64,000 nt of DNA, taken from positions 1,111,950 to 1,175,949 of the forward strand of contig JAPZUA010000001.1 of assembly GCA_027532905.1 (NCBI GenBank), in the 5' to 3' direction. Positions 1-64,000 of the stretch are shown one piece after another. Position 1 is the stretch's first letter; the number at the start of each line of letters is the position of its first letter. Source of the stretch: Magnetospirillum sp. GTDB lineage: Bacteria; Pseudomonadota; Alphaproteobacteria; CACIAM-22H2. Position numbers and translations under genes: made by a program. Under the pieces are notes generated by a model. That model worked only from the letters and a program-made list of their open reading frames with translations, did not search any database and had not been told where the DNA came from.

Positions 1-532
1 CCTCGTCAAATCGCTGCTGCGCCCGCAAGACCGCCTGATCGCGTGCGAATTGCACGAGGCCGACGCGGCGACGCTGCAACGCACCTTCGCGCGCGAGCGC
101 GGCGTGGAGATCCGCGCGCAAGACGGCTACCAAGCGCTCGCAAGCCTGTGGCCGCCGCGCGAGCGGCGCGGCTTGGCGCTCATCGATCCGCCGTTCGAAC
201 GCACCGACGAATTCGCCGTCCTCGAAAACGCATTGCGCGGCGCCCATCGCCGCTTTGCGACGGGCACGCTCGCAGCCTGGTATCCGATCAAAGGCCGCGC
301 TGCGGTCGATGCGTTTTTGGCCGCGATCGGCGACGGCCGTATTCGACGCGTGAGCGTGGCCGAATTCATGCGCCAGCCGCCCGACGATCCCAAGCGCCTC
401 AACGGCAGCGGCCTCTTGATCGTGAATGCGCCATGGCAATTCGACGAAAAACTGCGCGAGGGCTGGGAATGGTGCGCTGCCGCCCTCGAGATATCGGGCG
501 GCATTCGCATCGAAACGCTGGTCGGCGAATAA
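1..532 (+). CDS. rlmJ: 23S rRNA (adenine2030-N6)-methyltransferase RlmJ, 5'-truncated by the window edge
   Basis: The ORF runs in from the window start. Its C-terminal sequence (LIDPPFE...WYP...LLIVNAPW) is typical of RlmJ-family methyltransferases. The coding frame begins at nucleotide 2. Confidence 0.7.
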   Translation, partial: LVKSLLRPQDRLIACELHEADAATLQRTFARERGVEIRAQDGYQALASLWPPRERRGLALIDPPFERTDEFAVLENALRGAHRRFATGTLAAWYPIKGRAAVDAFLAAIGDGRIRRVSVAEFMRQPPDDPKRLNGSGLLIVNAPWQFDEKLREGWEWCAAALEISGGIRIETLVGE

Positions 533-552
533 GTCGCTTTAGGTTGGCCCGC

Positions 553-1218
553 TTAGGTCGGGGGTGCGCCGATCGGGCCGTTGAGTTCGACTGTGACCGC
601 CTCGGGACCTTTGCGCGCAGTCACGACCTTCATGCGCACCGGCTGGCCCGGCGACAGGCTCTGAAGCCCGGCATTGCGCAGCACCGTGATGTGCACGAAC
701 ACGTCCTTGCCGCCGCCATTGGGCTGCACGAAGCCATAGCCTTTGAGGCCGGAGAACCATTTGACCACGCCGTCGAGCGATTCGGCATTCGAGAGATCGA
801 CAGGTGCCTGGTAGCTCGACCGCTCGTTGCCGCCGCGATCGCCCCAGCCGGCACCGCCACCGCCGCCGCGCTCGCCGCCGCGGTCGCGCTCGTAGCCGCC
901 GCCGCGATCGTTGCCCCCGCCCCAGCCTGTCGACGAATTGCTGCGCTCGGTATAGGCCGGGCGCGCACGCGGGGCCGACGGTTGGGCGGTCGACTGGTCG
1001 ACCTCGAGCACACGCAGAACCTGACGGCCCTTGGCGCTCGAACCGACTTCGACCGTCACGCTTGCACCCTCGCCGATCGATTCGTAGCCGGCTTGTTTCA
1101 AAGCCGACAAATGCAGAAAGGCTTCGGCCGATCCGTCGGCGGGCGTGACAAACCCGAATCCTTTGGCCGAATTGAACCACTTCACTGTGGCGCGCATCAT
1201 CCCGTCACCGGCAGGCAT
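553..1218 (-). CDS. Cold-shock-domain protein with two CSDs joined by a Gly/Arg-rich linker
   Basis: Two copies of VKWFN-KG(F/Y)GF(V/I) cold-shock motifs are separated by a GGGNDRGGGYERDRGGERGGGGG linker. An ATG at 1218 (MPAGDG) is taken as the start. An alternative start (MMRATVKWF) lies at 1200. Confidence 0.8.
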   Translation of the reverse strand: MPAGDGMMRATVKWFNSAKGFGFVTPADGSAEAFLHLSALKQAGYESIGEGASVTVEVGSSAKGRQVLRVLEVDQSTAQPSAPRARPAYTERSNSSTGWGGGNDRGGGYERDRGGERGGGGGAGWGDRGGNERSSYQAPVDLSNAESLDGVVKWFSGLKGYGFVQPNGGGKDVFVHITVLRNAGLQSLSPGQPVRMKVVTARKGPEAVTVELNGPIGAPPT

Positions 1219-1375
1219 CGTCCCGTCCTCGTCCTTCGCGTCGCAACGACGTTGGTTTGCAATGAAACAGCTTGCGGACGCCTTGCATTGCTCCCGCATT
1301 CGCGTTTTGCATCACAAGGCAGTCGCAATTATACCGCACCGCGCATCGACTCGCAAAGTCCGGAATAGCGCCCCG

Positions 1376-2341
1376 CTAATTGCGGGCGGTCTCGTAGACA
1401 AGTTCGGCCGCCGCAAGATCCTCAAGCGCCGTACCGACCGATTTGAATAGCGTGATTTGATTGTAGAACGAGCGCCCGGCCGCACGCCCTTGCGCCAGTT
1501 CGCCGAGGTCGCCCGCGATCTGCGCCTCGTGCAGCGTGCCGTTGGCCAGCGGCTGCACGATGTCGCCCGCCTCTTTCAGCGCCCCGCCGTAGGTATCGAC
1601 ATAGACGCGCGCGCGCGCGATCGCTTCGTCGTCGGCCTCGCGCATGGCGGGCGTGAAGCCGCCGACCAGATCGATATGCTGGCCCGGTCGCAGCCATGCC
1701 CCTTCGATCAGCGGCGCTTGGCTCAAGGTCGCACAGCTGATCGTGTCGGCCCACGCGGCCGCCTCGGCAAGATTTGCGGCGGCACGCGCGCGCAGGCGGC
1801 GGCCGTCGAAATTGGCGGCCAGGGTCTGCGCCTTTTTGAAGTCGCGACCCCACACGACCAGTTCGCGGATCGGCCGCACCGAGGCGTGGGCGAGGATCAG
1901 ATGCGGCGCCAAAGCGCCCGTACCCACCATCAGCAGCTTTTCGGAATCCTGCCGCGAGAGATATTTGGCTGCCAATGCGGAAGCAGCGGCGGTGCGCTTC
2001 AAGGTCAGCATGCGCCCGTCGATCATGGCGAGCGGCGTGCCGTTGCGCGCCGACAGCAGCAGATAATTGCCCATGACCGACGGCAGACCCGCCGCTCCGT
2101 TCGACGGAAACACGGTCACGATCTTGATGCCGCAATAGCGCCCCGGCTGCCAGGCCGGCATCAGCAGCAGCGTTGCATCGGCCGCACCGGGGACCGGCAC
2201 CGTATGGTGATGGCGCACGGGCACTTGGGCGCCGGTGCGAAAAGCGCCGCGCAGCACTTCGATCAGCGGCCCGATCTCGAGGATGTTTTCGACTTCGCTC
2301 GCGCCGAACACACGCATCGCACCGGGCGGGGCACTGCGCAT
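1376..2341 (-). CDS. Ornithine cyclodeaminase/mu-crystallin family protein
   Basis: Full-length similarity to the OCD/mu-crystallin family, including a Rossmann motif MVGTGALA and the family-typical C-terminus. An alternative start lies at 2317. Confidence 0.75.
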   Translation of the reverse strand: MRSAPPGAMRVFGASEVENILEIGPLIEVLRGAFRTGAQVPVRHHHTVPVPGAADATLLLMPAWQPGRYCGIKIVTVFPSNGAAGLPSVMGNYLLLSARNGTPLAMIDGRMLTLKRTAAASALAAKYLSRQDSEKLLMVGTGALAPHLILAHASVRPIRELVVWGRDFKKAQTLAANFDGRRLRARAAANLAEAAAWADTISCATLSQAPLIEGAWLRPGQHIDLVGGFTPAMREADDEAIARARVYVDTYGGALKEAGDIVQPLANGTLHEAQIAGDLGELAQGRAAGRSFYNQITLFKSVGTALEDLAAAELVYETARN

Positions 2342-2354
2342 CGCGGCTGCGGTC

Positions 2355-2708
2355 CTAGACCGGCGGCGTGGGGATAGGCAGCGATGCCGGGCTCGCAGGC
2401 GGTGCGGTTACGGCAGGCGCAGTCGCCGCGATTTTGGCCTTGAGCTCGGCCACTTCGCGAGCCAACGCATCGGCGCGGCGCGTGGCCGCACGCCCGCGGC
2501 TGCGCGCTCGACCGCCGCCGAACCACGCGATCACAGCCCCCAGCGCAAAGCCGATATAGAGGGCACCCACCAACGCCACGAACAGCGGCATTTCAAGCGC
2601 AGGGCCGAGCGGCCAGAAATCGACCGTCGCATCGCCGCGATTGCCAAGAGCGAACAGCCCGGCTGCGGCGGCGAGGATCCCTGCAAAAATCCAATAGAAC
2701 AGCCGCAT
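2355..2708 (-). CDS. lapA: LapA-family (DUF1049) inner-membrane protein
   Basis: Two transmembrane segments are followed by a charged, coiled tail (REVAELKAKI). The gene sits immediately downstream of ihfB, as in many proteobacteria. Confidence 0.7.
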   Translation of the reverse strand: MRLFYWIFAGILAAAAGLFALGNRGDATVDFWPLGPALEMPLFVALVGALYIGFALGAVIAWFGGGRARSRGRAATRRADALAREVAELKAKIAATAPAVTAPPASPASLPIPTPPV

Positions 2709-2719
2709 GGAAGCCGGCC

Positions 2720-3013
2720 TCAGCCGGACTTGCCGTCGGTATTGAGCTTCTCGCGCAATTCCTTGCCCGTCTTGAAAAACGGGATGAATTTTTCGGTGAC
2801 ATCGACCGACGTGCCCGTGCGCGGATTGCGGCCGGTGCGAGCCCCCCGTCGCTTGACCGAAAACGCGCCGAAGCCGCGCAGCTCCACGCGATGCCCGCGC
2901 GCAAGCGCCGCCGTGATTTCGTCGAACACCGTGGTGACGATGCGTTCGACGTCGCGTTGATAAAGATGCGGGTTGAGCTCGGCCAGCCGCAAGATCAGTT
3001 CCGACTTGGTCAT
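2720..3013 (-). CDS. ihfB: Integration host factor subunit beta
   Basis: The 97-aa product begins [12 protein letters not shown]...[10 protein letters not shown] and matches IhfB closely. An ATG at 3011-3013 was confirmed on the minus strand. Confidence 0.9.
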
Positions 3014-3044
3014 TGCCCCGACACTCCCCAGCGCTTTGATATTG

Positions 3045-3971
3045 TCACCGCAAACGCAAGTCAGGGTGCCAGACGGCCACCAGCCCGTCAAGCCTAAGCC
3101 GTTCGGGCAGATAGGTTTTTCCGAACATCGCCGAAATCGCACTGCGCGCCATGCCGCCCAGGAGCGGCTCGTCGCGCCAAACCTGGATTTCGCGCATCGG
3201 CAAATCGCCGTCGATACCCTTGGTGGCCAGCCAGTCGCGCGCCTCGCCGATCCCGCCCAGCGCATCGACGAGGCCGTTGGCTTTGGCCTGGCGGCCGGTA
3301 TAGACGCGCCCGTCGGCAAGCTTGAGGGCCGTTTCGCGGTCGAAATTGCGCCGCTCGGCCACCATGCCCACGAACATGTCGTACATGTCGTCGATCAACA
3401 GGCGCGTGGCGGCACGGCCCTCTTCGGTCAGCGCCTCGAATGGCGAGGGGACGGCCTTCAAAGGGGCGGATTTGATCGTCTCGGGCACGACGCCGAGTTT
3501 GCCAAGCAAGCCCGTCACGTCGGCCGTCTGCATCAAAACGCCGATCGAACCGGTGATGGTGCCCTCGCGCGCCACAATATGGTCGGCCGCGATCGCGACC
3601 ATGTAGCCGCCCGAGGCCGCAACCTCGCCCAGCACGGCCACAACGGGCTTGTCGGCGGCTATGGCGCGCACCGCGCGAAAGAAGCTCTCGCCGCCCACGA
3701 CCGTGCCGCCGGGGCTGTCGATGCGCAGCACCAGCGCCTTGGCATTGCGCGAGGTCATTGCGTCTTCGAGCGCGTCGATCATCTCGGGATCGTCCGCAAT
3801 CACGCCCGACAGGCGCAGCTCGGCAATGTAAGGCTGGTAGCGGCGCGCAAGGTCGCTGCCGCCGGCCGCAACCGCGATCGCGACCGCCGCCACGACGATC
3901 GCCGCCCCGCGCCACCAAGAGCGCGAGCGCTTCAAACGCCGCCGTTCCGCAATAAGTTCGCCCTCGTCCAT
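3045..3971 (-). CDS. sppA: Signal peptide peptidase SppA (36K type)
   Basis: An N-terminal membrane anchor is present, followed by an S49 peptidase core with catalytic-region motifs ([13 protein letters not shown]). An ATG at 3969-3971 was confirmed. Confidence 0.85.
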
Positions 3972-4030
3972 GGCCCGCAATCTAGGGCGTCGGGGTGCAT
4001 GTCACAAGCCCCCGCCCGTCCCCAACGCAA

Positions 4031-4059
4031 AAGGGCGGAACCTTTTGGGTTCCGCCCTT
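4031..4059 (-). terminator. GC-rich hairpin between sppA and rpsA, possible rpsA terminator
   Basis: The sequence aagggcggaacc-ttttg-ggttccgccctt forms a perfect 12-bp stem. The U-tract on the minus-strand transcript is weak. Confidence 0.4.
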
Positions 4060-4094
4060 CGCATTTTCGTCCCGCTTTAGGACGCGAAGAAAAA

Positions 4095-5837
4095 CTAGTC
4101 GTTTTCCTTCTCGGCCTTGCGCTTGAGGGCCGCACCCAGGATGTCGCCAAGCGAAGCGCCGGAGTCGGACGAGCCGAACTTCTCCATCGCTTCCTTGTCG
4201 TCCTCGATTTCGCGCGCCTTGATCGAAAGCTGGATCTTGCGGCTGGCGCGGTCGAGCTGGGTGATCTTCGCATCGACCTTTTCGCCGATCGCGTAGCGCT
4301 CGGGGCGCTGTTCGGCGCGGTCGCGGGACAGATCCGACTTGCGGATGAAGCCCGTGACGCCGTCGGCCAGCGTGAGTTCCACGCCGTTGTCCTGCACGGC
4401 CGAAACCGTGCCGGTGATGATGTCGCCCTTCTTGAAGCCTTGGGCGGCCGATTCGAACGGATCGGAGGTGAGCTGCTTGATGCCGAGCGAAATGCGCTCT
4501 TTTTCGACGTCGACGTCGAGCACCTTCACCTTCACGGTGTCGCCCTTCTTGTAGTCCTTGATGGCTTCTTCGCCGGACTTCTCCCAGTCGATGTCCGAGA
4601 GATGGACCATGCCGTCGATGTCGCCGACCAGACCCACGAACAGACCGAACTCGGTGATGTTCTTGATCTCGCCTTCCATCTCGCTGCCGGCCGTGAACTT
4701 CGTCTTGAACACGTCCCAGGGATTGTCAATGCACTGCTTGAGGCCGAGCGAAATGCGGCGCTTGGCGCTGTCGACGTCGAGCACCATCACTTCGACTTCC
4801 TGCGAGGTCGAAACGATCTTGCCCGGATGGACGTTCTTCTTCGTCCAGCTCATTTCCGAGACGTGCACGAGGCCTTCGATGCCGGCTTCCAGTTCCACGA
4901 ACGCGCCGTAGTCGGTGATGTTCGTCACGCGGCCGTTGAAGCGCGCGTTGGCCGGATACTTGGCGGCGACACCTTCCCACGGATCGGCTTCGAGCTGCTT
5001 CATGCCGAGCGAGATGCGCTGGGTTTCGGCGTTGAAACGGATCACCTGCACCTTGACGTGCTGGCCGATCGTCAGCGCTTCCGACGGATGGTTGATGCGC
5101 TTCCAGGCAATGTCGGTCACGTGCAGCAGGCCGTCCACGCCGCCGAGATCGACGAACGCGCCGTAGTCGGTGATGTTCTTGACCACGCCTTCGAGGATCT
5201 GGCCTTCCTTCAGCGAGGCGACCAGTTCCGAACGCTGCTCGGCGCGCGTTTCTTCGAGAACCGCACGGCGCGAGACGACGATGTTGCCGCGGCTGCGGTC
5301 CATCTTGAGGATCTGGAAGGGCTGCGGCGTGCCCATGAGCGGGGTGATGTCGCGCACGGGGCGGATGTCGACCTGGCTGCCGGGCAGGAACGCAACCGCA
5401 CCGCCGAGATCGACCGTGAAGCCGCCCTTGACGCGGCCGAAGATGATGCCGTTGACGCGGGCATTGTCCTTGAAGTTCTTGTCGAGCGCACCCCAGGCTT
5501 CTTCGCGCTTGGCCTTGTCGCGGGAGAGTGCTGCTTCGCCGTGCTTGTCTTCCATGCGTTCGACGAAAACGTCGACCGTGTCGCCGGCCTTGAGCTCGGC
5601 GGGGGCACCGGCGGTGCCGAATTCCTTGAGGGCCACGCGGCCTTCAGCCTTGAGGCCCACATCGATGATGGCGAAATCGCCTTCGATCGAAACGATGCGG
5701 CCCTTGACGACGCGGCCGTCGAACGAGCCGCTTTCGCCGAGCGATTCCTGCAGCAGGGCTGCAAAACTGTCGCTGGCTGCGCCAGCGCTGCCCGATGCGG
5801 CCGCTTCGTGGCCGGTCAGTTTGGATGCTTTCGCCAT
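4095..5837 (-). CDS. rpsA: 30S ribosomal protein S1
   Basis: The 580-aa product has six S1 repeats (GxV...GAFVDLGG...GLLHVS motifs). An ATG at 5835-5837 is preceded by an AAGGAA ribosome-binding site. The longer 827-aa ORF in the track is an upstream over-extension. Confidence 0.95.
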   Translation of the reverse strand: MAKASKLTGHEAAASGSAGAASDSFAALLQESLGESGSFDGRVVKGRIVSIEGDFAIIDVGLKAEGRVALKEFGTAGAPAELKAGDTVDVFVERMEDKHGEAALSRDKAKREEAWGALDKNFKDNARVNGIIFGRVKGGFTVDLGGAVAFLPGSQVDIRPVRDITPLMGTPQPFQILKMDRSRGNIVVSRRAVLEETRAEQRSELVASLKEGQILEGVVKNITDYGAFVDLGGVDGLLHVTDIAWKRINHPSEALTIGQHVKVQVIRFNAETQRISLGMKQLEADPWEGVAAKYPANARFNGRVTNITDYGAFVELEAGIEGLVHVSEMSWTKKNVHPGKIVSTSQEVEVMVLDVDSAKRRISLGLKQCIDNPWDVFKTKFTAGSEMEGEIKNITEFGLFVGLVGDIDGMVHLSDIDWEKSGEEAIKDYKKGDTVKVKVLDVDVEKERISLGIKQLTSDPFESAAQGFKKGDIITGTVSAVQDNGVELTLADGVTGFIRKSDLSRDRAEQRPERYAIGEKVDAKITQLDRASRKIQLSIKAREIEDDKEAMEKFGSSDSGASLGDILGAALKRKAEKEND

Positions 5838-5938
5838 TTTAGGATCGGTTCCTTTGGGTCTTTCAGCGCCGGTCGTCCGTAAAGCGCGATGCTTTCGGCC
5901 GACGCCGGGGTCGGGGTTCGCAAGACTAGGGACCATCC

Positions 5939-6550
5939 CTAGCCGCGTGTTTTCGCCGCGATGATTGCCAGCGCTGCTTGGAAGGCGGCGGCGGCGTCCA
6001 GATCCGAGGTATCGAGCAGCTCGGCATCGTCGGCGGGTTTCATCGGTGCGGCAGCGCGTTCGCTGTCGCGTCGATCCCGCTCGGTCAAATCGGCGAAAAC
6101 GCGCTCGTATATAGGGGTTTCGCCGCGCGCAAGCAACTCTTTGAATCGGCGCGTGGCGCGCGCCTCTGCACTCGCGGTCACAAAAATCTTCGCAACCTCG
6201 GGCCACGGGCACACGACCGTGCCCACGTCGCGCCCGTCGAGCACCGCACCGCCCGGCTGGCGCGCGAAATTGCGCTGGAATTCCAGCAGGCTGGCGCGCA
6301 CCGCCGGGACTGCCGAGACGACCGAAGCATGCTTGCCCACCGCCTCGCTGCGCAGATCGGCAGCACCAAGGTCGGCATGCGCAAACTTTGCTGCTGCCGC
6401 TTCGGGCGCCAGATTCTCGCGCAAGGCCTTCGACGCAACCGCGCGATAGAGCGATCCTGTGTCGAGATGCGGCAGGCCGAAATGCGCGGCAAGCGCTTTG
6501 GCAAGCGTGCCCTTGCCGGCCGCAGCCGGGCCGTCGAGGGCGATGATCAA
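5939..6550 (-). CDS. cmk: Cytidylate kinase
   Basis: The P-loop [14 protein letters not shown] is present along with CMP-kinase family motifs. A 4-nt overlap with aroA gives the classical aroA-cmk-rpsA operon. Confidence 0.9.
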
Positions 6551-7920
6551 GCTTGCCCCACCGCGATGTCGCCGCCAAGTTCAGCCATCAGCGCAAGGAA
6601 GTTCGGAAAGCTCGTGGCGATGGCGCCGATATCGTCGACCGACACGGTCTGGCGGCTGGCAAGCCCCATCACGAGGAAGCTCATCGCGATGCGATGGTCG
6701 AGATGCGTGGCGATGGCGGGCGTGTTCGCCGCCATGCCGGGCGGAGCGCCGTCGCAGCCTTCGACAATCAGATCGTCGCCGTCGATGCGCACATCCACGC
6801 CGCATGCAGCAAGCCCGCGCGCCACGGCCGACAGCCGGTCGCTTTCCTTGACGCGCAGTTCGCCCAAGCCCCGCATGATCGTGCGGCCGCGCGCGAACGA
6901 CGCCGCGACCGCCAGGATCGGATATTCGTCGATCATCGAGGGCGCCCGATCCGCCGGCACGTCGACGCCGACGAGCGAAGACGCGCGCACATGGATGTCG
7001 CCGACTTCTTCGCCGGCCGCTTCGCGGCGGTCGCCGATATCGAGCGTGGCCCCCATTTCGCGCAAGGTTTGATAGAGGCCCGTCCGCCGCACATTGAGGC
7101 CGACATTGCGCACGACCACGTCCGAGCCCGGCACGATCAACCCCGCCACGACCGGGAAGGCCGCCGACGACGGATCGCCGGGTACGTGGATCGTGCAGCC
7201 GGCAAGCTCGGGCTGGCCCGTGAGGGCGATGCGCGACACGCCGTTTTCTTCGCGCACGTCGAGCGTGGCGCCGAAATGGCGCAGCATGCGTTCGCTATGG
7301 TCGCGCGTGGGCTCCTTCTCGAGCACGATCGTCTGGCCCGGTGCGGAAAGGCCGGCAAGGAGCACCGCACTTTTGACCTGGGCCGAGGGGACGGGCAGCG
7401 CATATTCGATCGGGATGGGGCTGGCCGCACCGATCACGGTCAGCGGCAGCAACACTTTGCCGTCGGCGGCCCCGCGCGCCACGAAGCGCGCCCCCATCTG
7501 CATCAAAGGTGCGGTGATGCGGCCCATTGGGCGGCGACGCAACGATGCATCGCCCGTGAAGACCGAAACGAAATTGTGGCCCGCCACGAGCCCCATCAGC
7601 AGGCGGGCACCCGTGCCCGCATTGCCAAGATCGAGCACGTCGGCGGGCTCGATCAGGCCGCCGATCCCGCGGCCGCGCGCGCGCCAAATCCCTGTGGCTT
7701 CGTCTTTGGAAATCTTGGCGCCCATTTGGCGCATGGCCGCGGCGGTGCGCAGCACGTCTTCGCCCTCGAGCAGCCCGTGCACGACCGTTTCGCCGACAGC
7801 CAGACCGCCCAGCATCAACGCGCGGTGCGAGATCGATTTGTCGCCCGGAACCGCGACGGCACCCGACAAAGAGGCCCCGCGGCGGGCGACGGCAGGGGTC
7901 GGCTTGGATGCGGCTGACAT
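6547..7920 (-). CDS. aroA: 3-phosphoshikimate 1-carboxyvinyltransferase (EPSP synthase)
   Basis: The product is 457 aa. EPSP-synthase motifs are present (LGNAGT...R..G, DKSISHR). Confidence 0.9.
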
Positions 7921-8117
7921 GGGCGAAACCTCGAATTTCCGGGCGGGCGCCGGGTTTTAGCAACCAAGCCCCCCACACGGCAACACGCACGGCAACAAGG
8001 GGCCGCAGCACCAGGGGGCCGCACCCCGCCCGCTGCACCCCGGTTGACAGGGCGGGCCGGACGTGGCATGTCCCGCGCCCGTTCCAAAACGGGCGATTTT
8101 TCGGGGAGCTTCCAGGT

Positions 8118-8444
8118 ATGTCGAAAGCCGAATGGGGTTTGAAGCGGACGTGCCAATCGTGCGGTGCGCGTTTCTACGACCTTACGAAAAGCCCGATCGA
8201 GTGCCCGAAATGCGGTGCGGAATACGATCCGGAAGTGCTGCTGAAGTCGCGTCGCGGCAAAGCGCCGGTCGCAGCGCCGAAGCCCGTCCCGGTCCCCGTC
8301 GCCGACGATGTCGACGCGATCGAGCCGGCGGTGGGCGACGAGGCCGAGGAAGAGGATGCGGTCATCGAAGACACCTCGGAACTGGGCGAGGACGAAGAAG
8401 ACGTCGCCGAAGTGATCGAGAACGTGGAAGACGAGGAACGTTGA
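8118..8444 (+). CDS. TIGR02300-family (FYDLN_acid) zinc-ribbon protein with an acidic tail
   Basis: The product begins MSKAEWGLKRTCQSCGARFYDLTKSPIECPKCGAEY and ends in an Asp/Glu-rich C-terminus. The start was reset to an ATG at 8118. The track ORF begins upstream at an alternative codon. Confidence 0.75.
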   Translation: MSKAEWGLKRTCQSCGARFYDLTKSPIECPKCGAEYDPEVLLKSRRGKAPVAAPKPVPVPVADDVDAIEPAVGDEAEEEDAVIEDTSELGEDEEDVAEVIENVEDEER

Positions 8445-8513
8445 CCGCCGCATCGGTTCGGCATAAATAACCGCCTGCCGCCAGCGGGACCCACCCCGCC
8501 GGCCACGAATTTC

Positions 8514-8589
8514 GGGGCCATAGCTCAGCTGGGAGAGCGCCGCAATGGCATTGCGGAGGTCAGCGGTTCGATCCCGCTTGGCTCCACCA
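8514..8589 (+). tRNA. tRNA-Ala (anticodon GGC)
   Basis: A 76-nt cloverleaf: acceptor stem GGGGCCA/TGGCTCC with the G3:U70 alanine identity pair. The anticodon loop contains GGC. TTCGATCC is the T-loop, and CCA is encoded. Confidence 0.9.
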
Positions 8590-8597
8590 TATAGAAC

Positions 8598-8631
8598 AAG
8601 GGCTTAGCTGGAAACAGCTAGGCCCTTTTTC
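8598..8631 (+). terminator. Rho-independent terminator of tRNA-Ala
   Basis: The hairpin aagggcttagctg-gaaa-cagctaggccctt is followed by TTTTT. Confidence 0.8.
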
Positions 8632-8813
8632 ATTTGATTCTACCACCGTTCTACCACGGCAATGGCAAGATATGGCACTTTACGGCATGGCATTGAGCCC
8701 AAAAATCTTCACTCTCGAGAGTCGGGGCGGCTCTCAGCGACCTGCAAAACGTTCATTTTATACCTTGGCGAAATTTTCTCTGCGCATACATTGATTTTTG
8801 AAGGAGATTGATT

Positions 8814-9011
8814 ATGGCAGCCCGTGAAAATTACAGAGCTCATCAAGCCGCTGAATATCTTCAGATTTCTGCGAGTAGTTTAGCTAAGCGTCGCGTCGCG
8901 GGGTCTGGCCCCCAATTTTGCAAACTTGGGCGGATCGTCGTTTACCGGCGTGTCGATCTCGACGCTTGGTTAAACGAAAATTCCCGCGAAAGCACCTCGG
9001 AAGCGTCATAG
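8814..9011 (+). CDS. AlpA-family phage transcriptional regulator/excisionase-like HTH protein
   Basis: The motif YLQIS.SSLAKRRVAGSGPQFCKLGRIVVYRRVDLDAWL is typical of AlpA/Xis-like MerR-type HTH proteins. An AGGAGA ribosome-binding site precedes the ATG at 8814. The gene lies directly 3' of the tRNA. Confidence 0.75.
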   Translation: MAARENYRAHQAAEYLQISASSLAKRRVAGSGPQFCKLGRIVVYRRVDLDAWLNENSRESTSEAS

Positions 9012-9519
9012 TAGGTCCGGTCCTCGGTCGCGGAGTAGGCGGGAGCGACGCCGACGGCCCGCGCGCCCTTTTGGGAACGCCGTAGCGGACCGATGGCGGC
9101 TCGGGCGGCTACCGTCGATTCGTGGGTTAGCGTTGGTTTGCAGACGCCCCCCATAAACCTGAGGACCACCGATGACCGGTGAGATCATGAACCTTCGGCT
9201 GCTTTTGTCTATGAATCGGCGCTTAACTTTGACCACGGCATTAATATGAAGGATCCAAAGGACCTAAGCGCAGATCCGGTTGTTTAGAGGGCTCACGATT
9301 GAACGCTGAATAGCCGTCGATTATACTCCGACCAAGATCAAACGCTTTCATTCTGATGTCCCTACGCGCCCACTGAATTGAGCGCCGCTTATAATTGTTT
9401 CTCGAAGGCAGTTTTGTTAAGCCCGGCCAATTTCGCAAGATTTATCGCAATGCTCGCAGTGTCACTGCTTGATGTGCTGGTGGGACGCTGGCGCGGGTAC
9501 CCCCCTCTAAGTCTGCCAA

Positions 9520-9783
9520 CTATTTCTTCTTATTGTGAGCGCGTATGCCGATGGGGCGTGTCCCGACGGCACCACGATCTGCCGGCAAATCGCTGGGCTT
9601 CAACTTTTCAATCAATAGTTCGACCGTCGCGGGGATTCGGCGGATGCCTTGCTCCCAGTTTTTCAACGTACCTTTCGCAACGCCCAAGACCTCGGCCGCT
9701 TGCGCTTGCGTGAGATTGTTTTTGGTACGCCAGCTATAGAGCGCGTCGGGACCGAAATTTTTCATTCCCTCAAAATACGTCAT
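9520..9783 (-). CDS. XRE-family HTH transcriptional regulator
   Basis: The sequence LTQAQAAEVLGVAKGTLKNWEQG is a classic XRE helix-turn-helix. The gene is divergent from the 9881 gene. Confidence 0.8.
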   Translation of the reverse strand: MTYFEGMKNFGPDALYSWRTKNNLTQAQAAEVLGVAKGTLKNWEQGIRRIPATVELLIEKLKPSDLPADRGAVGTRPIGIRAHNKKK

Positions 9784-9811
9784 TGGTGCCTCGAGTGCGA
9801 GAGAAAATCCT

Positions 9812-9839
9812 TTACAAAGACACCAATGGTGTCTATAAT
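9812..9839 (+). promoter_or_regulatory. Sigma70-like promoter with embedded palindromic operator
   Basis: TTACAA (9812-9817), then 16 nt, then TATAAT (9834-9839). The spacer is exactly the palindrome GACACCA-A-TGGTGTC (9819-9833). This sits 40 nt upstream of the 9881 start, and the divergent XRE gene starts at 9783. Confidence 0.6.
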
Positions 9840-9880
9840 GCTTTCATCATCACGCTGCATCCCACAAATCGGAGACCGTT

Positions 9881-11242
9881 ATGTCCGACGACATCCCCAT
9901 CGCCGACCCGCTCGATTCCAAGATTTGGACGGCTGATCCCAGCCGGAGCTGGGATATCCGCCAATCGCGGCGCATCTGGAACTTTGTTTTGGCGTCTTGC
10001 CCTCTGATCGCGGCGCATCTAAGGGAACGAGGACCCAACGACATCGAGCCGGATCTGTTCGCGGATCTCGCGGTGCGCGCCTCCCGCGCCAAACTGTCGG
10101 ATGATGTCGTCGGGTCGCTCTGGTTTCTGGCCGCAAGCCGAAGCCATGTCGCTGCGGCGGGGGCCCTGGTTGGCATGCTCGCCCAATCTTCAAATACCAC
10201 GTCAATATCGATTGAAAGGCGACGGGCGATCCGGCATTGGCGCCGTCGTTTGGCGCGGGTCGAGGTGCTGGACGATGCAAAGCAATTGACGGCGGAGTTT
10301 TCTGCTTTGGTCAAATCTGCTGATCTGGACGAGAGACTTGCGGCCGATCGGTCTCGGCCCGAGTCCGGTCGCGAGCTGATGGTCCTGGCGCCAGCACTGG
10401 CGGCTGAGATCGAGCAGGATCGCGAGATAAAACCCTACAAGAGCCTCGGCGAAATGATGCGGCTTTGGCGACCGAAGACCTCATTCGACGTGCTCCAGAA
10501 AGTTCTGCACTTGGAGTTTCCGCATCTTGGCAGTGCTATCGATACGGTATTGGGTTCGGTTATGTCGGGGGGTGCCGATCGCGAACCGCCGGTGTTGTTG
10601 GTCGGCGCCCCCGGCCTTGGCAAGGACGCGCTGTGGCGGCGTGCATGCGAGCTTACGGGGCGGCCCTTCGTGGAATATGAGCTTGCTGGGACGGCCGATT
10701 CCCGCGCGCTCAAGGGCACCGCACGCGGCTGGTCTTCTCGGAATCCGAGCTATCCCGCCCAGGTCGCGCGGCGGCTGCAGGCGGCAAATCCCTGCGTTCT
10801 AATGACGGAATTGGACAAAGCGGGCGGGAACCCCGCGAATGGATTGATCGTCGATACCCTGCTCGCATGGCTGGAACCCGGATCGCGTGGACATTGGTTC
10901 GACGAGGGGCTGGGCGTGCCGTTGGATTTGAGCCGATTTACCTTCGGGTTCTCAGCGAACCGTATAGATCCGCTGCCGGGTCCGCTACGAAACCGGCTGC
11001 GGATCATCGCGATCAATGCGATCGCGCCGACACATGTCGATCTCTTGCTCGCCAATGTTCGTCGTCGCCACGCGACGCAACTGGGCGTTCGCGAGGGCGA
11101 CGTTCCCGAGCTCGACAAGCGGGTTGTTGCGCGGCTGCGTCAGGTCGCGCGGCAAGGCGGGTTGAATCTGCGGCTGCTGGAGCGGGTCATGCGCGCCGCT
11201 TTTCCTGAGCGGTCGCAAGCCATTTTCGCAAAATTCCATTAG
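9881..11242 (+). CDS. Lon-type AAA+ module protein with no protease domain and a non-canonical Walker A/B (GKD / TE), plus a novel N-terminal domain
   Basis: Residues about 230-450 align motif by motif with the Lon AAA+ module. GAPGLGKD matches GPPGVGKT. G..D...L.G..R.W.S..P matches the Lon [21 protein letters not shown] signature. NPCVLMTELDK matches NPLFLLDEIDK. FSANRIDPLPGPLRNRL matches ATSNSMNIPAPLLDRM. The N-terminal 220 aa are helical with no recognised domain. There is no Lon S16 protease region. A GGAGAC ribosome-binding site is present. Confidence 0.7.
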   Translation: MSDDIPIADPLDSKIWTADPSRSWDIRQSRRIWNFVLASCPLIAAHLRERGPNDIEPDLFADLAVRASRAKLSDDVVGSLWFLAASRSHVAAAGALVGMLAQSSNTTSISIERRRAIRHWRRRLARVEVLDDAKQLTAEFSALVKSADLDERLAADRSRPESGRELMVLAPALAAEIEQDREIKPYKSLGEMMRLWRPKTSFDVLQKVLHLEFPHLGSAIDTVLGSVMSGGADREPPVLLVGAPGLGKDALWRRACELTGRPFVEYELAGTADSRALKGTARGWSSRNPSYPAQVARRLQAANPCVLMTELDKAGGNPANGLIVDTLLAWLEPGSRGHWFDEGLGVPLDLSRFTFGFSANRIDPLPGPLRNRLRIIAINAIAPTHVDLLLANVRRRHATQLGVREGDVPELDKRVVARLRQVARQGGLNLRLLERVMRAAFPERSQAIFAKFH

Positions 11243-11254
11243 GGGCAGACCCCA

Positions 11255-11647
11255 ATGACACCGCAATCAATCTCAGTCGCGGTCACTTGGCCGAGTGATG
11301 TCTATCGCGAGTTCAAGGTAACTGTAACCAATGCCGCGTCTAAACAGGAAGTACCGAGCTACATTGACGCGGCTGCGAGGGGCATTAAAGAATGCGACAG
11401 CGTTCCGCGTACGGCGATCTTGAGACCGGCGCCACGCGTTTCGGTGATCCGACTTGCCGCCGATCCGACCTGCCGGTGTCAGATCAGCCGGGTTTCGAGC
11501 CTCGCGCCAAGAGGAAATTGGTCAAGGTTCCGGTTTGCGGTGAAGTGGGTGTCGCGCCTTGTCGCTGTGTGCGATGGATATACCGCCATGCGCGACTCGG
11601 TAATTCCGATTGCGGCAACACTCGCCGCGTTTTTTTTCATCAGATAG
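11255..11647 (+). CDS. Hypothetical protein, a possible partner of the Lon-like gene
   Basis: It starts 13 nt after the 9881 gene stops, on the same strand. The first 50 residues look protein-like. The second half is Arg/Cys-rich and may be an over-extension or a frameshift. Confidence 0.3.
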   Translation: MTPQSISVAVTWPSDVYREFKVTVTNAASKQEVPSYIDAAARGIKECDSVPRTAILRPAPRVSVIRLAADPTCRCQISRVSSLAPRGNWSRFRFAVKWVSRLVAVCDGYTAMRDSVIPIAATLAAFFFIR

Positions 11648-12273
11648 TCTTGCTGTGACTCGGCTTCCAAGGTTGACCCCGCCATTTCTACATCTATCAA
11701 ACCGATACTCCATAGAGTCTGGAGCGTTTCGGCGAAAAGAATCAACGTTAAAGCGTTCCCCTCTAGACCATCGAATCTGCGCTTAGGTCCATTGGCTTCT
11801 GCTTATTTATGCCGGGGTCAGATTTCAACGCCGGTTCACAGGCGGAAGCACTACAAAAAAATGGCTGCACTCGTCACTCAGATATCGGCCGCCAGCACCG
11901 GCGACGTTCGGCGAGATACAGCCTCTCAAACCGGTCGCCGGGATGCAGTAATCTCTCATTCGGCTTGGTTCAAAAACTCGATCAGGTCACTTGAATAACA
12001 TCGTTAATGCCCCGTCAACGCGGAGGTTTCGGCATTTAGGAAACCGGCGATGCATCCGAAAAAGAAGCTAGGCCTGAAAAGTCGATTTACTAGGATGATC
12101 TGCGGTGCGAGCGACCGACGTAAATTTCGTTGTTATGATCGACGACCTCGAAACTGCGGTGGCTATTGATCCTTTGTCGTATTGCGCACCGCGGCCGTAA
12201 GCTGGACCGAAAGTCGTTGGAGACGATACGCCTGATGGCGGTCGAACGGGTTCGCGATGGCGAAGCAGCGACG

Positions 12274-13527
12274 CTAAATAGGCAAGTCATTGGGATTCAG
12301 CTTAGGCTCAAGCTCTGCAGACCAAGAAAATGGTACCCCAATTGCGGCTACGTTCAGATCTGGGCGTCCATATCGCTGGAACGTTTTGGGATCGGAGTGT
12401 CCCATCATTGTGAGTCGGTCGCGCAGGGACAGATTGGTATCTTTGAGCAACGAAGCAAATCGATGGCGCAATACACGCGGCGTTACGAGTTTTCCGTCCT
12501 TTCCAAATATTTCACTCATGATCGCGGTGACCCTGTCATAGGCCTTCTTTGGCGACTTGACCCGCACAACCCGTAGGCCCTCCGGACCGGTCGCCTGCAA
12601 AAGCGCTCTAGTCCATGGCGCATCAGCCTTTACGGTAATACGGCGAACGCCAAGGCCAACATCTTTTTCTTTGCGGACCTTGACTGGCCGCAACTCGATT
12701 TCAACCAAATTGCAGCCTGGTGATCGGATGCTAACACCAAGAGCGATTTCTTCTGGGCGTGCGCCTGCCGCAAGCATAATACAGATTGGCAAATACCAAA
12801 TGCCGTGCGTGCGAGCGGCCTCCTCTAATTTGAATTCCCAATTTGGCGGAAGTCTTTTTAGACGTTCCCAGTATCGCTTTCGAGCGGGTGCCTTTTTGTA
12901 AGATGGTTGGGCAGACGTATCAAAAAGCGTTTTAGTAGCCCAAACGCAAAATTCGAGTGCCTGCAGCGCATATTGCCGCTCCCCATCATCTGACTTGCAG
13001 CAAATGTTGTTCCAATAATCCAAGGCGCTAAAAATCGCGCATTCGAGCCAGATGAGGCATGCCGTATGAACTTTCTTTCGATGCCCACCTGAAAATCTTC
13101 GGAGGTCGAATCCGTCGGTTCTTGAGCACTCCGCCTTATAAATTTTTTGGTAGGCGCGTTCTGTTTGCGCTGTTCGCACTGCATCAATTCGCGATCGCCA
13201 TTTTTCGCCGATAATATTTTGCGTTTGCGTCAAATGATCGATTGCGATTTGTATTCTTTCGAATTCTTGGTCTATCAGTTCGCCGTGTCGCTTTTCGCTT
13301 AAGAAAGAATGGTACTCTTCTGGCTCAAGCGCGTCGGCCGCGAATTCATATTCGAAGTATCGTCTTTCCTCGCCCCCCTCCCTTATTCTTCCCGGGGGAA
13401 GATAAGAGGGGGAAGATGATGTTGGAGATAGTGTAGGCACTTGGGCATGCGCCCGGGTTGAGCCCACCGAAGCGAGACCGCTAGATGCGGCGAGAAGCGA
13501 TGATCCTATTTTATCGGTATTGAACAT
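12274..13527 (-). CDS. Tyrosine recombinase / phage-type integrase
   Basis: The C-terminal catalytic region carries R...HxxR (LRHRFAS)...MGHSD...Y (FQRYGR) motifs. The N-terminal 200 aa are atypical. This is the distal end of the tRNA-Ala island. Confidence 0.75.
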   Translation of the reverse strand: MFNTDKIGSSLLAASSGLASVGSTRAHAQVPTLSPTSSSPSYLPPGRIREGGEERRYFEYEFAADALEPEEYHSFLSEKRHGELIDQEFERIQIAIDHLTQTQNIIGEKWRSRIDAVRTAQTERAYQKIYKAECSRTDGFDLRRFSGGHRKKVHTACLIWLECAIFSALDYWNNICCKSDDGERQYALQALEFCVWATKTLFDTSAQPSYKKAPARKRYWERLKRLPPNWEFKLEEAARTHGIWYLPICIMLAAGARPEEIALGVSIRSPGCNLVEIELRPVKVRKEKDVGLGVRRITVKADAPWTRALLQATGPEGLRVVRVKSPKKAYDRVTAIMSEIFGKDGKLVTPRVLRHRFASLLKDTNLSLRDRLTMMGHSDPKTFQRYGRPDLNVAAIGVPFSWSAELEPKLNPNDLPI

Positions 13528-14268
13528 GGTGGCTCCTTTCCTCGGCGACAGAAACAGCGCCGTGTTAGAGACAACATATTAGTTTTGATCGGAATGGGCG
13601 CTTATACCGCTTTTTTTCGTACTACCGGCATTCACTTTTTTTCAAAAGCCCGGGCTCCAGGTCGGCATCTACGGCATCAGATAAATGGCCGCCAGACCAT
13701 TAAGTCACTAAAATCTTTATAATTAACACGGCAGCAGCTAGCCGGACGGCGTCGCGGATCGTCGTATATGCCTCGGAGCCTGCAATCTCCCCGTTGCCAA
13801 GATTGATGAGACCACCGTCTTGTATCCCGATGATCGTGTCCCCATCGGATCTGGTCATTCCAAGAAGTGTCTTGATGCCGGACGCGGTCGGCGTGTTATC
13901 GATATTGGCGACACACTGCACGTCATTGCTTTAGCCAGAATTAAGGGATCCCAATATTTACATTATAAATGTGTAAATTTTAGTATCTTTGTCGGCCCCG
14001 CCTCTAAATCGTGTCTCTTACATGTCCTTCGAAAATGTTGATTTCGCCGTCCAGTTTGAGTGACCTGACTGAAGTACTCCACTGGATCTGTAGAAATCGG
14101 CAAATTCGAACACTTGTTGTCTGTGCTATTTTGCCAGAAGACCCGCAACGGCATCACTTGATTAAGGTTGGACGGAGATCGAGGTGCGCATGTTACGAAT
14201 TTCTTGTGGCGTTAGACTTCACGAACTAGGAACCAGACGAGCTCCAACACAGACATGTCGACAGTCCA

Positions 14269-14985
14269 TCAGCCGCCAGCACCGCGCGCCGTTGCCAACC
14301 CTGCAAGATGATGCAGAACTTCGTCAGCTTTCATGACGTCGGCGTACTTGTGATGCAGATCGAAAAGGTTGATCTTGTGGATCAGATCCGAGCGATCGAA
14401 GGTGCATTCTTCGACGACCGAAATGTGATATCCGCCCGAATAGCCATCAATACAAGTTGCTCTGACGCAGCCTGAAGTGCTCTCGCCGCACACGATTAGG
14501 CTGCGCACCCCAAGCATCGTAAGGTGCGATCCCAGAGGTGTTCCGGCGAACGCCGAGGCGCGCTGTTTGACGATGACGACATCTTCCGGGGCCGGCGACA
14601 GTTCGGGATGGATTTCGTAGTCGTCAGGCGATGAAGTCATCCGCTGCCGACGTGTCGGTTCGACCCCGCCTGGCTTGCTTAGTGGACGCGCATCCGACGT
14701 GCTGTAGAAAATGGGGATGCTTGCGCGTCGGGCTACCGCAAGGAGCCTCTTTGTTGGGTCCAGCGCATTCCAGGCGTTGATTCCGCACGAACTGGGCCAC
14801 TGCGCCTGAACGTCGACTGGCGGCTTGCGGCCGCCACGATATGCCGAGTTATAGAGATCGACGGCGATGATGGCAGGGCTCGGCCCGACGAACGTGCGAC
14901 GGGCGTAGGCACTGTAGATCGTGAGCGTGTCGCGATCGACCACGTCTTTCCAGCAGTGGTCTTCAAACGCTTCGATTTCTGCCAT
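14269..14985 (-). CDS. Isochorismatase-family cysteine hydrolase (amidohydrolase)
   Basis: The motif IVCGESTSGCVRAT with a catalytic Cys is typical of the isochorismatase/CSHase/maleamate-amidohydrolase family. Confidence 0.75.
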   Translation of the reverse strand: MAEIEAFEDHCWKDVVDRDTLTIYSAYARRTFVGPSPAIIAVDLYNSAYRGGRKPPVDVQAQWPSSCGINAWNALDPTKRLLAVARRASIPIFYSTSDARPLSKPGGVEPTRRQRMTSSPDDYEIHPELSPAPEDVVIVKQRASAFAGTPLGSHLTMLGVRSLIVCGESTSGCVRATCIDGYSGGYHISVVEECTFDRSDLIHKINLFDLHHKYADVMKADEVLHHLAGLATARGAGG

Positions 14986-15038
14986 GGTTCAAGGCTCCTG
15001 ATCTGTGAATTGGGTGGCGATGCGCGATGCGCCCGCAA

Positions 15039-16346
15039 TCAGTTTTTGGCGCCGAGACCCGCCCGGAACTCAGGATGAGCCACCGGCTTCCTAGTCGATG
15101 TATCCGGCCTGCTATCGCCTGCCTCGATGAAGGTGACCGCAATTGCGGCCACGAAGCACAGCAGTCCGGAAATCACGAAGGCAGAAAAGTAGTCGCTATA
15201 TGTCACTCGGATCAGCGCTGCAAAGGCAGCCGCCGAGGCCCCTCCCAACTGGTGGCACACGAACACCCAGCCGAATACCAGCGGTGCGCGCTCGCGGCCA
15301 AACGTATTGGCCAATATGCGGACGGTCGGTGAAACGGTCGCGAACCAACCCAGACCGAAAAATGCAGCAAATATCGACATGGTATAGATATCGTCAAACG
15401 AGAACGGCAGATAGAGAAGCGATACCCCTCTGACGCCGTAATAGATCGCCAACAGGCTGCGATTGTCGAACTTGTCCGAAAGCCAGCCCGACAGGGAAGT
15501 GCCAAAGAAATTGAACATACCCATCGTTGCGAGAAGCGCCGCTCCGGTGATCTCTGAATATCCGTGATCGACGCAGGCAGGAATCAGGTGCGTCCCGAGC
15601 AATCCGTTCGTCGATGCGCCGCAGACAAAAAATGTCCCACTGATCAACCAAAAATTTCGGTTTGAACTTGCATTGCGAAGCGCCAGAAATGCGAGTGCGA
15701 AAGGATTTTCATGTCGGCTGGAGATCGGCTCGATCGGTTGCGTCTCGCCGTAAGGCAACATGCCCACGTCGGATGGCCGATCTCGGAAGAAAATCACGAC
15801 GAGCGGCAGCAGCGTGCAAAGTACGCCAACGATGCAAACAAGCGTGATACGCCATCCGTAGGCAGAATTGACGCTAGCCATCGCGGGCAGGAAAATCAGT
15901 TGGCCTGTCGCGGCAGCCCCCGAGAATATCCCGATGACTAGGCCTCGTTTCGTCGTGAACCATCTGGACGCGACCGTTGCGGCGAGAACCGTCGCCAGAA
16001 AGCCGGTACCCGTTCCGACGAGAACGCCCCACACGACGATCAACTGCCAGACGTGCTCCATGAAGGCTGTCGCTGCGATTGCCCCGGCGAGGACGAGAAG
16101 CGCGACGAGGATGCATCGCCGAACGCCATATCGTTCCATGATCGCGACCGCAAACGGCGCAATGAGCCCATAGAGCAGGAGATTCAAAGATACGGCGAAG
16201 CTGATCGTCGCCCGAGACCATCCGAATTCCTGCTCAAGCGGCAGTATCAGGACACCGGGCGTTGCCCGTATTCCGGCACCGGCCAAGAGGACGAGGCTTG
16301 TCACGCCGACGATGATCCAGCAATAGTCGATCGGCAGTTTTCTCAT
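15039..16346 (-). CDS. MFS transporter
   Basis: A 12-TM hydrophobic profile with MFS signature loops. Confidence 0.8.
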   Translation of the reverse strand: MRKLPIDYCWIIVGVTSLVLLAGAGIRATPGVLILPLEQEFGWSRATISFAVSLNLLLYGLIAPFAVAIMERYGVRRCILVALLVLAGAIAATAFMEHVWQLIVVWGVLVGTGTGFLATVLAATVASRWFTTKRGLVIGIFSGAAATGQLIFLPAMASVNSAYGWRITLVCIVGVLCTLLPLVVIFFRDRPSDVGMLPYGETQPIEPISSRHENPFALAFLALRNASSNRNFWLISGTFFVCGASTNGLLGTHLIPACVDHGYSEITGAALLATMGMFNFFGTSLSGWLSDKFDNRSLLAIYYGVRGVSLLYLPFSFDDIYTMSIFAAFFGLGWFATVSPTVRILANTFGRERAPLVFGWVFVCHQLGGASAAAFAALIRVTYSDYFSAFVISGLLCFVAAIAVTFIEAGDSRPDTSTRKPVAHPEFRAGLGAKN

Positions 16347-16411
16347 GATTTCGTGGTTCTTCTTCGTCCAGAATTTGAAGCGAACAGATCCTGCCGCTGA
16401 GCGAAATCCGT

Positions 16412-17236
16412 CTAGTATGGCTTCTCGCCCAGCAGCGTCAGTCGACGAAGCAGTCTGCGCTCGCTTGAGTCAAAATCCGTTCTAGCATGCAGGCAGGACC
16501 GATTGTCCCAGAACATCAGATCGCCGACGGTCCATACGTGCTCGTAAACATAACTTTGCTGCTCTTGATGCGCGAAAAGCTCGTTCAAGATGGCATCACT
16601 TTCATCTCTCGGCATTCCGACGATGTACTGGGTCAGTAGCCTGTTTACATAGAGCGCCTTTCGGCCCGTCGGAGGGTGTGTCCGGAAAATCGGATGAATG
16701 AAACTTCTGGGTCCGAGGTTCGCCGACGACGGTCGAAGCGTACTGACCGTGTCGTAGCTATGCATCGCTGACTTTCCAGACAGCGCGGCCTTAAGGTGTG
16801 TCGGCAGGTCGTCGTACGCCTGAAGCGCATTGGCGAAGAGGGTGTTCCCGCCTTTCGACGGAATCTCCAACGCATAGAGCATCGTTCCGGTCGCTGGCTT
16901 TTCGATATAGGTCTGATCCGAGTGGAAGTGCATTTCGCCGTCGGGTAGGGAGCCGATCAACTTCCCGTCTTCCCGAATGTTCGAGATCAGCATGATCGCG
17001 GGATTCGATTTCGCTGCACGCTCGGCGTTTGCCGTTTTTGCAAGCGGTCCGAAACGTTCTGCAAATCGTATCTGCGCGTTTTCGCCGATCTTTTGACCCC
17101 GGAACAGGATCACACAGTGCCTTTCCCACTCCTGCCGAATACGGGAAAATTGGTTTTCGGTGAGGTCTTCCGAAAGGTCGAAACCAACCGCTTCAGTGCC
17201 GATAGCTTCCGAAAGGGGCCTAAACTCAAGCGCCAT
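16412..17236 (-). CDS. TauD/TfdA-family Fe(II)/2-oxoglutarate-dependent dioxygenase
   Basis: An HxD...H iron triad is present (HSDQTY...H) with the TauD-like C-terminus WDNRSCLHAR. An ATG at 17236 has a GGGAGA ribosome-binding site. Confidence 0.8.
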   Translation of the reverse strand: MALEFRPLSEAIGTEAVGFDLSEDLTENQFSRIRQEWERHCVILFRGQKIGENAQIRFAERFGPLAKTANAERAAKSNPAIMLISNIREDGKLIGSLPDGEMHFHSDQTYIEKPATGTMLYALEIPSKGGNTLFANALQAYDDLPTHLKAALSGKSAMHSYDTVSTLRPSSANLGPRSFIHPIFRTHPPTGRKALYVNRLLTQYIVGMPRDESDAILNELFAHQEQQSYVYEHVWTVGDLMFWDNRSCLHARTDFDSSERRLLRRLTLLGEKPY

Positions 17237-17589
17237 GGAGTTGTCTCCCATGATCCGTTTCCGACAAAGATAGACTGGAGAAACTTGTAGGAAGGTCGAC
17301 TCGCATTCGATCAACGGCGATCTTCAAGGCTTGCGCAAATGGCACCTCGCTCAGATTGCACAAATCGGGTGGGGTAGATTGGGAGAAATCCCCAAATGAA
17401 TAAGCACCAGCCATAGAAGTACGCATAGGAGTGCTGTATTTAAGAGGTCTAGCGCAAAGACAGATACATTGGACTTCAAGCGAGCGTAGATCAGCATGTC
17501 TGATTACCTCAGCTAGGAGATTCAGCCGAATTGCGGCCCGGAGATCTTCAATAGTCTACGGACGCGTTGAGCACGACGCACCGACATCG

Positions 17590-18573
17590 CTACCTTACCT
17601 TCGCAAGGGTATTCTCGCCCAGAGAGCCGAGAGCGCTTACGCGGTTGTTCTTTTTCAACCAATCGAGAAGATCCCTAAGCTGCCGATCCCGCTCTCGAAC
17701 GCGCTGGTCGTTGTTCTCGTCCCAGCGATACCATCCAGCTCCCGCCGATGCGCCGATCTGGCCGCTGTCGGCCAGATTCTTCAGGATAGCCGGCGGCGCG
17801 AAGTGGGCGTTGCCGGTTGCCTTGTAGATGTAGTCCATGACGGCCACGATGGTTTTCTTGCTGGTCGAAAGATCCTCCTGCATCATCGGACCCCATAGTG
17901 CCAGCCTAGGACCGATGCTAAGTCGCACGGCCATATCGATGTCGTGGGCAGTCGATACGCCCTCTTCAAGGATTTTTTGAACTTCCGCTTTCAGCGCATA
18001 CTGGATTCGATTGATTATGAATCCGGGGCACTCGCGACAAACGATCCCCACGTGATCGATGGTTTCGAGAAAGCTCTGGGCCCGCACGACGAACTCGGGT
18101 GCCGTGAAGTCGGCCGTGATGATCTCGACAGCCTGGATCAAATGCGCCGGCGCGACGTAATGGATGCCGATCACCCGCCGCCGCCCCGGAACATCCACAC
18201 AGATCTCGCTGAGCAGGAATGAAGACGTATTCGTGGCCAGCATTACGTCTCCGGCACACATTTCGTCGAGCTGCCGGAAGAGCGCACGCTTCGCTTCGAG
18301 ATCCTCGTGGATGATTTCATGAACGAGGGTTGCGCCCTGGACGCAGCTCTCGAGAGAATCGTGAAGCTTTATCCGGTCGAGTATCTCGTCCTGCGCTTCC
18401 TTGGACTCCGCGAGATTCCCGAGGATGGGGCGCACCCGATCAGCAAACCCGTCAAGGCTCTTCCGGTTCTGATCGTAGAGGCCGACTCGGTGCCCGCGGG
18501 CAGCACACAATGCGGCGATGACCGTCCCCATAAGTCCTGCGCCGACGATTGCGATCGAGCCATTCATGGTCAT
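17590..18573 (-). CDS. 3-hydroxyacyl-CoA (3-hydroxybutyryl-CoA) dehydrogenase family protein
   Basis: The motif IAIVGAGLMG is a Rossmann fold. The C-terminal 3HCDH domain is present. Confidence 0.8.
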   Translation of the reverse strand: MTMNGSIAIVGAGLMGTVIAALCAARGHRVGLYDQNRKSLDGFADRVRPILGNLAESKEAQDEILDRIKLHDSLESCVQGATLVHEIIHEDLEAKRALFRQLDEMCAGDVMLATNTSSFLLSEICVDVPGRRRVIGIHYVAPAHLIQAVEIITADFTAPEFVVRAQSFLETIDHVGIVCRECPGFIINRIQYALKAEVQKILEEGVSTAHDIDMAVRLSIGPRLALWGPMMQEDLSTSKKTIVAVMDYIYKATGNAHFAPPAILKNLADSGQIGASAGAGWYRWDENNDQRVRERDRQLRDLLDWLKKNNRVSALGSLGENTLAKVR

Positions 18574-18634
18574 CCTTCTTTCCTTTACCCATTTCCCGAA
18601 AACGGCCCGGCTATTGGACGGTCAATTCGAAGAA

Positions 18635-18673
18635 GTGTACCAAAAATCACTCTAGTGTCCAATTTTGGAACAC
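18635..18673. promoter_or_regulatory. Inverted motif pair GTGTACCAAAAA...TTTTGGAACAC (copy A of a 47-bp repeat)
   Basis: GTGTACCAAAAA lies at 18635-18646 and TTTTGGAACAC at 18663-18673. The pair is upstream of the 3HCDH gene. Confidence 0.5.
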
Positions 18674-18850
18674 TACATACTTGGATACTCAGTGATTATC
18701 TTCATGATCGAAGCCATTTCCAGGCATCGCCAGCATGCACACCCTCGCTTGTTCGCCGTAGGCGCCCATAGGACAGTCTGAGCAGTTTGCGAACCGGAGT
18801 GCTTTCGGCTCATCGTCATCGTGAATGGGACGAGGATGAGACCGATGTAA

Positions 18851-19093
18851 CAGACCCCGCCGAACGACACAGCCCAGCGCGACGAGCTGCTCGATGGCGA
18901 GATCTTCTACAGCCAGGCCGAAGCCAAAGTGCTGATCGAGGGTTGGGGGCGGCACTACAGCACGATCCGCCCGCACAGCAGCCTTGGCCATCAACCGCCA
19001 GCCCCGGAAACCGCAACGCCACCATCGCCGCCTTCCGGTTCCGCTTCGCTCCACCTACTGCCGGCAATGGTGAAGGAGGCCACAATGCACTAA
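18851..19093 (+). pseudogene. IS3-family transposase (OrfB integrase core) C-terminal remnant
   Basis: The translation ...NDTAQRDELLDGEIFYSQAEAKVLIEGWGRHYSTIRPHSSLGHQPPAPE matches the conserved IS3-family OrfB tail. It is truncated by an in-frame TAA at 18848 and has no N-terminal part. Confidence 0.7.
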
Positions 19094-19132
19094 CAGTTTA
19101 TCCGGACCACTCGATGGGGGGCGACCGCCATA

Positions 19133-19171
19133 GTGTACCAAAATTTGTCCTAGAGTCTATTTTTGGAACAC
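19133..19171. promoter_or_regulatory. Inverted motif pair GTGTACCAAAAT...TTTTTGGAACAC (copy B of a 47-bp repeat)
   Basis: The 47-bp block is about 85% identical to copy A at 18635-18680. It lies upstream of the 19232 gene. Confidence 0.5.
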
Positions 19172-19231
19172 ACTACATTCGTTCTCTTAGACGTTTTTTT
19201 ATCAGCGGTTCCGCGATTGGATGCCTCGCAG

Positions 19232-20221
19232 ATGCACACGCTCACCTTAAGCCTCGCTTGCGGCGACTATGACCGCACTCGTGCAGTATTTGATGGCCGT
19301 GCTCCCATCGATGGCTGCACAATCATCCCGCTCGCAATGCCGCCCGAAGAAGCGTTTCCGCGGGCACTGCGGCATCAGTCCTTCGATATCAGCGAACTAT
19401 CGATGGCGAGCCATATGACCCAAGTTGACCGGGGCACGAACGCCTACATTGCGGTGCCGGTCTTCCCGTCGCGTTTGTTCCGCCACTCCTCGATCTACGT
19501 GCGGCGCGATCGGGGGATCGCACACCCCTCTGATCTCAAGGGCCGCCTCGTAGGCGTGCCAGAGTACCAGATTACAGCAGCCGTCTGGGTGCGTGGCATT
19601 CTTCAGGATGAGTACGGCGTCCTACCTGCCGATTTGCGTTGGCGTACGGGAGGGGTCGAACAGGCAGGGCGAACGCCGAGCGTCACACTAAAGCTCCCAG
19701 GAAACGTCGATGTATCAGCCATTCCAGATCACGATACGCTGTCGGCCCAACTGGATCGGGGCGATATCGACGCGCTTGTATCTGCGATGCCGCCCTCGTG
19801 CATGAAGACAAATCGTGAGGTTGGACGTCTCTTTCCGGACTACAAGGCCGTCGAGTCCGAATACTTCGCGAAGACCGGCATCTTCCCGACCATGCATTTG
19901 GTCGGGATTCGAAAGCGGCTGGTCGAGGAGCATCCATGGTTGCCCTTCAATGTGTATCGCGCATTTGCAAGAGCGAAAGAACTTTGCTACGCGCGGCTCG
20001 AAACGCTCGGACATCTCTATACGACCTTGCCTTGGCCGGTTGCTGAGCTTGAGCAAACACGTGCACTTCTCGGGCAAGATTTCTGGCGCTACGGCGTCGA
20101 CGAAAACCGAAAAGAGATCGACGCGCTGGCTAGATACCTCCATGAACAAGGCCTTACTGCGCGCCGCTTGACGGCAGAAGACGTGTTCCATCCGTCTACT
20201 TTTTCGATCCCAAAGCTCTGA
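19232..20221 (+). CDS. PhtD-like (4,5-dihydroxyphthalate decarboxylase family, NMT1/THI5-like fold) protein
   Basis: It is paralogous to 22590-23576 (shared LSCGDY, AVWVRGIL.DEYGV, GIFP.MHLV). The start is placed at an ATG at 19232. The stop overlaps the start of the Mo-subunit gene (TGATG). Confidence 0.65.
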   Translation: MHTLTLSLACGDYDRTRAVFDGRAPIDGCTIIPLAMPPEEAFPRALRHQSFDISELSMASHMTQVDRGTNAYIAVPVFPSRLFRHSSIYVRRDRGIAHPSDLKGRLVGVPEYQITAAVWVRGILQDEYGVLPADLRWRTGGVEQAGRTPSVTLKLPGNVDVSAIPDHDTLSAQLDRGDIDALVSAMPPSCMKTNREVGRLFPDYKAVESEYFAKTGIFPTMHLVGIRKRLVEEHPWLPFNVYRAFARAKELCYARLETLGHLYTTLPWPVAELEQTRALLGQDFWRYGVDENRKEIDALARYLHEQGLTARRLTAEDVFHPSTFSIPKL

Positions 20222-22572
20222 TGCCTAAGCTCGTCGGCCAGTCGGTTCCCCGAATCGAAGATCCGCCGCTTCTGCGCGGTACAGCCCGCTTCGTCGACGA
20301 CGTCAATCTTCCAGGGATGTTGGCAATTGCATTTGTGCGAAGCCCGCATTCGCATGCTTCGATCGGCCGTATCGACACGCAGGCGGCACGTGCTTTACCA
20401 GGCGTTCGTGCTGTCTTCACGATGGAAGACCTTCGGCACCACCTAACCGCGGACAGATTGGTCGTCGCCCTGCCGAGCGCGGCCTATCTGCTTGAGGTGC
20501 ATCGCCCAATTCTCGCCGACCGGGAAGTCGCCTATGTCGGCGAAGCAGTCGCCGTCGTCGTTGCGGAAAGCCGCAACGTCGCCGAGGACGCCGCAGCTCT
20601 GGTGGATATTGAATACGAACCGCTGGCAGCAGTAGCTGACTGCCGCGCTGCACTTCGCGAAAACGCACCGAGAGTGCATAGCGCACACCCCCACAATATT
20701 GCCGCCCGCTTTACTCTGGGGTTCGGCGACATCGACCGTGCATTCGAAGATGCCCACCATGTATTCAGCGAGTCTCTTTGGCAGCATCGTGGTGCAGCAC
20801 ATCCTCTCGAGTGTCGCGGGGTGGTCGCAATACACGACCCGCAGAGCGACGTCCTTACGGTCTGGTCGTCGACTCAAACGCCGCACACCGCACTCGCACA
20901 GATCTGCGATTTGCTCGGACGCACGGAAAATCAGGTGCGCGTGATTACCCCAGATGTCGGCGGCGGTTTCGGACCAAAGCTCGTTTTCTACCCTGAAGAC
21001 CTCATTGTGCCGCTAGTCGCACTTCGCCTCGCCGCGCCGGTGAAATGGATCGAAGACCGCCAGGAACATTTCATCGCAACGACACAAGAGCGCGACCAGT
21101 TTTGGGACGTGGAAATCGCGGTCACACGCGACGCACGAATACTCGGCGTACGCGGAAGGGTCGTCCATGACCACGGCGCCTATACGGCCCGCGGCTTGAC
21201 TGTTGTCCAGGGAGCAATGTCCGCGCTTCCTCTCGCGTACGATATTCCGGCATATCAGATCGAAGGTCTGGCAGTGCTTACGAATCTGGTTCCAGTCACG
21301 CCGGTGCGCGGGGCCGGCCAGCCGCAAGGCGTCTTTGCGATGGAACGATTGCTCGATCGGGTCGCAAATGAACTTGGACTTGATCGCATGGAAGTTCGTC
21401 GACGCAATCTCGTGCGTAGAGAACAGATGCCATTCACGAGGCCGTTTGCAACACGGGGCGGAATCCCAATTTCGCTTGATTCCGGCGACTACCCAGCCAC
21501 TATGTCGGCGGCGGCTGAAAAAGCCGACTGGGTCGGTTTCAAGGCGCGCCAAAAGCTGGCGTTGCAAGCCGGACGCCATATCGGCATTGGTCTTGCCAAC
21601 TATGTCGAGGGAACAGGGCGCGGCCCTTACGAGTCGGTTTCAGTGCGCATTGACCGCAGCGGGAAAGTTCTTGTCGCCACCGGTGCGGTAGCTATGGGTC
21701 AAAGCACCAAAACGATGCTGGCACAAATCGTCGCCGACGAACTCGGCGGCGACATGTCGAACATCATCGTCACTGCCGGCGACACAAGCGCCATCGCCCA
21801 AGGGTTCGGCGGGTTCAACAGTCGACAGGCTGTTACGGCAGGATCGTCGGCGCTCATCGCCGCCTGCAAGCTGCGGGATCGCATTTTGGACCTAACCGCC
21901 AAGGTTCTTGAAGTCGCGCGCAGCGACCTTGCGATCCAGGGGCGCACCGTCCGAATTGTGGGAACGGACCGAAGTTTGGATTTCGCTGATTTGGTCAAGA
22001 AGGTCGTTGGGCTGCCTGGATACCGCATGCTCGACGCGCACGGCCCGGAACTTGCCGTAACCGAGCACGTCCAGATCGATCCAATGGCCTACGCGAACGG
22101 ATGCGCTGTGGTTGAAGTCGAGGTCGACCCCGAAATCGGCCGTGTCGATATCCGGCGCGTCACCTTCGCGCACGACTGCGGGCGAATGATCAATCCAAAA
22201 ATCGTCGATGGACAGGTAATAGGCGGTATCGTGCACGGCATCGGCAATACCTTGTTCGAGTGGATGCGTTACGGTGCAGACGGCCAGCCACTCACGACCA
22301 CGCTTGCGGACTACATGCTGCCAACCGCAACCGAAATTCCGCCCATCGATCTTCTCCACCTAAGCAGCCCAACGCCGCTCAATCCGCTCGGCATTAAGGG
22401 TGTCGGCGAAGCCGGCGTCATTCCAATGAGCGCTGCCATCGTCGCCGCGATCGAAGATGCACTTTCCCCTTTGGGGGTACATCTTTCGGGCAGCCCGATA
22501 ACACCGAACAACCTCCTCGCTGCCATTCACGGTTCAGCGCAGAATTGGGATGCGGAGCCAGCGACGCAGTAG
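20221..22572 (+). CDS. Xanthine dehydrogenase-family molybdopterin-binding subunit (CoxL/aldehyde oxidase-like large subunit)
   Basis: The 783-aa product has the N-terminal a/b hammerhead motif and Mo-binding domains (VGGGFG, GxGQG, C-terminal AGE...GxxG). No FAD or FeS subunit genes are adjacent. Confidence 0.85.
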   Translation: MPKLVGQSVPRIEDPPLLRGTARFVDDVNLPGMLAIAFVRSPHSHASIGRIDTQAARALPGVRAVFTMEDLRHHLTADRLVVALPSAAYLLEVHRPILADREVAYVGEAVAVVVAESRNVAEDAAALVDIEYEPLAAVADCRAALRENAPRVHSAHPHNIAARFTLGFGDIDRAFEDAHHVFSESLWQHRGAAHPLECRGVVAIHDPQSDVLTVWSSTQTPHTALAQICDLLGRTENQVRVITPDVGGGFGPKLVFYPEDLIVPLVALRLAAPVKWIEDRQEHFIATTQERDQFWDVEIAVTRDARILGVRGRVVHDHGAYTARGLTVVQGAMSALPLAYDIPAYQIEGLAVLTNLVPVTPVRGAGQPQGVFAMERLLDRVANELGLDRMEVRRRNLVRREQMPFTRPFATRGGIPISLDSGDYPATMSAAAEKADWVGFKARQKLALQAGRHIGIGLANYVEGTGRGPYESVSVRIDRSGKVLVATGAVAMGQSTKTMLAQIVADELGGDMSNIIVTAGDTSAIAQGFGGFNSRQAVTAGSSALIAACKLRDRILDLTAKVLEVARSDLAIQGRTVRIVGTDRSLDFADLVKKVVGLPGYRMLDAHGPELAVTEHVQIDPMAYANGCAVVEVEVDPEIGRVDIRRVTFAHDCGRMINPKIVDGQVIGGIVHGIGNTLFEWMRYGADGQPLTTTLADYMLPTATEIPPIDLLHLSSPTPLNPLGIKGVGEAGVIPMSAAIVAAIEDALSPLGVHLSGSPITPNNLLAAIHGSAQNWDAEPATQ

Positions 22573-22589
22573 TTAGCGCGATGGATGAA

Positions 22590-23576
22590 TCAGAAGCCTT
22601 GCGTGCCGCGGAGAACTTCGCTGCTGATATTGAGCACTAAGTCGTCGATGGCAGGCTGCTCGCGGATCAGCCCCTGCTCCCAACAATAGCGGACAAGCGT
22701 CTTCAGGTTCTCGCGATTACGTGGCGTTAACCCGTACTCCCAAGGGTCCTGCCCCATCAGTTCCACTTGCTCTTCCCAGGCGCTCGTCCCCCAGGCTAGA
22801 GGCGCCACGCGTGGATTGCGAAAGCGCTCGTAACCCAGACGTTTGGACTCATTGAACGCAAAAGCAACGTTCGGCGCAATCCAGGGGTTCTTCTTGACCA
22901 AGTCCTCACGGATCAAGACCAAATGCATGATCGGAAAAATCCCAGTGCGTTTGAAATAGTCTTCTTCTGCGGATTTGAAGTCAGGGATCAAGCGCCGGAT
23001 GTTCTTGTTGCCGGCAAGAAACGAGGGCGGATAACCGGGCGAGATCAGAGCGTCGATCTCTCCGGTCACAAGCATTCGGTCCAAGGACCCCGGTGATGCA
23101 CGTTCGATCCGGAGCCCTGCCTGAGGCGTAAACGGAATGTCTTCGTCTCGGTCAGTGAGCCAAGTGATGTCCTGGTGCGGAACGCCGTACTCGTCGCCGA
23201 GAATACCGCGTACCCAGACCGCAGCGGCTGGTTGGAAGCCGCTCTCCACGCCAACTCTGCGCCCCGCCAATTCCGACGGCTTTTCGATTCCTTTGTTCGG
23301 ATTCACGAAAATGAAACCATGCCGAAAGCGGCGATGCGGAAATACAGGGAGCGCCACGTAGGGATGGCCCCTTTCACGGGCCATGAAGTAGGCGCACGCG
23401 TTCAACTCGCCAATATCGCATTCCGCATTTCGCGCCAGCCGCCATTGCCGATCCCGCGCGGTCGACGCCGCGAGCACCGTCAGATCCAAACCTTCCGGTC
23501 GAACGACACCGTCAATGAGCGGTCGCGTGATCTCGTAGTCGCCACAGCTCAAAGACACTTGAATGTTTTTCGGCAT
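22590..23576 (-). CDS. PhtD-like (4,5-dihydroxyphthalate decarboxylase family) protein, paralog 2
   Basis: Paralog of the 19232-20221 gene. Confidence 0.65.
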   Translation of the reverse strand: MPKNIQVSLSCGDYEITRPLIDGVVRPEGLDLTVLAASTARDRQWRLARNAECDIGELNACAYFMARERGHPYVALPVFPHRRFRHGFIFVNPNKGIEKPSELAGRRVGVESGFQPAAAVWVRGILGDEYGVPHQDITWLTDRDEDIPFTPQAGLRIERASPGSLDRMLVTGEIDALISPGYPPSFLAGNKNIRRLIPDFKSAEEDYFKRTGIFPIMHLVLIREDLVKKNPWIAPNVAFAFNESKRLGYERFRNPRVAPLAWGTSAWEEQVELMGQDPWEYGLTPRNRENLKTLVRYCWEQGLIREQPAIDDLVLNISSEVLRGTQGF

Positions 23577-23587
23577 CTGAATCCCGA

Positions 23588-24838
23588 CTAGATGGGGTTT
23601 TTTGTGACATTCCCGTCTTTATGCACATACCACCGTTCGCTTGTGATCGGCTTACCCGCCAATCTGGCGGCCATCCAATCCGCAATCAAAGTGGTCGGAT
23701 AGGGCCCGAGATTCGCAGACGGAACGAAGCCGACTGCATGGCGGGATTCCTGATAGACGACGAACTGACGGGGACACGTCATTGTTGCAAGCATTCGGTC
23801 CGCGTTTTCCAAGGGGCACAGCTCTTCATGTTCACCAGCCAGAGCGATATAAGGCACTCGGATTTTGTCTGCATACCCTTCCCACGTCAGGCTGCGTCGG
23901 AAATCATCGAATTTTGCCTCGTCTGTATAGCCCGAGATGTACATAAGCCGACGTTTGTAAGTCGGCGAAGCCGCTTCGACCATTGTCTTCTGCCCGGGCT
24001 CGAAGCAAATAGACGAGACGGCACATGCACGCAGACGCGGTTCGTTCGCCGTAACAGCCGTAACGATCAAGGAACCGAGACTGTTGCCGAATATCCCGAT
24101 TTTGTCTTTGTCGATCTCCGGTCTCGCAATCGCCCAATCGACAAGCTTCGGCGCCAGTTCAATGAAGCCTTGTAGCGAGAACTTGTGGCCAAGAATTCGC
24201 GACTCCGACTGTCCCGGACCATCGACCACAAGAACGGCCATACCACGCGAAAGCCAGCGATCGTTCGACAGCGACACGAATATCTCTTTGAATGTGTCCA
24301 ACCCCGGGAACGATACCACTAGCGGAATCTTGCCGCCGGTATATCCAGGCGGAAGGTGGAACCAAGCTGGTATTTTGCTTTGACCGAACGGGATCCAGAC
24401 TTCTTCGACCTTGTGATCGGCAAGGCGCGCGTAAGCCGTATAGCAGTCGCGTTTGTTCTTGTTGCAGTTCGCGTTGATCGCGTTGACTGTATTGTGCGGC
24501 CACTGCGCAGCACCCCATTGAATGGCAGCAATGAAATAGTTGTCGCGGGCGGTCACGAGATTGCCGGCGTCTTCGGCAGCGATCGCTTTGGCCTGGCGAC
24601 GGCGGGCCGCCGCCTCGAATGATGGTCCAATATCCGCAAACTTCTTTACGCCTTGGCGAATTGTCGCAAAGTCGGGATTTGATTCAATGCCGCAGGCTCC
24701 GTTAAAATAAAGCGATCGAGGTTGGTCCCAATCGATGCCGACGGATGCGATAACATTGTCTAAGAGCCAGCGTTGATCCACCCATCGGCGGGAGCTCGGC
24801 GCTTCGACATTTGGATCGATCTGAATTTCGTTCGACAT
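23588..24838 (-). CDS. Alpha/beta-fold hydrolase
   Basis: The nucleophile elbow GNSLGS is present, with an alpha/beta-hydrolase layout. It is possibly a C-C or C-N bond hydrolase of a ring-cleavage pathway. Confidence 0.6.
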   Translation of the reverse strand: MSNEIQIDPNVEAPSSRRWVDQRWLLDNVIASVGIDWDQPRSLYFNGACGIESNPDFATIRQGVKKFADIGPSFEAAARRRQAKAIAAEDAGNLVTARDNYFIAAIQWGAAQWPHNTVNAINANCNKNKRDCYTAYARLADHKVEEVWIPFGQSKIPAWFHLPPGYTGGKIPLVVSFPGLDTFKEIFVSLSNDRWLSRGMAVLVVDGPGQSESRILGHKFSLQGFIELAPKLVDWAIARPEIDKDKIGIFGNSLGSLIVTAVTANEPRLRACAVSSICFEPGQKTMVEAASPTYKRRLMYISGYTDEAKFDDFRRSLTWEGYADKIRVPYIALAGEHEELCPLENADRMLATMTCPRQFVVYQESRHAVGFVPSANLGPYPTTLIADWMAARLAGKPITSERWYVHKDGNVTKNPI

Positions 24839-24948
24839 AATTCACCTTCCTGATTGCTCAATCTGAGACTGAAGTCTGAGGCGAACCAACCACTGGCCGC
24901 CAAGCGGAGACTCCGCTCACGCTTTTCCATCGACGCTGACGAGAAGCC

Positions 24949-26907
24949 TCACGAGGCAGCGCCACCTTCTCGAATGTCGCGAGCATTGGCTTTTGAGGCC
25001 CATTTGATCAATGCGACCATCATGGCCGTCGGCACCACAATGCTAGCAACAAGAGCAGGCGTTCCGGGGACAAGAATGATCAGACCGCCGACAGCAATCA
25101 GAATCCTGATCGGCCAGTGTATCCGCGACTGCCGAACCGTGCCAGCGATTGCGTAGCTGATAGCCAGGACACTGATGAATGCGGCGACGAGTGTCACGAC
25201 GACATTGCCCATCGCACCCTCGAGCAGGAGCTCAGGTCGAACGACGAAAAGAAAGGGCAGGAGGAATCCGGCATAGGCAAGACGGCAGCCGTAATATCCA
25301 ACGCGGTCCGCGTTGGCGCCCGCCAGTGCCGCAGCGGCCATCGCAGCGACCGCCATCGGCGGCGTAATCGCCGACATGCACGCGAAAACCAGCATGAACA
25401 TGTGCGCCGTCATCACCGATAGCCCGTAATCGGCGATCAGCACGGGCGCCACCAACGCCACTCCCATGATATAGACGGCAGCCGTCGGCAGCCCCAAGCC
25501 GAGTATGACTAGCAAAACTGCTGCAGCAACGATCACCACCGCAAAGTTCCCGCCGGAAACGGCCGATAGGATGAAGCTGAACTTTCCGACCAAGCCGCTC
25601 ATGTCGAGATACCCGATTGCCATGCCGGCAGCGGCACACGCAGCAGTCAGTCCGCTGATGCGAACAGCAGTCTCGATGCAGCATTCGAGCAGTGCGCTGG
25701 GCGTTACCCAGAGATTTCGATTGGGAGTGAGATAGCTGGACAAAATTCCGATAACTGATGATCCCGCGGCAACGATCGTCGGCGAGTATCCCGCTTCAAT
25801 CAGGTAAAGCAACGCGAAGACGGGGAAAATCAGACGGAAGTCGCGCTTTAGGACGTTGGGCAACGACGACACGTCGCCTTCCTGAAGCGCTCCCTCGCGC
25901 AAATAGCTGGATTCATGGTGTGTGATCGCCAGTACACCGAGATAGTAGAGAATGGCGATGCCGGTTGCGGCCAGTGCGATCGAGCGATAGGGAATCCCCG
26001 TGTACTCGACCATGAGAAACGCCACGGAGCCCATTACCGGTGGCAAGATGGCGCCGCCGCAGGATGCCGCCGCTTCAGTCGCTGCGGCACGCGTAGCAGT
26101 CGCGCCACTGCGGCGCATGATGGGAATCGTGATCGGGCCGGTCGTCATGACGTCGGCGGTGGGGCTGCCGGAAACCGATCCGTAGATTCCGCTTGAAACG
26201 ACACACGCCTTTGTTGCACCGCCTTTTGTTCTCCCCACGAGTGCGCTGGCCAGATCAAAGAAGAACTGACCCCCGCCCGCACGATGGTAGATGCTGCCAA
26301 AGAAGACGAACAGGAACCCATAGGTCGCGGCGACCTCGACGGTCACGCCAAACAGTGCATCTTCTGATACGGTTATCCGACGTGCGTAATATTCCAGACT
26401 TATCGGGGTGTGCCCCAGCGCGCCGCCAAGATGGTGGCCGTACGCCACATACAAGAGCAGGAGCACGCATGTACCGGTCAAGCCCCAGCCGACAACTCGA
26501 CGACAAGCTTCGATGACGAAAACCGTCATGACCACGCTCATCGCAACTTCTAACCTGGATACTCGCGTGATGCCCTCGATCATCGTGTCGTAGAACCGCC
26601 AATTGAAGATAAAGTAACTACATGCGACTATTGCACCTACCGTCCACAACCAGTCGATCCAGTTTCGGTCGCTCCGACCGGTATGTGCCGAGGTCGTAAG
26701 AAAAACGATCGGAAGCATGCCGGTCAGGAATATAGCGGTGTGGAGATGCAGGCTGGAAATCGAGAAGAAGGCGTATCGAAAGATGTATACCGCCATTAAT
26801 ATTGAAATTATCGCGACCAGTATACGCGCGGGACCATCCAACTCAACCGAACGACCTTCGTTGATATAACGGAACACCAATTGACGGAGTGAAGTCGCGC
26901 TGGTCAT
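24949..26907 (-). CDS. TRAP transporter fused permease subunit (TAXI-type, DctQM-like fusion)
   Basis: The 652-aa product is polytopic. It is adjacent to the TAXI substrate-binding protein. Confidence 0.8.
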   Translation of the reverse strand: MTSATSLRQLVFRYINEGRSVELDGPARILVAIISILMAVYIFRYAFFSISSLHLHTAIFLTGMLPIVFLTTSAHTGRSDRNWIDWLWTVGAIVACSYFIFNWRFYDTMIEGITRVSRLEVAMSVVMTVFVIEACRRVVGWGLTGTCVLLLLYVAYGHHLGGALGHTPISLEYYARRITVSEDALFGVTVEVAATYGFLFVFFGSIYHRAGGGQFFFDLASALVGRTKGGATKACVVSSGIYGSVSGSPTADVMTTGPITIPIMRRSGATATRAAATEAAASCGGAILPPVMGSVAFLMVEYTGIPYRSIALAATGIAILYYLGVLAITHHESSYLREGALQEGDVSSLPNVLKRDFRLIFPVFALLYLIEAGYSPTIVAAGSSVIGILSSYLTPNRNLWVTPSALLECCIETAVRISGLTAACAAAGMAIGYLDMSGLVGKFSFILSAVSGGNFAVVIVAAAVLLVILGLGLPTAAVYIMGVALVAPVLIADYGLSVMTAHMFMLVFACMSAITPPMAVAAMAAAALAGANADRVGYYGCRLAYAGFLLPFLFVVRPELLLEGAMGNVVVTLVAAFISVLAISYAIAGTVRQSRIHWPIRILIAVGGLIILVPGTPALVASIVVPTAMMVALIKWASKANARDIREGGAAS

Positions 26908-26998
26908 TGATGTCCACCGATAAGCCGAAAGCGGTCTACTTCATGCCGACTACTTAAGAATGGCCCCGCGAGCAAGTAGCGGGGCCATCGTCGTCAAC

Positions 26999-28015
26999 TC
27001 ACTTCAGAACACCGGCTTCACGGAAGTACCTCTCCGCGCCCGGATGATAGGGGACGCTCGGCGGCTTGCGGGCCAACTCCGCAAGCGTTACCTCGCTATA
27101 CGAAGGATGGATGGACCGGAAGCGGTCGAGTCGGCTACCGATGGCCTTCATGTACTTGTAGACCGCCTCTTCGGATACGGAGGTCGCCGCAAGCATCACA
27201 AGATCGATGCGAAGCGTCTTAACGTCCTCATCGAGGAAACTGTAAGAGCTCTTCGGAAGGGTTACGATCTCGAGATCGTATTCCTTTGCAACCGCACTTA
27301 GATAGCTGTCCGGCACCTTCAGCCAAACAAGCGGCCGGCTGCGAGCGACTTCATTGATCGCCTGGAACGGTTGGAATGCTGTGCCAATCTGCCAATCAAT
27401 CTTGCCATCCCTGAGTTCATCGACGCCGCGCGCACTGGGGAGATACGCGACTCGCGATCCCGACCATTGCTTCTCGATGGACTCAATCGATGCACCGCCC
27501 TGCTTCAGGAGCGAGTCCGCGATGATATTCACATAAAGCGTTCCACGGGCGCTTACCGACATCGTGCCCCGAGGCCTCTTCTTGGTATAGTCCTCAAGCG
27601 TCACGACGCCGGCCTTTTCGGCCCAAGCTTTCTCGGCGATGAAGAAGAACTTTGTGCCCGGCAGGCCGTTAAACACGAACGAGAGCTTGCCCTTCATCGG
27701 CTGCTCGAAGGGCGGCTTCCCCTCAAGGGCCATCGGGATCTCCACGTTCGTTACGCCCAGCGACAGTTGAGCGTCATTGTTCATGAGATCGACGAGACCG
27801 CCTGACCCGGTGTTCGGCCTGAATGTCATCGTCGAACCGGGATAGACGTCCCGGACAATGGCATTTAGGGCCTCAACGACCGCGCGACCGAACCCGGTCG
27901 CTGTCGCGCCCGAAGTCGTGATTGAAATCGGCTGATTGTCCTGGAAATCCGCTTTTGCAGAAAAGCCAGAGAAGATGACGGCCGCGGCAGCAAGGCCTGC
28001 AACTATTTTCTTCAT
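26999..28015 (-). CDS. TAXI-family TRAP transporter solute-binding subunit
   Basis: A signal peptide MKKIVAGLAAAAVIFSGFSAKA is present, with the TAXI (Imp/TRAP) substrate-binding fold. Confidence 0.75.
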   Translation of the reverse strand: MKKIVAGLAAAAVIFSGFSAKADFQDNQPISITTSGATATGFGRAVVEALNAIVRDVYPGSTMTFRPNTGSGGLVDLMNNDAQLSLGVTNVEIPMALEGKPPFEQPMKGKLSFVFNGLPGTKFFFIAEKAWAEKAGVVTLEDYTKKRPRGTMSVSARGTLYVNIIADSLLKQGGASIESIEKQWSGSRVAYLPSARGVDELRDGKIDWQIGTAFQPFQAINEVARSRPLVWLKVPDSYLSAVAKEYDLEIVTLPKSSYSFLDEDVKTLRIDLVMLAATSVSEEAVYKYMKAIGSRLDRFRSIHPSYSEVTLAELARKPPSVPYHPGAERYFREAGVLK

Positions 28016-28104
28016 TTCCAATCCCCTCATTTGGACCCCTGCCGTCCGGATCGCTGCAGGCGTCGTTGATCGAGCATTCGCCTCATCTGTTTCATTTTAT
28101 GATA

Positions 28105-28122
28105 TCGTACCAAAAAAAGAAC
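28105..28122. promoter_or_regulatory. Motif half-site TCGTACCAAAAAAAGAAC
   Basis: It matches the GTGTACCAAAAA half of the recurrent motif. It sits in the divergent TAXI / alcohol dehydrogenase intergenic region. Confidence 0.35.
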
Positions 28123-28164
28123 GCAACAATAAACACATGGCTCCGTCAATAAAGAAGGTCCCAG

Positions 28165-29190
28165 ATGCAAAGTTCGAATGGCCGGACGGCGAAGGCTTAC
28201 GTCTTGGAGCGTCTCGGTTTCGACGGGCTTGAGCAGAAGTTGCTCTCCCTAACCGCCCCGCCTCCAAAACATTTATTGATCCGCATGCGCGCCGTATCGT
28301 TGAACTATCGAGACCTGAAAATCGTCAAAGGACTGTATGCGCGCCCGCCAAAGCTGCCCCTCATTCCCTTGTCAGACGGAGCGGGCGAGGTCGTCGAGAC
28401 CGGTACAGACGTTACGGCGGTCCAGATCGGCAGCCGCGTCATGCCAATCTATATGCAAGGCTGGTATACCGGGCCGCAGACGCGCGAGCGTCTTGGGTGG
28501 CTCTCGAGGGGGGGCGACATCGACGGGACTGCCGTCGAGTATCTTGTTTGCCACGAAAACGACGTTGTTCGAATTCCAGATTCCATGACCTACGAGCAAG
28601 CCGCGTGCCTCCCGTGCGCAGGAGTCACTGCATGGCATGCTCTTATTTCAGTCGGTCGACTCCAAGCGGGGCAAAGCGTTCTCGTTCTCGGCAGCGGCGG
28701 GGTCTCGAATTTCGCGATTCAGATTGCACGTATACGCGGCGCGTCTTCCATTGCGATAACGCGAAGCGCGTTGAAAGCCGATGGGCTGCGAAAGATCGGC
28801 GCCATAAATGTTGTCGATGCAAGCAACCTCCCAGGTTGGGACAATGAAGTCCGTGCTCTTACTGGGGGGAAGGGCGTTGACCATGTCGTTGAGGTCGGCG
28901 GGCGCGAAACCATCGAAAGATCAATAAATGCGACAAGCGCCGGCGGCCAAATTCATATCATCGGAGATTTGAGCGGTGCATTTCCGCCGAAGGATCTCGA
29001 CGCTCAAACGGTCAGCATAAAGTCGATTACCGTTGGGTCTAAGGAAATGCACGAAGACCTAACCCATGAATTCGAGCGAAGTGGGGCGAAACCGATTATT
29101 GATCGGGTGTTTCCGTTCTCGCAACTCGCTGAAGCCTTCAACTATCTCGATAAGGGAACACACTTCGGCAAGATCGTAGTTACATTCTAG
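28165..29190 (+). CDS. Zinc-binding alcohol dehydrogenase (MDR superfamily)
   Basis: The MDR fold is present, with the NAD(P)-binding motif VLVLGSGGVSNFAIQ. Confidence 0.8.
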   Translation: MQSSNGRTAKAYVLERLGFDGLEQKLLSLTAPPPKHLLIRMRAVSLNYRDLKIVKGLYARPPKLPLIPLSDGAGEVVETGTDVTAVQIGSRVMPIYMQGWYTGPQTRERLGWLSRGGDIDGTAVEYLVCHENDVVRIPDSMTYEQAACLPCAGVTAWHALISVGRLQAGQSVLVLGSGGVSNFAIQIARIRGASSIAITRSALKADGLRKIGAINVVDASNLPGWDNEVRALTGGKGVDHVVEVGGRETIERSINATSAGGQIHIIGDLSGAFPPKDLDAQTVSIKSITVGSKEMHEDLTHEFERSGAKPIIDRVFPFSQLAEAFNYLDKGTHFGKIVVTF

Positions 29191-29265
29191 CTGATTGCAG
29201 TTTGTTCGGAACGAAGCGCTGCGGCCGGATGTCGCCTTGTTCTACGACATCCGGCCGCACGCCAT

Positions 29266-30801
29266 TTACCGACCGGCCGTCTTCCACACATCCCGATAAC
29301 GCGGGATCTGATCCGGGATCCACGTGAAGCCTTGGACCGTATCTTTGCGCGCAAGATACTGGACGGCGAAGAACAACGATACATACGGCAGATCATCAAC
29401 GATGATTTGCTGCGCCTTCGCATAGAGAGGCTTGCGCGCGTTGATATCCGTCAGTGCACGCGCCTGGTCCAACAAGGCATCGAACTCTTTGTTCGAATAC
29501 CCCGTCGAGTTCTGCGCCGCGTTTGTATAGAAAAGGAACCGGAACAACCCATCGGGATCCGGACGCTGCGTCCAGTTCATCGGCGTGAAGTTAATCTGAC
29601 GCCGAACCGTACGCGGATAGAACTCGGCGTTCGAAACCGGCTCAAGCGTCACTGTGATTCCGACTGCCTTCAATTGATCCTGAATCACCTCGGATATCTG
29701 CGAGTCGGGCGTGCGCTGAGGCGATGCCATGGCAATCGACAGCCCATTCGGGTAGCCAGCCTGCCTCAGAAGTTCGCGCGCCTTGGCCGGATCATAGGGA
29801 AGCGACTTGACGTCGGGGCTCTGCCACCAAAGACCTTCGGGTGTCGGCGATTCAGCGATCGGCGCTTGCCCCAGCATGATGATGTCCACCAGCTTCTTTC
29901 GGTCGATCGCGTGCGCGATTGCCCGGCGCAGCAACGGATTGTCGAAGGGTGGCTTGTCGATCTGCCATTGCAGCGAATACCAGCGGTTCGCCGGGGCCCG
30001 ATCAAGCTTGATATCGCGAACGTTGCGGAGCGGGATCACATCCTGCGCTGTAAGCGTAGGGATAAGGTCAAGTTCACCCGTCCGTAGGCGCTGCAAACCC
30101 ACAACAGATCCCGCGATATTCTGCATCACGATCCTGTCGAGATAAGGCTTTCCGGCCTCCCAATAGTTCGGGTTGCGTTCGACGACCAACTGGTTCCCGC
30201 GCACCCATTCACGGAGAATAAAGGGACCGCTTCCGACCGGTCGGCTTCCGAAGTCATCGCCGAGCCTTTGGACGGCCGTCGGCGACACCATGTAGCCTTC
30301 GCGCTGTCCGAGAAGCCCCAATAGTCCGGGATCCGCTACCTTGGTGTCGACCGCCACTGTCAGCGGATCCAAAACTGTAACCGCCTTGATCGATGCTTCA
30401 AGCGCCGGTCGTTGGGGCGATTTGGCGTCCGGATTGAGGCGCCAATCGAAGTTCCATTTCACTGCTTCGGCATCGACAGGCGTGCCGTCCTGGAACTTGA
30501 CGCCTGGCCGCAGTTTCAAGATGAGACGCAGCCCCTCATTCTCGTATCGCCAGCTTTCCGCGAGTTCGGGCTTGACCGAGAAATCGGTGTCGAGGCGAAC
30601 GAGCGTGTTGTAGAGCAGATAGAGGACATCACGCTCCGATAGATCGTTGGAGCGGACCGGATCCAAGGTTTGCATGCCGTGAAAGGACCCGACGACAAGC
30701 GTGCCGCCTCGCACCGGTTCTTGCGCCAAAGCGGAGAACGCCATCGAGCCGCCAGCCAGAAGCCCAAGAACTAGGCTTCGGAATCCGCGTTGCACTCCCA
30801 T
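29266..30801 (-). CDS. ABC transporter substrate-binding protein, family 5 (peptide/nickel/opine type)
   Basis: A signal peptide is present and the product shows family-5 substrate-binding-protein similarity throughout. Confidence 0.8.
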   Translation of the reverse strand: MGVQRGFRSLVLGLLAGGSMAFSALAQEPVRGGTLVVGSFHGMQTLDPVRSNDLSERDVLYLLYNTLVRLDTDFSVKPELAESWRYENEGLRLILKLRPGVKFQDGTPVDAEAVKWNFDWRLNPDAKSPQRPALEASIKAVTVLDPLTVAVDTKVADPGLLGLLGQREGYMVSPTAVQRLGDDFGSRPVGSGPFILREWVRGNQLVVERNPNYWEAGKPYLDRIVMQNIAGSVVGLQRLRTGELDLIPTLTAQDVIPLRNVRDIKLDRAPANRWYSLQWQIDKPPFDNPLLRRAIAHAIDRKKLVDIIMLGQAPIAESPTPEGLWWQSPDVKSLPYDPAKARELLRQAGYPNGLSIAMASPQRTPDSQISEVIQDQLKAVGITVTLEPVSNAEFYPRTVRRQINFTPMNWTQRPDPDGLFRFLFYTNAAQNSTGYSNKEFDALLDQARALTDINARKPLYAKAQQIIVDDLPYVSLFFAVQYLARKDTVQGFTWIPDQIPRYRDVWKTAGR

Positions 30802-31163
30802 ATTCGCCCTCCATCCCGGTTGTCCCAAAAGTGGGATTATTAATTATTAGATGACAGTATTAGCCTCAACGACGAATGTCAACGTGTCGGGAAGCAGATT
30901 GTACGCGAAACGGCTTCAAACAGATCGTCGAGATCGGCGACAGATCCGATTAGCTCGGTCAGCGGATCTATCCGCGAGAAGCGCGGGGCATCATCAAAGA
31001 ACGAAAGCACAGCAGCGCTTGTGGTGATTCGTCTACTTTTCGCGGCATCAGTTTCGATAGTTGTTTCTGAATTTTTATCGCGTCGATCAGGCGCACAATG
31101 CCGCTATGGGAGCTTGAACGGCTTTTCAGGCTTATTGGGATATGACTAGTATGATCTGTTCCG

Positions 31164-31175
31164 AATTTTGAACAC
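31164..31175 (+). promoter_or_regulatory. Motif AATTTTGAACAC
   Basis: A variant of the recurrent TTTTGGAACAC motif. It lies just upstream of the ribosome-binding site of the 31189 gene. Confidence 0.35.
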
Positions 31176-31188
31176 TAGGGGATTAACA

Positions 31189-32151
31189 ATGCGAATTCTT
31201 GTAACAGGGGGCGTCGGTGTGAACGGGGCCGTTGTCACGCGTAAACTACTCGCGCACGGCATCGTCCCCATCGTCGTTGATCGACGTGCTGATTTCTCGC
31301 TTGTGCAAGACATCAAAGGAAAATTCGATTTTGCAGAACTCGATATCACCGACTTTGACGCTGTTAACAGCTTGCTTGCCGAAAAACAGATCGATCGAAT
31401 CATCCATTTAGCGGCATTTATAGATCCGAACATGGACACGGAACCGTTTAAATCGTTCCAGGTAAACGCAGCAGGCACTGCGAATCTACTTGAAGCGGCA
31501 AAGCGGGCGGGAATCAAACGATTCGTCTATGCAAGCAGCCGCGCTGTCTACGGCGAATTGCCGGGCAATGTTGGCGTGCCGGAATACCGACTGATTTCGG
31601 AGGACTATCCGAAAAACCCGCTCCTCTCGTACGACGCGACGAAGTTGGCCGCCGAAAATCTTGGCCAAGTCTATCGAACCGTTTTTGGGCTCGAGTTCGC
31701 AGCGCTGCGTTTTTCGGCAATCTACGGACCCGGCAAACAGGCGCGACATGGCAAAATGTCACTGCGCAGTCGCCTGGTGGAAGACCCGTTCTGCGGAAAA
31801 GAAGTGCATCTGCAAAAGGGCGGCGACCAGGTCGATGACTTGATCTATGTCGACGACGCCGCGGAGGGCATGGTCGGCGCTGTGATGGCCGAAAAGCTGC
31901 CTCACGCAGCGTATAACATCGCAAGCGGCGTTGGATGCACTCTCCGTCAATTTGCCGATGCCGTTCGTGCGGCGATCCCAGGCACGGTTATCGAAATCGG
32001 CCCAGGACTAAATCCACTCGGCTTTTCCGTCAATCGGGCTGGGATATTCGACATCCAACGCGCGGGCATCGACTTTGGATTCAAGCCGAAATTTGATCTG
32101 GCAAGCGGCGTGAAAGACTATGTCGATGCGCTTCGACGCCTTGAACAATAA
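31189..32151 (+). CDS. NAD-dependent epimerase/dehydratase (extended SDR)
   Basis: The sequence begins MRILVTGGVGVNG, and the catalytic YxxxK motif (YDATK) is present. Confidence 0.8.
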   Translation: MRILVTGGVGVNGAVVTRKLLAHGIVPIVVDRRADFSLVQDIKGKFDFAELDITDFDAVNSLLAEKQIDRIIHLAAFIDPNMDTEPFKSFQVNAAGTANLLEAAKRAGIKRFVYASSRAVYGELPGNVGVPEYRLISEDYPKNPLLSYDATKLAAENLGQVYRTVFGLEFAALRFSAIYGPGKQARHGKMSLRSRLVEDPFCGKEVHLQKGGDQVDDLIYVDDAAEGMVGAVMAEKLPHAAYNIASGVGCTLRQFADAVRAAIPGTVIEIGPGLNPLGFSVNRAGIFDIQRAGIDFGFKPKFDLASGVKDYVDALRRLEQ

Positions 32152-32170
32152 CTTTGCCGACCTGAGTGGA

Positions 32171-34510
32171 TTAGCGTGCGCTTGCGGTTCGCGCCGCCTC
32201 GATGAGCGCACGCAGGCGGACTGGCGTCACGGGGAGATCTAGCACCCGCACGCCGAGTGGTTTCAGCGCATCTTCGATTGCCGACACGACAGCCGCAGGC
32301 GCCGCGATCGTGCCGCCTTCGGCAGCGCCTTTGACGCCGAGCGGATTGAGCGGGCTTGGGGACTCCATGTGCAGCAACTCGATGCGAGGCAATACATCCG
32401 AGGCCGGCAGCAAATAGTCCCCGTAAGTCACCGTAAGCGGCTGTCCGCGATCATCGTAGCGCATCCATTCGAACAAGGCGTTGCCGATGCCGTGGACAAT
32501 CGCCCCAAGCACCTGCCCTTCAACGATCTGAGGGTTGATGACCTTCCCACAATCGTGGATCGCAACATATCGAGTTAGTTCTATGCCGCCCGTTTCGCAA
32601 TCTACTTCGACCTCGGCGACATGCGCGCCGTTTGCGAAAGGGGTTCCGGCAACCTGAAAATCGGATGCAGCGAACAAACCGGGAGAAATCCCCCCCGGAA
32701 GAGCGAATCCGATCGATCCATTTACCGCTTTAGCGAGGTCGCCGAGCGACCGCGACATCTGACGTACACCCCGCACATGCGCGACACCATCTCGAAGTTC
32801 GATGTCCTCCGGCGCCGCTTCGAGAAGGACAGAGGCGATCTGTTTTGCCTTCTGTGCAACCTCGATCGCCGCCGCATATACCGAGTTTCCCGCGGTCACT
32901 GTCTGGCGGCTTGCAAAGGCGCCAATTCCAAGCGGACTAAAGTTCGTATCGCCGACGATCACATCGATCATGCTGGTTTCAACTCCAAGTTCCCGCGCGA
33001 CGATCGTCGCCAGCATCGACTTTGTCCCCTGCCCCTGCGCTGTCGCGCCGCTTGTGACAAGTATGCGCCCGGAAGGTCCGATGCGGACAGATGCGCTCTC
33101 AAACGGACCGCGCCCCGTCAATTCGACGTAGTTCGACAAGCCAATCCCAATCCACCGTCCCTTGGCGCGCGCTGCGGCTTGACGAGCGGAAAAATCCGCC
33201 CATCCGGCCGCCGCTAGGACCCGTTTTTGGCATTCTGGATAGTCGCCGCTGTCGTAGGTCATCATGCTGCCGTCGCGCATGACGACCGGCGTCGTAAACG
33301 GCATCTGACTTGCTTGAATGAGATTCCTACTGCGTATCTCGTCGCGCGTTATCCCGACGATCGCGGCGGCGCGATCAAGCATGCGTTCCATTACATACGT
33401 GCCTTGCGGCCGACCTGCGCCCCTTGTCGCCGCAGTGGGCACCATGTTGGTCAGACAAGACGAAACCTTCATCTCGTAGGCAGGCAAGACGTAGGCGCCG
33501 ATCAGGTTTGTCGCCGCGTTTTGCGGAATGGAGCTGCCATAGGGCGTGCAGGCGCCATGGTCGTGGATAAGGCGCCCTTTGACGGCAAGCACCTTGCCAT
33601 CCTTGTCGAGCGCCATCGCTACCGACCAGAATTGATCGCGCTCCATGACAGTCGCCTGGAAGTTTTCACGTCGGTCCTCGGTCCATTTCAAAATGCGCCC
33701 AAGAAGTTTCGCCGCCGCAGGCACGGCAAGCTCCTCGGGATGGAATACGGCCTTCGGGCCGAAACCGCCGCCAACCTCAGGTGCCACGACCCGCACTTGA
33801 CTCTCGTGCAGCCCTAGCATTTGCACCAAGACTGCCTTGTTGCGATGCGGCATTTGGGTGCTGTCCCAAACATCCAGAGATTCGGCGCTTTCGTCGTACC
33901 TGGCCAAGATGCCGCGCGGTTCCATCGAATGCCCGCCGCCTTTATGCAGGCGGAATTCCTCCGAAAAAACATGCGCCGCACGTTTGAAGGCGCTATCGAC
34001 ATCCCCGTATTTGATGACCGCTTCGGCCACCAGATTATCCGGACAGTCGAGGCGCGTTTTCGGCGCACCTGGCGCAAGGCCGACGACGATGTCAACAACG
34101 GCAGTCAGCGGCTCGTAGTCGATTTCAACGCGCGCAGCAGCATCTTCCGCCAATGCCTGACTTTCAGCGACGACCAGTGCGATCGGTTCGCCGACATAAC
34201 ATGTCTCGCTGGAAGCGAGCACCGGCGGATCGACCACAAAACGGATGGCACCAGACGGCATAGCCAACGCGATGCGATCCTGCGTGAGCAGTGGGCGAAT
34301 ATCGGCATAGGTCAAAACCGCCTTCACCCCAGGCGCAGCCTTCGCTGCGGCGGTATCTATGCTTCGGATAAGCGCGTGCGCCATGGCGCTGCGAACGAAC
34401 GCGACATGAAGCATCCCTGGCATATGCAGATCATCGACGAAACGGCCCTTCCCACGCAGCAATGTCTCGTCTTCGTAACGCGTCCCAGTCTGCAGCTCAC
34501 CGATAGCCAT
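32171..34510 (-). CDS. Xanthine dehydrogenase-family molybdopterin-binding subunit (orphan large subunit 2)
   Basis: The 779-aa product has Mo-hydroxylase large-subunit motifs. An ATG at 34510 has a GAGGACAGG ribosome-binding site. Confidence 0.85.
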   Translation of the reverse strand: MAIGELQTGTRYEDETLLRGKGRFVDDLHMPGMLHVAFVRSAMAHALIRSIDTAAAKAAPGVKAVLTYADIRPLLTQDRIALAMPSGAIRFVVDPPVLASSETCYVGEPIALVVAESQALAEDAAARVEIDYEPLTAVVDIVVGLAPGAPKTRLDCPDNLVAEAVIKYGDVDSAFKRAAHVFSEEFRLHKGGGHSMEPRGILARYDESAESLDVWDSTQMPHRNKAVLVQMLGLHESQVRVVAPEVGGGFGPKAVFHPEELAVPAAAKLLGRILKWTEDRRENFQATVMERDQFWSVAMALDKDGKVLAVKGRLIHDHGACTPYGSSIPQNAATNLIGAYVLPAYEMKVSSCLTNMVPTAATRGAGRPQGTYVMERMLDRAAAIVGITRDEIRSRNLIQASQMPFTTPVVMRDGSMMTYDSGDYPECQKRVLAAAGWADFSARQAAARAKGRWIGIGLSNYVELTGRGPFESASVRIGPSGRILVTSGATAQGQGTKSMLATIVARELGVETSMIDVIVGDTNFSPLGIGAFASRQTVTAGNSVYAAAIEVAQKAKQIASVLLEAAPEDIELRDGVAHVRGVRQMSRSLGDLAKAVNGSIGFALPGGISPGLFAASDFQVAGTPFANGAHVAEVEVDCETGGIELTRYVAIHDCGKVINPQIVEGQVLGAIVHGIGNALFEWMRYDDRGQPLTVTYGDYLLPASDVLPRIELLHMESPSPLNPLGVKGAAEGGTIAAPAAVVSAIEDALKPLGVRVLDLPVTPVRLRALIEAARTASAR

Positions 34511-34601
34511 ATGCCTGTCCTCTAAAGACAATTCGTCAAATCAGTCCACATTTACGCCCCGGCCTTATCTTCGAACGCTTGCCGCCAAGACAGACGAAAG
34601 T

Positions 34602-35657
34602 TTATGCAAGCGCCTTGCTCCGTCGTGCGTTCTCCTCCCACCGGCGACGAACTTCGGCGGATTGATAGTCTTGCGTCTTCGACATCTTCGGCCAATCCGA
34701 TACGTCGAGCCAAAGCCGCAGTAGATGACGGCGGCGCTCTTTCTCCGGGTGGTCCTCGAATGCAGCACGCCCGTGCAGGACCGTGCGATTGTTCAGAAAC
34801 TGCATGTCGCCAGGCTCAAGATACATGTTCGTCATTATTTCAGGATGATTTGCAAACGCGTTGAGCGCCTGAAGTGCAGCCTCCTCCTTCGGACTAAGCT
34901 GCACCAATCCGGACAAAACCGGACGCCGAATATAGCCGGGCACATAAAAGCAATTCAGCCATCCATCCGCATGCTCGTAAATCGGAACGCGGTGCCGACT
35001 GACCAGATCGTAACCCGCGTCTTTTGCATCGCCGTCCGTACCGCGAAGGAAGAAGCCTTCGTATAGAACCTCCAAGAGCATTGGGCAGTGGTCGAGAAGC
35101 AGATTATGTACCGCATGGGCGCTCGCCAACCGCGACGCGCCACCGGTTTTCGCCATTGTAATGCTTAACATCGAGACAATATCGGAAGCGTCAGTATGAG
35201 CGAGCTGAGCGCCGGGTGAGTGGTATCCACGGCGGCGGAATATGTCGGGCTGCTCGTCGCTCAAATCGATTATGTCGCCCAAGCGGTCGCCTTCGTGGCT
35301 TTGCGCTTCGGCGCGCCCGAAATGAGCGCCGATCCCCCAATAGATGCGCTTCAGATCATCCAGACCGTACTTCTGCGCCGGCAATCCCCGAATAACGATA
35401 AAACCCCGCCCGGTCGCGATCTCTTTTCGAATTTCGTCAAGATCGCCATTAAGCGATACGAGCGGAAAATCGTCGGATCGCACCGCATCCCAAGCAAGTC
35501 CGCGCGCCTTGACCCGCGCAAGACAATCATCGATCTCTTGAAGGGTTCGCTCCGGCAGACGGAACACCCAATCGCTTCGATCGGACAATTCCTTGGCTGT
35601 CCAAACGGAGCGGCCTTGAGGGCGATACCGCGCAAACGAGGTTGTGCCTTGGTTCAT
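34602..35657 (-). CDS. TauD/TfdA-like Fe(II)/2OG dioxygenase family protein
   Basis: The clavaminate-synthase-like fold is present, with HTD...H motifs. Confidence 0.65.
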   Translation of the reverse strand: MNQGTTSFARYRPQGRSVWTAKELSDRSDWVFRLPERTLQEIDDCLARVKARGLAWDAVRSDDFPLVSLNGDLDEIRKEIATGRGFIVIRGLPAQKYGLDDLKRIYWGIGAHFGRAEAQSHEGDRLGDIIDLSDEQPDIFRRRGYHSPGAQLAHTDASDIVSMLSITMAKTGGASRLASAHAVHNLLLDHCPMLLEVLYEGFFLRGTDGDAKDAGYDLVSRHRVPIYEHADGWLNCFYVPGYIRRPVLSGLVQLSPKEEAALQALNAFANHPEIMTNMYLEPGDMQFLNNRTVLHGRAAFEDHPEKERRRHLLRLWLDVSDWPKMSKTQDYQSAEVRRRWEENARRSKALA

Positions 35658-36002
35658 AGCATCCTCCTATTTCGGAGCCACATTCAGTGTCGGTGCGCTC
35701 GAACGGTGCCCGGCGGTTAACCCGCCACAATATGGAAATGGTTCATCTCCGGCTTTTCCTGACATGATTAGGCCAAATTGTTCCAAAGTTTGAACCCTCC
35801 TTGGCCATCAGGAAATGTCCGCTGTGCCTCACCCTTGCATTCGTTTGAGCTTGAAAAACAAGGAATCGGCAATGTGCTCCTCCAAATACCCTTCGAACGG
35901 CTGACCACAGAACGATAGCACATTCCCATTTTTTGTATTATTATTGATTTTGGTATGAATACGAGCGAAAACTAGTTTTTCCGTGAAGAGATTCAGCAGT
36001 AA

Positions 36003-37658
36003 ATGACAACTCACCTTCTGACCACGCTAGGCCGAGACCGACTTGACCGGCACTATCGGGACGGCTCTTGGAAAAGCGACACCTTCTACAAACTTGTCGC
36101 GAACCGGGCTGAGCGAAGCCCCGACAAATTTGCCATCCGCGATCGCGCCCGACGGCTCACCTACAGACAGCTTGTCCAGGAGGCGGATGCTCTCGCACGC
36201 GCGCTACAACACCGCGGAACCCGCCCAGGGCAACGTATCGCCGTTTGGGTCGCAAGCCGCATTGAAGTCGCGATCGCGCTCCTTGCCTGTTCGCGCAACG
36301 GCTATGTCTGCTGCCCTTCGCTACACCGCGACCACACTGTAAACGACGTCACAGAATTGCTTCGAAAAGTTCGTGCGTCCGTGCTGATTGCCCAGCGTGG
36401 TTTCGGCGCCGACGCCGAAAAGAACGACATCGTCGTTCAGGCGGGAACAATCGCGTCGATCAGACATATCTATGTGCTTGGATCGGTCGATGAGCATAAC
36501 GGAACTCCGCTTTCGCTGCCGTGGTCACAAGACGCGGCCGCAGAAGCGAACCCAGTTCGGCCCGATGACAATCCCGACAGCGTCGTTTATCTCGCCTTCA
36601 CATCCGGTACGACAGGCGTTCCCAAAGGCGTCATGCACAGCGACAATACGCTGCTTGCCAACGCACGAACAATCTCGCGGGACTGGACGATCGACGAGAA
36701 GGCAAATGTCTATACGCTCGGCACTCTGAGCCACAATCTCGGATTTGGCGCGATGATCATGACTTTGATTGTCGGCGGCGAGATAATCGTCCACGACTTG
36801 CCCAAAGGGGCGAGCTTGCTCGACCGGCTCAAGGAAGTGGGCGCCACGTTTCTTTTCGGCGTTCCCACGCATGCCATAGACCTGCTGTCGGAGATGCGAG
36901 GCCGCAAGGCCCTTGATCTTCCCAAACTCGCCGGCTTTCGCGTGTCTGGCGCATCCGCCCCTGCTTGGGTCATCAGCGAGCTTCTGAGCCACGGAATCAA
37001 GCCGCAGGCCGGGTATGGCATGACGGAAACGTGCTCACATCAGTATACGCATCCGAACGACGAAGCGAGATTGCTCACCGAGACAGTCGGCCGTGCTTGC
37101 GAAGGCTACGAGATAAAGATCTGGAACACGGAGAACGCGTCGATCGAAATGCCTGTCGGGGAGATCGGCGAGATAGGCGGCAGGGGTGCAAGCCTTATGC
37201 TAGGCTACTTCAACGATCAGACGGCGACGGAAGACTCGTTCAACGCCCACGGCTGGTTCATGACCAGCGATTTGGGCTGGATCGACGAGAATGGCTACCT
37301 TCGCATCACCGGCCGCAAGAAGGATGTCATCAATCGCGGTGGACACAAGATTTTCCCTGCAAAACTCGAGGCGATCGCGTCCCAGCACCATAGCATCGAA
37401 CGCGTTGCTGCAATCCCGGTTGCCGATGCACGGCTCGGCGAGAAGGTCTGCCTCGCGGTCGAATTCCGAAACGGCGAGAAGATTTCGGCAAAAGATATTC
37501 TGGAGCATCTGAACGTCGGTGGGCTTTCGAAGTACGACATGCCCGAGTATTTCCTCGAGCTCGACCGCATTCCGCTCACCGCGAGCGGAAAGATCCGAAA
37601 AGTCGAAATAGTCGAGGCGGTCAAATCCGGTCGCCAGCTTCCTGTCGCAATCCGGTGA
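36003..37658 (+). CDS. AMP-dependent synthetase/ligase (acyl- or aryl-CoA ligase)
   Basis: The AMP-binding motif TSGTTGVPKGV is present, with ligase family core motifs. Confidence 0.85.
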   Translation: MTTHLLTTLGRDRLDRHYRDGSWKSDTFYKLVANRAERSPDKFAIRDRARRLTYRQLVQEADALARALQHRGTRPGQRIAVWVASRIEVAIALLACSRNGYVCCPSLHRDHTVNDVTELLRKVRASVLIAQRGFGADAEKNDIVVQAGTIASIRHIYVLGSVDEHNGTPLSLPWSQDAAAEANPVRPDDNPDSVVYLAFTSGTTGVPKGVMHSDNTLLANARTISRDWTIDEKANVYTLGTLSHNLGFGAMIMTLIVGGEIIVHDLPKGASLLDRLKEVGATFLFGVPTHAIDLLSEMRGRKALDLPKLAGFRVSGASAPAWVISELLSHGIKPQAGYGMTETCSHQYTHPNDEARLLTETVGRACEGYEIKIWNTENASIEMPVGEIGEIGGRGASLMLGYFNDQTATEDSFNAHGWFMTSDLGWIDENGYLRITGRKKDVINRGGHKIFPAKLEAIASQHHSIERVAAIPVADARLGEKVCLAVEFRNGEKISAKDILEHLNVGGLSKYDMPEYFLELDRIPLTASGKIRKVEIVEAVKSGRQLPVAIR

Positions 37659-37705
37659 TCGCAAGAGCGCCACACGAACTTTGAATACGTCTCAGCGAAG
37701 GTCAC

Positions 37706-38707
37706 ATGCGCGCCATAATCGTCGATGCCTACGGCCCGATCGAAAATCTGCGTCTCGGCACGATGCCAGATCCAGTCCCTGTCCGAGACGAGGTGCTCGT
37801 GCGCACCCATGCCACCACGGTCAACTATGTCGACCAGTTGGTGATCACCGGGAAGTACCAGTTCTTGCCCAAGCCACCCTTCGTGCCCGGCAAGGGGCCT
37901 GCCGGTATTGTCATTGGGCTAGGGCCCGATGCCAAGAGAATCAAAGTCGGAGATAGAGTTCTGGCAATGGCGGAGATCGGCGGATATGCCGAACTCGCAA
38001 CGGTATCGGAATCACAATGCTATGTGCTGCCACCCAAGATGAGCTTCCCCGAAGCGTCGTCGATGGCCGTCGCGAGCGATACCGCTTGGTTCGCCCTGAA
38101 CGATCGGGCACGTTACAAGGTCGGCGACACTGTCCTTGTGCTTGGCGCTTCGGGTGCCGTGGGAATAGCCGCGATTCAAATCGCGAAGGCAATGGGCGCT
38201 TTTGTAATGGCGGGGATATCCAACCCCGACAAGATACCCCTCGCAAAGTTAGCCGGAGCCGACGCGATCGTCGACTTGGCGCGGCCCGACCTACGCGACG
38301 GGTTGCGTGCCCAAGTCCACGCCCTAACGGATGGTCGTGGCGCAGACATCATCCTCGATCCGCTTGGCGGCGATGTATTCGACGCTGCAATCCGCGCGCT
38401 TGCCTGGTGCGGTCGACTCGTTGTCATCGGGTTCGCCGCAGGACGAATTCCGACACTTAAAGTCAACTACGTGCTCCTGAAGAACATTGAAGTGACTGGC
38501 CTTCAGGTCAGCGATTACCGCAAGAAACGCCCCGAGCAAGTTGAAACCTGCTATCGGCAATTATTCGATTGGTTTCAAGCCGGAAAGATATCTCCGCTGC
38601 CGATGACCGCGTATACGTTCGAGAATTTCCACGAGGCGCTTGCGGCTATTCGCGACAGAACGGCGCGCGGACGCGTTGTCCTTACGCACAGAACGGACAC
38701 GCTATAG
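37706..38707 (+). CDS. Quinone oxidoreductase / zinc-binding dehydrogenase (MDR family)
   Basis: MDR family motifs and a Rossmann fold (LVLGASGAVGIAAIQ). Confidence 0.8.
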   Translation: MRAIIVDAYGPIENLRLGTMPDPVPVRDEVLVRTHATTVNYVDQLVITGKYQFLPKPPFVPGKGPAGIVIGLGPDAKRIKVGDRVLAMAEIGGYAELATVSESQCYVLPPKMSFPEASSMAVASDTAWFALNDRARYKVGDTVLVLGASGAVGIAAIQIAKAMGAFVMAGISNPDKIPLAKLAGADAIVDLARPDLRDGLRAQVHALTDGRGADIILDPLGGDVFDAAIRALAWCGRLVVIGFAAGRIPTLKVNYVLLKNIEVTGLQVSDYRKKRPEQVETCYRQLFDWFQAGKISPLPMTAYTFENFHEALAAIRDRTARGRVVLTHRTDTL

Positions 38708-38720
38708 CGTTGAAGCCAAC

Positions 38721-39512
38721 TCAAGTGCCGTGCGAGACGTCGTCCTCGACGCGCTTCGGACGGCTTGGCGCCAAAACGCGCTTTCGCCGAACCGTGCTGT
38801 TTTCGTGTTTTCCCGCCGCTTCGTCCTCAAGTCTTGTAAGCAGCGCGATCGCGTAGCGCGCCGAACGCTCGACCATTGATTTGCAACGCTGAACGATATC
38901 ATCGACATCGCGGCGTATGGCCGCATCGACGACTCCTCGCATAATTGAAAGCGTTTCGCTCTCGCGTTCGGCTCCCGAAGCCTCTGCGGTTAACGCCCGC
39001 AAATAGTTTATTCGAGCGCGCAAGTTGCGAAGTATCGAACGGGCCACCTCGTTGTCGGCGCCACGCATCAAGATGTCGAAAAAACGATCAATCGACTGGA
39101 CGTAGTCAGTGACCGGCTTGCGATTGATATCCCGCTCGATCGCGTCGCACGCGAGTTTCAGCGCCTCGACGTCTTTTGCGCTTGCTCGCTGAACGAACAG
39201 GCCCGCCGACGCTGTCTCGAGGGCAAGTCGAACCTCGTATATTTGGCGAGCTTCCGACGGCGAAAGAGCAGCGACCATGAGTCCCCGACGCGGCCCACGT
39301 TCGACCAATCCTTCAGCCTCAAGCTGACGAAGCGCTTCTCGGATCGACGTCCTGCTGACGCCGGTTTCGACACACAGCATTCGCTCCGTGAGCTTTTGGC
39401 CCGGTTTGTAGTGGAGCCGCAGAATAGCGTTGCGGATCTTGACGGTGGCACGTTCCCGCAAATTGGGGGCATTTCGTCCAACCCGCAGCGATTGCTGTCC
39501 GCCACGCGCCAT
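38721..39512 (-). CDS. GntR-family transcriptional regulator (FadR/FCD subfamily)
   Basis: An N-terminal winged HTH (LTERMLCVETGVSRTSIREAL) is followed by an FCD domain. Confidence 0.8.
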   Translation of the reverse strand: MARGGQQSLRVGRNAPNLRERATVKIRNAILRLHYKPGQKLTERMLCVETGVSRTSIREALRQLEAEGLVERGPRRGLMVAALSPSEARQIYEVRLALETASAGLFVQRASAKDVEALKLACDAIERDINRKPVTDYVQSIDRFFDILMRGADNEVARSILRNLRARINYLRALTAEASGAERESETLSIMRGVVDAAIRRDVDDIVQRCKSMVERSARYAIALLTRLEDEAAGKHENSTVRRKRVLAPSRPKRVEDDVSHGT

Positions 39513-39595
39513 CCAGAAGAATCCTTGCGTCTGAGCCGCAGATTAGGTGATCTGCACGCCTTCAAGAATATCAGAGGATCGTCGCAAAAGTCTGC

Positions 39596-40201
39596 CTATC
39601 CTTGGCGGCGGCCGAATAGCCTCGAAACATAAGCCAATATCACCTTCCACAACAGTCTGCCTGCCGACAGGCTCTCTACCGGTGGCGGCGTTGATGGGGC
39701 GGATACCGAATTTGTCGCCGGGTCTTGTGTCGAAACCGGACTAGTGTTTTCGGCGTCGATCTGGTTCCGCAAACGGCCAGCGAACTCCGATGTAATCTGA
39801 TTGGCGAGTTCTTTTATAACACCGGAAGCTCGGCCATACTGAGCAACGGCTCCAGTTAGCGATAGGGTCGTCTTGATCGTGACAATCGAGCCCGATGGCG
39901 ACGGGTCTAGTCCAAACTGGATGTTAGCATTGGCCGCTCCGCGCCCCTTAGCATCGTTGCCGCGCGCGGTCGCCAAGGCTCGGTGGTTCACCGCATCCAT
40001 TTCAGTGAATTTTACGGTACCGGCGAAGTTCATTGTCACCGGGCCAAGGCGAACCGTAACCTTCCCTTTGAAGGTCTTATCGTCGACAATCTCGACCAGT
40101 TCTGCGCCCGGCATACACTTGACCATGTTCGGCACATCGAGCAACACAGCCCAAGCGCGGTCGGGAGGAAGCGGCACTTCAAACGAGTTTTCAAATTCCA
40201 T
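39596..40201 (-). CDS. CoxG-family SRPBCC protein (carbon monoxide dehydrogenase subunit G-like)
   Basis: The SRPBCC/CoxG fold. CoxG-like proteins usually accompany Mo-hydroxylases. Confidence 0.7.
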   Translation of the reverse strand: MEFENSFEVPLPPDRAWAVLLDVPNMVKCMPGAELVEIVDDKTFKGKVTVRLGPVTMNFAGTVKFTEMDAVNHRALATARGNDAKGRGAANANIQFGLDPSPSGSIVTIKTTLSLTGAVAQYGRASGVIKELANQITSEFAGRLRNQIDAENTSPVSTQDPATNSVSAPSTPPPVESLSAGRLLWKVILAYVSRLFGRRQG

Positions 40202-40391
40202 AACGCTTATCGGACCCCTTTGGCCTTTGCCTCAAATTCGCGACAGAGCGTCGCATCGACCACTTCACGCCTCGAAACATACCACCAATTCCAATTTCGG
40301 TACAGTTGGCAATTGACACAAATATGACTGCCTGTTATTGAATTTACGACATTTGAAATGCCTGCTGTATGCTGGAGTTGAGAAGAGAGAA

Positions 40392-40405
40392 AAAAATTGG
40401 AACAC
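40392..40405 (+). promoter_or_regulatory. Motif AAAAATTGGAACAC
   Basis: The recurrent motif, about 155 nt upstream of the ABC permease gene. Confidence 0.4.
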
Positions 40406-40563
40406 TCCGTTCTGCAGACTGCGACACTGTCCAATCAGCGCCCCCTGCGGCTCCTGCTGCCGAACGAATTGTCGTCTGTATCTCAGCTTAAAAGCAGCGA
40501 CAATTTGGCTTTTTCCGATCCGATGCCGCCCTGCGCTACCTCAGCCGTATTGGAACTTGGCCA

Positions 40564-41502
40564 ATGCTAAGTTTGATCGTTCGGCGACTTCTGCTCGGCA
40601 TTCCAAACATCATTCTCATTTCAGTACTGCTGTTTTTTACGATTCTTGGCGCTTTGGGCAGCCCCGCAACCCTCATGCTCGGCCTCGATGCAACGCCGGA
40701 ACGGATACTTGAGCTTGAGCGCCAGTACGGTTTCGACCGTCCACTCTACGTGCAGTATATCGATTGGGTATGGAAGGCTCTGAACGGAGACTTCGGTCGG
40801 TCCTATGCGACGAACCAACGTGTCGTCGATGCGCTTTTGCCCCGTATCCTGCCCAGCGTCGAACTGGCACTTCTCGGCATGATCGTCGCAGTTACCACAT
40901 CCGTCGTATTCAGCAGCATTACTGTCGGCCGCAGAATCGTCCAGCCTGTTGTCAACATTCTCAGTCTCATTGGGATCACAGTGCCAAACTTTATGCTTGG
41001 CATCACACTGACATACATTTTCTCCGTCGTATTGGGCATCCTGCCGACATCCGGGTGGGCCCCCTGGTCTGCAGGCATTTTCGAGCATCTGCTCCATCTG
41101 ATCCTGCCTGTGCTGACAGTCGCCGCGTACTACTTCGCCTCGTTTGGCCTCGTGTACCGCGCTGAGTATCGCGCCACATCGCGCCGGCTTTACATTCAGG
41201 TCGCGCGCGCAAAGGGGCTTTCGGAAAGCGCCGTGTCTTTCAGGCATATCCTGCCGAACTCAATTCTTCCTGTAATCACTCAGGTCGGCAGCAGTCTTGG
41301 GCAACTTGCGGCCGGCGCGCTCGTCGCAGAGACGGTCTTCTCCATTCCCGGCGTCGGCACGCTTTTCACAAGCGCGCTCCTATCTCGTGATTTTCCGGTG
41401 TTCCTCGCGATCGGAATGATCACGATTGTCAGCGTGGTTGTCATGAATCTTTTGGCCGACTTGCTTTATGTCGCCGCCAATCCCCAAATCCGGCTCGATT
41501 AG
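40564..41502 (+). CDS. ABC transporter permease (DppB/OppB-like)
   Basis: The polytopic profile matches family-5 peptide/nickel permeases. Confidence 0.85.
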   Translation: MLSLIVRRLLLGIPNIILISVLLFFTILGALGSPATLMLGLDATPERILELERQYGFDRPLYVQYIDWVWKALNGDFGRSYATNQRVVDALLPRILPSVELALLGMIVAVTTSVVFSSITVGRRIVQPVVNILSLIGITVPNFMLGITLTYIFSVVLGILPTSGWAPWSAGIFEHLLHLILPVLTVAAYYFASFGLVYRAEYRATSRRLYIQVARAKGLSESAVSFRHILPNSILPVITQVGSSLGQLAAGALVAETVFSIPGVGTLFTSALLSRDFPVFLAIGMITIVSVVVMNLLADLLYVAANPQIRLD

Positions 41503-41504
41503 CC

Positions 41505-42281
41505 ATGAAGAACCGGAACGCGTTGATTGGATTTGTGATCGTATCCATCGTCACTACGCTGGCGATCGCGGCGCCTTGGATCGCACCCTACGATCCCGCG
41601 ACGACGAGTATCCGCTTGTTCGAGGGCCCGTCTGCGGACCATTGGCTTGGGACGGACCAGCTCGGACGCGATATCTTCAGTCGCATTCTTTTTGGCGCGC
41701 GCGTATCGCTGATAATCGGTGCCGGCTCGGCAGTGGTTGCAGGTATCATCGGCGTGCCCATCGGGCTTGCCGCCGGCTATCTCGGTCGCACTGTCGACAT
41801 GATGGCCATGCAGTTCATCAATCTTTTCATTGCCCTACCGGGGCTTGTTCTCGCACTCATTATCATCACGATGACGGGCGCGACGATGCTCAACATCGTA
41901 TTGGTCCTCGGATTCGTAGCCTGGCCGGGCGTCGCCCGACTGGCTCGCGGGCAGACCTTTGCGATCCGAGAGTCGGTGTATGTCGAGGCTGCACGCGCCG
42001 TCGGGGGCGGCACGGCATGGATCATCATCCGCCACATCTGGCCCAACATCTTTCGCCTCGTAGCAGTCCAGCTTGCGACAGTCGTGGCATTCGCAATATT
42101 CACGTCTTCGAGCCTCAGCTTCCTCGGTTTGGGCGTGCCGCCGCCGACCGCCGACTGGGGCGGAATGGTCCGCAGCGGTGTCGACTATCTGTCCGTCAAT
42201 CCGTACATGAGCCTTGCCCCTGGCTTCTCGGTCGCGATCACTATTTTCGGCTTCTACATGCTGGGCTATCGAGAGGAATAG
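41505..42281 (+). CDS. ABC transporter permease (DppC/OppC-like)
   Basis: Family similarity and operon position. Confidence 0.85.
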   Translation: MKNRNALIGFVIVSIVTTLAIAAPWIAPYDPATTSIRLFEGPSADHWLGTDQLGRDIFSRILFGARVSLIIGAGSAVVAGIIGVPIGLAAGYLGRTVDMMAMQFINLFIALPGLVLALIIITMTGATMLNIVLVLGFVAWPGVARLARGQTFAIRESVYVEAARAVGGGTAWIIIRHIWPNIFRLVAVQLATVVAFAIFTSSSLSFLGLGVPPPTADWGGMVRSGVDYLSVNPYMSLAPGFSVAITIFGFYMLGYREE

Positions 42282-42284
42282 CGA

Positions 42285-43295
42285 ATGGCCCGGAACTCCC
42301 TCCTTGAAGTCGAAAACGTTTCGGTGTCTTTCAAATCGGCGCAAGGACCCATTCGCGCCGTCCGTGACGTCAGCTTTCGGATAAATCCCGGCGAGATCGT
42401 CGCGCTTGTCGGCGAGTCGGGGTCGGGGAAATCCACGACTGGCCTGGCTACAATGCAGTTGATCCCCTCGGCAACGGTATCGGGCCGCATATGTCTTACG
42501 CGAAAAGACGGGACCAAAGCCGATCTGGTGTCATTGAGCGAATCCGACATTCGCAGGGTCCGCGGCAACGAAGTGGCGATGATTTTCCAGGAGCCGATGT
42601 CGTCGCTCGATCCGGTCTTCACGATCGGAACGCAGATGTGCGAAGCGGCGAGGGTCCACCAGCGCCTCTCCTATCGAGAAGCCTATGCCGCATCGATAAA
42701 GGCCCTTGAAGCGGTCGGCATGCCTGATCCCGAAAAATGCATGGAGACCTACCAGCACAAGCTGTCGGGCGGCATGCGGCAGCGCGTCATGATCGCGATG
42801 GCCTTGAGCAGCAAGCCCTCTCTTCTCATCGCCGACGAACCGACGACCGCGCTCGATGTCACCATCCAAGCCCAGATCGTCGAGTACCTGAAGCGTATCC
42901 AGAAACAGACCGGAATGGCGATTCTGTTCATCACTCACAATCTCGGGCTCGTTGCCGAAATCGCCGATCGCGCCATCGTTATGTATGCCGGGGAGATCGT
43001 CGAATCGGGCAGTGTGTCGGAACTGTTCACGCGCCCCCGGATGCCATACACCTCCGGTCTCTTGAAATCGTTGCCACGTCTTGGACGGAAGAAGACACTC
43101 GGCACGCCGATCGAGCCTATTCCCGGCAGCCTTCCGAGCCCTCTTGCGCTTCCAAGCGGCTGCAAGTTCCATCCTCGTTGCGGCCACTTCGTCGCCGGGG
43201 TCTGCGACACGGCCGTTCCCGAACTCGAATCCAGCGACCAGGCGCATCAGGTTCGCTGCGCCCGCTGGCGCGACATCGCGAGGACAGCGCAATGA
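42285..43295 (+). CDS. ABC transporter ATP-binding protein (DppD-like)
   Basis: Walker A (GESGSGKST), the signature LSGGMRQR, Walker B, and a C-terminal oligopeptide-ABC extension. Confidence 0.9.
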   Translation: MARNSLLEVENVSVSFKSAQGPIRAVRDVSFRINPGEIVALVGESGSGKSTTGLATMQLIPSATVSGRICLTRKDGTKADLVSLSESDIRRVRGNEVAMIFQEPMSSLDPVFTIGTQMCEAARVHQRLSYREAYAASIKALEAVGMPDPEKCMETYQHKLSGGMRQRVMIAMALSSKPSLLIADEPTTALDVTIQAQIVEYLKRIQKQTGMAILFITHNLGLVAEIADRAIVMYAGEIVESGSVSELFTRPRMPYTSGLLKSLPRLGRKKTLGTPIEPIPGSLPSPLALPSGCKFHPRCGHFVAGVCDTAVPELESSDQAHQVRCARWRDIARTAQ

Positions 43296-44293
43296 GTTCG
43301 GAAATGGCACCGCTTCTGCAGGTCGAAGGGCTGAGGAAATGGTTCGACATCACGCGCGGCGTATTCGGCCGCAAGGTCGGCCAGGTGAAGGCCGTCGACG
43401 ACGTTTCTTTCACGGTCCGCTCGCGTGAGGTTTTAGGATTAGCGGGCGAGTCGGGGTCGGGAAAAACCACGATTGGCCGTTCCGTCCTTCGCCTCGTCGA
43501 GCCAAGCGCGGGCCGTGTTGTTTTCGACGGCACTGACGTGACCTCTCTGAACACAGCGGACCTCCGCCGATTTCGGCGCAGGATGCAGATTATCTTTCAG
43601 GATCCGCTCGCGGCCCTGAACCCGCAAATGACGATCGAGGAGGTTTTAAGCGAACCCTTGATCGTCCAAGGTATCGGCCGCAGCGACGCTGATCGACGCA
43701 ACCGAGCCGTGGAACTGCTCGATAGTGTGTCGCTTTCAAGCGACTATCTTAAGCGCCGTCCCGGGGAAATGTCCGGCGGTCAACGGCAGAGAATCGTCAT
43801 CGCCCGCGCGCTCGCCGTGAACCCGGAGTTCATCGTCGCGGACGAGCCGGTTTCGGCGCTCGACGTATCGATCCAGGCACAAATCATCGCGCTTTTGATC
43901 GAGCTGAAGGGTCGCCTTGGTTTGTCCATGCTCTTCATTTCCCACGATCTCGCGGCAATGGAATACATCTCCGACCGAATTGCGGTTCTTTATCTCGGTC
44001 GCGTCATGGAGATCGGTCCAAGTTCCGAGGTCTGCGGCAATTTCAAGCATCCCTATACGGAGATGCTGATCTCGGCCGTCCCGCAACCCGAGCCCGGATA
44101 CCAGCGCAAGATTTTTCCGGCAGGCGAGATTCCGAGCGCTGCGTCTCCGCCCAGCGGCTGCGTATTTCGGACTCGCTGCAGCTACGCACGGCCTGAATGC
44201 GCGCAAATTGTTCCGCAGTTGCGGAAAGTGGCCGAAGATCATTACACCGCATGTATCCGCGATGATTTATCCCTCTCGAGGGTGCTGCTATGA
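43292..44293 (+). CDS. ABC transporter ATP-binding protein (DppF-like)
   Basis: Walker A (GESGSGKTT) and the signature MSGGQRQR. The ATG at 43292 overlaps the previous stop (ATGA). The 518-aa track ORF is over-extended. Confidence 0.9.
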   Translation: MSSEMAPLLQVEGLRKWFDITRGVFGRKVGQVKAVDDVSFTVRSREVLGLAGESGSGKTTIGRSVLRLVEPSAGRVVFDGTDVTSLNTADLRRFRRRMQIIFQDPLAALNPQMTIEEVLSEPLIVQGIGRSDADRRNRAVELLDSVSLSSDYLKRRPGEMSGGQRQRIVIARALAVNPEFIVADEPVSALDVSIQAQIIALLIELKGRLGLSMLFISHDLAAMEYISDRIAVLYLGRVMEIGPSSEVCGNFKHPYTEMLISAVPQPEPGYQRKIFPAGEIPSAASPPSGCVFRTRCSYARPECAQIVPQLRKVAEDHYTACIRDDLSLSRVLL

Positions 44294-44391
44294 TCGGACA
44301 CGTCCAAAGCTATGCAGGCGAAGTCAAACGGCACCGCGATGATTGATCACTGTCCGGAGCAGAAGCGTTCGCTCGGAAACGCGGGTGCGAA

Positions 44392-45252
44392 ATGAAACCG
44401 GCGCCATTCACGCATCACAACCCGAAGACCTTGGCCGAAGCGATTTCACTGCTTTCGGTCCTCGCGCCCGAGGACGGACGAATCATTGCTGGTGGTCAGA
44501 CTCTTGTCCCGATGATGGCGTTTCGCTTGGCCCGTCCCCGGCATGTCATCGACATCAATGGAATTACAGAGCTTGGGAAAATCACGATCGAGAACGGCAC
44601 AATGACGATCGGCGCCACCGTGCGCCACAATGCCTTTGAAAAGCCGTATCCCGGGAGCGGGAAGCTTGGAAGCCTTCTTGCGAACGTCGTGCAAAACATT
44701 GCGCATGCGCCCATTCGGTCCCGTGGCACTTTCTGCGGTAGCATTGCAAATTCGGACCCCGCGTCGGAATGGTGTCTCGTATCGACAACTGCTGGCGCGG
44801 AGATCGTATTGGCAAGCGTACGCGGCGAGCGAATCGTTCCAGCACATGATTTTTATACCGGCATAATGGCCAATGCGCTCGCAGAAGACGAAATTATCAC
44901 CAAGGTCCGTATCCCGCTTCTTTCGGACGATACGCGGTTTGGATTTCACGAGGTAAGCCGAAGAAAAGGCGATTTTGCAATGGCAGCTTGCCTCGCGATC
45001 TATCGTCTGTCGAACGGCAAAGCACTCGAACCAAGAATCGGACTTGGCGGTGTCCAAGCAATTCCGAAACGCGTCACCGCGGCCGAAGAAGCTCTTCGCG
45101 GCGGCGACATTGGGGGCGAGCTGTTCCGTCAAACCGCATCCGTCGCGATGCGCGCGATCGATCCGCTCGATGACGAGGAGTTTCCGGAGCAATATCGTCG
45201 GGAGCTGGCGCAGGCGGTGGTCGCGCGCGCATTGGAAAGCAGCGTCGCATGA
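44392..45252 (+). CDS. Mo-hydroxylase FAD-binding subunit (CoxM/XdhB-like), copy 1
   Basis: The FAD-binding-5 domain is present (AGGQTLVPMM, GT.GGS). Confidence 0.85.
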   Translation: MKPAPFTHHNPKTLAEAISLLSVLAPEDGRIIAGGQTLVPMMAFRLARPRHVIDINGITELGKITIENGTMTIGATVRHNAFEKPYPGSGKLGSLLANVVQNIAHAPIRSRGTFCGSIANSDPASEWCLVSTTAGAEIVLASVRGERIVPAHDFYTGIMANALAEDEIITKVRIPLLSDDTRFGFHEVSRRKGDFAMAACLAIYRLSNGKALEPRIGLGGVQAIPKRVTAAEEALRGGDIGGELFRQTASVAMRAIDPLDDEEFPEQYRRELAQAVVARALESSVA

Positions 45253-45737
45253 CAGACGAAGTGGATATCAGCCTATCCGTCAACGGACGGACCTATCGCT
45301 TTAAGGCGGAGCCCCGGCGAACCCTGGCGGACGCGCTGAGAGAAGATTGCGGACTGACCGGGACACATCTCGGCTGTGAACACGGCGTCTGCGGAACGTG
45401 CACCGTCAGCATGGACGGACAGCCAGTCCGCGCGTGTCTGATGTTTGCTGTCCAAGCGCAAGGGGCAAAGATCGTTACCGTCGAAGGCCTCGCATCGGGA
45501 TCGGAGCTGCATCCGCTTCAAAAGGCTTTCATCGAACATCACGCTCTTCAGTGCGGCTTTTGTACGCCTGGATTTCTGATGCTCGCATGGACCGAGCTCG
45601 CAAAGAATCCGAACCCAAGCGATGAAGAGCTGACTGACATTCTGTCGTCCAATCTATGTCGCTGCACAGGATACAAGAACATCTTTTCCGCGGTAAAAGC
45701 AGCGGCCAATGAAATGCGAAATGGAGCGCCAAAATGA
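45249..45737 (+). CDS. (2Fe-2S)-binding subunit (CoxS-like), copy 1
   Basis: Two [2Fe-2S] cysteine motifs are present (CEHGVCGTC and CGFCTPG). Confidence 0.9.
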   Translation: MTDEVDISLSVNGRTYRFKAEPRRTLADALREDCGLTGTHLGCEHGVCGTCTVSMDGQPVRACLMFAVQAQGAKIVTVEGLASGSELHPLQKAFIEHHALQCGFCTPGFLMLAWTELAKNPNPSDEELTDILSSNLCRCTGYKNIFSAVKAAANEMRNGAPK

Positions 45738-48088
45738 GTATCCAGGCCGCCCCATCGCAGCGAAAGGAGACCAAAGTCTTCGGAAAACGCGTGCCGCGTC
45801 TCGAAGATCTTCCCCTCGTCAAAGGGCTCGGACGGTTCGTCGCGGACCTCTCGTTTCCCCATCAGCTTTACATGCGCGTCGTTCGCTCGCCGATCGCACA
45901 CGGGACGATCACACGGATCGACGCTGACGAGGCGCGTAAGGCGCCAGGCGTGGTCGCGATTTGGACGCACGCCGACATCGCATCATACCCTCTGATCGAC
46001 TTTAGAGATCCATCCGCGGAAGCGTTGATGCCATACCGGCAACCGCTGCTCGCCAAGGACCGTGTCCGATATGTCGGCGAGCCGATTGCCGTGGTGTTTG
46101 CCGAGTCCGCCTACCTTGCCGAAGACGCAGCAGACTTGGTCTTTGCCGAAATCGACGAGCTTCCTCCGCATATGGATGCTCAAGCGGACTGCGCCAGCTT
46201 CGCGCCGGGCATTTCGACCGAACCGATCGTATTGAAGCAAGGATTCGGCGATCTACCGGGCGCGTTCGCCAACGCCCACTGCGTCGTCGAACTGGAACTC
46301 TCGATCGGGCGCCACTCGGGCGTTCCAATGGAATGCCGGGGTGCGATCGGGCGCTACGATGCAGCGCAAGACGTTCTCGAGCTGTGGGGAGCGGCGAAGG
46401 TGCCGTTGCGCAACCGAGAAACGATGGCGCGTTACTTCCAGCGTAGCTCGGCATCCGTGCAGCTCTACGAACTACATGTCGGCGGCGGATTCGGCGTTCG
46501 CGGCGAGTTGTACCCCGAAGATTTCCTCGTATGCGCGGCCAGCATGACACTTGGCCGACCGGTAAAGTGGATCGAGGACCGCCGGGAACATCTCATGGCG
46601 ACAAACCAGTCGCGCGAACAATATCACCGCGTCCGAGCGGCTGTCGATCAGACCGGCCGCATTCTGGCGCTCAGCGACGTGTTTTTCCACGATCAAGGCG
46701 CTTACGTCAGAACCCATGGCGCGAGGGTCGCGGATCTGACGATCGGTATGCTACCGGGCCCGTACCACGTGCCTGTCTATCAAGGCATCGGCCATTTTCG
46801 CCTGACGAACAAAACGCCCGCTGCCACCTATCGATCGCCTGGGCGTTACGAGGGCTCTTTCGTTCGCGAGCGTCTTGTTGATGCGATTGCAGCAAAGTTG
46901 GGGCTCGATCGGATCGAGGTTCGCCGACGCAATCTGATCCCAAGCGCCGACATGCCCTACACACGGCAACTCGGCGCGCTCGGAACCGAGGTTGTGCTCG
47001 ATTCCGGCGATTACGCCGGCCTCCTGCAAACGTCGATCGATCGCTTTGGGTGGGACGAATTGCAGAAGACGATCCGCGTGCGTCGAGCACAGGGTGAATT
47101 CGTCGGCGCCGGCATCGCGATGTTCCTCGAAAAAAGCGGGATGGGACCGTCCGACAGCGTCACGGTCAGCGTCGATCCCATGGGTTTCGTCGAAGTCGTC
47201 ACAGGTGGAGCTTCTGTCGGGCAAGGCTTCGAAACAGCCATGGCGCAGATCTGCGCCGAAACGCTCGGCGTCGACTATCGACGCATCCGGGTCGTACATG
47301 GACAAACGGACCGAATTCGCTTCGGAATTGGGGCCCATGCGTCGCGCGCCACGGTTATGACCGGAAACGCCGTCCACGCAGCCGCAACGAATGTTCGCGA
47401 TCTTGCCCTCAAGCATGCATCCGTCTTGTTGCAGGCACCGGCTGAACTGCTCGACATCGTCGATGGCATCGTCGCCCGAAAGGGCAGCCCAAGTGGGCCC
47501 ACGATTTCCCTCGGCCAGTTGTCGCGGCAATTGTCGCCCGGCCCTGAAGCGATCGCACGCGGGACAAACGGTCTCTCCTGCGAAGGATGGTTCTATGCCG
47601 ACCACATGACCTACCCCTATGGAGTCCACTTGGCGCTTGTACGAGTGGACGGGGAAACAGGTCAGGTCTTTGTCGAGCGCTACATGGTCGCGAGCGATGT
47701 CGGCCGAGCGGTCAACCCAATGATTGTCGAGGGCCAGGTTGTAGGCGGCGTCGCGCAGGGGCTCGGCGGCGCTCTTTACGAACAGTTCCGCTACAGCGAT
47801 ACCGGACAGCCGCTCTCACTGAATTTTGCGGAGTATCTGATACCAACCGCGCATGAGGTGCCCGACGTCGAAGTCATCGTCGCGGAGGACGCACCAAGCC
47901 CCCTCAATCCACTCGGGATCAAGGGCGCTGGCGAGGGCGGCTGCACGGGCGTCGGGGCAGCCATCGCCTCTGCTGTCGACGACGCGATCGGCATCCCGGG
48001 GGCTATCACATCCCTTCCCATCACGCCCGCGAAGCTGAAAGCGCTGCTTAAGAACAGACGCGACAATTCGAACGGCGACAGCACATGA
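45734..48088 (+). CDS. Xanthine dehydrogenase-family molybdopterin-binding subunit (large subunit 3)
   Basis: The 784-aa product has Mo-hydroxylase large-subunit motifs. Confidence 0.85.
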   Translation: MSIQAAPSQRKETKVFGKRVPRLEDLPLVKGLGRFVADLSFPHQLYMRVVRSPIAHGTITRIDADEARKAPGVVAIWTHADIASYPLIDFRDPSAEALMPYRQPLLAKDRVRYVGEPIAVVFAESAYLAEDAADLVFAEIDELPPHMDAQADCASFAPGISTEPIVLKQGFGDLPGAFANAHCVVELELSIGRHSGVPMECRGAIGRYDAAQDVLELWGAAKVPLRNRETMARYFQRSSASVQLYELHVGGGFGVRGELYPEDFLVCAASMTLGRPVKWIEDRREHLMATNQSREQYHRVRAAVDQTGRILALSDVFFHDQGAYVRTHGARVADLTIGMLPGPYHVPVYQGIGHFRLTNKTPAATYRSPGRYEGSFVRERLVDAIAAKLGLDRIEVRRRNLIPSADMPYTRQLGALGTEVVLDSGDYAGLLQTSIDRFGWDELQKTIRVRRAQGEFVGAGIAMFLEKSGMGPSDSVTVSVDPMGFVEVVTGGASVGQGFETAMAQICAETLGVDYRRIRVVHGQTDRIRFGIGAHASRATVMTGNAVHAAATNVRDLALKHASVLLQAPAELLDIVDGIVARKGSPSGPTISLGQLSRQLSPGPEAIARGTNGLSCEGWFYADHMTYPYGVHLALVRVDGETGQVFVERYMVASDVGRAVNPMIVEGQVVGGVAQGLGGALYEQFRYSDTGQPLSLNFAEYLIPTAHEVPDVEVIVAEDAPSPLNPLGIKGAGEGGCTGVGAAIASAVDDAIGIPGAITSLPITPAKLKALLKNRRDNSNGDST

Positions 48089-48960
48089 AAGCAGCTCCTT
48101 TTCAGTATCACGATCCCACCTCGATAGACGAGGCGATCGACCTACTTGGCAAACTGGAGAACGCAAAAGTTCTTGCCGGCGGCCAGTCGTTGATGGCGAT
48201 GCTCAACATGAGATACGCCCAACCCGATCACGTCGTGGACATCAATCGCATCGCAGATCTTTCGTATATTCGGGAAGCAAACGGCGCACTCGTTATCGGC
48301 GCCATGACCCGCCAGCGCGATCTGGAGTTTTCTGATCTCGTTCGCAGGACCTGTCCCATACTCCACGAAGCGATCCAGCATGTCGGCCACCGCCAGACGC
48401 GCAATCGCGGAACCGTCGGCGGATCGCTTTGCCACCTCGATCCGTCCGCCGAACTCGCAGCGATGGCTGCGCTGCACAACGCAACGCTGACAGTGGCAGG
48501 TCCAAAGGGCTCTCGGGAGCTTGCCTTCAAAGAGTTCGCGCTCGGCTTTATGACGCCGGCGCTGGAAGTCGACGAAATTCTGACGGCGATTCGGATCGAA
48601 TTCTGGCCTAAGGGCCACGGCTACGGGTTTCTCGAATTCGCCCGTCGGCACGGAGATTTCGCCGTCGCGTCGGCTGGGGCGCTGATCACGCTCGACGCAA
48701 AAGGCTTAATCGACCGGGCCAGCCTCGTGATTGGCGGCGTCGGCTCGGTACCTACGCGAGTAGAAAGCGCCGAGCAGATCTTGCTGGGCACGCAGCCGAC
48801 CCAGGCCGTTTTCGAGGAAGCTGCGCGCGCCTGCAAATCGATCGAAGCCCTCGACGATATCCATGCACCGGCCTCCTATCGATTGCATCTGGCGGAAACC
48901 CTGGCGCGACGAGCTCTTGCCAAAGCCCTCCTCAGCCTGAGATCGGACGGAGAACAATGA
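48085..48960 (+). CDS. Mo-hydroxylase FAD-binding subunit (CoxM-like), copy 2
   Basis: Paralog of 44392-45252 (AGGQSLMAML, GT.GGSL). Confidence 0.85.
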   Translation: MKAAPFQYHDPTSIDEAIDLLGKLENAKVLAGGQSLMAMLNMRYAQPDHVVDINRIADLSYIREANGALVIGAMTRQRDLEFSDLVRRTCPILHEAIQHVGHRQTRNRGTVGGSLCHLDPSAELAAMAALHNATLTVAGPKGSRELAFKEFALGFMTPALEVDEILTAIRIEFWPKGHGYGFLEFARRHGDFAVASAGALITLDAKGLIDRASLVIGGVGSVPTRVESAEQILLGTQPTQAVFEEAARACKSIEALDDIHAPASYRLHLAETLARRALAKALLSLRSDGEQ

Positions 48961-49445
48961 CGATGGATTCCCGCGACATTGTCGTTACGGTGAATGGCAT
49001 CCGCCACGAGGCAACGGTGAAAACGCGCGTCACCCTCGCGGACTTTCTGCGTCACCAACTCGAGCTTACGGGCACACATCTCGGATGCGAGCACGGCGTC
49101 TGCGGCGCATGCACCGTCCTTGTTGATGGCCGTACGGCACGCTCTTGTCTGATGCTGGCAGTTCAGGCGCACGGCCACGAAATCAGAACTGTCGAAGGTA
49201 TAGCTCCGAACGCAAAGGAACTGCATCCGCTGCAGACGGCTTTCCAGAAACATCATGGACTGCAATGCGGCTTCTGCACGCCCGGAATGCTGACGACTTT
49301 GATCGAGTTCCTCCACGACAATCCAGATCCGACGGAAGCCGAAGTAAGAATAGCGATATCCGGCAATCTCTGTCGCTGCACCGGCTATCAGGGAATCGTC
49401 GATGCCGCCCTCGATGCCGCAAAAACAATGCGCAACAGCACATGA
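48957..49445 (+). CDS. (2Fe-2S)-binding subunit (CoxS-like), copy 2
   Basis: Paralog of 45249-45737 (CEHGVCGAC and CGFCTPG). Confidence 0.9.
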   Translation: MTMDSRDIVVTVNGIRHEATVKTRVTLADFLRHQLELTGTHLGCEHGVCGACTVLVDGRTARSCLMLAVQAHGHEIRTVEGIAPNAKELHPLQTAFQKHHGLQCGFCTPGMLTTLIEFLHDNPDPTEAEVRIAISGNLCRCTGYQGIVDAALDAAKTMRNST

Positions 49446-49461
49446 GTACGCCGTGCAAGAT

Positions 49462-49641
49462 ATGACCGAAAAGTCGCTTCAGGATATGGCGGAAGCCGCC
49501 GGACTGGGATTGGCGTTCCAGTTGTTTCCCGAGGACATTCGAGCGGCTGTGAAGCAAGTCGCAAATCAGCGCGCCGCACTTCGGGACGATATCTCGGCGG
49601 CGGAGGAGCCATGGCCTCCCATGACTATTCCCGGGAAATGA
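49462..49641 (+). CDS. AtzG-like (DUF4089-type) small protein, putative amidase small subunit
   Basis: A 59-aa helical peptide. Its stop overlaps the start of the amidase-signature gene (ATGA). Its size and position resemble the AtzG partner of AtzE-type amidases. Confidence 0.45.
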   Translation: MTEKSLQDMAEAAGLGLAFQLFPEDIRAAVKQVANQRAALRDDISAAEEPWPPMTIPGK

Positions 49642-51026
49642 GCGAAGAACTGCACTGGCTTGGAATTGCCGAATTGCACGCGGCTTTCGGGGCGCGCAGA
49701 ACCTCGCCGGTCGAAGTGGTCGAGGCCTTGTTGCGGCGCATCGAGCGCCTTGACGAAAAACTTCACGTATTCGTGACGCTGGATGCCGAGAACGCCCGCA
49801 AAGCCGCGCGCGCCGCGGAGCAGGATATCGAGGCGGGAAGACACAAAGGACCGCTGCACGGCATCCCGATTGCGATCAAGGATGTTATCGATGCTGCAGG
49901 CCTTCCGACGACGTGCCAATCGAAGATCTTCGAAGGCAACATACCGTCTGACGACGCGACGTCGGTCGCCCAGTTGCGTCGAGCCGGCGCCATCGTCCTC
50001 GGAAAGGTCGCGACCTACGAGTTCGCCCTAGGCGGGCCGAGTTTCGACCTTCCCTATCCACCGGCACGGAATCCGTGGCATGTCGATCACAGTACTGGGG
50101 GGTCCTCCTCAGGTTCGGGCGTTGGTTTGGCAGCCGGTCTCTTTCCCGGCGCGCTTGGCACCGACACCGCCGGCTCCGTCCGCAATCCGGCCAGCGCTTG
50201 CGGGATCGTTGGCCTAAAACCGACCTACGGCCGCGTTTCGCGTCAAGGCGTGTTCCCGCTGGCTTTTACGATGGATCATGTCGGCCCGATGGCACGGCGC
50301 GTCGCCGACATTGAACACCTGCTTGCCGCCATGGCCGATCGCAACGCCCCTTATATCGACGCCGCGACAGACGCTGCTGTGCCGCACAGACCCGCCGATC
50401 TTCGTGGAAAGCGCATCGGGTTCGTTCGGCATTTTCACGAGCGCGACATGCCGGCAGACAATGAAGTCGCGGCCGCTCTTGAGTTGGCGGCGCGGGTCTT
50501 CGAAGAGGCCGGTGCCGAAATAGTTAACGTATCGCTTCCGCCGCTCGACGCCTTCGCCGCCGTCAACCGCATCATTCTGCAGGCGGAGGCCTGGGCGGTG
50601 CATGCGAGTTGGCTTCGGACGCGCCCTCAAGACTACGCGAAGCTCACGCGCCAGCGTCTTCTCGGCGGGGCATTCCTGAGCGCGGAGGATTACGTTCAGG
50701 CGCAGCGGAGACGGCGGCGCATGATTGCGGCAATGGAAGATGTATTTCGGGACGTCGATTTGCTCTTATGTGCGAGTGCCATGGATCCGCCGTGCCGGAT
50801 TGACGATGCGGAAGCTGTTGCACGGACCTACCCACGTCAGGCGCGCACGCCGTTCAGCGTGACGGGGCATCCAGCTCTCGCGATGATGTCCGGGCTCTCT
50901 TCGGCTTCATTGCCGCTGTCTTTGCAGCTTGCAGGGCGCTATTGGGACGAAGCCAGCGTGCTGTCGGCAGCCGCTGTGTTCGAGCGCGAAACCCAGTTCT
51001 ACCGGCATCGCCCGACGCTTGAATAA
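49638..51026 (+). CDS. Amidase-signature family amidase (AtzE/GatA-like)
   Basis: A GGSSSGS-containing amidase signature, a Lys-cisSer-Ser catalytic-region pattern, and the motif GIPIAIKD. Confidence 0.85.
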   Translation: MSEELHWLGIAELHAAFGARRTSPVEVVEALLRRIERLDEKLHVFVTLDAENARKAARAAEQDIEAGRHKGPLHGIPIAIKDVIDAAGLPTTCQSKIFEGNIPSDDATSVAQLRRAGAIVLGKVATYEFALGGPSFDLPYPPARNPWHVDHSTGGSSSGSGVGLAAGLFPGALGTDTAGSVRNPASACGIVGLKPTYGRVSRQGVFPLAFTMDHVGPMARRVADIEHLLAAMADRNAPYIDAATDAAVPHRPADLRGKRIGFVRHFHERDMPADNEVAAALELAARVFEEAGAEIVNVSLPPLDAFAAVNRIILQAEAWAVHASWLRTRPQDYAKLTRQRLLGGAFLSAEDYVQAQRRRRRMIAAMEDVFRDVDLLLCASAMDPPCRIDDAEAVARTYPRQARTPFSVTGHPALAMMSGLSSASLPLSLQLAGRYWDEASVLSAAAVFERETQFYRHRPTLE

Positions 51027-51132
51027 CCGATAGAACTAAGGTCAACGCCCCTTTTTCTTCGGGGCAAGACGGCGTATCGCAGACGGCTCGATCGCAATCG
51101 GGCCGTCTGCGACGCCGCATTCGCCAAGCCGA

Positions 51133-52158
51133 TCAGTCCGCGTATCCGTAGTACCACTTGCGCAGATCGCGATACGTGATCGGCTTGTATTTCGGCGGAT
51201 TGTTCGGCCCCTGGCATGTCGGCAGAACTTCGATCAAGGCATCCGCGTTCGGTCCGAAGAACACTGGAATCGAATAACGATCGACGGTGTTCGTATTGAT
51301 AACCCGATGTTTCGTCGACAGATACTGATCGTTCGTCCATCGAACAATCAAATTTCCCGTATTGATGAGTAGCGTTCCGGGGATCGCCTCTACCGCCCGC
51401 CAATGGCCGGACGGCATGCGTACTGCGAGTCCCGACTCGCTGGCCGTCAGGAGCGTCATCATCGAATTGTCGGTATGTGGCGCAATGCCGTACTGGCGGT
51501 CGCCGATCGTTTTCTGCGGCGGATAATGCAGCAGCGACAGGTTGACATGCGGCACCTCGAAGAATTTGTCGAAGTAATCCAAGGGCAGATTCAATGTCGT
51601 CGCCCAAAGCGGCAAGAACTGCTTGCCAAGTTTTTCGGCCGCCGCTTGGTACTTCACTACGACCTCTTTGAACCCGGGCAGATTCTCCGGCCAGACGTTC
51701 CGCTCGACCTTTGGATCGGTTTCCCGGATGACTGTGAACTTGGAATAAAGATTCGTCTTCGCATCTTTGATGATGTTGACGTTCGCTCTGTTGGAGCGTT
51801 CCTCGCCGCCTCCTTGATAGCCGGTCTTGTGGCTATCGACGTCGATGTAGGGCACCCGGTCCTTCACTTCGGACGGAAGCGAATGGAAGCGCTTCGACTG
51901 CTCGAAAACCTGTTTGATGAGTTCTTCGGGGATGCTGTGTCCCTTGAGATAAAAGAAGCCGACGGTTTCGGTGATTTCTTTCAACTGCGCGGCGACGCGT
52001 TCGCGCCCACCCGGCTCGCCTTTCAGATAAGGCGACATATCGAGCGTCGGAATCTCCTCGTCGGAGTCCGGGTAGTCCATGAGCCTGAGCTCTTCTTCCT
52101 CGGTGAATTTCGGCATCGATGCAGTCGAACTGGTGGGCGCCGTTTGAACTATCGACAT
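51133..52158 (-). CDS. Isopenicillin N synthase-like 2OG-Fe(II) oxygenase family protein
   Basis: The DIOX_N/2OG-FeII_Oxy pattern is present (HTDNS...H). An ATG at 52158 has an AGGAGA ribosome-binding site. Confidence 0.7.
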   Translation of the reverse strand: MSIVQTAPTSSTASMPKFTEEEELRLMDYPDSDEEIPTLDMSPYLKGEPGGRERVAAQLKEITETVGFFYLKGHSIPEELIKQVFEQSKRFHSLPSEVKDRVPYIDVDSHKTGYQGGGEERSNRANVNIIKDAKTNLYSKFTVIRETDPKVERNVWPENLPGFKEVVVKYQAAAEKLGKQFLPLWATTLNLPLDYFDKFFEVPHVNLSLLHYPPQKTIGDRQYGIAPHTDNSMMTLLTASESGLAVRMPSGHWRAVEAIPGTLLINTGNLIVRWTNDQYLSTKHRVINTNTVDRYSIPVFFGPNADALIEVLPTCQGPNNPPKYKPITYRDLRKWYYGYAD

Positions 52159-52310
52159 TTGCTTTCTCCTTCCCTGATTGGACCAATCATATCCTGATTG
52201 TTTTTGGCATACCATCATACAAATATGCCTTCTTAAGCGTCTGTATTACCGAATATTTCTCCGAATTAGCTTTTCTGGTTTTTTCGTTAGCCGAGATACA
52301 TCGGCCGGAC

Positions 52311-53210
52311 TTAGCTGCCGGCAATCGTTCCGGGCGGCAGCGAGCGGGCATATGCTGCGATCTCGCCCGGTCGTGTGAACCAAACTTTGTCGCGCAGTTT
52401 ATGGTTCACGATGTATTGCAGCGCTTTGCGAAGCTGAGCGTAACGAAAGGGCTGTCCAACGACGAAAGTGTGCAGCGAAATGCCGCAGACCAAGGGTGCC
52501 CGCTCCGAGAATTCAAGCATCGTGTCGAATTGATCGATGATCATTTGGCTGAAATCGGTCGCCGACTGCATCCGGCTCAGCATCGTCGGGCTGTCGTTGA
52601 TTTCGATAGGATAGGGCACGGACAGAATAGGTCCTGAGCGTGTCCGCATCCAAAACGGCTGATCGTCGGCGGGCCAATCCAGCAAATAGCTGTAGCCGGC
52701 TTCCTTGAGCAGATCCGGCGTAACGGCGGTTTCGGATATCCATGGCCCCATCCAACCTTCGGGCCGCACGCCGTGACCCGCCGCCAGCTTGTCGGTTGCT
52801 TCGCGAATGAGACGCGCCTCGCTCGGCTCGTCCAGATCGCCCTGGCGCTCAGAGTTTGTGCGTCCATGCCCGACAATTTCATCCGCCCGCGCCTTGATCC
52901 GCGCCACGATTTGCGGGCAGCGGTCGTAGACTGCGGAGTTGATCAAGTGGGACAACGGCAGTCCCAAAGAGTCAGCCAAATCGAAGATACGCCAGATTCC
53001 GACGCGCAAGCCGTAGTCGCGCCAAGCATAGTTGCGCGGGTCCGGTGGGGGTCCGAGCGAGGTCGGCGTATGCCCCATCGTGCCGCCGAAAGCGAAGTCC
53101 TCGACATTGAGCGCCAGGTAAAAAGCCAATCGTTTGCCGCCCGGCCAGTCGAAATCGGGCCGCTCAAAGATCGGCGAATACTCGAATCGGCCATGGTGCG
53201 GCAACGTCAT
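52311..53210 (-). CDS. Polysaccharide-deacetylase-like (PuuE-type) hydrolase family protein
   Basis: NodB-like fold motifs. The product has the size and N-terminus of the PuuE/allantoinase-like subgroup. Confidence 0.55.
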   Translation of the reverse strand: MTLPHHGRFEYSPIFERPDFDWPGGKRLAFYLALNVEDFAFGGTMGHTPTSLGPPPDPRNYAWRDYGLRVGIWRIFDLADSLGLPLSHLINSAVYDRCPQIVARIKARADEIVGHGRTNSERQGDLDEPSEARLIREATDKLAAGHGVRPEGWMGPWISETAVTPDLLKEAGYSYLLDWPADDQPFWMRTRSGPILSVPYPIEINDSPTMLSRMQSATDFSQMIIDQFDTMLEFSERAPLVCGISLHTFVVGQPFRYAQLRKALQYIVNHKLRDKVWFTRPGEIAAYARSLPPGTIAGS

Positions 53211-53363
53211 CGGGCGCCCCTCGCTCCAGTACCTTCAAACATTCGCATTTGCCCCTTACCGAGCGCTTCGAGCGCCTTGATGTACCAAATTTGCTACATT
53301 TTTGAAATTCCGGCAAGCCATATAAATCGAGGTTCTGTGAGCTGATTTAACCCCCATCATAAA

Positions 53364-53376
53364 GTGTTCCATTTTT
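53364..53376 (-). promoter_or_regulatory. Motif AAAAATGGAACAC (minus-strand orientation)
   Basis: The plus strand reads GTGTTCCATTTTT. It sits in the divergent deacetylase / TcuA-like intergenic region. Confidence 0.4.
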
Positions 53377-53462
53377 CGTACGATATGAAATACTTGCTGA
53401 CGAGTTTTTGGACAACAGCTTCTAAAGGGCAATTGAACAGCGTGACGGACCCATCGGAGCGC

Positions 53463-54842
53463 ATGTACGACGCGCTGATCGTCGGCGGCGGTAACGCAGC
53501 GATGTGTGCTGCCATCAGTGCGCGGCGCGGCGGTGCGAGCGTGCTCGTGCTCGAGGCAGCGCCAAAATTCTATCGCGGCGGCAACACGCGGCACACACGC
53601 AACATGCGCTGCGCCCACGATTCCGCGACGGAGACACTGACCGGTCCCTATACGGAAGCGGAATTCTGGACCGATCTTCATCAGGTCACGGGCGGTCAGA
53701 CCGACGAAGAACTCGCCAAGCACATGATCGCCGAGTCCAAGGAGATGCTCGGCTGGATCGTCGAGCAGGGTGTGCGCTTCCAGCCGTCGCTCGGCGGAAC
53801 CCTCAGCCTAGGCCGAACCAATTCGTTTTTCTTAGGCGGCGGCCGGGCAATGCTTAACGCGCTCTACCGCACGGCCGAGTCGCTCGGCGTCGAAGTTCTT
53901 TACGACGCGGAGGTCGTCGGCGCCGACATACGCGACGGGATGTTCCTGGCCGCTAGCGTCAAACGCGGTTCCAAGATCAAAAGGATTCGCGCCAAAACGT
54001 TGGTCGCGGCGGCTGGCGGATTCGAGGCGAACATCGACTGGCTCAAGCAATACTGGGGCGATCCGGCCGACAATTTCCTGATCCGCGGGACGCCCTACAA
54101 TCGCGGCACCGTATTGCGCATACTGCTCGATGCAGGCGCTCATCCGATCGGCGATCCCACGCAATGCCATGCAGTCGCGATCGACGCGCGCGCGCCCAAA
54201 TTTGACGGCGGCATCATCACGCGGCTCGACTGCGTCGTCTTCGGCATCGTAGTGAACAAGCACGCGCAGCGCTTCGACGACGAAGGTGCCGATTTCTGGC
54301 CGAAGCGTTATGCGGTTTGGGGCCGCCTCGTGGCCGCCCAGCCGGACCAGATCGCCTACATCGTTTTCGACAAAAGCGCTTCGACGCTGTTCATGCCGTC
54401 GCTGTTTCCGGCCATCGAGGGGCAGACGATCGCCGAACTTGCGGCCAAACTCGGCCTCGATACCGCAGCGCTCGAACAAACCGTCGCGCGCTTCAATGCG
54501 GCCGTGCGCCCCGGCACGTTCGACTCGACCGTCTTGGACGATTGCCGCACCGAGGGTCTTGTGCCGCCGAAGAGCCATTGGGCGCGTGCACTGGCGACAC
54601 CGCCCTTCTACGCCTATCCCGTTCGACCCGGCATTACCTTCACCTATCTCGGCACAAAGGTCGACAAGACCGCCCGCATCCTGATGCAGGACGGCAAACC
54701 GTCGGCGAACATGTTTGCGGCCGGCGAGATCATGGCCGGGAACGTGCTCGGCAAAGGTTATGCCGCGGGTATTGGTATGACGATTGGAAGCGTGTTCGGG
54801 CGTATCGCGGGCCGGGAGGCCGCAAAACGTGCAAGCAACTGA
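53463..54842 (+). CDS. FAD-dependent oxidoreductase, TcuA-like (tricarballylate dehydrogenase family)
   Basis: The FAD motif ALIVGGGNAAMCAAI is present, with TcuA/FAD_binding_2 family similarity. The start was reset to the ATG at 53463. Confidence 0.75.
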   Translation: MYDALIVGGGNAAMCAAISARRGGASVLVLEAAPKFYRGGNTRHTRNMRCAHDSATETLTGPYTEAEFWTDLHQVTGGQTDEELAKHMIAESKEMLGWIVEQGVRFQPSLGGTLSLGRTNSFFLGGGRAMLNALYRTAESLGVEVLYDAEVVGADIRDGMFLAASVKRGSKIKRIRAKTLVAAAGGFEANIDWLKQYWGDPADNFLIRGTPYNRGTVLRILLDAGAHPIGDPTQCHAVAIDARAPKFDGGIITRLDCVVFGIVVNKHAQRFDDEGADFWPKRYAVWGRLVAAQPDQIAYIVFDKSASTLFMPSLFPAIEGQTIAELAAKLGLDTAALEQTVARFNAAVRPGTFDSTVLDDCRTEGLVPPKSHWARALATPPFYAYPVRPGITFTYLGTKVDKTARILMQDGKPSANMFAAGEIMAGNVLGKGYAAGIGMTIGSVFGRIAGREAAKRASN

Positions 54843-55926
54843 AACGACGTCGCCTGCCCTGATCGAGGCCGACCGCCTGATGGTAGTCTGCAATTCCTGC
54901 CGCTATTGCGAAGGCATTTGCGCCGTGTTCCCGGCGATGGAGATGCGGCGCAGCTTCACGGCTGCGGATCTGCGCTACTTTGCCAATCTCTGCCACGGCT
55001 GCGGCGCTTGCTACGACGATTGTCAGTTCTCACCACCGCACGAGTTCAACGTCAATGTGCCGAAAGTGATGGCGCAGGTGCGCGCCGAATCCTACGCGCA
55101 CTACGCATGGCCGCGTGCGGCCGCCAAGATTTTCGAGCATAACGGTTTGGCGGTGGCGCTTACTGCCGCACTGGGTGTTGCCGCTTTTGTGGCCGGTTTC
55201 GTTGCATGGACGGATCCAAGCGTGCTGTTCGGCACGCATACGGGACCGGGTGCGTTCTACCGGCTGATGCCCCACAATGCGATGGTGCTGCTGTTCGGCG
55301 CCGCGTTTTCGTATGCGTTGCTGGCGCTCGCGATGGGTCTGCGGAATTTCTGGCGCGACGGCAAGGGGGCCGAGGCGGCGGCCTACGCGGCGGCCGGGCA
55401 CGATGCGGCGACGCTACGCTATCTCGACGGCGGCGGTGCCGGCTGCCAGGACGGCGACGGGGCCGAAAGCGACAATCGGCGCCTGTTCCACCATCTGACA
55501 CTCTACGGCTTCTTGCTGTGCCTCGCCTCGACCACCACCGCGACGCTCTACCACTACGTCCTCGGCCGCGAAGCGCCCTATCCTTGGTACGACGTGCCGG
55601 TCGTGCTCGGAACCTTGGGCGGGCTTGGCCTGCTCGTGGGCCCGATCGGGCTGATGCGCGAGAAGGCCAAGCGCGACCCGGCCACAAAAGCGACTGGGCT
55701 CGTAGGCATGGAAACGGCGTTTGTTGCGATGCTGTTTTTGACGAGCCTCAGCGGGCTTGCCCTTCTGGTTCTGCGCGAGACCCCGGCGATGGGGCTGCTC
55801 CTCGCCTTCCATTTGGGCGTCGTGTTCGCGCTGTTCTTGACGTTGCCCTACGGCAAGTTCGTGCATGGGCTCTATCGCTATCTCGCCCTCGTGCGCTATG
55901 CGCAGGAGCGAAAATCGGGCCCTTGA
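54829..55926 (+). CDS. TcuB-like FeS membrane protein
   Basis: CNSCRYCEGICAVFPAM and CHGCGACYDDC cysteine clusters are followed by a polytopic membrane domain. A GTG at 54829 has a GGGAGG ribosome-binding site and overlaps the end of the TcuA-like gene. Confidence 0.7.
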   Translation: MQATETTSPALIEADRLMVVCNSCRYCEGICAVFPAMEMRRSFTAADLRYFANLCHGCGACYDDCQFSPPHEFNVNVPKVMAQVRAESYAHYAWPRAAAKIFEHNGLAVALTAALGVAAFVAGFVAWTDPSVLFGTHTGPGAFYRLMPHNAMVLLFGAAFSYALLALAMGLRNFWRDGKGAEAAAYAAAGHDAATLRYLDGGGAGCQDGDGAESDNRRLFHHLTLYGFLLCLASTTTATLYHYVLGREAPYPWYDVPVVLGTLGGLGLLVGPIGLMREKAKRDPATKATGLVGMETAFVAMLFLTSLSGLALLVLRETPAMGLLLAFHLGVVFALFLTLPYGKFVHGLYRYLALVRYAQERKSGP

Positions 55927-56071
55927 GGGCGCCCGGCAGGCCGCGCTTGACCTGCGGCCGTCCATATGCACATTGCTTGGCCCAACAGGCTTGGTTTCGT
56001 TTTCTTTTGAACGGCTTATGGCGGCGAAGCGAGCCGTGTGTTTTGCAACGATTGGGCAGCGCGGCAAACAG

Positions 56072-56980
56072 ATGACACTTCGTTATGACGACATTGGGAA
56101 CCGTCTCAAAGCCTACCGCATGGGCTCAGGCTTGAGCGCCGACGAGATCGCCAAGCAACTTGGCATCTCGCGGACGGCTCTTTACCGTTTCGAGAAAGGC
56201 GAATTGGCCAAGATCGAGACGCTGGAAAGGCTGGCCGAGCTGCTCGGCGTATCGATCCCTACCCTGCTCGGCGTCGGCATCGAATACATCCCCTCCGCTG
56301 TCGGCTACTTCGAACGGCTTCGCCAGATCGAAGAGACGGCAGAGCATATCGTCGTGCTATCCGGCCCTATCTCGTTTTTGCTCGGGTCCGAAAATTTCTT
56401 ACCGACTCTGCAAGACGTGCTGACCGAAAACATCAGCAGCACGATCGAAAACCAAGCCCAAGCGCTGAGCGATATCAAGCAGATCATCGAAATACTGCGC
56501 CAGCGCAAAGAACTCTATCGGCGACGGCGGCCGACGATCGTCAACATGATGTCGGCCCTTGAGATCGAGCGCTTTCTGGATCACGGTTTCATCGGGCGCG
56601 CTGGGCTTGCGGATGCAGAAATCCGAAAAAGAAAGCAACTCGCACGGACCGAGATACAGCATTTTGCATCCCTGATCGATCAGCACCCGATCGGGATCCA
56701 AGTAGGTATCGTAACGGATACGCTGCCGTTCACGGGTTTTCAGCTTTTTCGACAACCAGACCGGAAGTTGCTAGTGCTGAGCCCGTTCAGGCTCGGCAGC
56801 GAGCCAAACGTTCGGGTCGGCGTCGCAACGATTACGTCCGCGCCGGATGCGGTCAATCTCCACGAAAAATCGATCGACGAAATGTGGCGCCGAGCTCTCA
56901 AAGGTCAGGCAGCCGCCGAGTATCTCCGGCGCCTGCTCGCAAACGACAGCGAACCCGACGTCCCCAAGAAAAAGAAGTAA
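56072..56980 (+). CDS. XRE-family HTH regulator with a C-terminal ~230-aa domain
   Basis: The HTH sequence LSADEIAKQLGISRTALYRFEKGE is present. The start was reset to the ATG at 56072. Confidence 0.7.
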   Translation: MTLRYDDIGNRLKAYRMGSGLSADEIAKQLGISRTALYRFEKGELAKIETLERLAELLGVSIPTLLGVGIEYIPSAVGYFERLRQIEETAEHIVVLSGPISFLLGSENFLPTLQDVLTENISSTIENQAQALSDIKQIIEILRQRKELYRRRRPTIVNMMSALEIERFLDHGFIGRAGLADAEIRKRKQLARTEIQHFASLIDQHPIGIQVGIVTDTLPFTGFQLFRQPDRKLLVLSPFRLGSEPNVRVGVATITSAPDAVNLHEKSIDEMWRRALKGQAAAEYLRRLLANDSEPDVPKKKK

Positions 56981-57323
56981 TTGACGTAATTTTGATCTGA
57001 CCGGGATTTCTTGAGCCAGGCTGAATAAGGCGATCAGCTTGAAATGATACCGCCTAAAACTTAAATCCGTTTTAAGTGGGAATTAAAGTTCTCACATTCA
57101 TCCGCGCTGGCGTGCCATAGCGGGTGAAACTGGGCACTATTGGCGACGAGCAATGGATGTCCCCTAAAGTCGTTCGGCACACGGCACGTCGATTAACGAA
57201 TAGCGTGCCATAGTCGATGTATAGGGGAACTTTTTGAGCGAGACAGGAACAAGTGGAAATTTCCTGTAATTATCTGAAATTCTTAGATTTTCTATCTCTA
57301 ATGTCTCTCGAGATCGATCTTCC

Positions 57324-57692
57324 TTATACTTTTTTCAAGAAGACATCCTTGGCAACTGACATCGCCATTACGGCGCATGGCCAGCCAGCATAGAACGCTA
57401 GGTGCGTAATGGCTTCGACAAGTTCCTCTTCCGTGAGTCCGTTCTGTTTTGCTATTGCGAGATGGGACCGGAGCTGCTCCGGACGATATGCCGCAACAAG
57501 CGCGCTGATTGTCACCAAGCTGCGATCACGCTTGGAGAGCTGGGACCGCTCCCAAATATCACCGAACAGTATGCCATCAGTCAATTCGACCATTTTTGGC
57601 GCGATGTCGCCGTATAGTTGCTGCGCGCGCGTGGGCGGTAGATCAGATATCGACGATACTGGTTGCTCAGGATTCTTCGTAGAGTTTGTCAT
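57324..57692 (-). CDS. Carboxymuconolactone decarboxylase (AhpD-like) family protein
   Basis: The CMD fold, including the pattern ...AFYAGWP. An ATG at 57692 has a GAGG ribosome-binding site. Confidence 0.7.
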   Translation of the reverse strand: MTNSTKNPEQPVSSISDLPPTRAQQLYGDIAPKMVELTDGILFGDIWERSQLSKRDRSLVTISALVAAYRPEQLRSHLAIAKQNGLTEEELVEAITHLAFYAGWPCAVMAMSVAKDVFLKKV

Positions 57693-58012
57693 CTTTGCCT
57701 CAATGAGACCTATCCCACTTAAGGACGAAGCACATCGCGATCGTCCGGGCACTAGCGGCACTCAAGTCAATACGAATCAAACCTCCCGACCGCTCTGAGA
57801 ATGAAAACGCCGAAGGCACAGGGAGTTTGGCATTCCCTTCTGTCGATGCCACGTCCCTTCGGCAGGTGACTTGGTTCCCGACGACCGCCTGCTTAGTCTA
57901 ACCTGTCTGAAGTTCTTGAGGTGCGAGACTAATTGAGCCTCCATCTCAACGTTACAAAAGTGGACATCGAATCAGCTATAGAGGATCCCTGCCACGGGAT
58001 CGGAGACGCGCC

Positions 58013-58549
58013 ATGTCACTTGTCAAGAAAGTCCACCATGTCGCCTATCGCTGTAAGGATGCGAAGGAGACGGTGAACTGGTACCGAAAATATCTCGACA
58101 TGGAATTCATCCTCGCAATTGCCGAGGATGAAGTGCCTTCAACAAAGGCGCCAAACCCTTACATACACGTCTTCCTTGATGCCGGAGACGGGAATGTTCT
58201 TGCGTTTTTTGAGATCGTCGGGCAGCCGCCGATGGATCGAGACCGCAACACGCCGTCCTGGGTGCAGCATCTCGCGCTGAAGGTCGACACGATGGAAACG
58301 CTTCTCGCGGCGAAGGCGCGGCTCGAGGCCGACGGCATCGAGGTCGTGGGACCGACGAACCACACGATCTTCAAGAGCATCTACTTCTTTGACCCGAACG
58401 GCCATCGACTTGAACTTGCGGTGGATTGCGGCACGCCTGACATGTACCAGCGTCTGGATGCTGTAAAGTGGGAGATGCTCGAAGAGTGGAGCAAAACCCG
58501 GCGCGCACCGAAACACGCTCGATGGATGCACGAAATGCCCGACGCCTGA
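58013..58549 (+). CDS. VOC-family (glyoxalase/extradiol dioxygenase-like) protein
   Basis: A single VOC domain (HHVAYRC...H.AL). Confidence 0.7.
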   Translation: MSLVKKVHHVAYRCKDAKETVNWYRKYLDMEFILAIAEDEVPSTKAPNPYIHVFLDAGDGNVLAFFEIVGQPPMDRDRNTPSWVQHLALKVDTMETLLAAKARLEADGIEVVGPTNHTIFKSIYFFDPNGHRLELAVDCGTPDMYQRLDAVKWEMLEEWSKTRRAPKHARWMHEMPDA

Positions 58550-58590
58550 CCCTGCGACGCGGGATTCCGAATGAAAGCTGGATCGACCCG

Positions 58591-59868
58591 TCAACCGAAC
58601 GTGGGCGATGGCAAGATACGCCCGCTGCAGGCGCCGAAGCCGATCCGATGGTCTTGCCCGCGTGCGTATCCCCGCAGCGTCACGACATCGCCGTCTTCGA
58701 TGAACGTGCGGCTCGCTCCCTCGTCCAGCCGTATCGGTCGTTTGCCGCCGTGGGTCAGCTCCAGCAGGGAGCCCTGACTTCCATCCGTCGGCCCCGAGAT
58801 CGTGCCTGAACCGATCAGGTCGCCAGTCTCCATCTTGCAGCCGCCGACCGCATGATGCGCGATCTGCTGCGCAGACGAATAGTACATCTCTCGGTAATTG
58901 GTCCGACTTACCGTGGTCGGCGCGTGCGCGCCGGTCGGCGTCAATTGAACCTCGAGATCGATGTCGTAGAGCATCGGACCGGGCTCATTAAGATACGGCA
59001 GTAGGGGACGCTCGCGCGGCGGCGTCGGAGTCCGGAACGGTTCCAGAGCGGCTGTCGTGACGATCCAGGGACTGATCGTCGTTGCGAAGACTTTCGATTG
59101 GAACGGGCCAAGCGGCTGATACTCCCAAGCTTGGATGTCCCGCGCAGACCAGTCGTTCAGGAGCACATAGCCAAACACCAATTCGTCGGCCTGTGCGACG
59201 GAGAGCGGTGTCCCCATTTCCGACGGCAAGCCAATGACCGCGCCCATCTCCAGCTCGAAATCCAGACGGCGGCACGGACCGAACACCGGCAGATCGGCGT
59301 CCGCAGGCTTCATCTGACCCAACGGTCGCCTGATCGGTGTGCCGTCGACGACAACCGTCGAGGCGCGTCCGTTGTAGCCGATCGGGATGCTGAGCCAGTT
59401 CGGCGGTAGCGCGTATTCGGGCCCTCGGAAAAGCGTGCCCACATTCACAGCGTGGTTCTTGCCGGCGTAGAAATCCGTGAATCCGGATACCTTGATCGGC
59501 AGATGCTGCACGACTTCGGACAGCGGTCGAAGAGCCCTGGAACACAAGGAGCGGCTACCGCTCAGGCGCGGATCGCCGCCGTCGATCAGTAGGTCGGTCA
59601 GGCGTTCACGGACCTGACGCCACTTACCACGCCCCCGCGCCATGAACCCGTTCAGCGCGGATGCCGCGAACACCGACGTCCAATCGCGGCCGAACCATCC
59701 TTCGCTCTCGAGTACCGACAGATCGAGGACGCTTTCACCGATGGCCACCCCGCAGCGTGGGGCTTCGCCTGCCGGGCTGAAGACACCATAAGGTAGGTTC
59801 CGAAGCGGAAATTCGCAGTCCGGGGCATTCGCATTTTCAAGCCAGCTCTTCATGTCGGCAGCGATCAT
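58591..59868 (-). CDS. Fumarylacetoacetase (FAH) family hydrolase
   Basis: The 425-aa product has an N-terminal FAH_N domain and a C-terminal FAH domain with metal-binding acidic residues. Confidence 0.85.
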   Translation of the reverse strand: MIAADMKSWLENANAPDCEFPLRNLPYGVFSPAGEAPRCGVAIGESVLDLSVLESEGWFGRDWTSVFAASALNGFMARGRGKWRQVRERLTDLLIDGGDPRLSGSRSLCSRALRPLSEVVQHLPIKVSGFTDFYAGKNHAVNVGTLFRGPEYALPPNWLSIPIGYNGRASTVVVDGTPIRRPLGQMKPADADLPVFGPCRRLDFELEMGAVIGLPSEMGTPLSVAQADELVFGYVLLNDWSARDIQAWEYQPLGPFQSKVFATTISPWIVTTAALEPFRTPTPPRERPLLPYLNEPGPMLYDIDLEVQLTPTGAHAPTTVSRTNYREMYYSSAQQIAHHAVGGCKMETGDLIGSGTISGPTDGSQGSLLELTHGGKRPIRLDEGASRTFIEDGDVVTLRGYARGQDHRIGFGACSGRILPSPTFG

Positions 59869-60023
59869 CCAATGCCACGCCTTTCAGGAAGTCGGCATGG
59901 CCAAATTGCGGGTTGTAGCTTTCGCCATTACCACACCTACTGCCAAGCTTCGCGACATCCAAGTCCCCTTGGGAGGGGACACAAAAATTAGCCTTCTTCA
60001 GCCTTCTTCGGGCCAAATCGGCG

Positions 60024-60821
60024 TTGAATCAGCCCCGAAAAAATCTGATGATATCAATAATTAACGGGGTGGGGGGCTGCGCTGTGATCGAGAACATCAT
60101 TCTGGAAATCGGCAAACCCCGATTCTCAGCACAGCTTTTTGACGGCGTTAGTCGAGCACTGAACCTGCGGCAGATGGTGGCATACCGATTCGACCCGATC
60201 GGGAAAATCGAACTGCTGTTCGCAGCGAGTCGGGATGGCGAAGATGCGATGCACCGCGCCATTCGTGACTATTCGACAAGCCTCCATACGAGGGATCCCC
60301 TCCGCTGTTACCTTCAAGCGCAACGCGAGCGGCAGTTGCGCGTCCATCATGTTGAGGCCCGAACGATTTCCGACACGTATTTCCGCCAGAACCTCTATGT
60401 GTCGCAGCGCATAGCGAGCAAGACCGCCATCGTCATCCGCCGACCGGCTGACGCCATCGCAATCGGATTCTTCCGAGGCGACGATGCGGGCGAGTTCTCT
60501 GATCGACAGTGGGATTTCTTGAATCGGTCCGCCGGCGCCGTTGCAGCCGCCGTTGAACGACATATCGATCTCTGCCGCGAACCACCTGTCGCCGATTGGG
60601 GAAGCCGTCTCGAGTCCGTCGCGTGCAGTCAGCCCCTTTCGCGGCAGGAGATCGCTGTGTGCAGCCAGATTCTCGAGGGCTATTTCAACGAAGCGATCTC
60701 ACTCAATATGGGCATCTCGGTCCACTCAGTGATCACGTACCGACGGCGCGCCTTCGCTAAACTACGGGTCGGCACGCAGAACGAATTGTTCAATCTACTC
60801 CTGCGCGGGCGGGCCAACTAG
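60024..60821 (+). CDS. LuxR-family transcriptional regulator (solo)
   Basis: The C-terminal HTH_LuxR LSRQEIAVCSQILEGYFNEAISLNMGISVHSVITYRRRAFAKL is present. An alternative start lies at 60048. Confidence 0.75.
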   Translation: MNQPRKNLMISIINGVGGCAVIENIILEIGKPRFSAQLFDGVSRALNLRQMVAYRFDPIGKIELLFAASRDGEDAMHRAIRDYSTSLHTRDPLRCYLQAQRERQLRVHHVEARTISDTYFRQNLYVSQRIASKTAIVIRRPADAIAIGFFRGDDAGEFSDRQWDFLNRSAGAVAAAVERHIDLCREPPVADWGSRLESVACSQPLSRQEIAVCSQILEGYFNEAISLNMGISVHSVITYRRRAFAKLRVGTQNELFNLLLRGRAN

Positions 60822-60945
60822 CGTCTAGTCTGCCGTGTCGCATCCGGAGGCGACTTGTCAGGGCAAGCCTCGCCTATAATTTCGATCCCTGATCGGACGG
60901 CGAAACCTCGGGCAATCGCTTGTCCGATCCGTTTAGGAGCTTCTT

Positions 60946-61863
60946 ATGGTCTATTGTGTAATTGGCGGCGCCGGTTTCATTGGTCGACGTGTCGTCCGCT
61001 CGCTTGCTGCTAAAGGGCACGAAGTCGTTTCCCTCGATATCGATTCGACACGACATTTCGACGATCTCGGAAGCCAGGTGCGGTCCGTCCGCATTGACCT
61101 CGCCCAGTTCGAGGACGTCGTAAGCGCATTCGCCGACCACCGGCCCGAAGCCGTCATCAATCTAAGCTACATGCGCGAGACGTTTCCACGGCCCGCCATG
61201 AAGGTTAATGTCCTCGGTATGGACAACTGCTTTGAAGCGGCACGCGTGTGCGGCGTCGAGCGCGTTGTCTATTCGAGTTCTATCGCGATTCACGGGCGTC
61301 AGGCGCCTTACGGCAGGCGAAAGATTACCGAAGACGACGCACCATTCCCCATCCGCCAATACTCCGTCCACAAGGTCTTCAACGAGTGGCAAGCGAAGGA
61401 ATATCGCGAGAAACACGGAATGTGCATCGCGGGCGTACGGGCGGCCCATGTCGCCGGCGTCGATAAGCTTATCGGTTCCGTCGATCACGTCGAGTGTATC
61501 GTGAAACCGGCGCTAGGACAGAAAGCGGAGTTCGAATTTCGCGACCAGATGCGTTGTGTCATCCACGCCGACGATGCGGCCGAAGTCTTCGTGCTGATCG
61601 CGCTCGCGCGCGCACCGAAGCACACGATCTACAATTCCGGTGGCGAAACGCTCAGCATCGGCGATATTGCAGAAATGGTCCGAAGCGAAATCCCTGATGC
61701 CGAGATCGCCTTCCGAAACGAGACAGGCGGTGAGGCACAATCGACAGCCTACCTGTTCGATAACAGCCGCTTCGTAAGTGAGTTTGGCTTCCAATTCATG
61801 CCGTATCGGCAACGTATTCCGCAGATGATCGACGAAGTACGCAAGCGACCATCGGGGACCTGA
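60946..61863 (+). CDS. NAD-dependent epimerase/dehydratase family protein
   Basis: The sequence begins VIGGAGFIGRRV, and the catalytic YxxxK motif (YSVHK) is present. Confidence 0.8.
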   Translation: MVYCVIGGAGFIGRRVVRSLAAKGHEVVSLDIDSTRHFDDLGSQVRSVRIDLAQFEDVVSAFADHRPEAVINLSYMRETFPRPAMKVNVLGMDNCFEAARVCGVERVVYSSSIAIHGRQAPYGRRKITEDDAPFPIRQYSVHKVFNEWQAKEYREKHGMCIAGVRAAHVAGVDKLIGSVDHVECIVKPALGQKAEFEFRDQMRCVIHADDAAEVFVLIALARAPKHTIYNSGGETLSIGDIAEMVRSEIPDAEIAFRNETGGEAQSTAYLFDNSRFVSEFGFQFMPYRQRIPQMIDEVRKRPSGT

Positions 61864-61884
61864 GATCCACGCTTTGGCAACTCG

Positions 61885-63588
61885 TCAGGCACGTTTCCCA
61901 GCCATATGCCGTACAGCAGTATAGGCGAAAACAATCGCAGCTCCGATGTTGATGCCGCCCCCCGGGTAGAAACCGCGCATAACCGGCGAGATGTCCTGCC
62001 CGGAAGCGTAGAGTCCCTCGATCGGGTGATCATCGGACCCTACGACCTGGCTGTCCGCCGTCGCCTTCAAACCTATCGCGGTGCCCAGCGTTGAAGGATA
62101 AATCCGGAGCGCCACATAGGGCGGATTGCAGATCGGACCGAGATTTGGGTTGGGTTTTACTGATGGATCGCCGAGCATCTTAAACCCGAAAGGCGTGGTC
62201 CCGCGCCTGAAGTCAGGATCGAGTCCCGTGCGTGCATATTCGTTATTTTTTCTAACCGATTCAGTCAATCCGTTCGGATCGACGGCGATCTTTGCGGCAA
62301 GCTCCTCGATGCTTGAACCGACGACGATATAGCCGCTCCCTTCGTAAGGGCGAAGCGACGGTCGATAAGGCCGAATCATGCCCAGCCCCCAGCGCCAGAC
62401 GAACTTACGATCACAGATGAAGTAGAACCGGTTGCCGTCAGCAACTCCGTTCTTGAACATCGCAGCACCGATATCGTGGTAAGTTGAAGACTCATTTACG
62501 AACCGCTTCCCGGTTGCATCGACCGCAATCAGGCCAGGCTTCCCTCGATCTAGATAGCCATAGAGGATCGTTTCTTCGCTGCCATCCGGATGCTTTAGGA
62601 CAGACGATGGCTGCCACAGGCCGGAACCAACCACGTTGTCGTCGATCACGGCACCGATCTTTCGTGCCGCATTGATGCCTTGGCCGACATTCCCGATCCA
62701 GCCAACCGAATGGTCGTGCGGATGATTGGGACCTAGCTCGCGCCGCATTTCGGCGTTGTGAGGGAACCCACCGGTCCCAAGAAAAACGCCACGCAACGCG
62801 CGAATGCGACGTTTCGTACCGTCTTGATCCACGACGGCACCGATCACCTTTGAATCTTCGACAATCAGCTCGATGAGTGGCGATCGGACCCAAATGTCTG
62901 CTTTCATATTTCGCAGCGTAAGGAGCATCCGAGCGACGAGGGCGTTACCGGCGCCTATGTCCGTACCGCGTGAGTATCTGAGGCGATCCATCGCAAATCG
63001 CGCCACCGTAGAAACCACAGTCGCGAAGCCACTAATTGACCGGAACGGATTGAGGAAATTATCAACTTTGCGCTTGTCGATCGACATCCCACCCAGAAGC
63101 ATAAGGCGATGGATCGGCGGACGAAGAAGTTCGAAATCCTGTCCGAGTTTCCGCCCGTCGAAACGTCGCGGCTCAAGTGTCCGCCCTTCGAGAACACCAC
63201 CCTCCGTCTCTGCGTGGTAGTCGGGCCATTTCACGTAGTCGTAGACGACTTCGGTGTCGCGCTGTAGCTCCGCGATCGCTTTTGGGCCAGCCTCTAGGAA
63301 CGCCTCGACAAGATCAGAGCGGTAGTAGTTTCCAAGCTCGTTGCGTAGGTATATTCGCGCGTTCTCTACAGAATCCTGCGCACCCGCTGCCTTCGCTTGG
63401 TAAGTATTCGGCACCCACGCGAACCCACCAGACGTCGCCGTCGTTCCACCAATAACCGACATTTTTTCGCAGATAAGCACGCGGAGTTGCTGCTTGCGAG
63501 CGAAGATGCCCGCAGACAATCCGGCAGCACCGCTTCCGAATACCAGCAGGTCTGTCTCGTGGTCCCAGTTGGTGCTTGATGCTGTCAT
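61885..63588 (-). CDS. FAD-dependent oxidoreductase (FAD_binding_2; KstD/fumarate-reductase-flavoprotein-like)
   Basis: The motif LVFGSGAAGLSAG is present, with FAD_binding_2 architecture. An ATG at 63588 was confirmed. Confidence 0.8.
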   Translation of the reverse strand: MTASSTNWDHETDLLVFGSGAAGLSAGIFARKQQLRVLICEKMSVIGGTTATSGGFAWVPNTYQAKAAGAQDSVENARIYLRNELGNYYRSDLVEAFLEAGPKAIAELQRDTEVVYDYVKWPDYHAETEGGVLEGRTLEPRRFDGRKLGQDFELLRPPIHRLMLLGGMSIDKRKVDNFLNPFRSISGFATVVSTVARFAMDRLRYSRGTDIGAGNALVARMLLTLRNMKADIWVRSPLIELIVEDSKVIGAVVDQDGTKRRIRALRGVFLGTGGFPHNAEMRRELGPNHPHDHSVGWIGNVGQGINAARKIGAVIDDNVVGSGLWQPSSVLKHPDGSEETILYGYLDRGKPGLIAVDATGKRFVNESSTYHDIGAAMFKNGVADGNRFYFICDRKFVWRWGLGMIRPYRPSLRPYEGSGYIVVGSSIEELAAKIAVDPNGLTESVRKNNEYARTGLDPDFRRGTTPFGFKMLGDPSVKPNPNLGPICNPPYVALRIYPSTLGTAIGLKATADSQVVGSDDHPIEGLYASGQDISPVMRGFYPGGGINIGAAIVFAYTAVRHMAGKRA

Positions 63589-63647
63589 TTTTAAGTTCCT
63601 TGTCCGGTCCATCGCCGGATATCCGGTGATCGGCTTGGATTTCTGGT

Positions 63648-64000
63648 TCAGGCGCCGTCGCCATGTTTAGCGTCGCTCGGTGCCGGCGGGTCTTCGACGA
63701 AGACATCCCGAACGAGCTCTGGATCTACCTTGATCGATACCCCGGCCCGCTCTTGAGGAAGGAGCATAACGGAGCGAGCATCTCTACCACCCCAACCGCG
63801 GTTCATCGCCTCGAGGATATCGGCAAGCGCGAGATTGGCGATCCGCATAGGTACGCGCAGTTCACGACCGAGTTCGGTCGCGAGCTTCAGATCTTTCTCA
63901 ACGATTTCCAGTGAAGCATGCGGCGGATCAAAGTTCGCCGGCAGGAATTCGTCTGCAAGGCCGTCAAACGTCCGTCGTCGGCCGATCGACCCTTGACGAA
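63648..64000 (-). CDS. NAD(P)-dependent oxidoreductase, HIBADH/6PGDH-like, C-terminal part (5' end outside the window)
   Basis: The C-terminal helical domain pattern ...MRIANLALADILEAMNRGWG is typical of 3-hydroxyisobutyrate-dehydrogenase-type enzymes. The ORF continues past the window end. Confidence 0.55.
   Translation of the reverse strand, partial: RQGSIGRRRTFDGLADEFLPANFDPPHASLEIVEKDLKLATELGRELRVPMRIANLALADILEAMNRGWGGRDARSVMLLPQERAGVSIKVDPELVRDVFVEDPPAPSDAKHGDGA

Follow-up and report, generated by a model that had tools for sequence, protein, structure and literature searches.

A conserved, putative operator motif before the operons of a catabolic gene cluster in Magnetospirillum sp. 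and its candidate XRE-family regulator

Which protein reads the short repeat that recurs between the operons of this catabolic cluster? The window, the whole 64,000-nucleotide stretch of a Magnetospirillum sp. contig analyzed here, was the subject of an earlier note, which listed seven sites with the repeat and took it for a plausible operator that one of the cluster's three encoded regulators (GntR, XRE, or LuxR) would bind. Judged by sequence comparison, the TTTTGGAAC/GTWCCAAAA repeat is a genuine, evolutionarily conserved DNA control site before most operons of the cluster. The sites exist, are non-random and conserved, and are linked to the gene of the XRE protein. We consider it probable, at roughly 65%, that the motif is the operator of this local one-component transcription factor, encoded as follows:

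56072..56980, plus strand, candidate cognate regulator gene, XRE family, 302 aa

Results and Discussion

Form and distribution of the motif

The motif comes in two forms. The compact form is a 16-bp palindrome, GTWC-N8-GWAC with an A/T-rich N8, and the composite form, YGTnCnAAAA-N16/17-TTTTnGnACR, spans 36 to 37 bp and can be read as two compact sites about two helical turns apart. The motif is A/T-rich, and the genome has 57% GC.

From 17 to 56 kb, the window has six intergenic regions flanked by divergent genes, and none of them lacks a site. The sites in these six promoter regions run from 18.6 to 53.4 kb, in agreement with the regulon of about 35 kb that had been suggested. With at most one mismatch, the 11-mer was found four times in the window, where 0.68 matches were expected. 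The exact pattern GTWC-N8-GWAC matched five times, four of them in intergenic DNA, which makes up 10% to 15% of the window; other spacings between GTWC and GWAC gave zero to two matches in non-coding window DNA. Matrices for the left block and for the composite were trained solely on sites of other genomes and then run on the window. At 12 bits or more, the left-block matrix returned 12 window matches, all of them intergenic (shuffles, 1.96 matches), and for the composite matrix the shuffle maxima had a mean of 3.4 bits and a 95th percentile of 14.5 bits. When an A/T-rich centre was required, spacers of 8, 26, and 27 alone stood out in 79 other loci; counts with at most one mismatch were 91 for N8, 26 for N6, 12 for N7, 36 for N9, and 6 for N10.

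Putative composite operators A and B

18636..18672, minus strand, composite operator A, 37 bp, read on the minus strand as TGTTCCAAAATTGGACACTAGAGTGATTTTTGGTACA
18736..18790, plus strand, remains of a second PhtD-like gene (decayed 5′ end, ATGCACACCCTCGCTT...), 63 bp away from element A
18830..19092, plus strand, remnant of an IS3-family transposase C-terminus between A and B (translation ...GEIFYSQAEAKVLIEGWGRHYSTIRPHSSLGHQPPAPE)
19134..19170, minus strand, composite operator B, 37 bp, arms the same as in A

The two inverted pairs reported earlier were recovered exactly, as GTGTACCAAAA (18635 to 18645) and TTTTGGAACAC (18663 to 18673) with a 17-bp spacer, and as the same two arms at 19133 to 19143 and 19161 to 19171, again with a 17-bp spacer. 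Such pairs, about 28 bp apart, had been described as frequent; they were seen at just two sites, near 18.6 and 19.1 kb. The 3HCDH-TauD-MFS-isochorismatase operon is preceded by operator A, at 63 bp from the 3HCDH start (18573), and the PhtD-like and Mo-hydroxylase genes are preceded by operator B, at 62 bp from the PhtD-like start codon (19232). Under the composite matrix from other genomes they scored 26.8 and 29.7 bits, respectively, B being the top match of the window. B is unchanged in two metagenome contigs of 99% identity (L001 and L002).

The decayed PhtD-like end can be aligned both with the genuine PhtD-like start (19232) and with the starts in L003 and L005. In these two loci, the orthologous 3HCDH/PhtD-like intergenic region has a single element, whose arms are invariant and whose flanks have diverged. 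The alignment shows A and B to be two paralogous copies of one divergent promoter region, joined by the IS3 remnant. At the DNA level, the remnant matches an annotated IS3 transposase of a Sphingomonas plasmid at 85%, and it is absent at the orthologous loci L003 and L005.

An IS3 remnant flanked by A and B could also mean that the motif has no regulatory role and is repetitive or mobile DNA (REP- or MITE-like), an IS-made duplication, or a composition artefact. Its A/T-richness in a 57% GC genome would fit, as would the chance loose versions in A/T-rich metagenome contigs (115 of 120 among the matches listed). However, A and B differ at 9 of 17 spacer bases between identical arms and have separate flanks, and they are therefore old paralogues, not a recent duplication. 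All left-block matrix matches in the window fall in promoter regions, sites occur at orthologous positions in other genera, and, among the metagenome matches listed, the complete left arm, which was not required, was present in all five from contigs of at least 64% GC vs one of the 115 others. The artefact or REP-like scenario, raised in the earlier note as what would refute its proposal, is very improbable, as window matches are confined to promoters, the arms are kept where spacers and flanks have changed, and dozens of other genera have this element at syntenic positions.

Compact and other sites in the window

28107..28122, no strand assigned, compact operator, GTACCAAAAAAAGAAC, exact GTWC-N8-GWAC
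30821..30856, plus strand, weak composite-like site, tentative, TGTCCCAAAAGTGGGATTATTAATTATTAGATGACA
31158..31173, no strand assigned, compact operator, GTTCCGAATTTTGAAC, exact palindrome
35780..35795, no strand assigned, compact operator, GTTCCAAAGTTTGAAC, exact match
35925..35957, plus strand, two arm-like half-sites, tentative, CCCATTTTTTGTATT ... TGATTTTGGTATG, direct orientation, 20 bp apart
40287..40304, minus strand, operator half-composite, TGTACCGAAATTGGAAT, minus-strand form TGTACCGAAATTGGA
53282..53297, no strand assigned, compact operator with one arm mismatch, GTACCAAATTTGCTAC
53366..53381, no strand assigned, compact operator, GTTCCATTTTTCGTAC, exact match

Three positions listed earlier are real sites that had been incompletely described: 28107 to 28122, taken for a half-site, is an exact 16-bp palindrome, and 31164 to 31175 and 53364 to 53376 are each half of an exact palindrome (31158 to 31173 and 53366 to 53381). 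A full motif claimed at 40392 to 40405 (AAAAATTGGAACAC) had to be dropped, as it has two mismatches, lacks a partner arm, and scores in no matrix; a far better site in the same intergenic region, 40287 to 40304, replaces it. The original list, confirmed in part, overlooked 30821 to 30856, 35780 to 35795, 35925 to 35957, and 53282 to 53297.

The 28107 site is flanked by a minus-strand TAXI binding-protein gene (start 28030) and a plus-strand Zn-dehydrogenase gene (start 28165), and it forms the best-conserved island, TTATGATATCGTrCCAAAAAnnGAACGCAA, of the orthologous intergenic region in L213. The 31158 site precedes the epimerase start codon (31189) by 16 bp and is matched by the left-block matrix on both strands (16.1 and 12.3 bits). 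The weak 30821 site, 20 to 55 bp upstream of the likely start codon of a family-5 solute-binding protein (30801), reaches 14.3 bits (left block 14.1), third in the window and at about the 95th percentile of shuffle maxima.

The 35780 site separates the TauD-like/Mo-hydroxylase genes (minus strand) from the CoA-ligase/Zn-reductase genes (plus strand), and a composite element precedes the orthologous CoA-ligase operon in L043 and L045. The tentative half-sites at 35925 to 35957, 46 to 78 bp upstream of the CoA-ligase start codon, give the right-block matrix its best score in the window (15.9 bits) and the left-block matrix 13.3 bits on the minus strand. Between the CoxG/GntR and ABC permease genes, the 40287 site lies 86 to 103 bp upstream of the CoxG start (40201), and its left block is second in the window with 21.4 bits.

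In the deacetylase-like/TcuA intergenic region, the 53282 site lies on the deacetylase-like side and coincides with a conserved island, TGTrCCAAwTTTGCTACATT, in the alignment with a Tagaea locus (L014). The 53366 site precedes the likely TcuA start codon (about 53463) by about 82 to 97 bp, and its Tagaea counterpart, GTTCCAATTTTCGTAC, is likewise exact. Since this site heads TcuA-TcuB-XRE, it would mean autoregulation.

The element and the XRE gene in other genomes

Homologues of the XRE protein numbered 359 among GTDB species genomes, and the 79 other loci mentioned above, each with such a homologue, were fetched for the element search. At a cut-off of at least 30 bits, 30 of the 79 contained a composite element, always on the XRE strand and at most about 4.5 kb from the gene. 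In 16 loci, no more than about 150 bp separate the start of the element from the XRE stop codon, and in six the element heads a CoxG-TctC-XRE operon, regulator included. Compact sites recur in the divergent promoters of ADH-XRE and CoxM-CoxS-XRE operons, and an arm matrix from window-family sites alone gave 113 matches in the other XRE loci vs 25.8 expected. In orthologous promoters of 76% to 92% identity, the sites were kept and the flanks had diverged. A betaproteobacterial plasmid, pDP3, encodes a 59% identical XRE homologue, and GTACCAAAAA sites precede the plasmid's amidase-XRE and CoxG operons.

The closest group of XRE homologues (66% to 78% identity) mostly has compact or variant sites alone. 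In the window, the XRE gene is 37 kb from A and B, and no element follows its stop codon. A reciprocal metagenome scan found XRE beside the element in one of four testable contigs among the matches listed, which were mostly short contigs. The co-occurrence of element and XRE could partly mirror synteny instead of recognition, because XRE belongs to a conserved cluster.

The proposal of an operator for a cluster-encoded regulator is backed by the distribution of sites, phylogenetic footprints, and conservation across genomes. Of the three candidates, comparative genomics favors XRE over the GntR/FCD regulator (38721 to 39512) and the LuxR-type protein (60024 to 60821). GntR is encoded mid-cluster, directly downstream of CoxG, whose upstream region carries the 40287 to 40304 site, and GntR-family operators are generically GT...AC palindromes, the ends that GTWC-N8-GWAC also has. 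Yet GntR-like ORFs occur in only 2 of the 79 XRE loci, at 30% identity, LuxR occurs in the near-identical Tagaea locus only, and the 19 kb inspected of pDP3 contain the motif and XRE without GntR or LuxR. FadR-type sites, with few bases between GT and AC, are also shorter than this motif. It is therefore unlikely that one of these two proteins, and not XRE, binds the operator.

Predicted promoter overlap and proposed mechanism

Consensus-level predictions place promoter boxes at several sites. On its minus strand, operator A contains a promoter-like TGGACA-16-TACACT, and at about 25 loci TTGATT lies within the composite element with a conserved TAGnnT/TTAGnT box 8 to 10 nt on; no promoter was found at B in the plus direction. 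TATGAT or CATAAA boxes precede three compact sites by 2 to 3 nt (TATGAT by 3 nt at 28107 and by 2 nt at 31158; also 53366), and because of these −10-like boxes the three sites would cover the presumed transcription start. The overlap with predicted −35 and −10 boxes suggests repression and makes XRE a likely repressor.

The motif might instead be a promoter element, for example an ECF sigma −35 box (GGAAC) or an A/T-tract UP element, shared as a promoter type. GGAAC resembles ECF −35 boxes, the composite contains the −35-like TTGATT together with A-tracts, and its orientation is fixed relative to the downstream genes. Most conserved positions are nevertheless dyad-symmetric (GT, C, and AAAA mirror TTTT, G, and AC), as promoters are not, and the compact sites are true palindromes, three with their −10-like box just upstream. 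Moreover, no conserved CGT-type −10 box follows GGAAC by 16 to 17 nt, and the window has no sigma factor gene. We judge a promoter element quite improbable.

The inverted repeat could also work in RNA, as a 5′-leader hairpin (attenuator, terminator, or sRNA target). Its arms are able to pair, a weak terminator-like hairpin was called at 18675 to 18653, and the homologous site in L064 folds with z = −4.3. The remaining folds are weak, however (z from +0.7 to −1.5), and the variable arm position lacks co-variation, with GTAC on the left and GAAC on the right in A and B, which would produce an A-A clash. Predicted −10 boxes put the composite element upstream of the transcription start, and Rfam gave no match; a role in RNA is extremely improbable.

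We infer that the XRE protein binds these sites. The basic 16-bp palindrome, GTWCnAAA/TTTnGWAC, fits a helix-turn-helix dimer, and the main promoters carry two such sites 20 to 21 bp apart centre to centre on the same helix face. In the composite, strong outer halves and degenerate inner halves yield the inverted pair 28 bp apart described earlier. Two dimers, or perhaps a tetramer, would bind it cooperatively, covering the −35 box and spacer or both the −35 and −10 boxes, and XRE would be released once a pathway substrate or intermediate, the putative inducer, occupies its C-terminal domain. If this is true, XRE co-ordinates about 12 transcription units over 35 kb of the window: Mo-hydroxylases, PhtD-like decarboxylases, CoA ligase and reductase, amidases, transporters, and TcuAB together with XRE.

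The candidate regulator and known systems

XRE and the motif most likely form a new but conventional regulator/operator pair with a previously uncharacterized regulator. The protein has an XRE/Cro-CI-type helix-turn-helix at residues ~7 to 67, with HTH_3/HTH_31 its only Pfam match, and this domain matches SinR, the 434 repressor, and HipB. Residues 1 to 101, which include it, are mostly invariant or at least 90% conserved among homologues 62% to 99% identical overall. The C-terminal domain (~230 aa) has no sequence match in Pfam, NCBIfam, or PDB, and its fold model (pLDDT 69) is weakly phospholipase-D-like. The fold matches include the archaeal TrmBL2, a weak match (query TM ~0.3, model pLDDT 69); by this model, TrmB/TrmBL2 and XRE would each pair a DNA-binding domain with a phospholipase-D-like, non-catalytic domain. 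TrmB proteins, however, use a winged helix in place of the XRE helix-turn-helix and have no sequence relationship to the window protein.

BzdR/BoxR of Azoarcus is a benzoyl-CoA-responsive repressor with an XRE helix-turn-helix and a shikimate-kinase-like sensor. The aromatic-acid pathway under BzdR control has a CoA ligase as its first step, and BzdR binds several operator regions over one promoter. Its size and layout are similar (~300 aa, N-terminal XRE helix-turn-helix, C-terminal effector domain), and in both the effector domain would be related to an enzyme fold but non-catalytic. The NCBIfam model of the BzdR/BoxR family matches only the helix-turn-helix of the window protein, whose C-terminal domain is unrelated and matches shikimate kinase in neither Pfam nor NCBIfam. 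The operators of BzdR are based on TGCA repeats, unlike the GTWC...GWAC operators of the window.

SinR of Bacillus subtilis (PDB 3qq6, 3zkc) is among the best sequence and fold matches of the helix-turn-helix. This tetrameric, 111-aa XRE-family repressor has a small helical oligomerization domain, is controlled by an antagonist protein and not by a ligand, and binds a short GTTC-containing unit (GTTCTYT), inverted or in tandem over promoters. These units may resemble the GTWCnAAA units in their compact and two-turn-spaced layouts; unlike SinR, the window XRE carries its ~230-aa C-terminal domain without a sequence family. Repressors of the phage 434/lambda cI type share the XRE-type helix-turn-helix and bind as dimers to 14- to 17-bp palindromic operators, neighboring ones being cooperatively occupied and overlapping the −35 and −10 boxes. 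The two-site composite follows the logic of these adjacent operators; unlike the phage systems, it would serve a chromosomal metabolic regulon with no lysogeny switch and no peptidase S24 domain, its inner half-sites are degenerate, and its 20- to 21-bp spacing is fixed across genera.

A palindromic motif marks the promoters of the catabolic cluster

Annotation with Pfam and NCBIfam placed a catabolic gene cluster at 14 to 57 kb of the window. It encodes three Mo-hydroxylase large subunits with two CoxM/CoxS sets, two PhtD-like proteins, a 3-hydroxyacyl-CoA-dehydrogenase-like protein (3HCDH), two TauD-like proteins and one 2OG oxygenase, a CoA ligase with a Zn-reductase, an amidase, a PuuE-like deacetylase, TcuA/TcuB, and TAXI-TRAP and ABC transporters. 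Its promoters share a motif which we consider, with a probability of about 0.9, to be a genuine conserved cis-regulatory site. The motif occurs as a compact 16-bp palindrome, GTWC-N8-GWAC with an A/T-rich centre, and as a composite element of 36-37 bp.

Motif sites and regulator genes (window positions)
18635-18673: composite element A, GTGTACCAAAA-N17-TTTTGGAACAC
19133-19171: composite element B, GTGTACCAAAA-N17-TTTTGGAACAC
28107: compact site, GTACCAAAAAAAGAAC, exact GTWC-N8-GWAC, intergenic
31158: compact site, GTTCCGAATTTTGAAC, exact GTWC-N8-GWAC, intergenic
35780: compact site, GTTCCAAAGTTTGAAC, exact GTWC-N8-GWAC, intergenic
53366: compact site, GTTCCATTTTTCGTAC, exact GTWC-N8-GWAC, intergenic
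38721-39512: GntR/FCD regulator gene, in the cluster
56072-56980: XRE regulator gene, in the cluster
60024-60821: LuxR-type regulator gene, just past the cluster
18.6-19.2, 28.0-28.2, 30.8-31.2, 35.7-36.0, 40.2-40.6 and 53.2-53.5 kb: divergent intergenic regions with sites

Elements A and B are the two clean copies. With up to one mismatch, the 11-mer of the motif occurs four times in the window against 0.68 expected. The exact compact pattern occurs five times, and four of these copies are intergenic, in a window of which intergenic DNA makes up 10-15%. The longer pattern GTWC-N27-GWAC is found in non-coding window DNA at A and B only, with 0-2 matches there for the remaining spacings, and each of the six divergent intergenic regions in the 17-56 kb interval carries at least one site.

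The earlier note had placed the motif at seven sites and had proposed, with a hedge, that it is an operator for one of the cluster's regulators. The observation was essentially right. Besides A and B, the sites listed there looked at first like degenerate half-sites with two mismatches, and they became sensible once the motif was properly defined as a compact palindrome; the exception is 40392-405, which gives way to a better site 100 bp off, at 40287-40304. The operator interpretation gains support from promoter enrichment, dyad symmetry, conservation and co-occurrence with the XRE gene.

A composition artefact or a repeat could also produce recurrent A/T-rich strings, and when metagenomes were scanned for the element's inner part, most of the matches listed were indeed chance ones from A/T-rich contigs. 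Among these same matches, however, the complete left arm, which the pattern did not require, was present in 5/5 from contigs of at least 64% GC versus 1/115 of the others. A composite matrix trained on 28 foreign sites only gave its top window scores to B (29.7 bits) and A (26.8 bits), compared with maxima over 200 shuffles that averaged 3.4 bits (95th percentile 14.5, maximum 25.4). The left block of this matrix matched the window 12 times at 12 bits or more, with 12/12 matches intergenic against 1.96 per shuffle. These figures, together with the age of A and B as paralogues (see the next section), speak against the artefact and repeat readings and for a regulatory site. A 14.1-bit match at 57950-64, upstream of a glyoxalase gene, was not counted because its flanks are better conserved than the site itself in Tagaea, and a right-block match at 9717-29 was dropped as lacking support.

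Sites are retained at orthologous promoters

Homologues of the PhtD-like protein served as a lead to contigs at 76-99% identity. In two of them (L003 and L005), the 3HCDH and PhtD-like genes diverge from an intergenic region of 108-170 bp that contains just one copy of the element, with invariant arms but a differing spacer and flanks. In the window, two copies are parted by an IS3 transposase remnant (18830-19092), and a decayed PhtD-like 5' end (ATGCACACCCTCGCTT...) lies 63 bp past A. Since 9 of the 17 spacer positions are different between A and B, the two are old paralogous promoter regions joined by an IS-mediated rearrangement, not a fresh duplication. Elsewhere in the cluster, alignment of the TAXI/dehydrogenase intergenic region with its orthologue in another genome's locus (L213) shows the 28107 site as the island of highest conservation, and the sites at 53282 and 53366 are conserved islands in Tagaea sp. 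As expected for an operator, the sites have been kept at orthologous promoters whose flanks have diverged (alignments A3, A4 and A5).

We also sought near-identical annotated plasmid DNA and obtained a match to the IS3 fragment only. In two 99%-identical metagenome contigs (L001 1-70 and L002 1-60, compared with window 18600-18660), unrelated sequence replaces the left half of A and the 3HCDH side. The junction lies within element A, which marks the region as a rearrangement hot spot.

Motif anatomy and overlap with predicted promoters

The logo of 31 distinct sites reads YGTnCnAAAAWTGGAAAAA ... TTGATTTTnGnACR, and its strongest positions are dyad symmetric, with GT, C and AAAA mirrored by TTTT, G and AC. 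When an A/T-rich centre is required, enrichment is seen for spacers of 8, 26 and 27 only; with up to one mismatch, N8 gives 91 matches versus 26, 12, 36 and 6 for N6, N7, N9 and N10. A natural reading of the composite element is a pair of 16-bp sites whose centres are 20-21 bp apart and whose outer halves are strong and inner halves weak; in one foreign locus (L085), the left site is a perfect GTTCATAAATTGGAAC.

The asymmetric inner part of the composite element contains TTGATT, and a conserved TAGnnT/TTAGnT box lies 8-10 nt past the element in ~25 loci. With these two boxes, the element would span approximately -56 to -21 of a sigma-70-type promoter pointing away from it. A consensus scan also found TGGACA-16-TACACT inside A on the 3HCDH strand. 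Three compact sites, 28107, 31158 and 53366, each have a TATGAT or CATAAA box 2-3 nt upstream of their palindrome, so that these sites would cover the transcription start. Read from consensus matches only, all these arrangements suggest promoter occlusion, i.e. repression.

Several known classes of element fit poorly. A sigma-54 reading of TGGAAC/TGGCAC has the wrong GG-to-GC spacing in every copy, and GGAAC lacks a CGT box at the distance needed for an ECF sigma promoter. CRP/FNR/NtcA-type sites have the form GT-N10-AC, whereas the motif is GT-N12-AC, and IHF matches only in part. The motif is not a structured RNA: no Rfam family was matched at the gathering threshold between 18 and 54 kb, RNA folding of the sites gave only weak structures (z from +0.7 to -1.5, with L064 at z = -4.3 as the single exception), and the variable arm base shows no covariation, as left GTAC faces right GAAC at both A and B.

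Single-arm matches such as TGTTCCAAAAATGTTACGAT in ~10 loci proved to be look-alikes inside conserved coding sequence (...IVTFLEQK...). The perfect arm-like string TGTTCCAAAAATGTTAC, which lies within this coding sequence (read on the reverse strand), is a recurrent false positive of motif scans.

Positions of the arm-like coding string TGTTCCAAAAATGTTAC in foreign loci
L060 12936, L061 6667, L062 6503, L064 13106, L065 6508
L069 7320, L077 13115, L078 6595, L081 6502, L084 13050

The XRE protein is the likely binder of the motif

Three regulator genes lie in or next to the cluster, and we compared how each travels with the motif. An alignment search found 359 XRE relatives in GTDB species genomes, of which 80 loci were retrieved, almost all from Alphaproteobacteria; a 99%-identical Telmatospirillum MAG (L013) was left out, giving 79 loci for the counts. 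Elements were detected by a palindrome scan and an iterated two-block matrix. A composite element of at least 30 bits was present in 30/79 loci, in every case on the XRE strand and within ~4.5 kb of the XRE gene. Its position follows a few arrangements: it starts just 3' of the XRE gene, at most ~150 bp from the stop codon, in 16 loci, heads a CoxG-TctC-XRE operon in six, and lies ~3.3 kb downstream in another six, of which at least four (L060, L064, L076 and L077) have a PyrC-like gene after it. Compact 16-bp sites occupy the divergent promoters of ADH-XRE operons (L015, L018, L026 and L033) and of CoxM-CoxS-XRE operons (L060, L064, L084 and L085), and in L091 one lies 20 bp upstream of the XRE gene.

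An arm matrix built only from sites of the window family agreed: across the 79 foreign loci it made 113 matches scoring 14 bits or more versus 25.8 expected, some of them coding look-alikes, and it matched 53 loci versus 21 expected. More distant PhtD-like loci (L011 and L012) carry XRE homologues at 62-66% identity, and in the sole contig long enough among the listed metagenome matches (L127), an XRE homologue ends ~150 bp upstream of the element. The Alicycliphilus plasmid pDP3 (L214) carries an XRE homologue, 59% identical, in a compact version of the cluster, with GTACCAAAAA-type sites upstream of both the CoxG unit and the amidase-regulator unit.

Across the comparison set, the motif does not travel with the GntR/FCD gene as a GntR/FadR-subfamily operator should: GntR-like ORFs were found in 2/79 loci at 30% identity and no GntR gene was found in the inspected pDP3 region, and the LuxR gene was present in the near-identical Tagaea locus only, among the 79 loci.

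Based on this gene linkage, we think it likely that the XRE protein binds the motif and, should it do so, repression would be somewhat favoured as its mode of action. From the dyad-symmetric 16-bp sites linked to its gene, we infer that it would bind the palindromic operator as a dimer or higher oligomer. The XRE protein would probably be a ligand-released repressor, with two cooperating dimers at the main promoters.

A Beijerinckiaceae group carries a variant palindrome, TGTCACGAAAATTGT...ACAATTTTCGGACA, with one extra base per arm (the TGTCACGAAAAT...ATTTTCGGACA form), between a Mo-hydroxylase gene and the XRE gene (L019 8367-8403, L021 8364-8400 and L036 8265-8301). This may be a co-evolved operator variant.

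The XRE protein combines a known DNA-binding domain with an unassigned C-terminal part

The 302-residue protein belongs to the XRE family, with a five-helix HTH_3/HTH_31-type domain of the SinR/434/HipB type at residues ~7-67 (Pfam HTH_31 2.5e-12, HTH_3 1.1e-11). Its PDB sequence matches are HipB, 434 repressor and SinR, and Foldseek gave target-normalised TM scores of 0.7-0.78 against the DNA-binding domains of SinR and C.AhdI. Residues 70-302 had no match in Pfam (E up to 10), NCBIfam or PDB sequences. Membership of the BzdR/BoxR family would call for a shikimate-kinase-like effector domain; residues 70-302 gave no SKI match, and the NCBIfam BzdR-type model hit the HTH only, at 26 bits versus a cutoff of 204.

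An AlphaFold model from 45 homologues was of medium confidence (pLDDT 69, pTM 0.60). For its C-terminal part, the best Foldseek PDB matches were FAM83 DUF1669, Nuc, Zucchini and TrmBL2 (E 3e-4 to 5e-3, target TM 0.45-0.57), which tentatively points to a phospholipase-D-like fold. Catalytic members of this fold carry an HxK(x)4D motif, and no HxK motif was seen in the XRE protein sequence. The family is large: at a cutoff of E = 1e-10, the database yielded 3,547 members, none with a more specific name than 'XRE family' or 'helix-turn-helix' regulator. A tblastn search found plasmid-borne homologues on 73 plasmids, at less than 60% identity, including 53 from Klebsiella.

A putative pathway for N-heterocyclic acids

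The gene order on pDP3 is CoxG, adenylate-forming enzyme, PaaI thioesterase, quinone-oxidoreductase-like protein, deacetylase, XdhC, amidase and regulator, with divergent Mo-hydroxylase genes adjoining the cluster. The gene set (window 14269-56980; pDP3 1931-13854) fits the Mycobacterium INA1 route, isonicotinate to citrazinate to citrazyl-CoA to tricarballylate; the fitting genes are the Mo-hydroxylases, CoA ligase, quinone-oxidoreductase-like reductase, PuuE-like deacetylase, amidase and TcuA/TcuB. To our knowledge, this INA1 pathway is known only biochemically, and we found no paper on its genetics. Literature searches on the motif strings, XRE regulators of such clusters, isonicotinate genetics and strain DP3 returned nothing relevant. 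They found no description of the regulator-operator pair either, within a coverage that was incomplete and therefore is no proof of novelty.

More broadly, the XRE protein could found a family of one-component regulators not characterised so far. Its members, which would number thousands in Alpha-, Beta- and Gammaproteobacteria and include plasmid-borne ones, would join an XRE HTH to a sensor domain of ~230 aa without catalytic activity or sequence family, possibly of phospholipase-D-like fold. In the same reading, the protein would act through a tandem operator for two dimers as the master switch of a route, not yet described genetically, that breaks down N-heterocyclic carboxylic acids by means of Mo-hydroxylases, a CoA ligase, a reductase, ring-opening amidases and tricarballylate dehydrogenase. 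Taken jointly, these proposals are speculative, and we would put them at rather less than even odds.

The motif now has a defined consensus and architecture, and ~12 transcription units are predicted to form its regulon. An anonymous 'XRE family regulator', whose database homologues exceed 3,500 and among which we found none that has been characterised, thus becomes part of a testable regulator-operator pair. Since the regulon unites genes whose common pathway was otherwise only guessed, the motif can be used to delimit that pathway in hundreds of soil and peat Alphaproteobacteria. The pair is also a candidate for an inducible promoter/repressor system and a biosensor of N-heterocyclic acids. 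As regulation, it is ordinary for bacteria, with no new principle: one more case of a well-known kind of system.

Some features of the related loci deserve mention in their own right. In many of them, the operon that follows the element codes for proteins homologous to enzymes of pyrimidine biosynthesis, among them DHODB-type Fe-S/PyrD-like proteins, a PyrC-like dihydroorotase and sometimes a phosphoribosyltransferase (L012 2866-6502; L092 10972-13878; just after the element in L060, L064, L077 and L085). These were apparently recruited for the reductive ring opening of a heterocycle. The PhtD-like paralogues (22590-23576 and 19232-20221) bear the JGI name 4,5-dihydroxyphthalate decarboxylase; Pfam gave no match to either at E up to 1e-5, and a faint similarity to SsuA/PhnD-type binding proteins was all that appeared. 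They have 5,797 homologues at E up to 1e-20, always adjoining Mo-hydroxylases.

Finally, a tRNA-Ala(GGC) gene (8514-8589) sits exactly where GC content drops from ~66% (1-8 kb) to ~57% in the rest of the window; a second copy of the tRNA 3' end was not found in the window. Given the tRNA gene at this drop, the catabolic cluster may be a genomic island inserted beside it.

Follow-up and report, generated by a model that had tools for sequence, protein, structure and literature searches.

The 64-kb stretch of Magnetospirillum sp. DNA analyzed here (referred to as the window) contains an operon encoding two FAD-binding (M) and two [2Fe-2S]-cluster (S) subunits of molybdenum hydroxylases, together with one molybdenum catalytic (L) subunit, while two further L genes are located elsewhere in the window. 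Genomes are usually annotated, and pathways reconstructed, on the assumption that each Mo hydroxylase has a single gene for each of L, M and S, and lone “coxL-like” genes are then left uninterpretable or misnamed as CO dehydrogenases. The three L genes and two M/S pairs described here form part of an island of catabolic genes, and the question is which M/S pair serves which L subunit.

Organization of the five-gene operon and its flanking regions

The operon (44392-49445) has the gene order M1-S1-Lop-M2-S2 (FAD-2Fe2S-Mo-FAD-2Fe2S), and the ORF coordinates match those of the initial annotation. Its genes, all on the plus strand, begin with M1 (44392-45252; 286 aa), an FAD-binding medium subunit with Pfam domains FAD_binding_5 and CO_deh_flav_C, and S1 (45249-45737; 162 aa), a two-[2Fe-2S]-cluster subunit with domains Fer2 and Fer2_2. 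Both are cognate to Lop (45734-48088; 784 aa), a Kdh-like molybdopterin catalytic subunit (Ald_Xan_dh_C, MoCoBD_1 and MoCoBD_2). These are followed by a second FAD subunit, M2 (48085-48960; 291 aa; FAD_binding_5 and CO_deh_flav_C), an ortholog of the M subunit in M-S-La units elsewhere, and by a second 2x[2Fe-2S] subunit, S2 (48957-49445; 162 aa; Fer2 and Fer2_2). A second candidate start of S2, at position 48963 of the M2/S2 junction, is used in the public gene call (160 aa).

The predicted composition of two M, two S and one L gene joined by 4-nt overlaps is borne out by the ORFs, the Pfam domains and the ATGA sequence present at all four junctions. Lop is indeed “sandwiched” as far as gene order is concerned, but a better description of the operon is a complete M-S-L unit of canonical order with the M-S part left over from another such unit behind it. 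M1-S1-Lop is a self-contained unit with the canonical coxMSL gene order. The two M subunits share 38% identity and the two S subunits 56%. A tblastn search with all seven proteins as queries revealed no further M, S or L copy in the window.

An Opp/Dpp-type ABC transporter with two permeases and two ATPases (40564-44293, plus strand; Pfam BPD_transp_1, ABC_tran and oligo_HPY) precedes M1 by 98 nt and has the same orientation. A GntR regulator is encoded at 38721-39512. The transporter genes are syntenic in four loci (L003, L037, L038 and L041), in which the five-gene operon was also found. Directly after S2 there are a 59-aa ORF and a gene for an amidase-signature enzyme (49462-51026, plus strand; Amidase Pfam E = 2.6e-104), whose nearest relatives are AtzE and GatA. 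The 59-aa ORF is conserved with a 60-aa ORF preceding the amidase in L034. A PDB search that allowed E-values up to 10 gave no match to it, not even AtzG, so its assignment as an AtzG/GatC-like protein stays a guess. Promoter and terminator sites predicted between 39 and 53.5 kb were no more numerous than in shuffled sequence, and so do not delimit transcription units. Megablast of the operon against the PLSDB plasmids gave two short matches (75-77%) in the S genes only, and thus no close plasmid relative.

Lone catalytic subunits and their neighbors

The two additional L genes reported in the initial annotation were confirmed within the window as complete and as having no M or S neighbor. La, the proposed partner of M2-S2, is encoded at 20221-22572 (plus strand), and Lb at 32171-34510 from an ATG start, or to 34531 if a TTG start is used (minus strand). 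They are located approximately 26 kb and 14 kb from M2-S2, respectively. Both have three L domains, and the full domain set was detected in each of Lop, La and Lb with Pfam E-values from 1e-25 to 1e-78. La and Lb are 50% identical to each other, and each shares 38% identity with Lop.

The start of La overlaps the upstream gene (19163-20221, plus strand) by 1 nt (TGATG). This gene encodes a genuine homolog of the 4,5-dihydroxyphthalate decarboxylase (PhtD) family (PDB 9jp7, E = 8e-100, residues 17-348 aligned), so the coupling of La to a PhtD-like gene holds. A second PhtD-family paralog (22590-23576, minus strand; 40% identical to the first, E = 1e-70) is convergent with La. Lb is placed 91 nt downstream of a gene for a TauD-family dioxygenase (34602-35657, minus strand; Pfam TauD, E = 1.5e-30), in the same orientation. 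Each lone L gene thus sits with a decarboxylase or dioxygenase partner of its own.

These arrangements recur in other loci. The PhtD-La gene pair is present in L031-L033 and L035, and both the lone La module and the second PhtD paralog are kept in L031-L033. The lone state of Lb is syntenic in P0123 and L035, where the TauD-Lb pairing is also kept. No M or S genes were found within 8-10 kb of the lone La and Lb modules in these five loci (L031-L033, P0123 and L035). Related Rhodospirillales carry both the five-gene operon and lone La/Lb modules.

Cofactor-binding sites and selective constraint

The Mo-site motifs STQ, GGGFG, RGAG and GVGEAG are all kept in La, as are STQ, GGGFG, RGAGR and the catalytic Glu in Lb. 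Lop has GGGFG, the TYRSPGRYEG loop and the catalytic Glu, while the Gln of STQ is replaced (GAAK), as in KdhL (WGTVHV). FAD-binding motifs were recognized in M1 (AGGQTL and GTFCGS, in which one Gly is changed to Cys) and M2 (AGGQSL and GTVGGS). Both [2Fe-2S] motifs (CX4CX2CXnC and CX2CXnCXC) are intact in S1 and S2, with eight of eight Cys residues in S2.

The dN/dS ratios of all seven genes fall between 0.04 and 0.2 (M2, 0.07 versus Tagaea; S2, 0.06; La, 0.08; Lb, 0.11), although they are approximate and indicate strong constraint only, as dS is saturated in most comparisons (approximately 1.4-2.1; undefined in two). The orthologs compared for La and Lb are 75-78% identical.

The lack of adjoining M or S genes might suggest that La and Lb are decaying relics, or that they work without these subunits, with M2-S2 being a redundant duplicate. 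We consider this highly improbable. Inactivity of the orphan L subunits had been named in the initial annotation as the outcome that would speak against a shared M-S pair, but La and Lb are full length, retain their Mo-site residues and are under purifying selection, as are M2 and S2. Moreover, the lone modules have been kept in several lineages, and no L subunit of the xanthine oxidase family is known to function in the absence of a 2x[2Fe-2S] partner.

Pairing of L subunits with M/S pairs

Gene order in other genomes was examined in 39 informative loci, i.e. those carrying an M2-like gene at a minimum of 45% identity. The M2-like gene is followed by an S gene and then by an L gene of the La/Lb type in 24 of them, and by an S gene with a Lop-type L gene directly after it in none. 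The S2 orthologs preceding La-type L genes show 71-79% identity. Both units occur within one operon in L009 and L010 (CoxG-M1-S1-Lop-...-M2-S2-La), whereas M-S-La units with M2/S2 orthologs and no Lop nearby are present in L011, L034 and L052.

Neighbor-joining (NJ) trees, the only type constructed and with bootstrap values that are patchy within the M2 and S2 superclades, placed M1 in a clade (bootstrap 99) that is always linked to Lop-type L subunits (Lop clade, bootstrap 100). M2 groups with M subunits encoded ahead of La-type L genes. The La clade (bootstrap 100) includes the L genes directly following M2/S2 orthologs, and Lb forms a further clade (bootstrap 100).

Distance correlations across 18 adjacent triplets gave the same pairing, with the reservation that the loci were chosen by M2 similarity, are phylogenetically non-independent and do not separate La from Lb. 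M2 distances follow those of La (0.87) and Lb (0.90) but not Lop (-0.35), and M1 distances follow Lop (0.84) but not La (-0.35). The values for S2 are 0.90 with La, 0.88 with Lb and -0.17 with Lop, while S1 correlates with Lop at 0.96. The phylogenetic comparison called for in the initial annotation therefore shows M2/S2 co-diverging with La/Lb-type L subunits and M1/S1 with Lop. In terms of their sequences, the two M/S pairs are non-equivalent.

It could be argued that Lop has M2-S2 as an alternative module for electron transfer, giving two isoforms with, for example, different acceptors, and that La and Lb use M and S subunits encoded outside the window, to which our count of these genes applies. 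The ATGA overlap couples M2 to Lop translationally, and an L-M-S order is known in the family (L036). In Xanthobacteraceae, M2-S2 is always found beside an M1-UbiD-S1-Lop unit, with no adjacent L and without any La, which also fits a Lop-linked function of this pair. Nevertheless, we regard this explanation as quite unlikely. Apart from those in L019 and L050, all Lop orthologs recovered come with an M1/S1 pair of their own, M2 and S2 distances do not follow Lop, and the M-S-La units of L011, L034 and L052 lack a Lop gene nearby. Furthermore, the island, apparently inherited as a block, has three L subunits but two M/S pairs. Parsing the operon as M1-S1 plus an L-M-S unit (Lop-M2-S2, as in L036) was rejected, since the genes upstream of Lop orthologs are M1/S1, and La/Lb-type L genes come after M2/S2 orthologs.

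The two exceptional loci, L019 and L050, contain a single M2-type M-S pair followed by La-type and Lop-type L genes in tandem (M-S-L-L), from which it follows that an M2-type pair can serve a Lop-type L. Together with the 56% identity of S1 and S2, this arrangement would be in line with a promiscuous pool, in which either pair joins any of the three L subunits and expression level rather than specificity sets the pairing. Such a pool is an unlikely explanation, given that M1 and M2 are just 38% identical, that the clear clade-to-clade co-divergence of M/S with the adjacent L argues for specificity, and that purifying selection on two distinct pairs would be needless if they were interchangeable.

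The preferred reading, in which M2-S2 serves the lone L subunits, does not apply equally to both. The initial annotation had suggested that the second M-S pair serves the orphan L subunits, and the orthology of M2/S2 to the M/S genes directly preceding La/Lb-type L genes is in agreement with this. The nearest M/S-linked relative of Lb, however, is the L gene of L036 (65% identical; gene order L-M-S), whose own M/S pair falls on another branch within the M2 superclade, so the ancestral partner of Lb was not strictly M2/S2.

Proposed origin and assembly of the three enzymes

Taken together, the comparative data make it rather probable that the island specifies three heterotrimer-type Mo hydroxylases of the xanthine oxidase family from two electron-transfer pairs, with M2-S2 serving La and Lb in trans. 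On the basis of co-occurrence, trees, distances, intact sites and the recurring layout, M2-S2 is most likely the displaced partner of La. It probably also serves Lb, to which it is assigned only because the island has no other pair.

We propose that M2-S2 is the remainder of another M-S-L unit, one that had a La-type L. In the present Rhodospirillales lineage, La would now be located approximately 26 kb away, behind the PhtD-type decarboxylase gene, while M2-S2 would have been joined to the end of Lop by translational coupling. Synthesis of M2 and S2 would thus go hand in hand with that of the Lop enzyme, and the two would assemble post-translationally with La, and most likely also with Lb, its 50%-identical paralog. 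The outcome would be three (LMS)2-type enzymes with two electron-transfer pairs. Their substrates are probably aromatic or N-heterocyclic carboxylates; judging from the PhtD-type and UbiD-type decarboxylases and the amidases, candidate compounds include pyridine- and benzene-dicarboxylates as well as hydroxylated N-heterocycles. The predicted electron path runs from Mo via both [2Fe-2S] clusters to FAD, with quinone, reached via a CoxG-like protein, as the probable next acceptor.

If one M-S pair can supply at least two L subunits, the lone L genes that abound in soil Proteobacteria can be read as active enzymes. Heterologous expression, whether for biocatalysis or for the degradation of N-heterocycles and aromatic acids, would then need the correct M-S pair from elsewhere in the genome, and how specific the L-S and S-M interfaces are would become a tractable question. 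The locus offers a concrete testable set of three L subunits and two M/S pairs with clear pairing predictions.

CoxG-like protein

A CoxG-like SRPBCC protein is encoded at 39596-40201 (minus strand; PF06240, E = 1e-11). By eye, a linker rich in Pro and Ser and a hydrophobic stretch at the C-terminus, LLWKVILAYVSRLF, can be seen. The CoxG quinone-shuttle mechanism of Mo-CODH has been described in Mycobacterium smegmatis (PMC12202499). The island protein appears to resemble CoxG of Mo-CODH in its family, linker and hydrophobic C-terminus, and in genetic linkage to M-S-L units in many related loci (CoxG-like genes adjoin such units in L009, L010, L012, L034 and L054-L056). It was rightly counted as part of the picture in the initial annotation. 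By analogy, we propose that it acts as a quinone shuttle for the FAD subunits. Unlike in the Mo-CODH system, a single CoxG-like gene, divergent from the operon, accompanies two different FAD subunits.

Comparison with known molybdenum hydroxylases

Among solved structures, both Lop (E = 1.5e-172) and La (E = 4e-139) match KdhL (PDB 7dqx) best. KdhL is a subunit of KdhLMS, the 6-hydroxypseudooxynicotine (ketone) dehydrogenase of Paenarthrobacter nicotinovorans pAO1, a heterotrimer likewise built from L, M and S subunits. Lop resembles KdhL in its YR(A/S)PGRYE loop and in lacking the STQ Gln. Lop has THG and His where Kdh has its substrate-binding residues Glu345 and Trp551, and its substrate therefore differs from that of Kdh. 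In plasmid pAO1, pnh separates kdhL from kdhMS (PMC10494377), so split genes can still yield a working LMS enzyme. Each L of pAO1 has its own M/S pair (ndhLSM; kdhL/kdhMS), whereas here there are two pairs for three L subunits.

The M-S-L order of M1-S1-Lop, and of M2-S2-La in other genomes, is that of QorMSL (quinoline 2-oxidoreductase, PDB 1t3q) and of coxMSL, which encodes aerobic CO dehydrogenase. La and Lb have the equivalents of the Qor Gln, Arg-loop and Glu. The active-site loops are ATYRSPGR in Lop, TPVRGAGQ in La and AATRGAGR in Lb, and none of the three contains the form I CODH loop VAYRCSFR with the Cu-binding Cys (an AYRCSFR loop is present in the distant match L021). All scores of the island proteins against NCBIfam CODH and Qor-related models were below the cut-offs. 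The CO dehydrogenase identity given in the JGI names of homologs was thereby ruled out, and such database names are unsupported; judged by these features, none of Lop, La and Lb is a CO dehydrogenase.

What is new here is a variant of gene organization within an already known enzyme family. Four forms were found across Alphaproteobacteria: M-S-L-L operons, L-less M-S pairs beside complete units, lone L genes, and the island with three L and two M/S pairs. A limited literature search found no direct precedent for lone L or shared M/S subunits in the xanthine oxidase family, and within the literature searched a combinatorial organization appears undescribed for it. A counterpart is provided by Rieske multi-oxygenase systems (e.g. 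sphingomonad bph/xyl), in which several oxygenases share one ferredoxin/reductase set. As in the island, their catalytic components are scattered in a catabolic island, with fewer electron-transfer components than catalytic subunits. It is conceivable, if somewhat doubtful, that the FAD/FeS pair is likewise a portable electron-transfer cassette for several L subunits, the holoenzymes being combinatorial. Rieske carriers are soluble and make transient contacts, whereas the (LMS)2 complexes of xanthine oxidase family enzymes are stable; sharing in this island would therefore mean alternative stable assemblies.

Operon structure and the lone catalytic subunits

The five-gene operon with the order FAD-FeS-Mo-FAD-FeS reported in the initial annotation (44392-49445) is borne out by both ORF coordinates and Pfam domains. 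It comprises, all on the + strand, M1 (44392-45252; 286 aa), S1 (45249-45737; 162 aa), Lop (45734-48088; 784 aa), M2 (48085-48960; 291 aa) and S2 (48957-49445; 162 aa). The FAD subunits M1 and M2 contain FAD_binding_5 and CO_deh_flav_C domains, the iron-sulfur subunits S1 and S2 contain Fer2 and Fer2_2, and the Mo catalytic subunit Lop contains the three L-subunit domains. Every junction shows an ATGA stop/start overlap, i.e. the 4 nt already noted; an alternative S2 start at 48963 is used in the public gene call. Two further L subunits with the same three domains, La (20221-22572, +) and Lb (32171-34510, −), stand without M or S neighbours, as had been claimed: tblastn with the seven proteins as queries detected no additional M, S or L copies in the 64 kb. 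Pairwise identity is 38% for M1/M2, Lop/La and Lop/Lb, 50% for La/Lb and 56% for S1/S2.

An Opp/Dpp-type ABC transporter (40564-44293, +) precedes M1 by 98 nt, and genes for a CoxG-like protein and a GntR regulator are found upstream of the operon in divergent orientation. Downstream of S2 are a 59-aa ORF and an amidase gene. This ORF (49462-49641) overlaps the start of the amidase-signature gene (49611-51026), whose nearest relatives are GatA and AtzE. Nothing in the PDB, not even AtzG, matched its sequence. It shares 39% identity (E 5e-11) with a 60-aa ORF preceding the amidase of comparison locus L034 and is possibly a small partner subunit resembling GatC/AtzG. A TcuA/TcuB-like pair (53364-55926), encoding an FAD_binding_2 protein and the tricarballylate-utilization 4Fe-4S protein TcuB (E 3e-139), follows further downstream, with synteny kept in L035 and L037.

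Housekeeping DNA (aroA, cmk, the cold-shock gene csp) of ~66% GC makes up the first 8.4 kb and includes a 969-aa ORF (2973-5882, +) without a Pfam match at E ≤ 1e-4. GC content drops to ~57% exactly at a tRNA-Ala gene (8514-8589), beyond which a 417-aa ORF (12274-13527, −) gives a weak tyrosine-recombinase match. These features suggest that the catabolic block, which includes the three L subunits and the two M/S pairs, is a genomic island inserted at the tRNA gene. Lop has an exact protein match in one Logan contig, and a MAG labelled Telmatospirillum sp. (JADCGL010000017.1) encodes a protein 100% identical to M2. Compared with L002, a Telmatospirillum MAG of the same species, dS is 0.05-0.08 for M1/S1/Lop and only 0.01-0.03 for M2/S2; either recombination inside the operon or noise from few sites may account for this difference.

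Integrity and class of the enzymes

The STQ glutamine and GGGFG are kept in La, Lb and their orthologs. The active-site Arg loop reads TPVRGAGQ in La and AATRGAGR in Lb, and the catalytic Glu lies in GVGEAG and GAAEGG, respectively. Lop has a Kdh-like loop, ATYRSPGRYEG, and lacks the STQ glutamine, as does KdhL. All eight Cys are present in S1 and S2, and the FAD motifs in M1 and M2. Against orthologs, NG86 gave dN/dS values of 0.07 (M2), 0.06 (S2), 0.08-0.12 (La) and 0.11 (Lb); with dS saturated, they indicate strong constraint and nothing finer. With Mo-site residues kept and La and Lb strongly constrained (0.08-0.12), the objection that the lone subunits might be inactive, lacking those residues, therefore fails.

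Judged by sequence, the three L subunits belong to the xanthine oxidase/Mo-hydroxylase family and are ordinary representatives of it. NCBIfam equivalog scores for the window proteins were all under cut-off. CO dehydrogenase was considered and rejected: the form-I loop AYRCSFR is missing from Lop, La and Lb. It is present in a distant Rokubacteria match of the true form-I CODH type (L021, 7481-9826), an internal control showing that none of the window subunits is a CO dehydrogenase; where database homologs are labelled "CO dehydrogenase", the label should be disregarded.

Evolutionary affiliation of the M/S pairs

Neighbour-joining trees (100 bootstraps) were built from a sample chosen by M2 similarity. 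The M1 clade (bootstrap 99) went with the Lop clade (100) in every case. The window M2 fell inside a clade of M subunits preceding La-clade L subunits (La clade, 100); the S tree had the same shape with weaker support. Distances were correlated across 18 adjacent M-S-L triplets. Values with Lop, La and Lb were 0.84, −0.35 and −0.48 for M1, 0.96, 0.01 and −0.11 for S1, −0.35, 0.87 and 0.90 for M2, and −0.17, 0.90 and 0.88 for S2. By trees and correlations, M1-S1-Lop is thus a single co-evolving unit, and M2-S2 is affiliated with the La/Lb lineage, La most specifically. This partly supports the pairing suggested in the initial annotation: M2 clusters with M subunits of La-type units, and its distances track those of La and Lb (r 0.87-0.90).

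Arrangement of related loci

The comparison covered the surroundings of M2 relatives at 29 genome loci and 73 metagenome loci, together with the contexts of La, Lb and M2 homologs. The operon M1-S1-Lop-M2-S2-small ORF-amidase, with ABC transporter, CoxG and GntR, recurs in L041, in Tagaea (L003; M2 identity 82%) and in a Rhodospirillales MAG (L037/L038; 86%). L009 and L010 carry one long operon (CoxG-M1-S1-Lop-TctC-Rieske alpha/beta-M2-S2-La, continuing further), in L048 the Lop and M2-S2-La units are divergent, and L011, L034, L052 and L066 have M2-S2-La without a nearby Lop. Many loci carry (CoxG-)M-S-L with an L of the wider La/Lb superclade.

The downstream region was readable in 39 loci whose M2-like gene was at least 45% identical. 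Of these, 24 had M-S-L with a La/Lb-type L, five were of the window type (Lop directly upstream, no downstream L) and ten had an M-S pair without an adjacent L; a Lop-type L directly after S occurred in none. Eight of the ten lone pairs, in Xanthobacteraceae-type genomes, are divergent from an M1-UbiD-S1-Lop unit. Their conserved place beside Lop units leaves room for a Lop-related role of M2-S2, or for promiscuous pairing. In five Xanthobacteraceae-type loci (L004-L007 and L040, ~7400-8900 in each), a UbiD-family gene lies between M1 and S1 of the Lop unit, and the divergent M2-S2 pair, without adjacent L, is followed by an HTH regulator.

La orthologs (74-79% identical) in L031-L033 lie in the same module (MFS-TauD-HCDH, PhtD-La, PhtD paralog-hydrolase-TRAP-TAXI), with no M/S within 8-10 kb. 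The TauD-Lb pairing is kept with Lb orthologs (75-87% identical) in L035 and P0123; the contig of P0123 is syntenic with the window up to the start of M1. M/S genes are adjacent in more distant relatives, L034 (M-S-La) and L036 (Lb-like, then M, then S); the pair used by the nearest M/S-linked relative of Lb comes from a different branch of the superclade. In L019 and L050, a single M2-type M-S pair precedes a La-type and a Lop-type L in tandem (L019, 5843-11884; 19-nt gap between the L genes); the 14.4-kb contig carries no further M/S gene. L034 has, near M-S-La, a lone L of a third type, also found beside lone M2-S2 pairs in Xanthobacteraceae loci. Lone La/Lb modules, M-S-L-L contigs and the extra L of L034 therefore make unequal L and M/S gene numbers a recurring feature of the La/Lb/M2 subfamily. 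The nanopore-derived contig L039 (10001-16674) carries UbiD-M-S-HTH and, 2.6 kb downstream, S and a frameshift-split L without a second M; this is either another unequal set or an assembly error.

Proposed function of M2-S2

The proposal that M2-S2 would serve La/Lb in trans has good comparative support. Ancestrally, a single pathway cluster probably held two M-S-L units, the arrangement seen in L009. M2-S2 would have been fused behind Lop in the Telmatospirillum/Tagaea lineage, with La ending up beside a PhtD-type decarboxylase in a different operon. From the five-gene operon, all subunits would be produced in roughly equal amounts; one M/S pair would satisfy Lop, leaving the other partnerless unless assembled with La. 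M2-S2 would also join Lb by default, because the island carries no third M/S pair. Electrons would pass from Mo through two [2Fe-2S] clusters to FAD and then, probably, to quinone via the CoxG-like protein, by analogy with Mo-CODH, for which this transfer has been shown (PMC12202499).

Neighbouring genes encode decarboxylases (PhtD-type in the window, UbiD in other lineages), TauD and 2OG oxygenases, AtzE/GatA-like amidase, isochorismatase-like and PuuE-like hydrolases, and an acyl-CoA ligase with Zn-ADH-type reductases. La is flanked by two PhtD-family genes (19163-20221, +; 22590-23576, −; 40% mutual identity), assigned by PDB 9jp7 (E 8e-100) and barely detected by Pfam (weak Phosphonate-bd/NMT1 matches only). 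These neighbours suggest a pathway in which aromatic or N-heterocyclic carboxylates would be successively hydroxylated and decarboxylated and their rings hydrolysed.

The closest known systems are KdhLMS (7dqx) and QorMSL (1t3q). On pAO1, the order kdhL-pnh-kdhMS encodes one enzyme from split genes (PMC10494377), as proposed here for La with M2-S2. In the literature searched, no case was found for this family in which several L subunits share one M-S pair. The nearest analogy is the ferredoxin/reductase components common to several Rieske oxygenases. The enzyme family is already known; what is new is the gene organization, with three L subunits and two M/S pairs.
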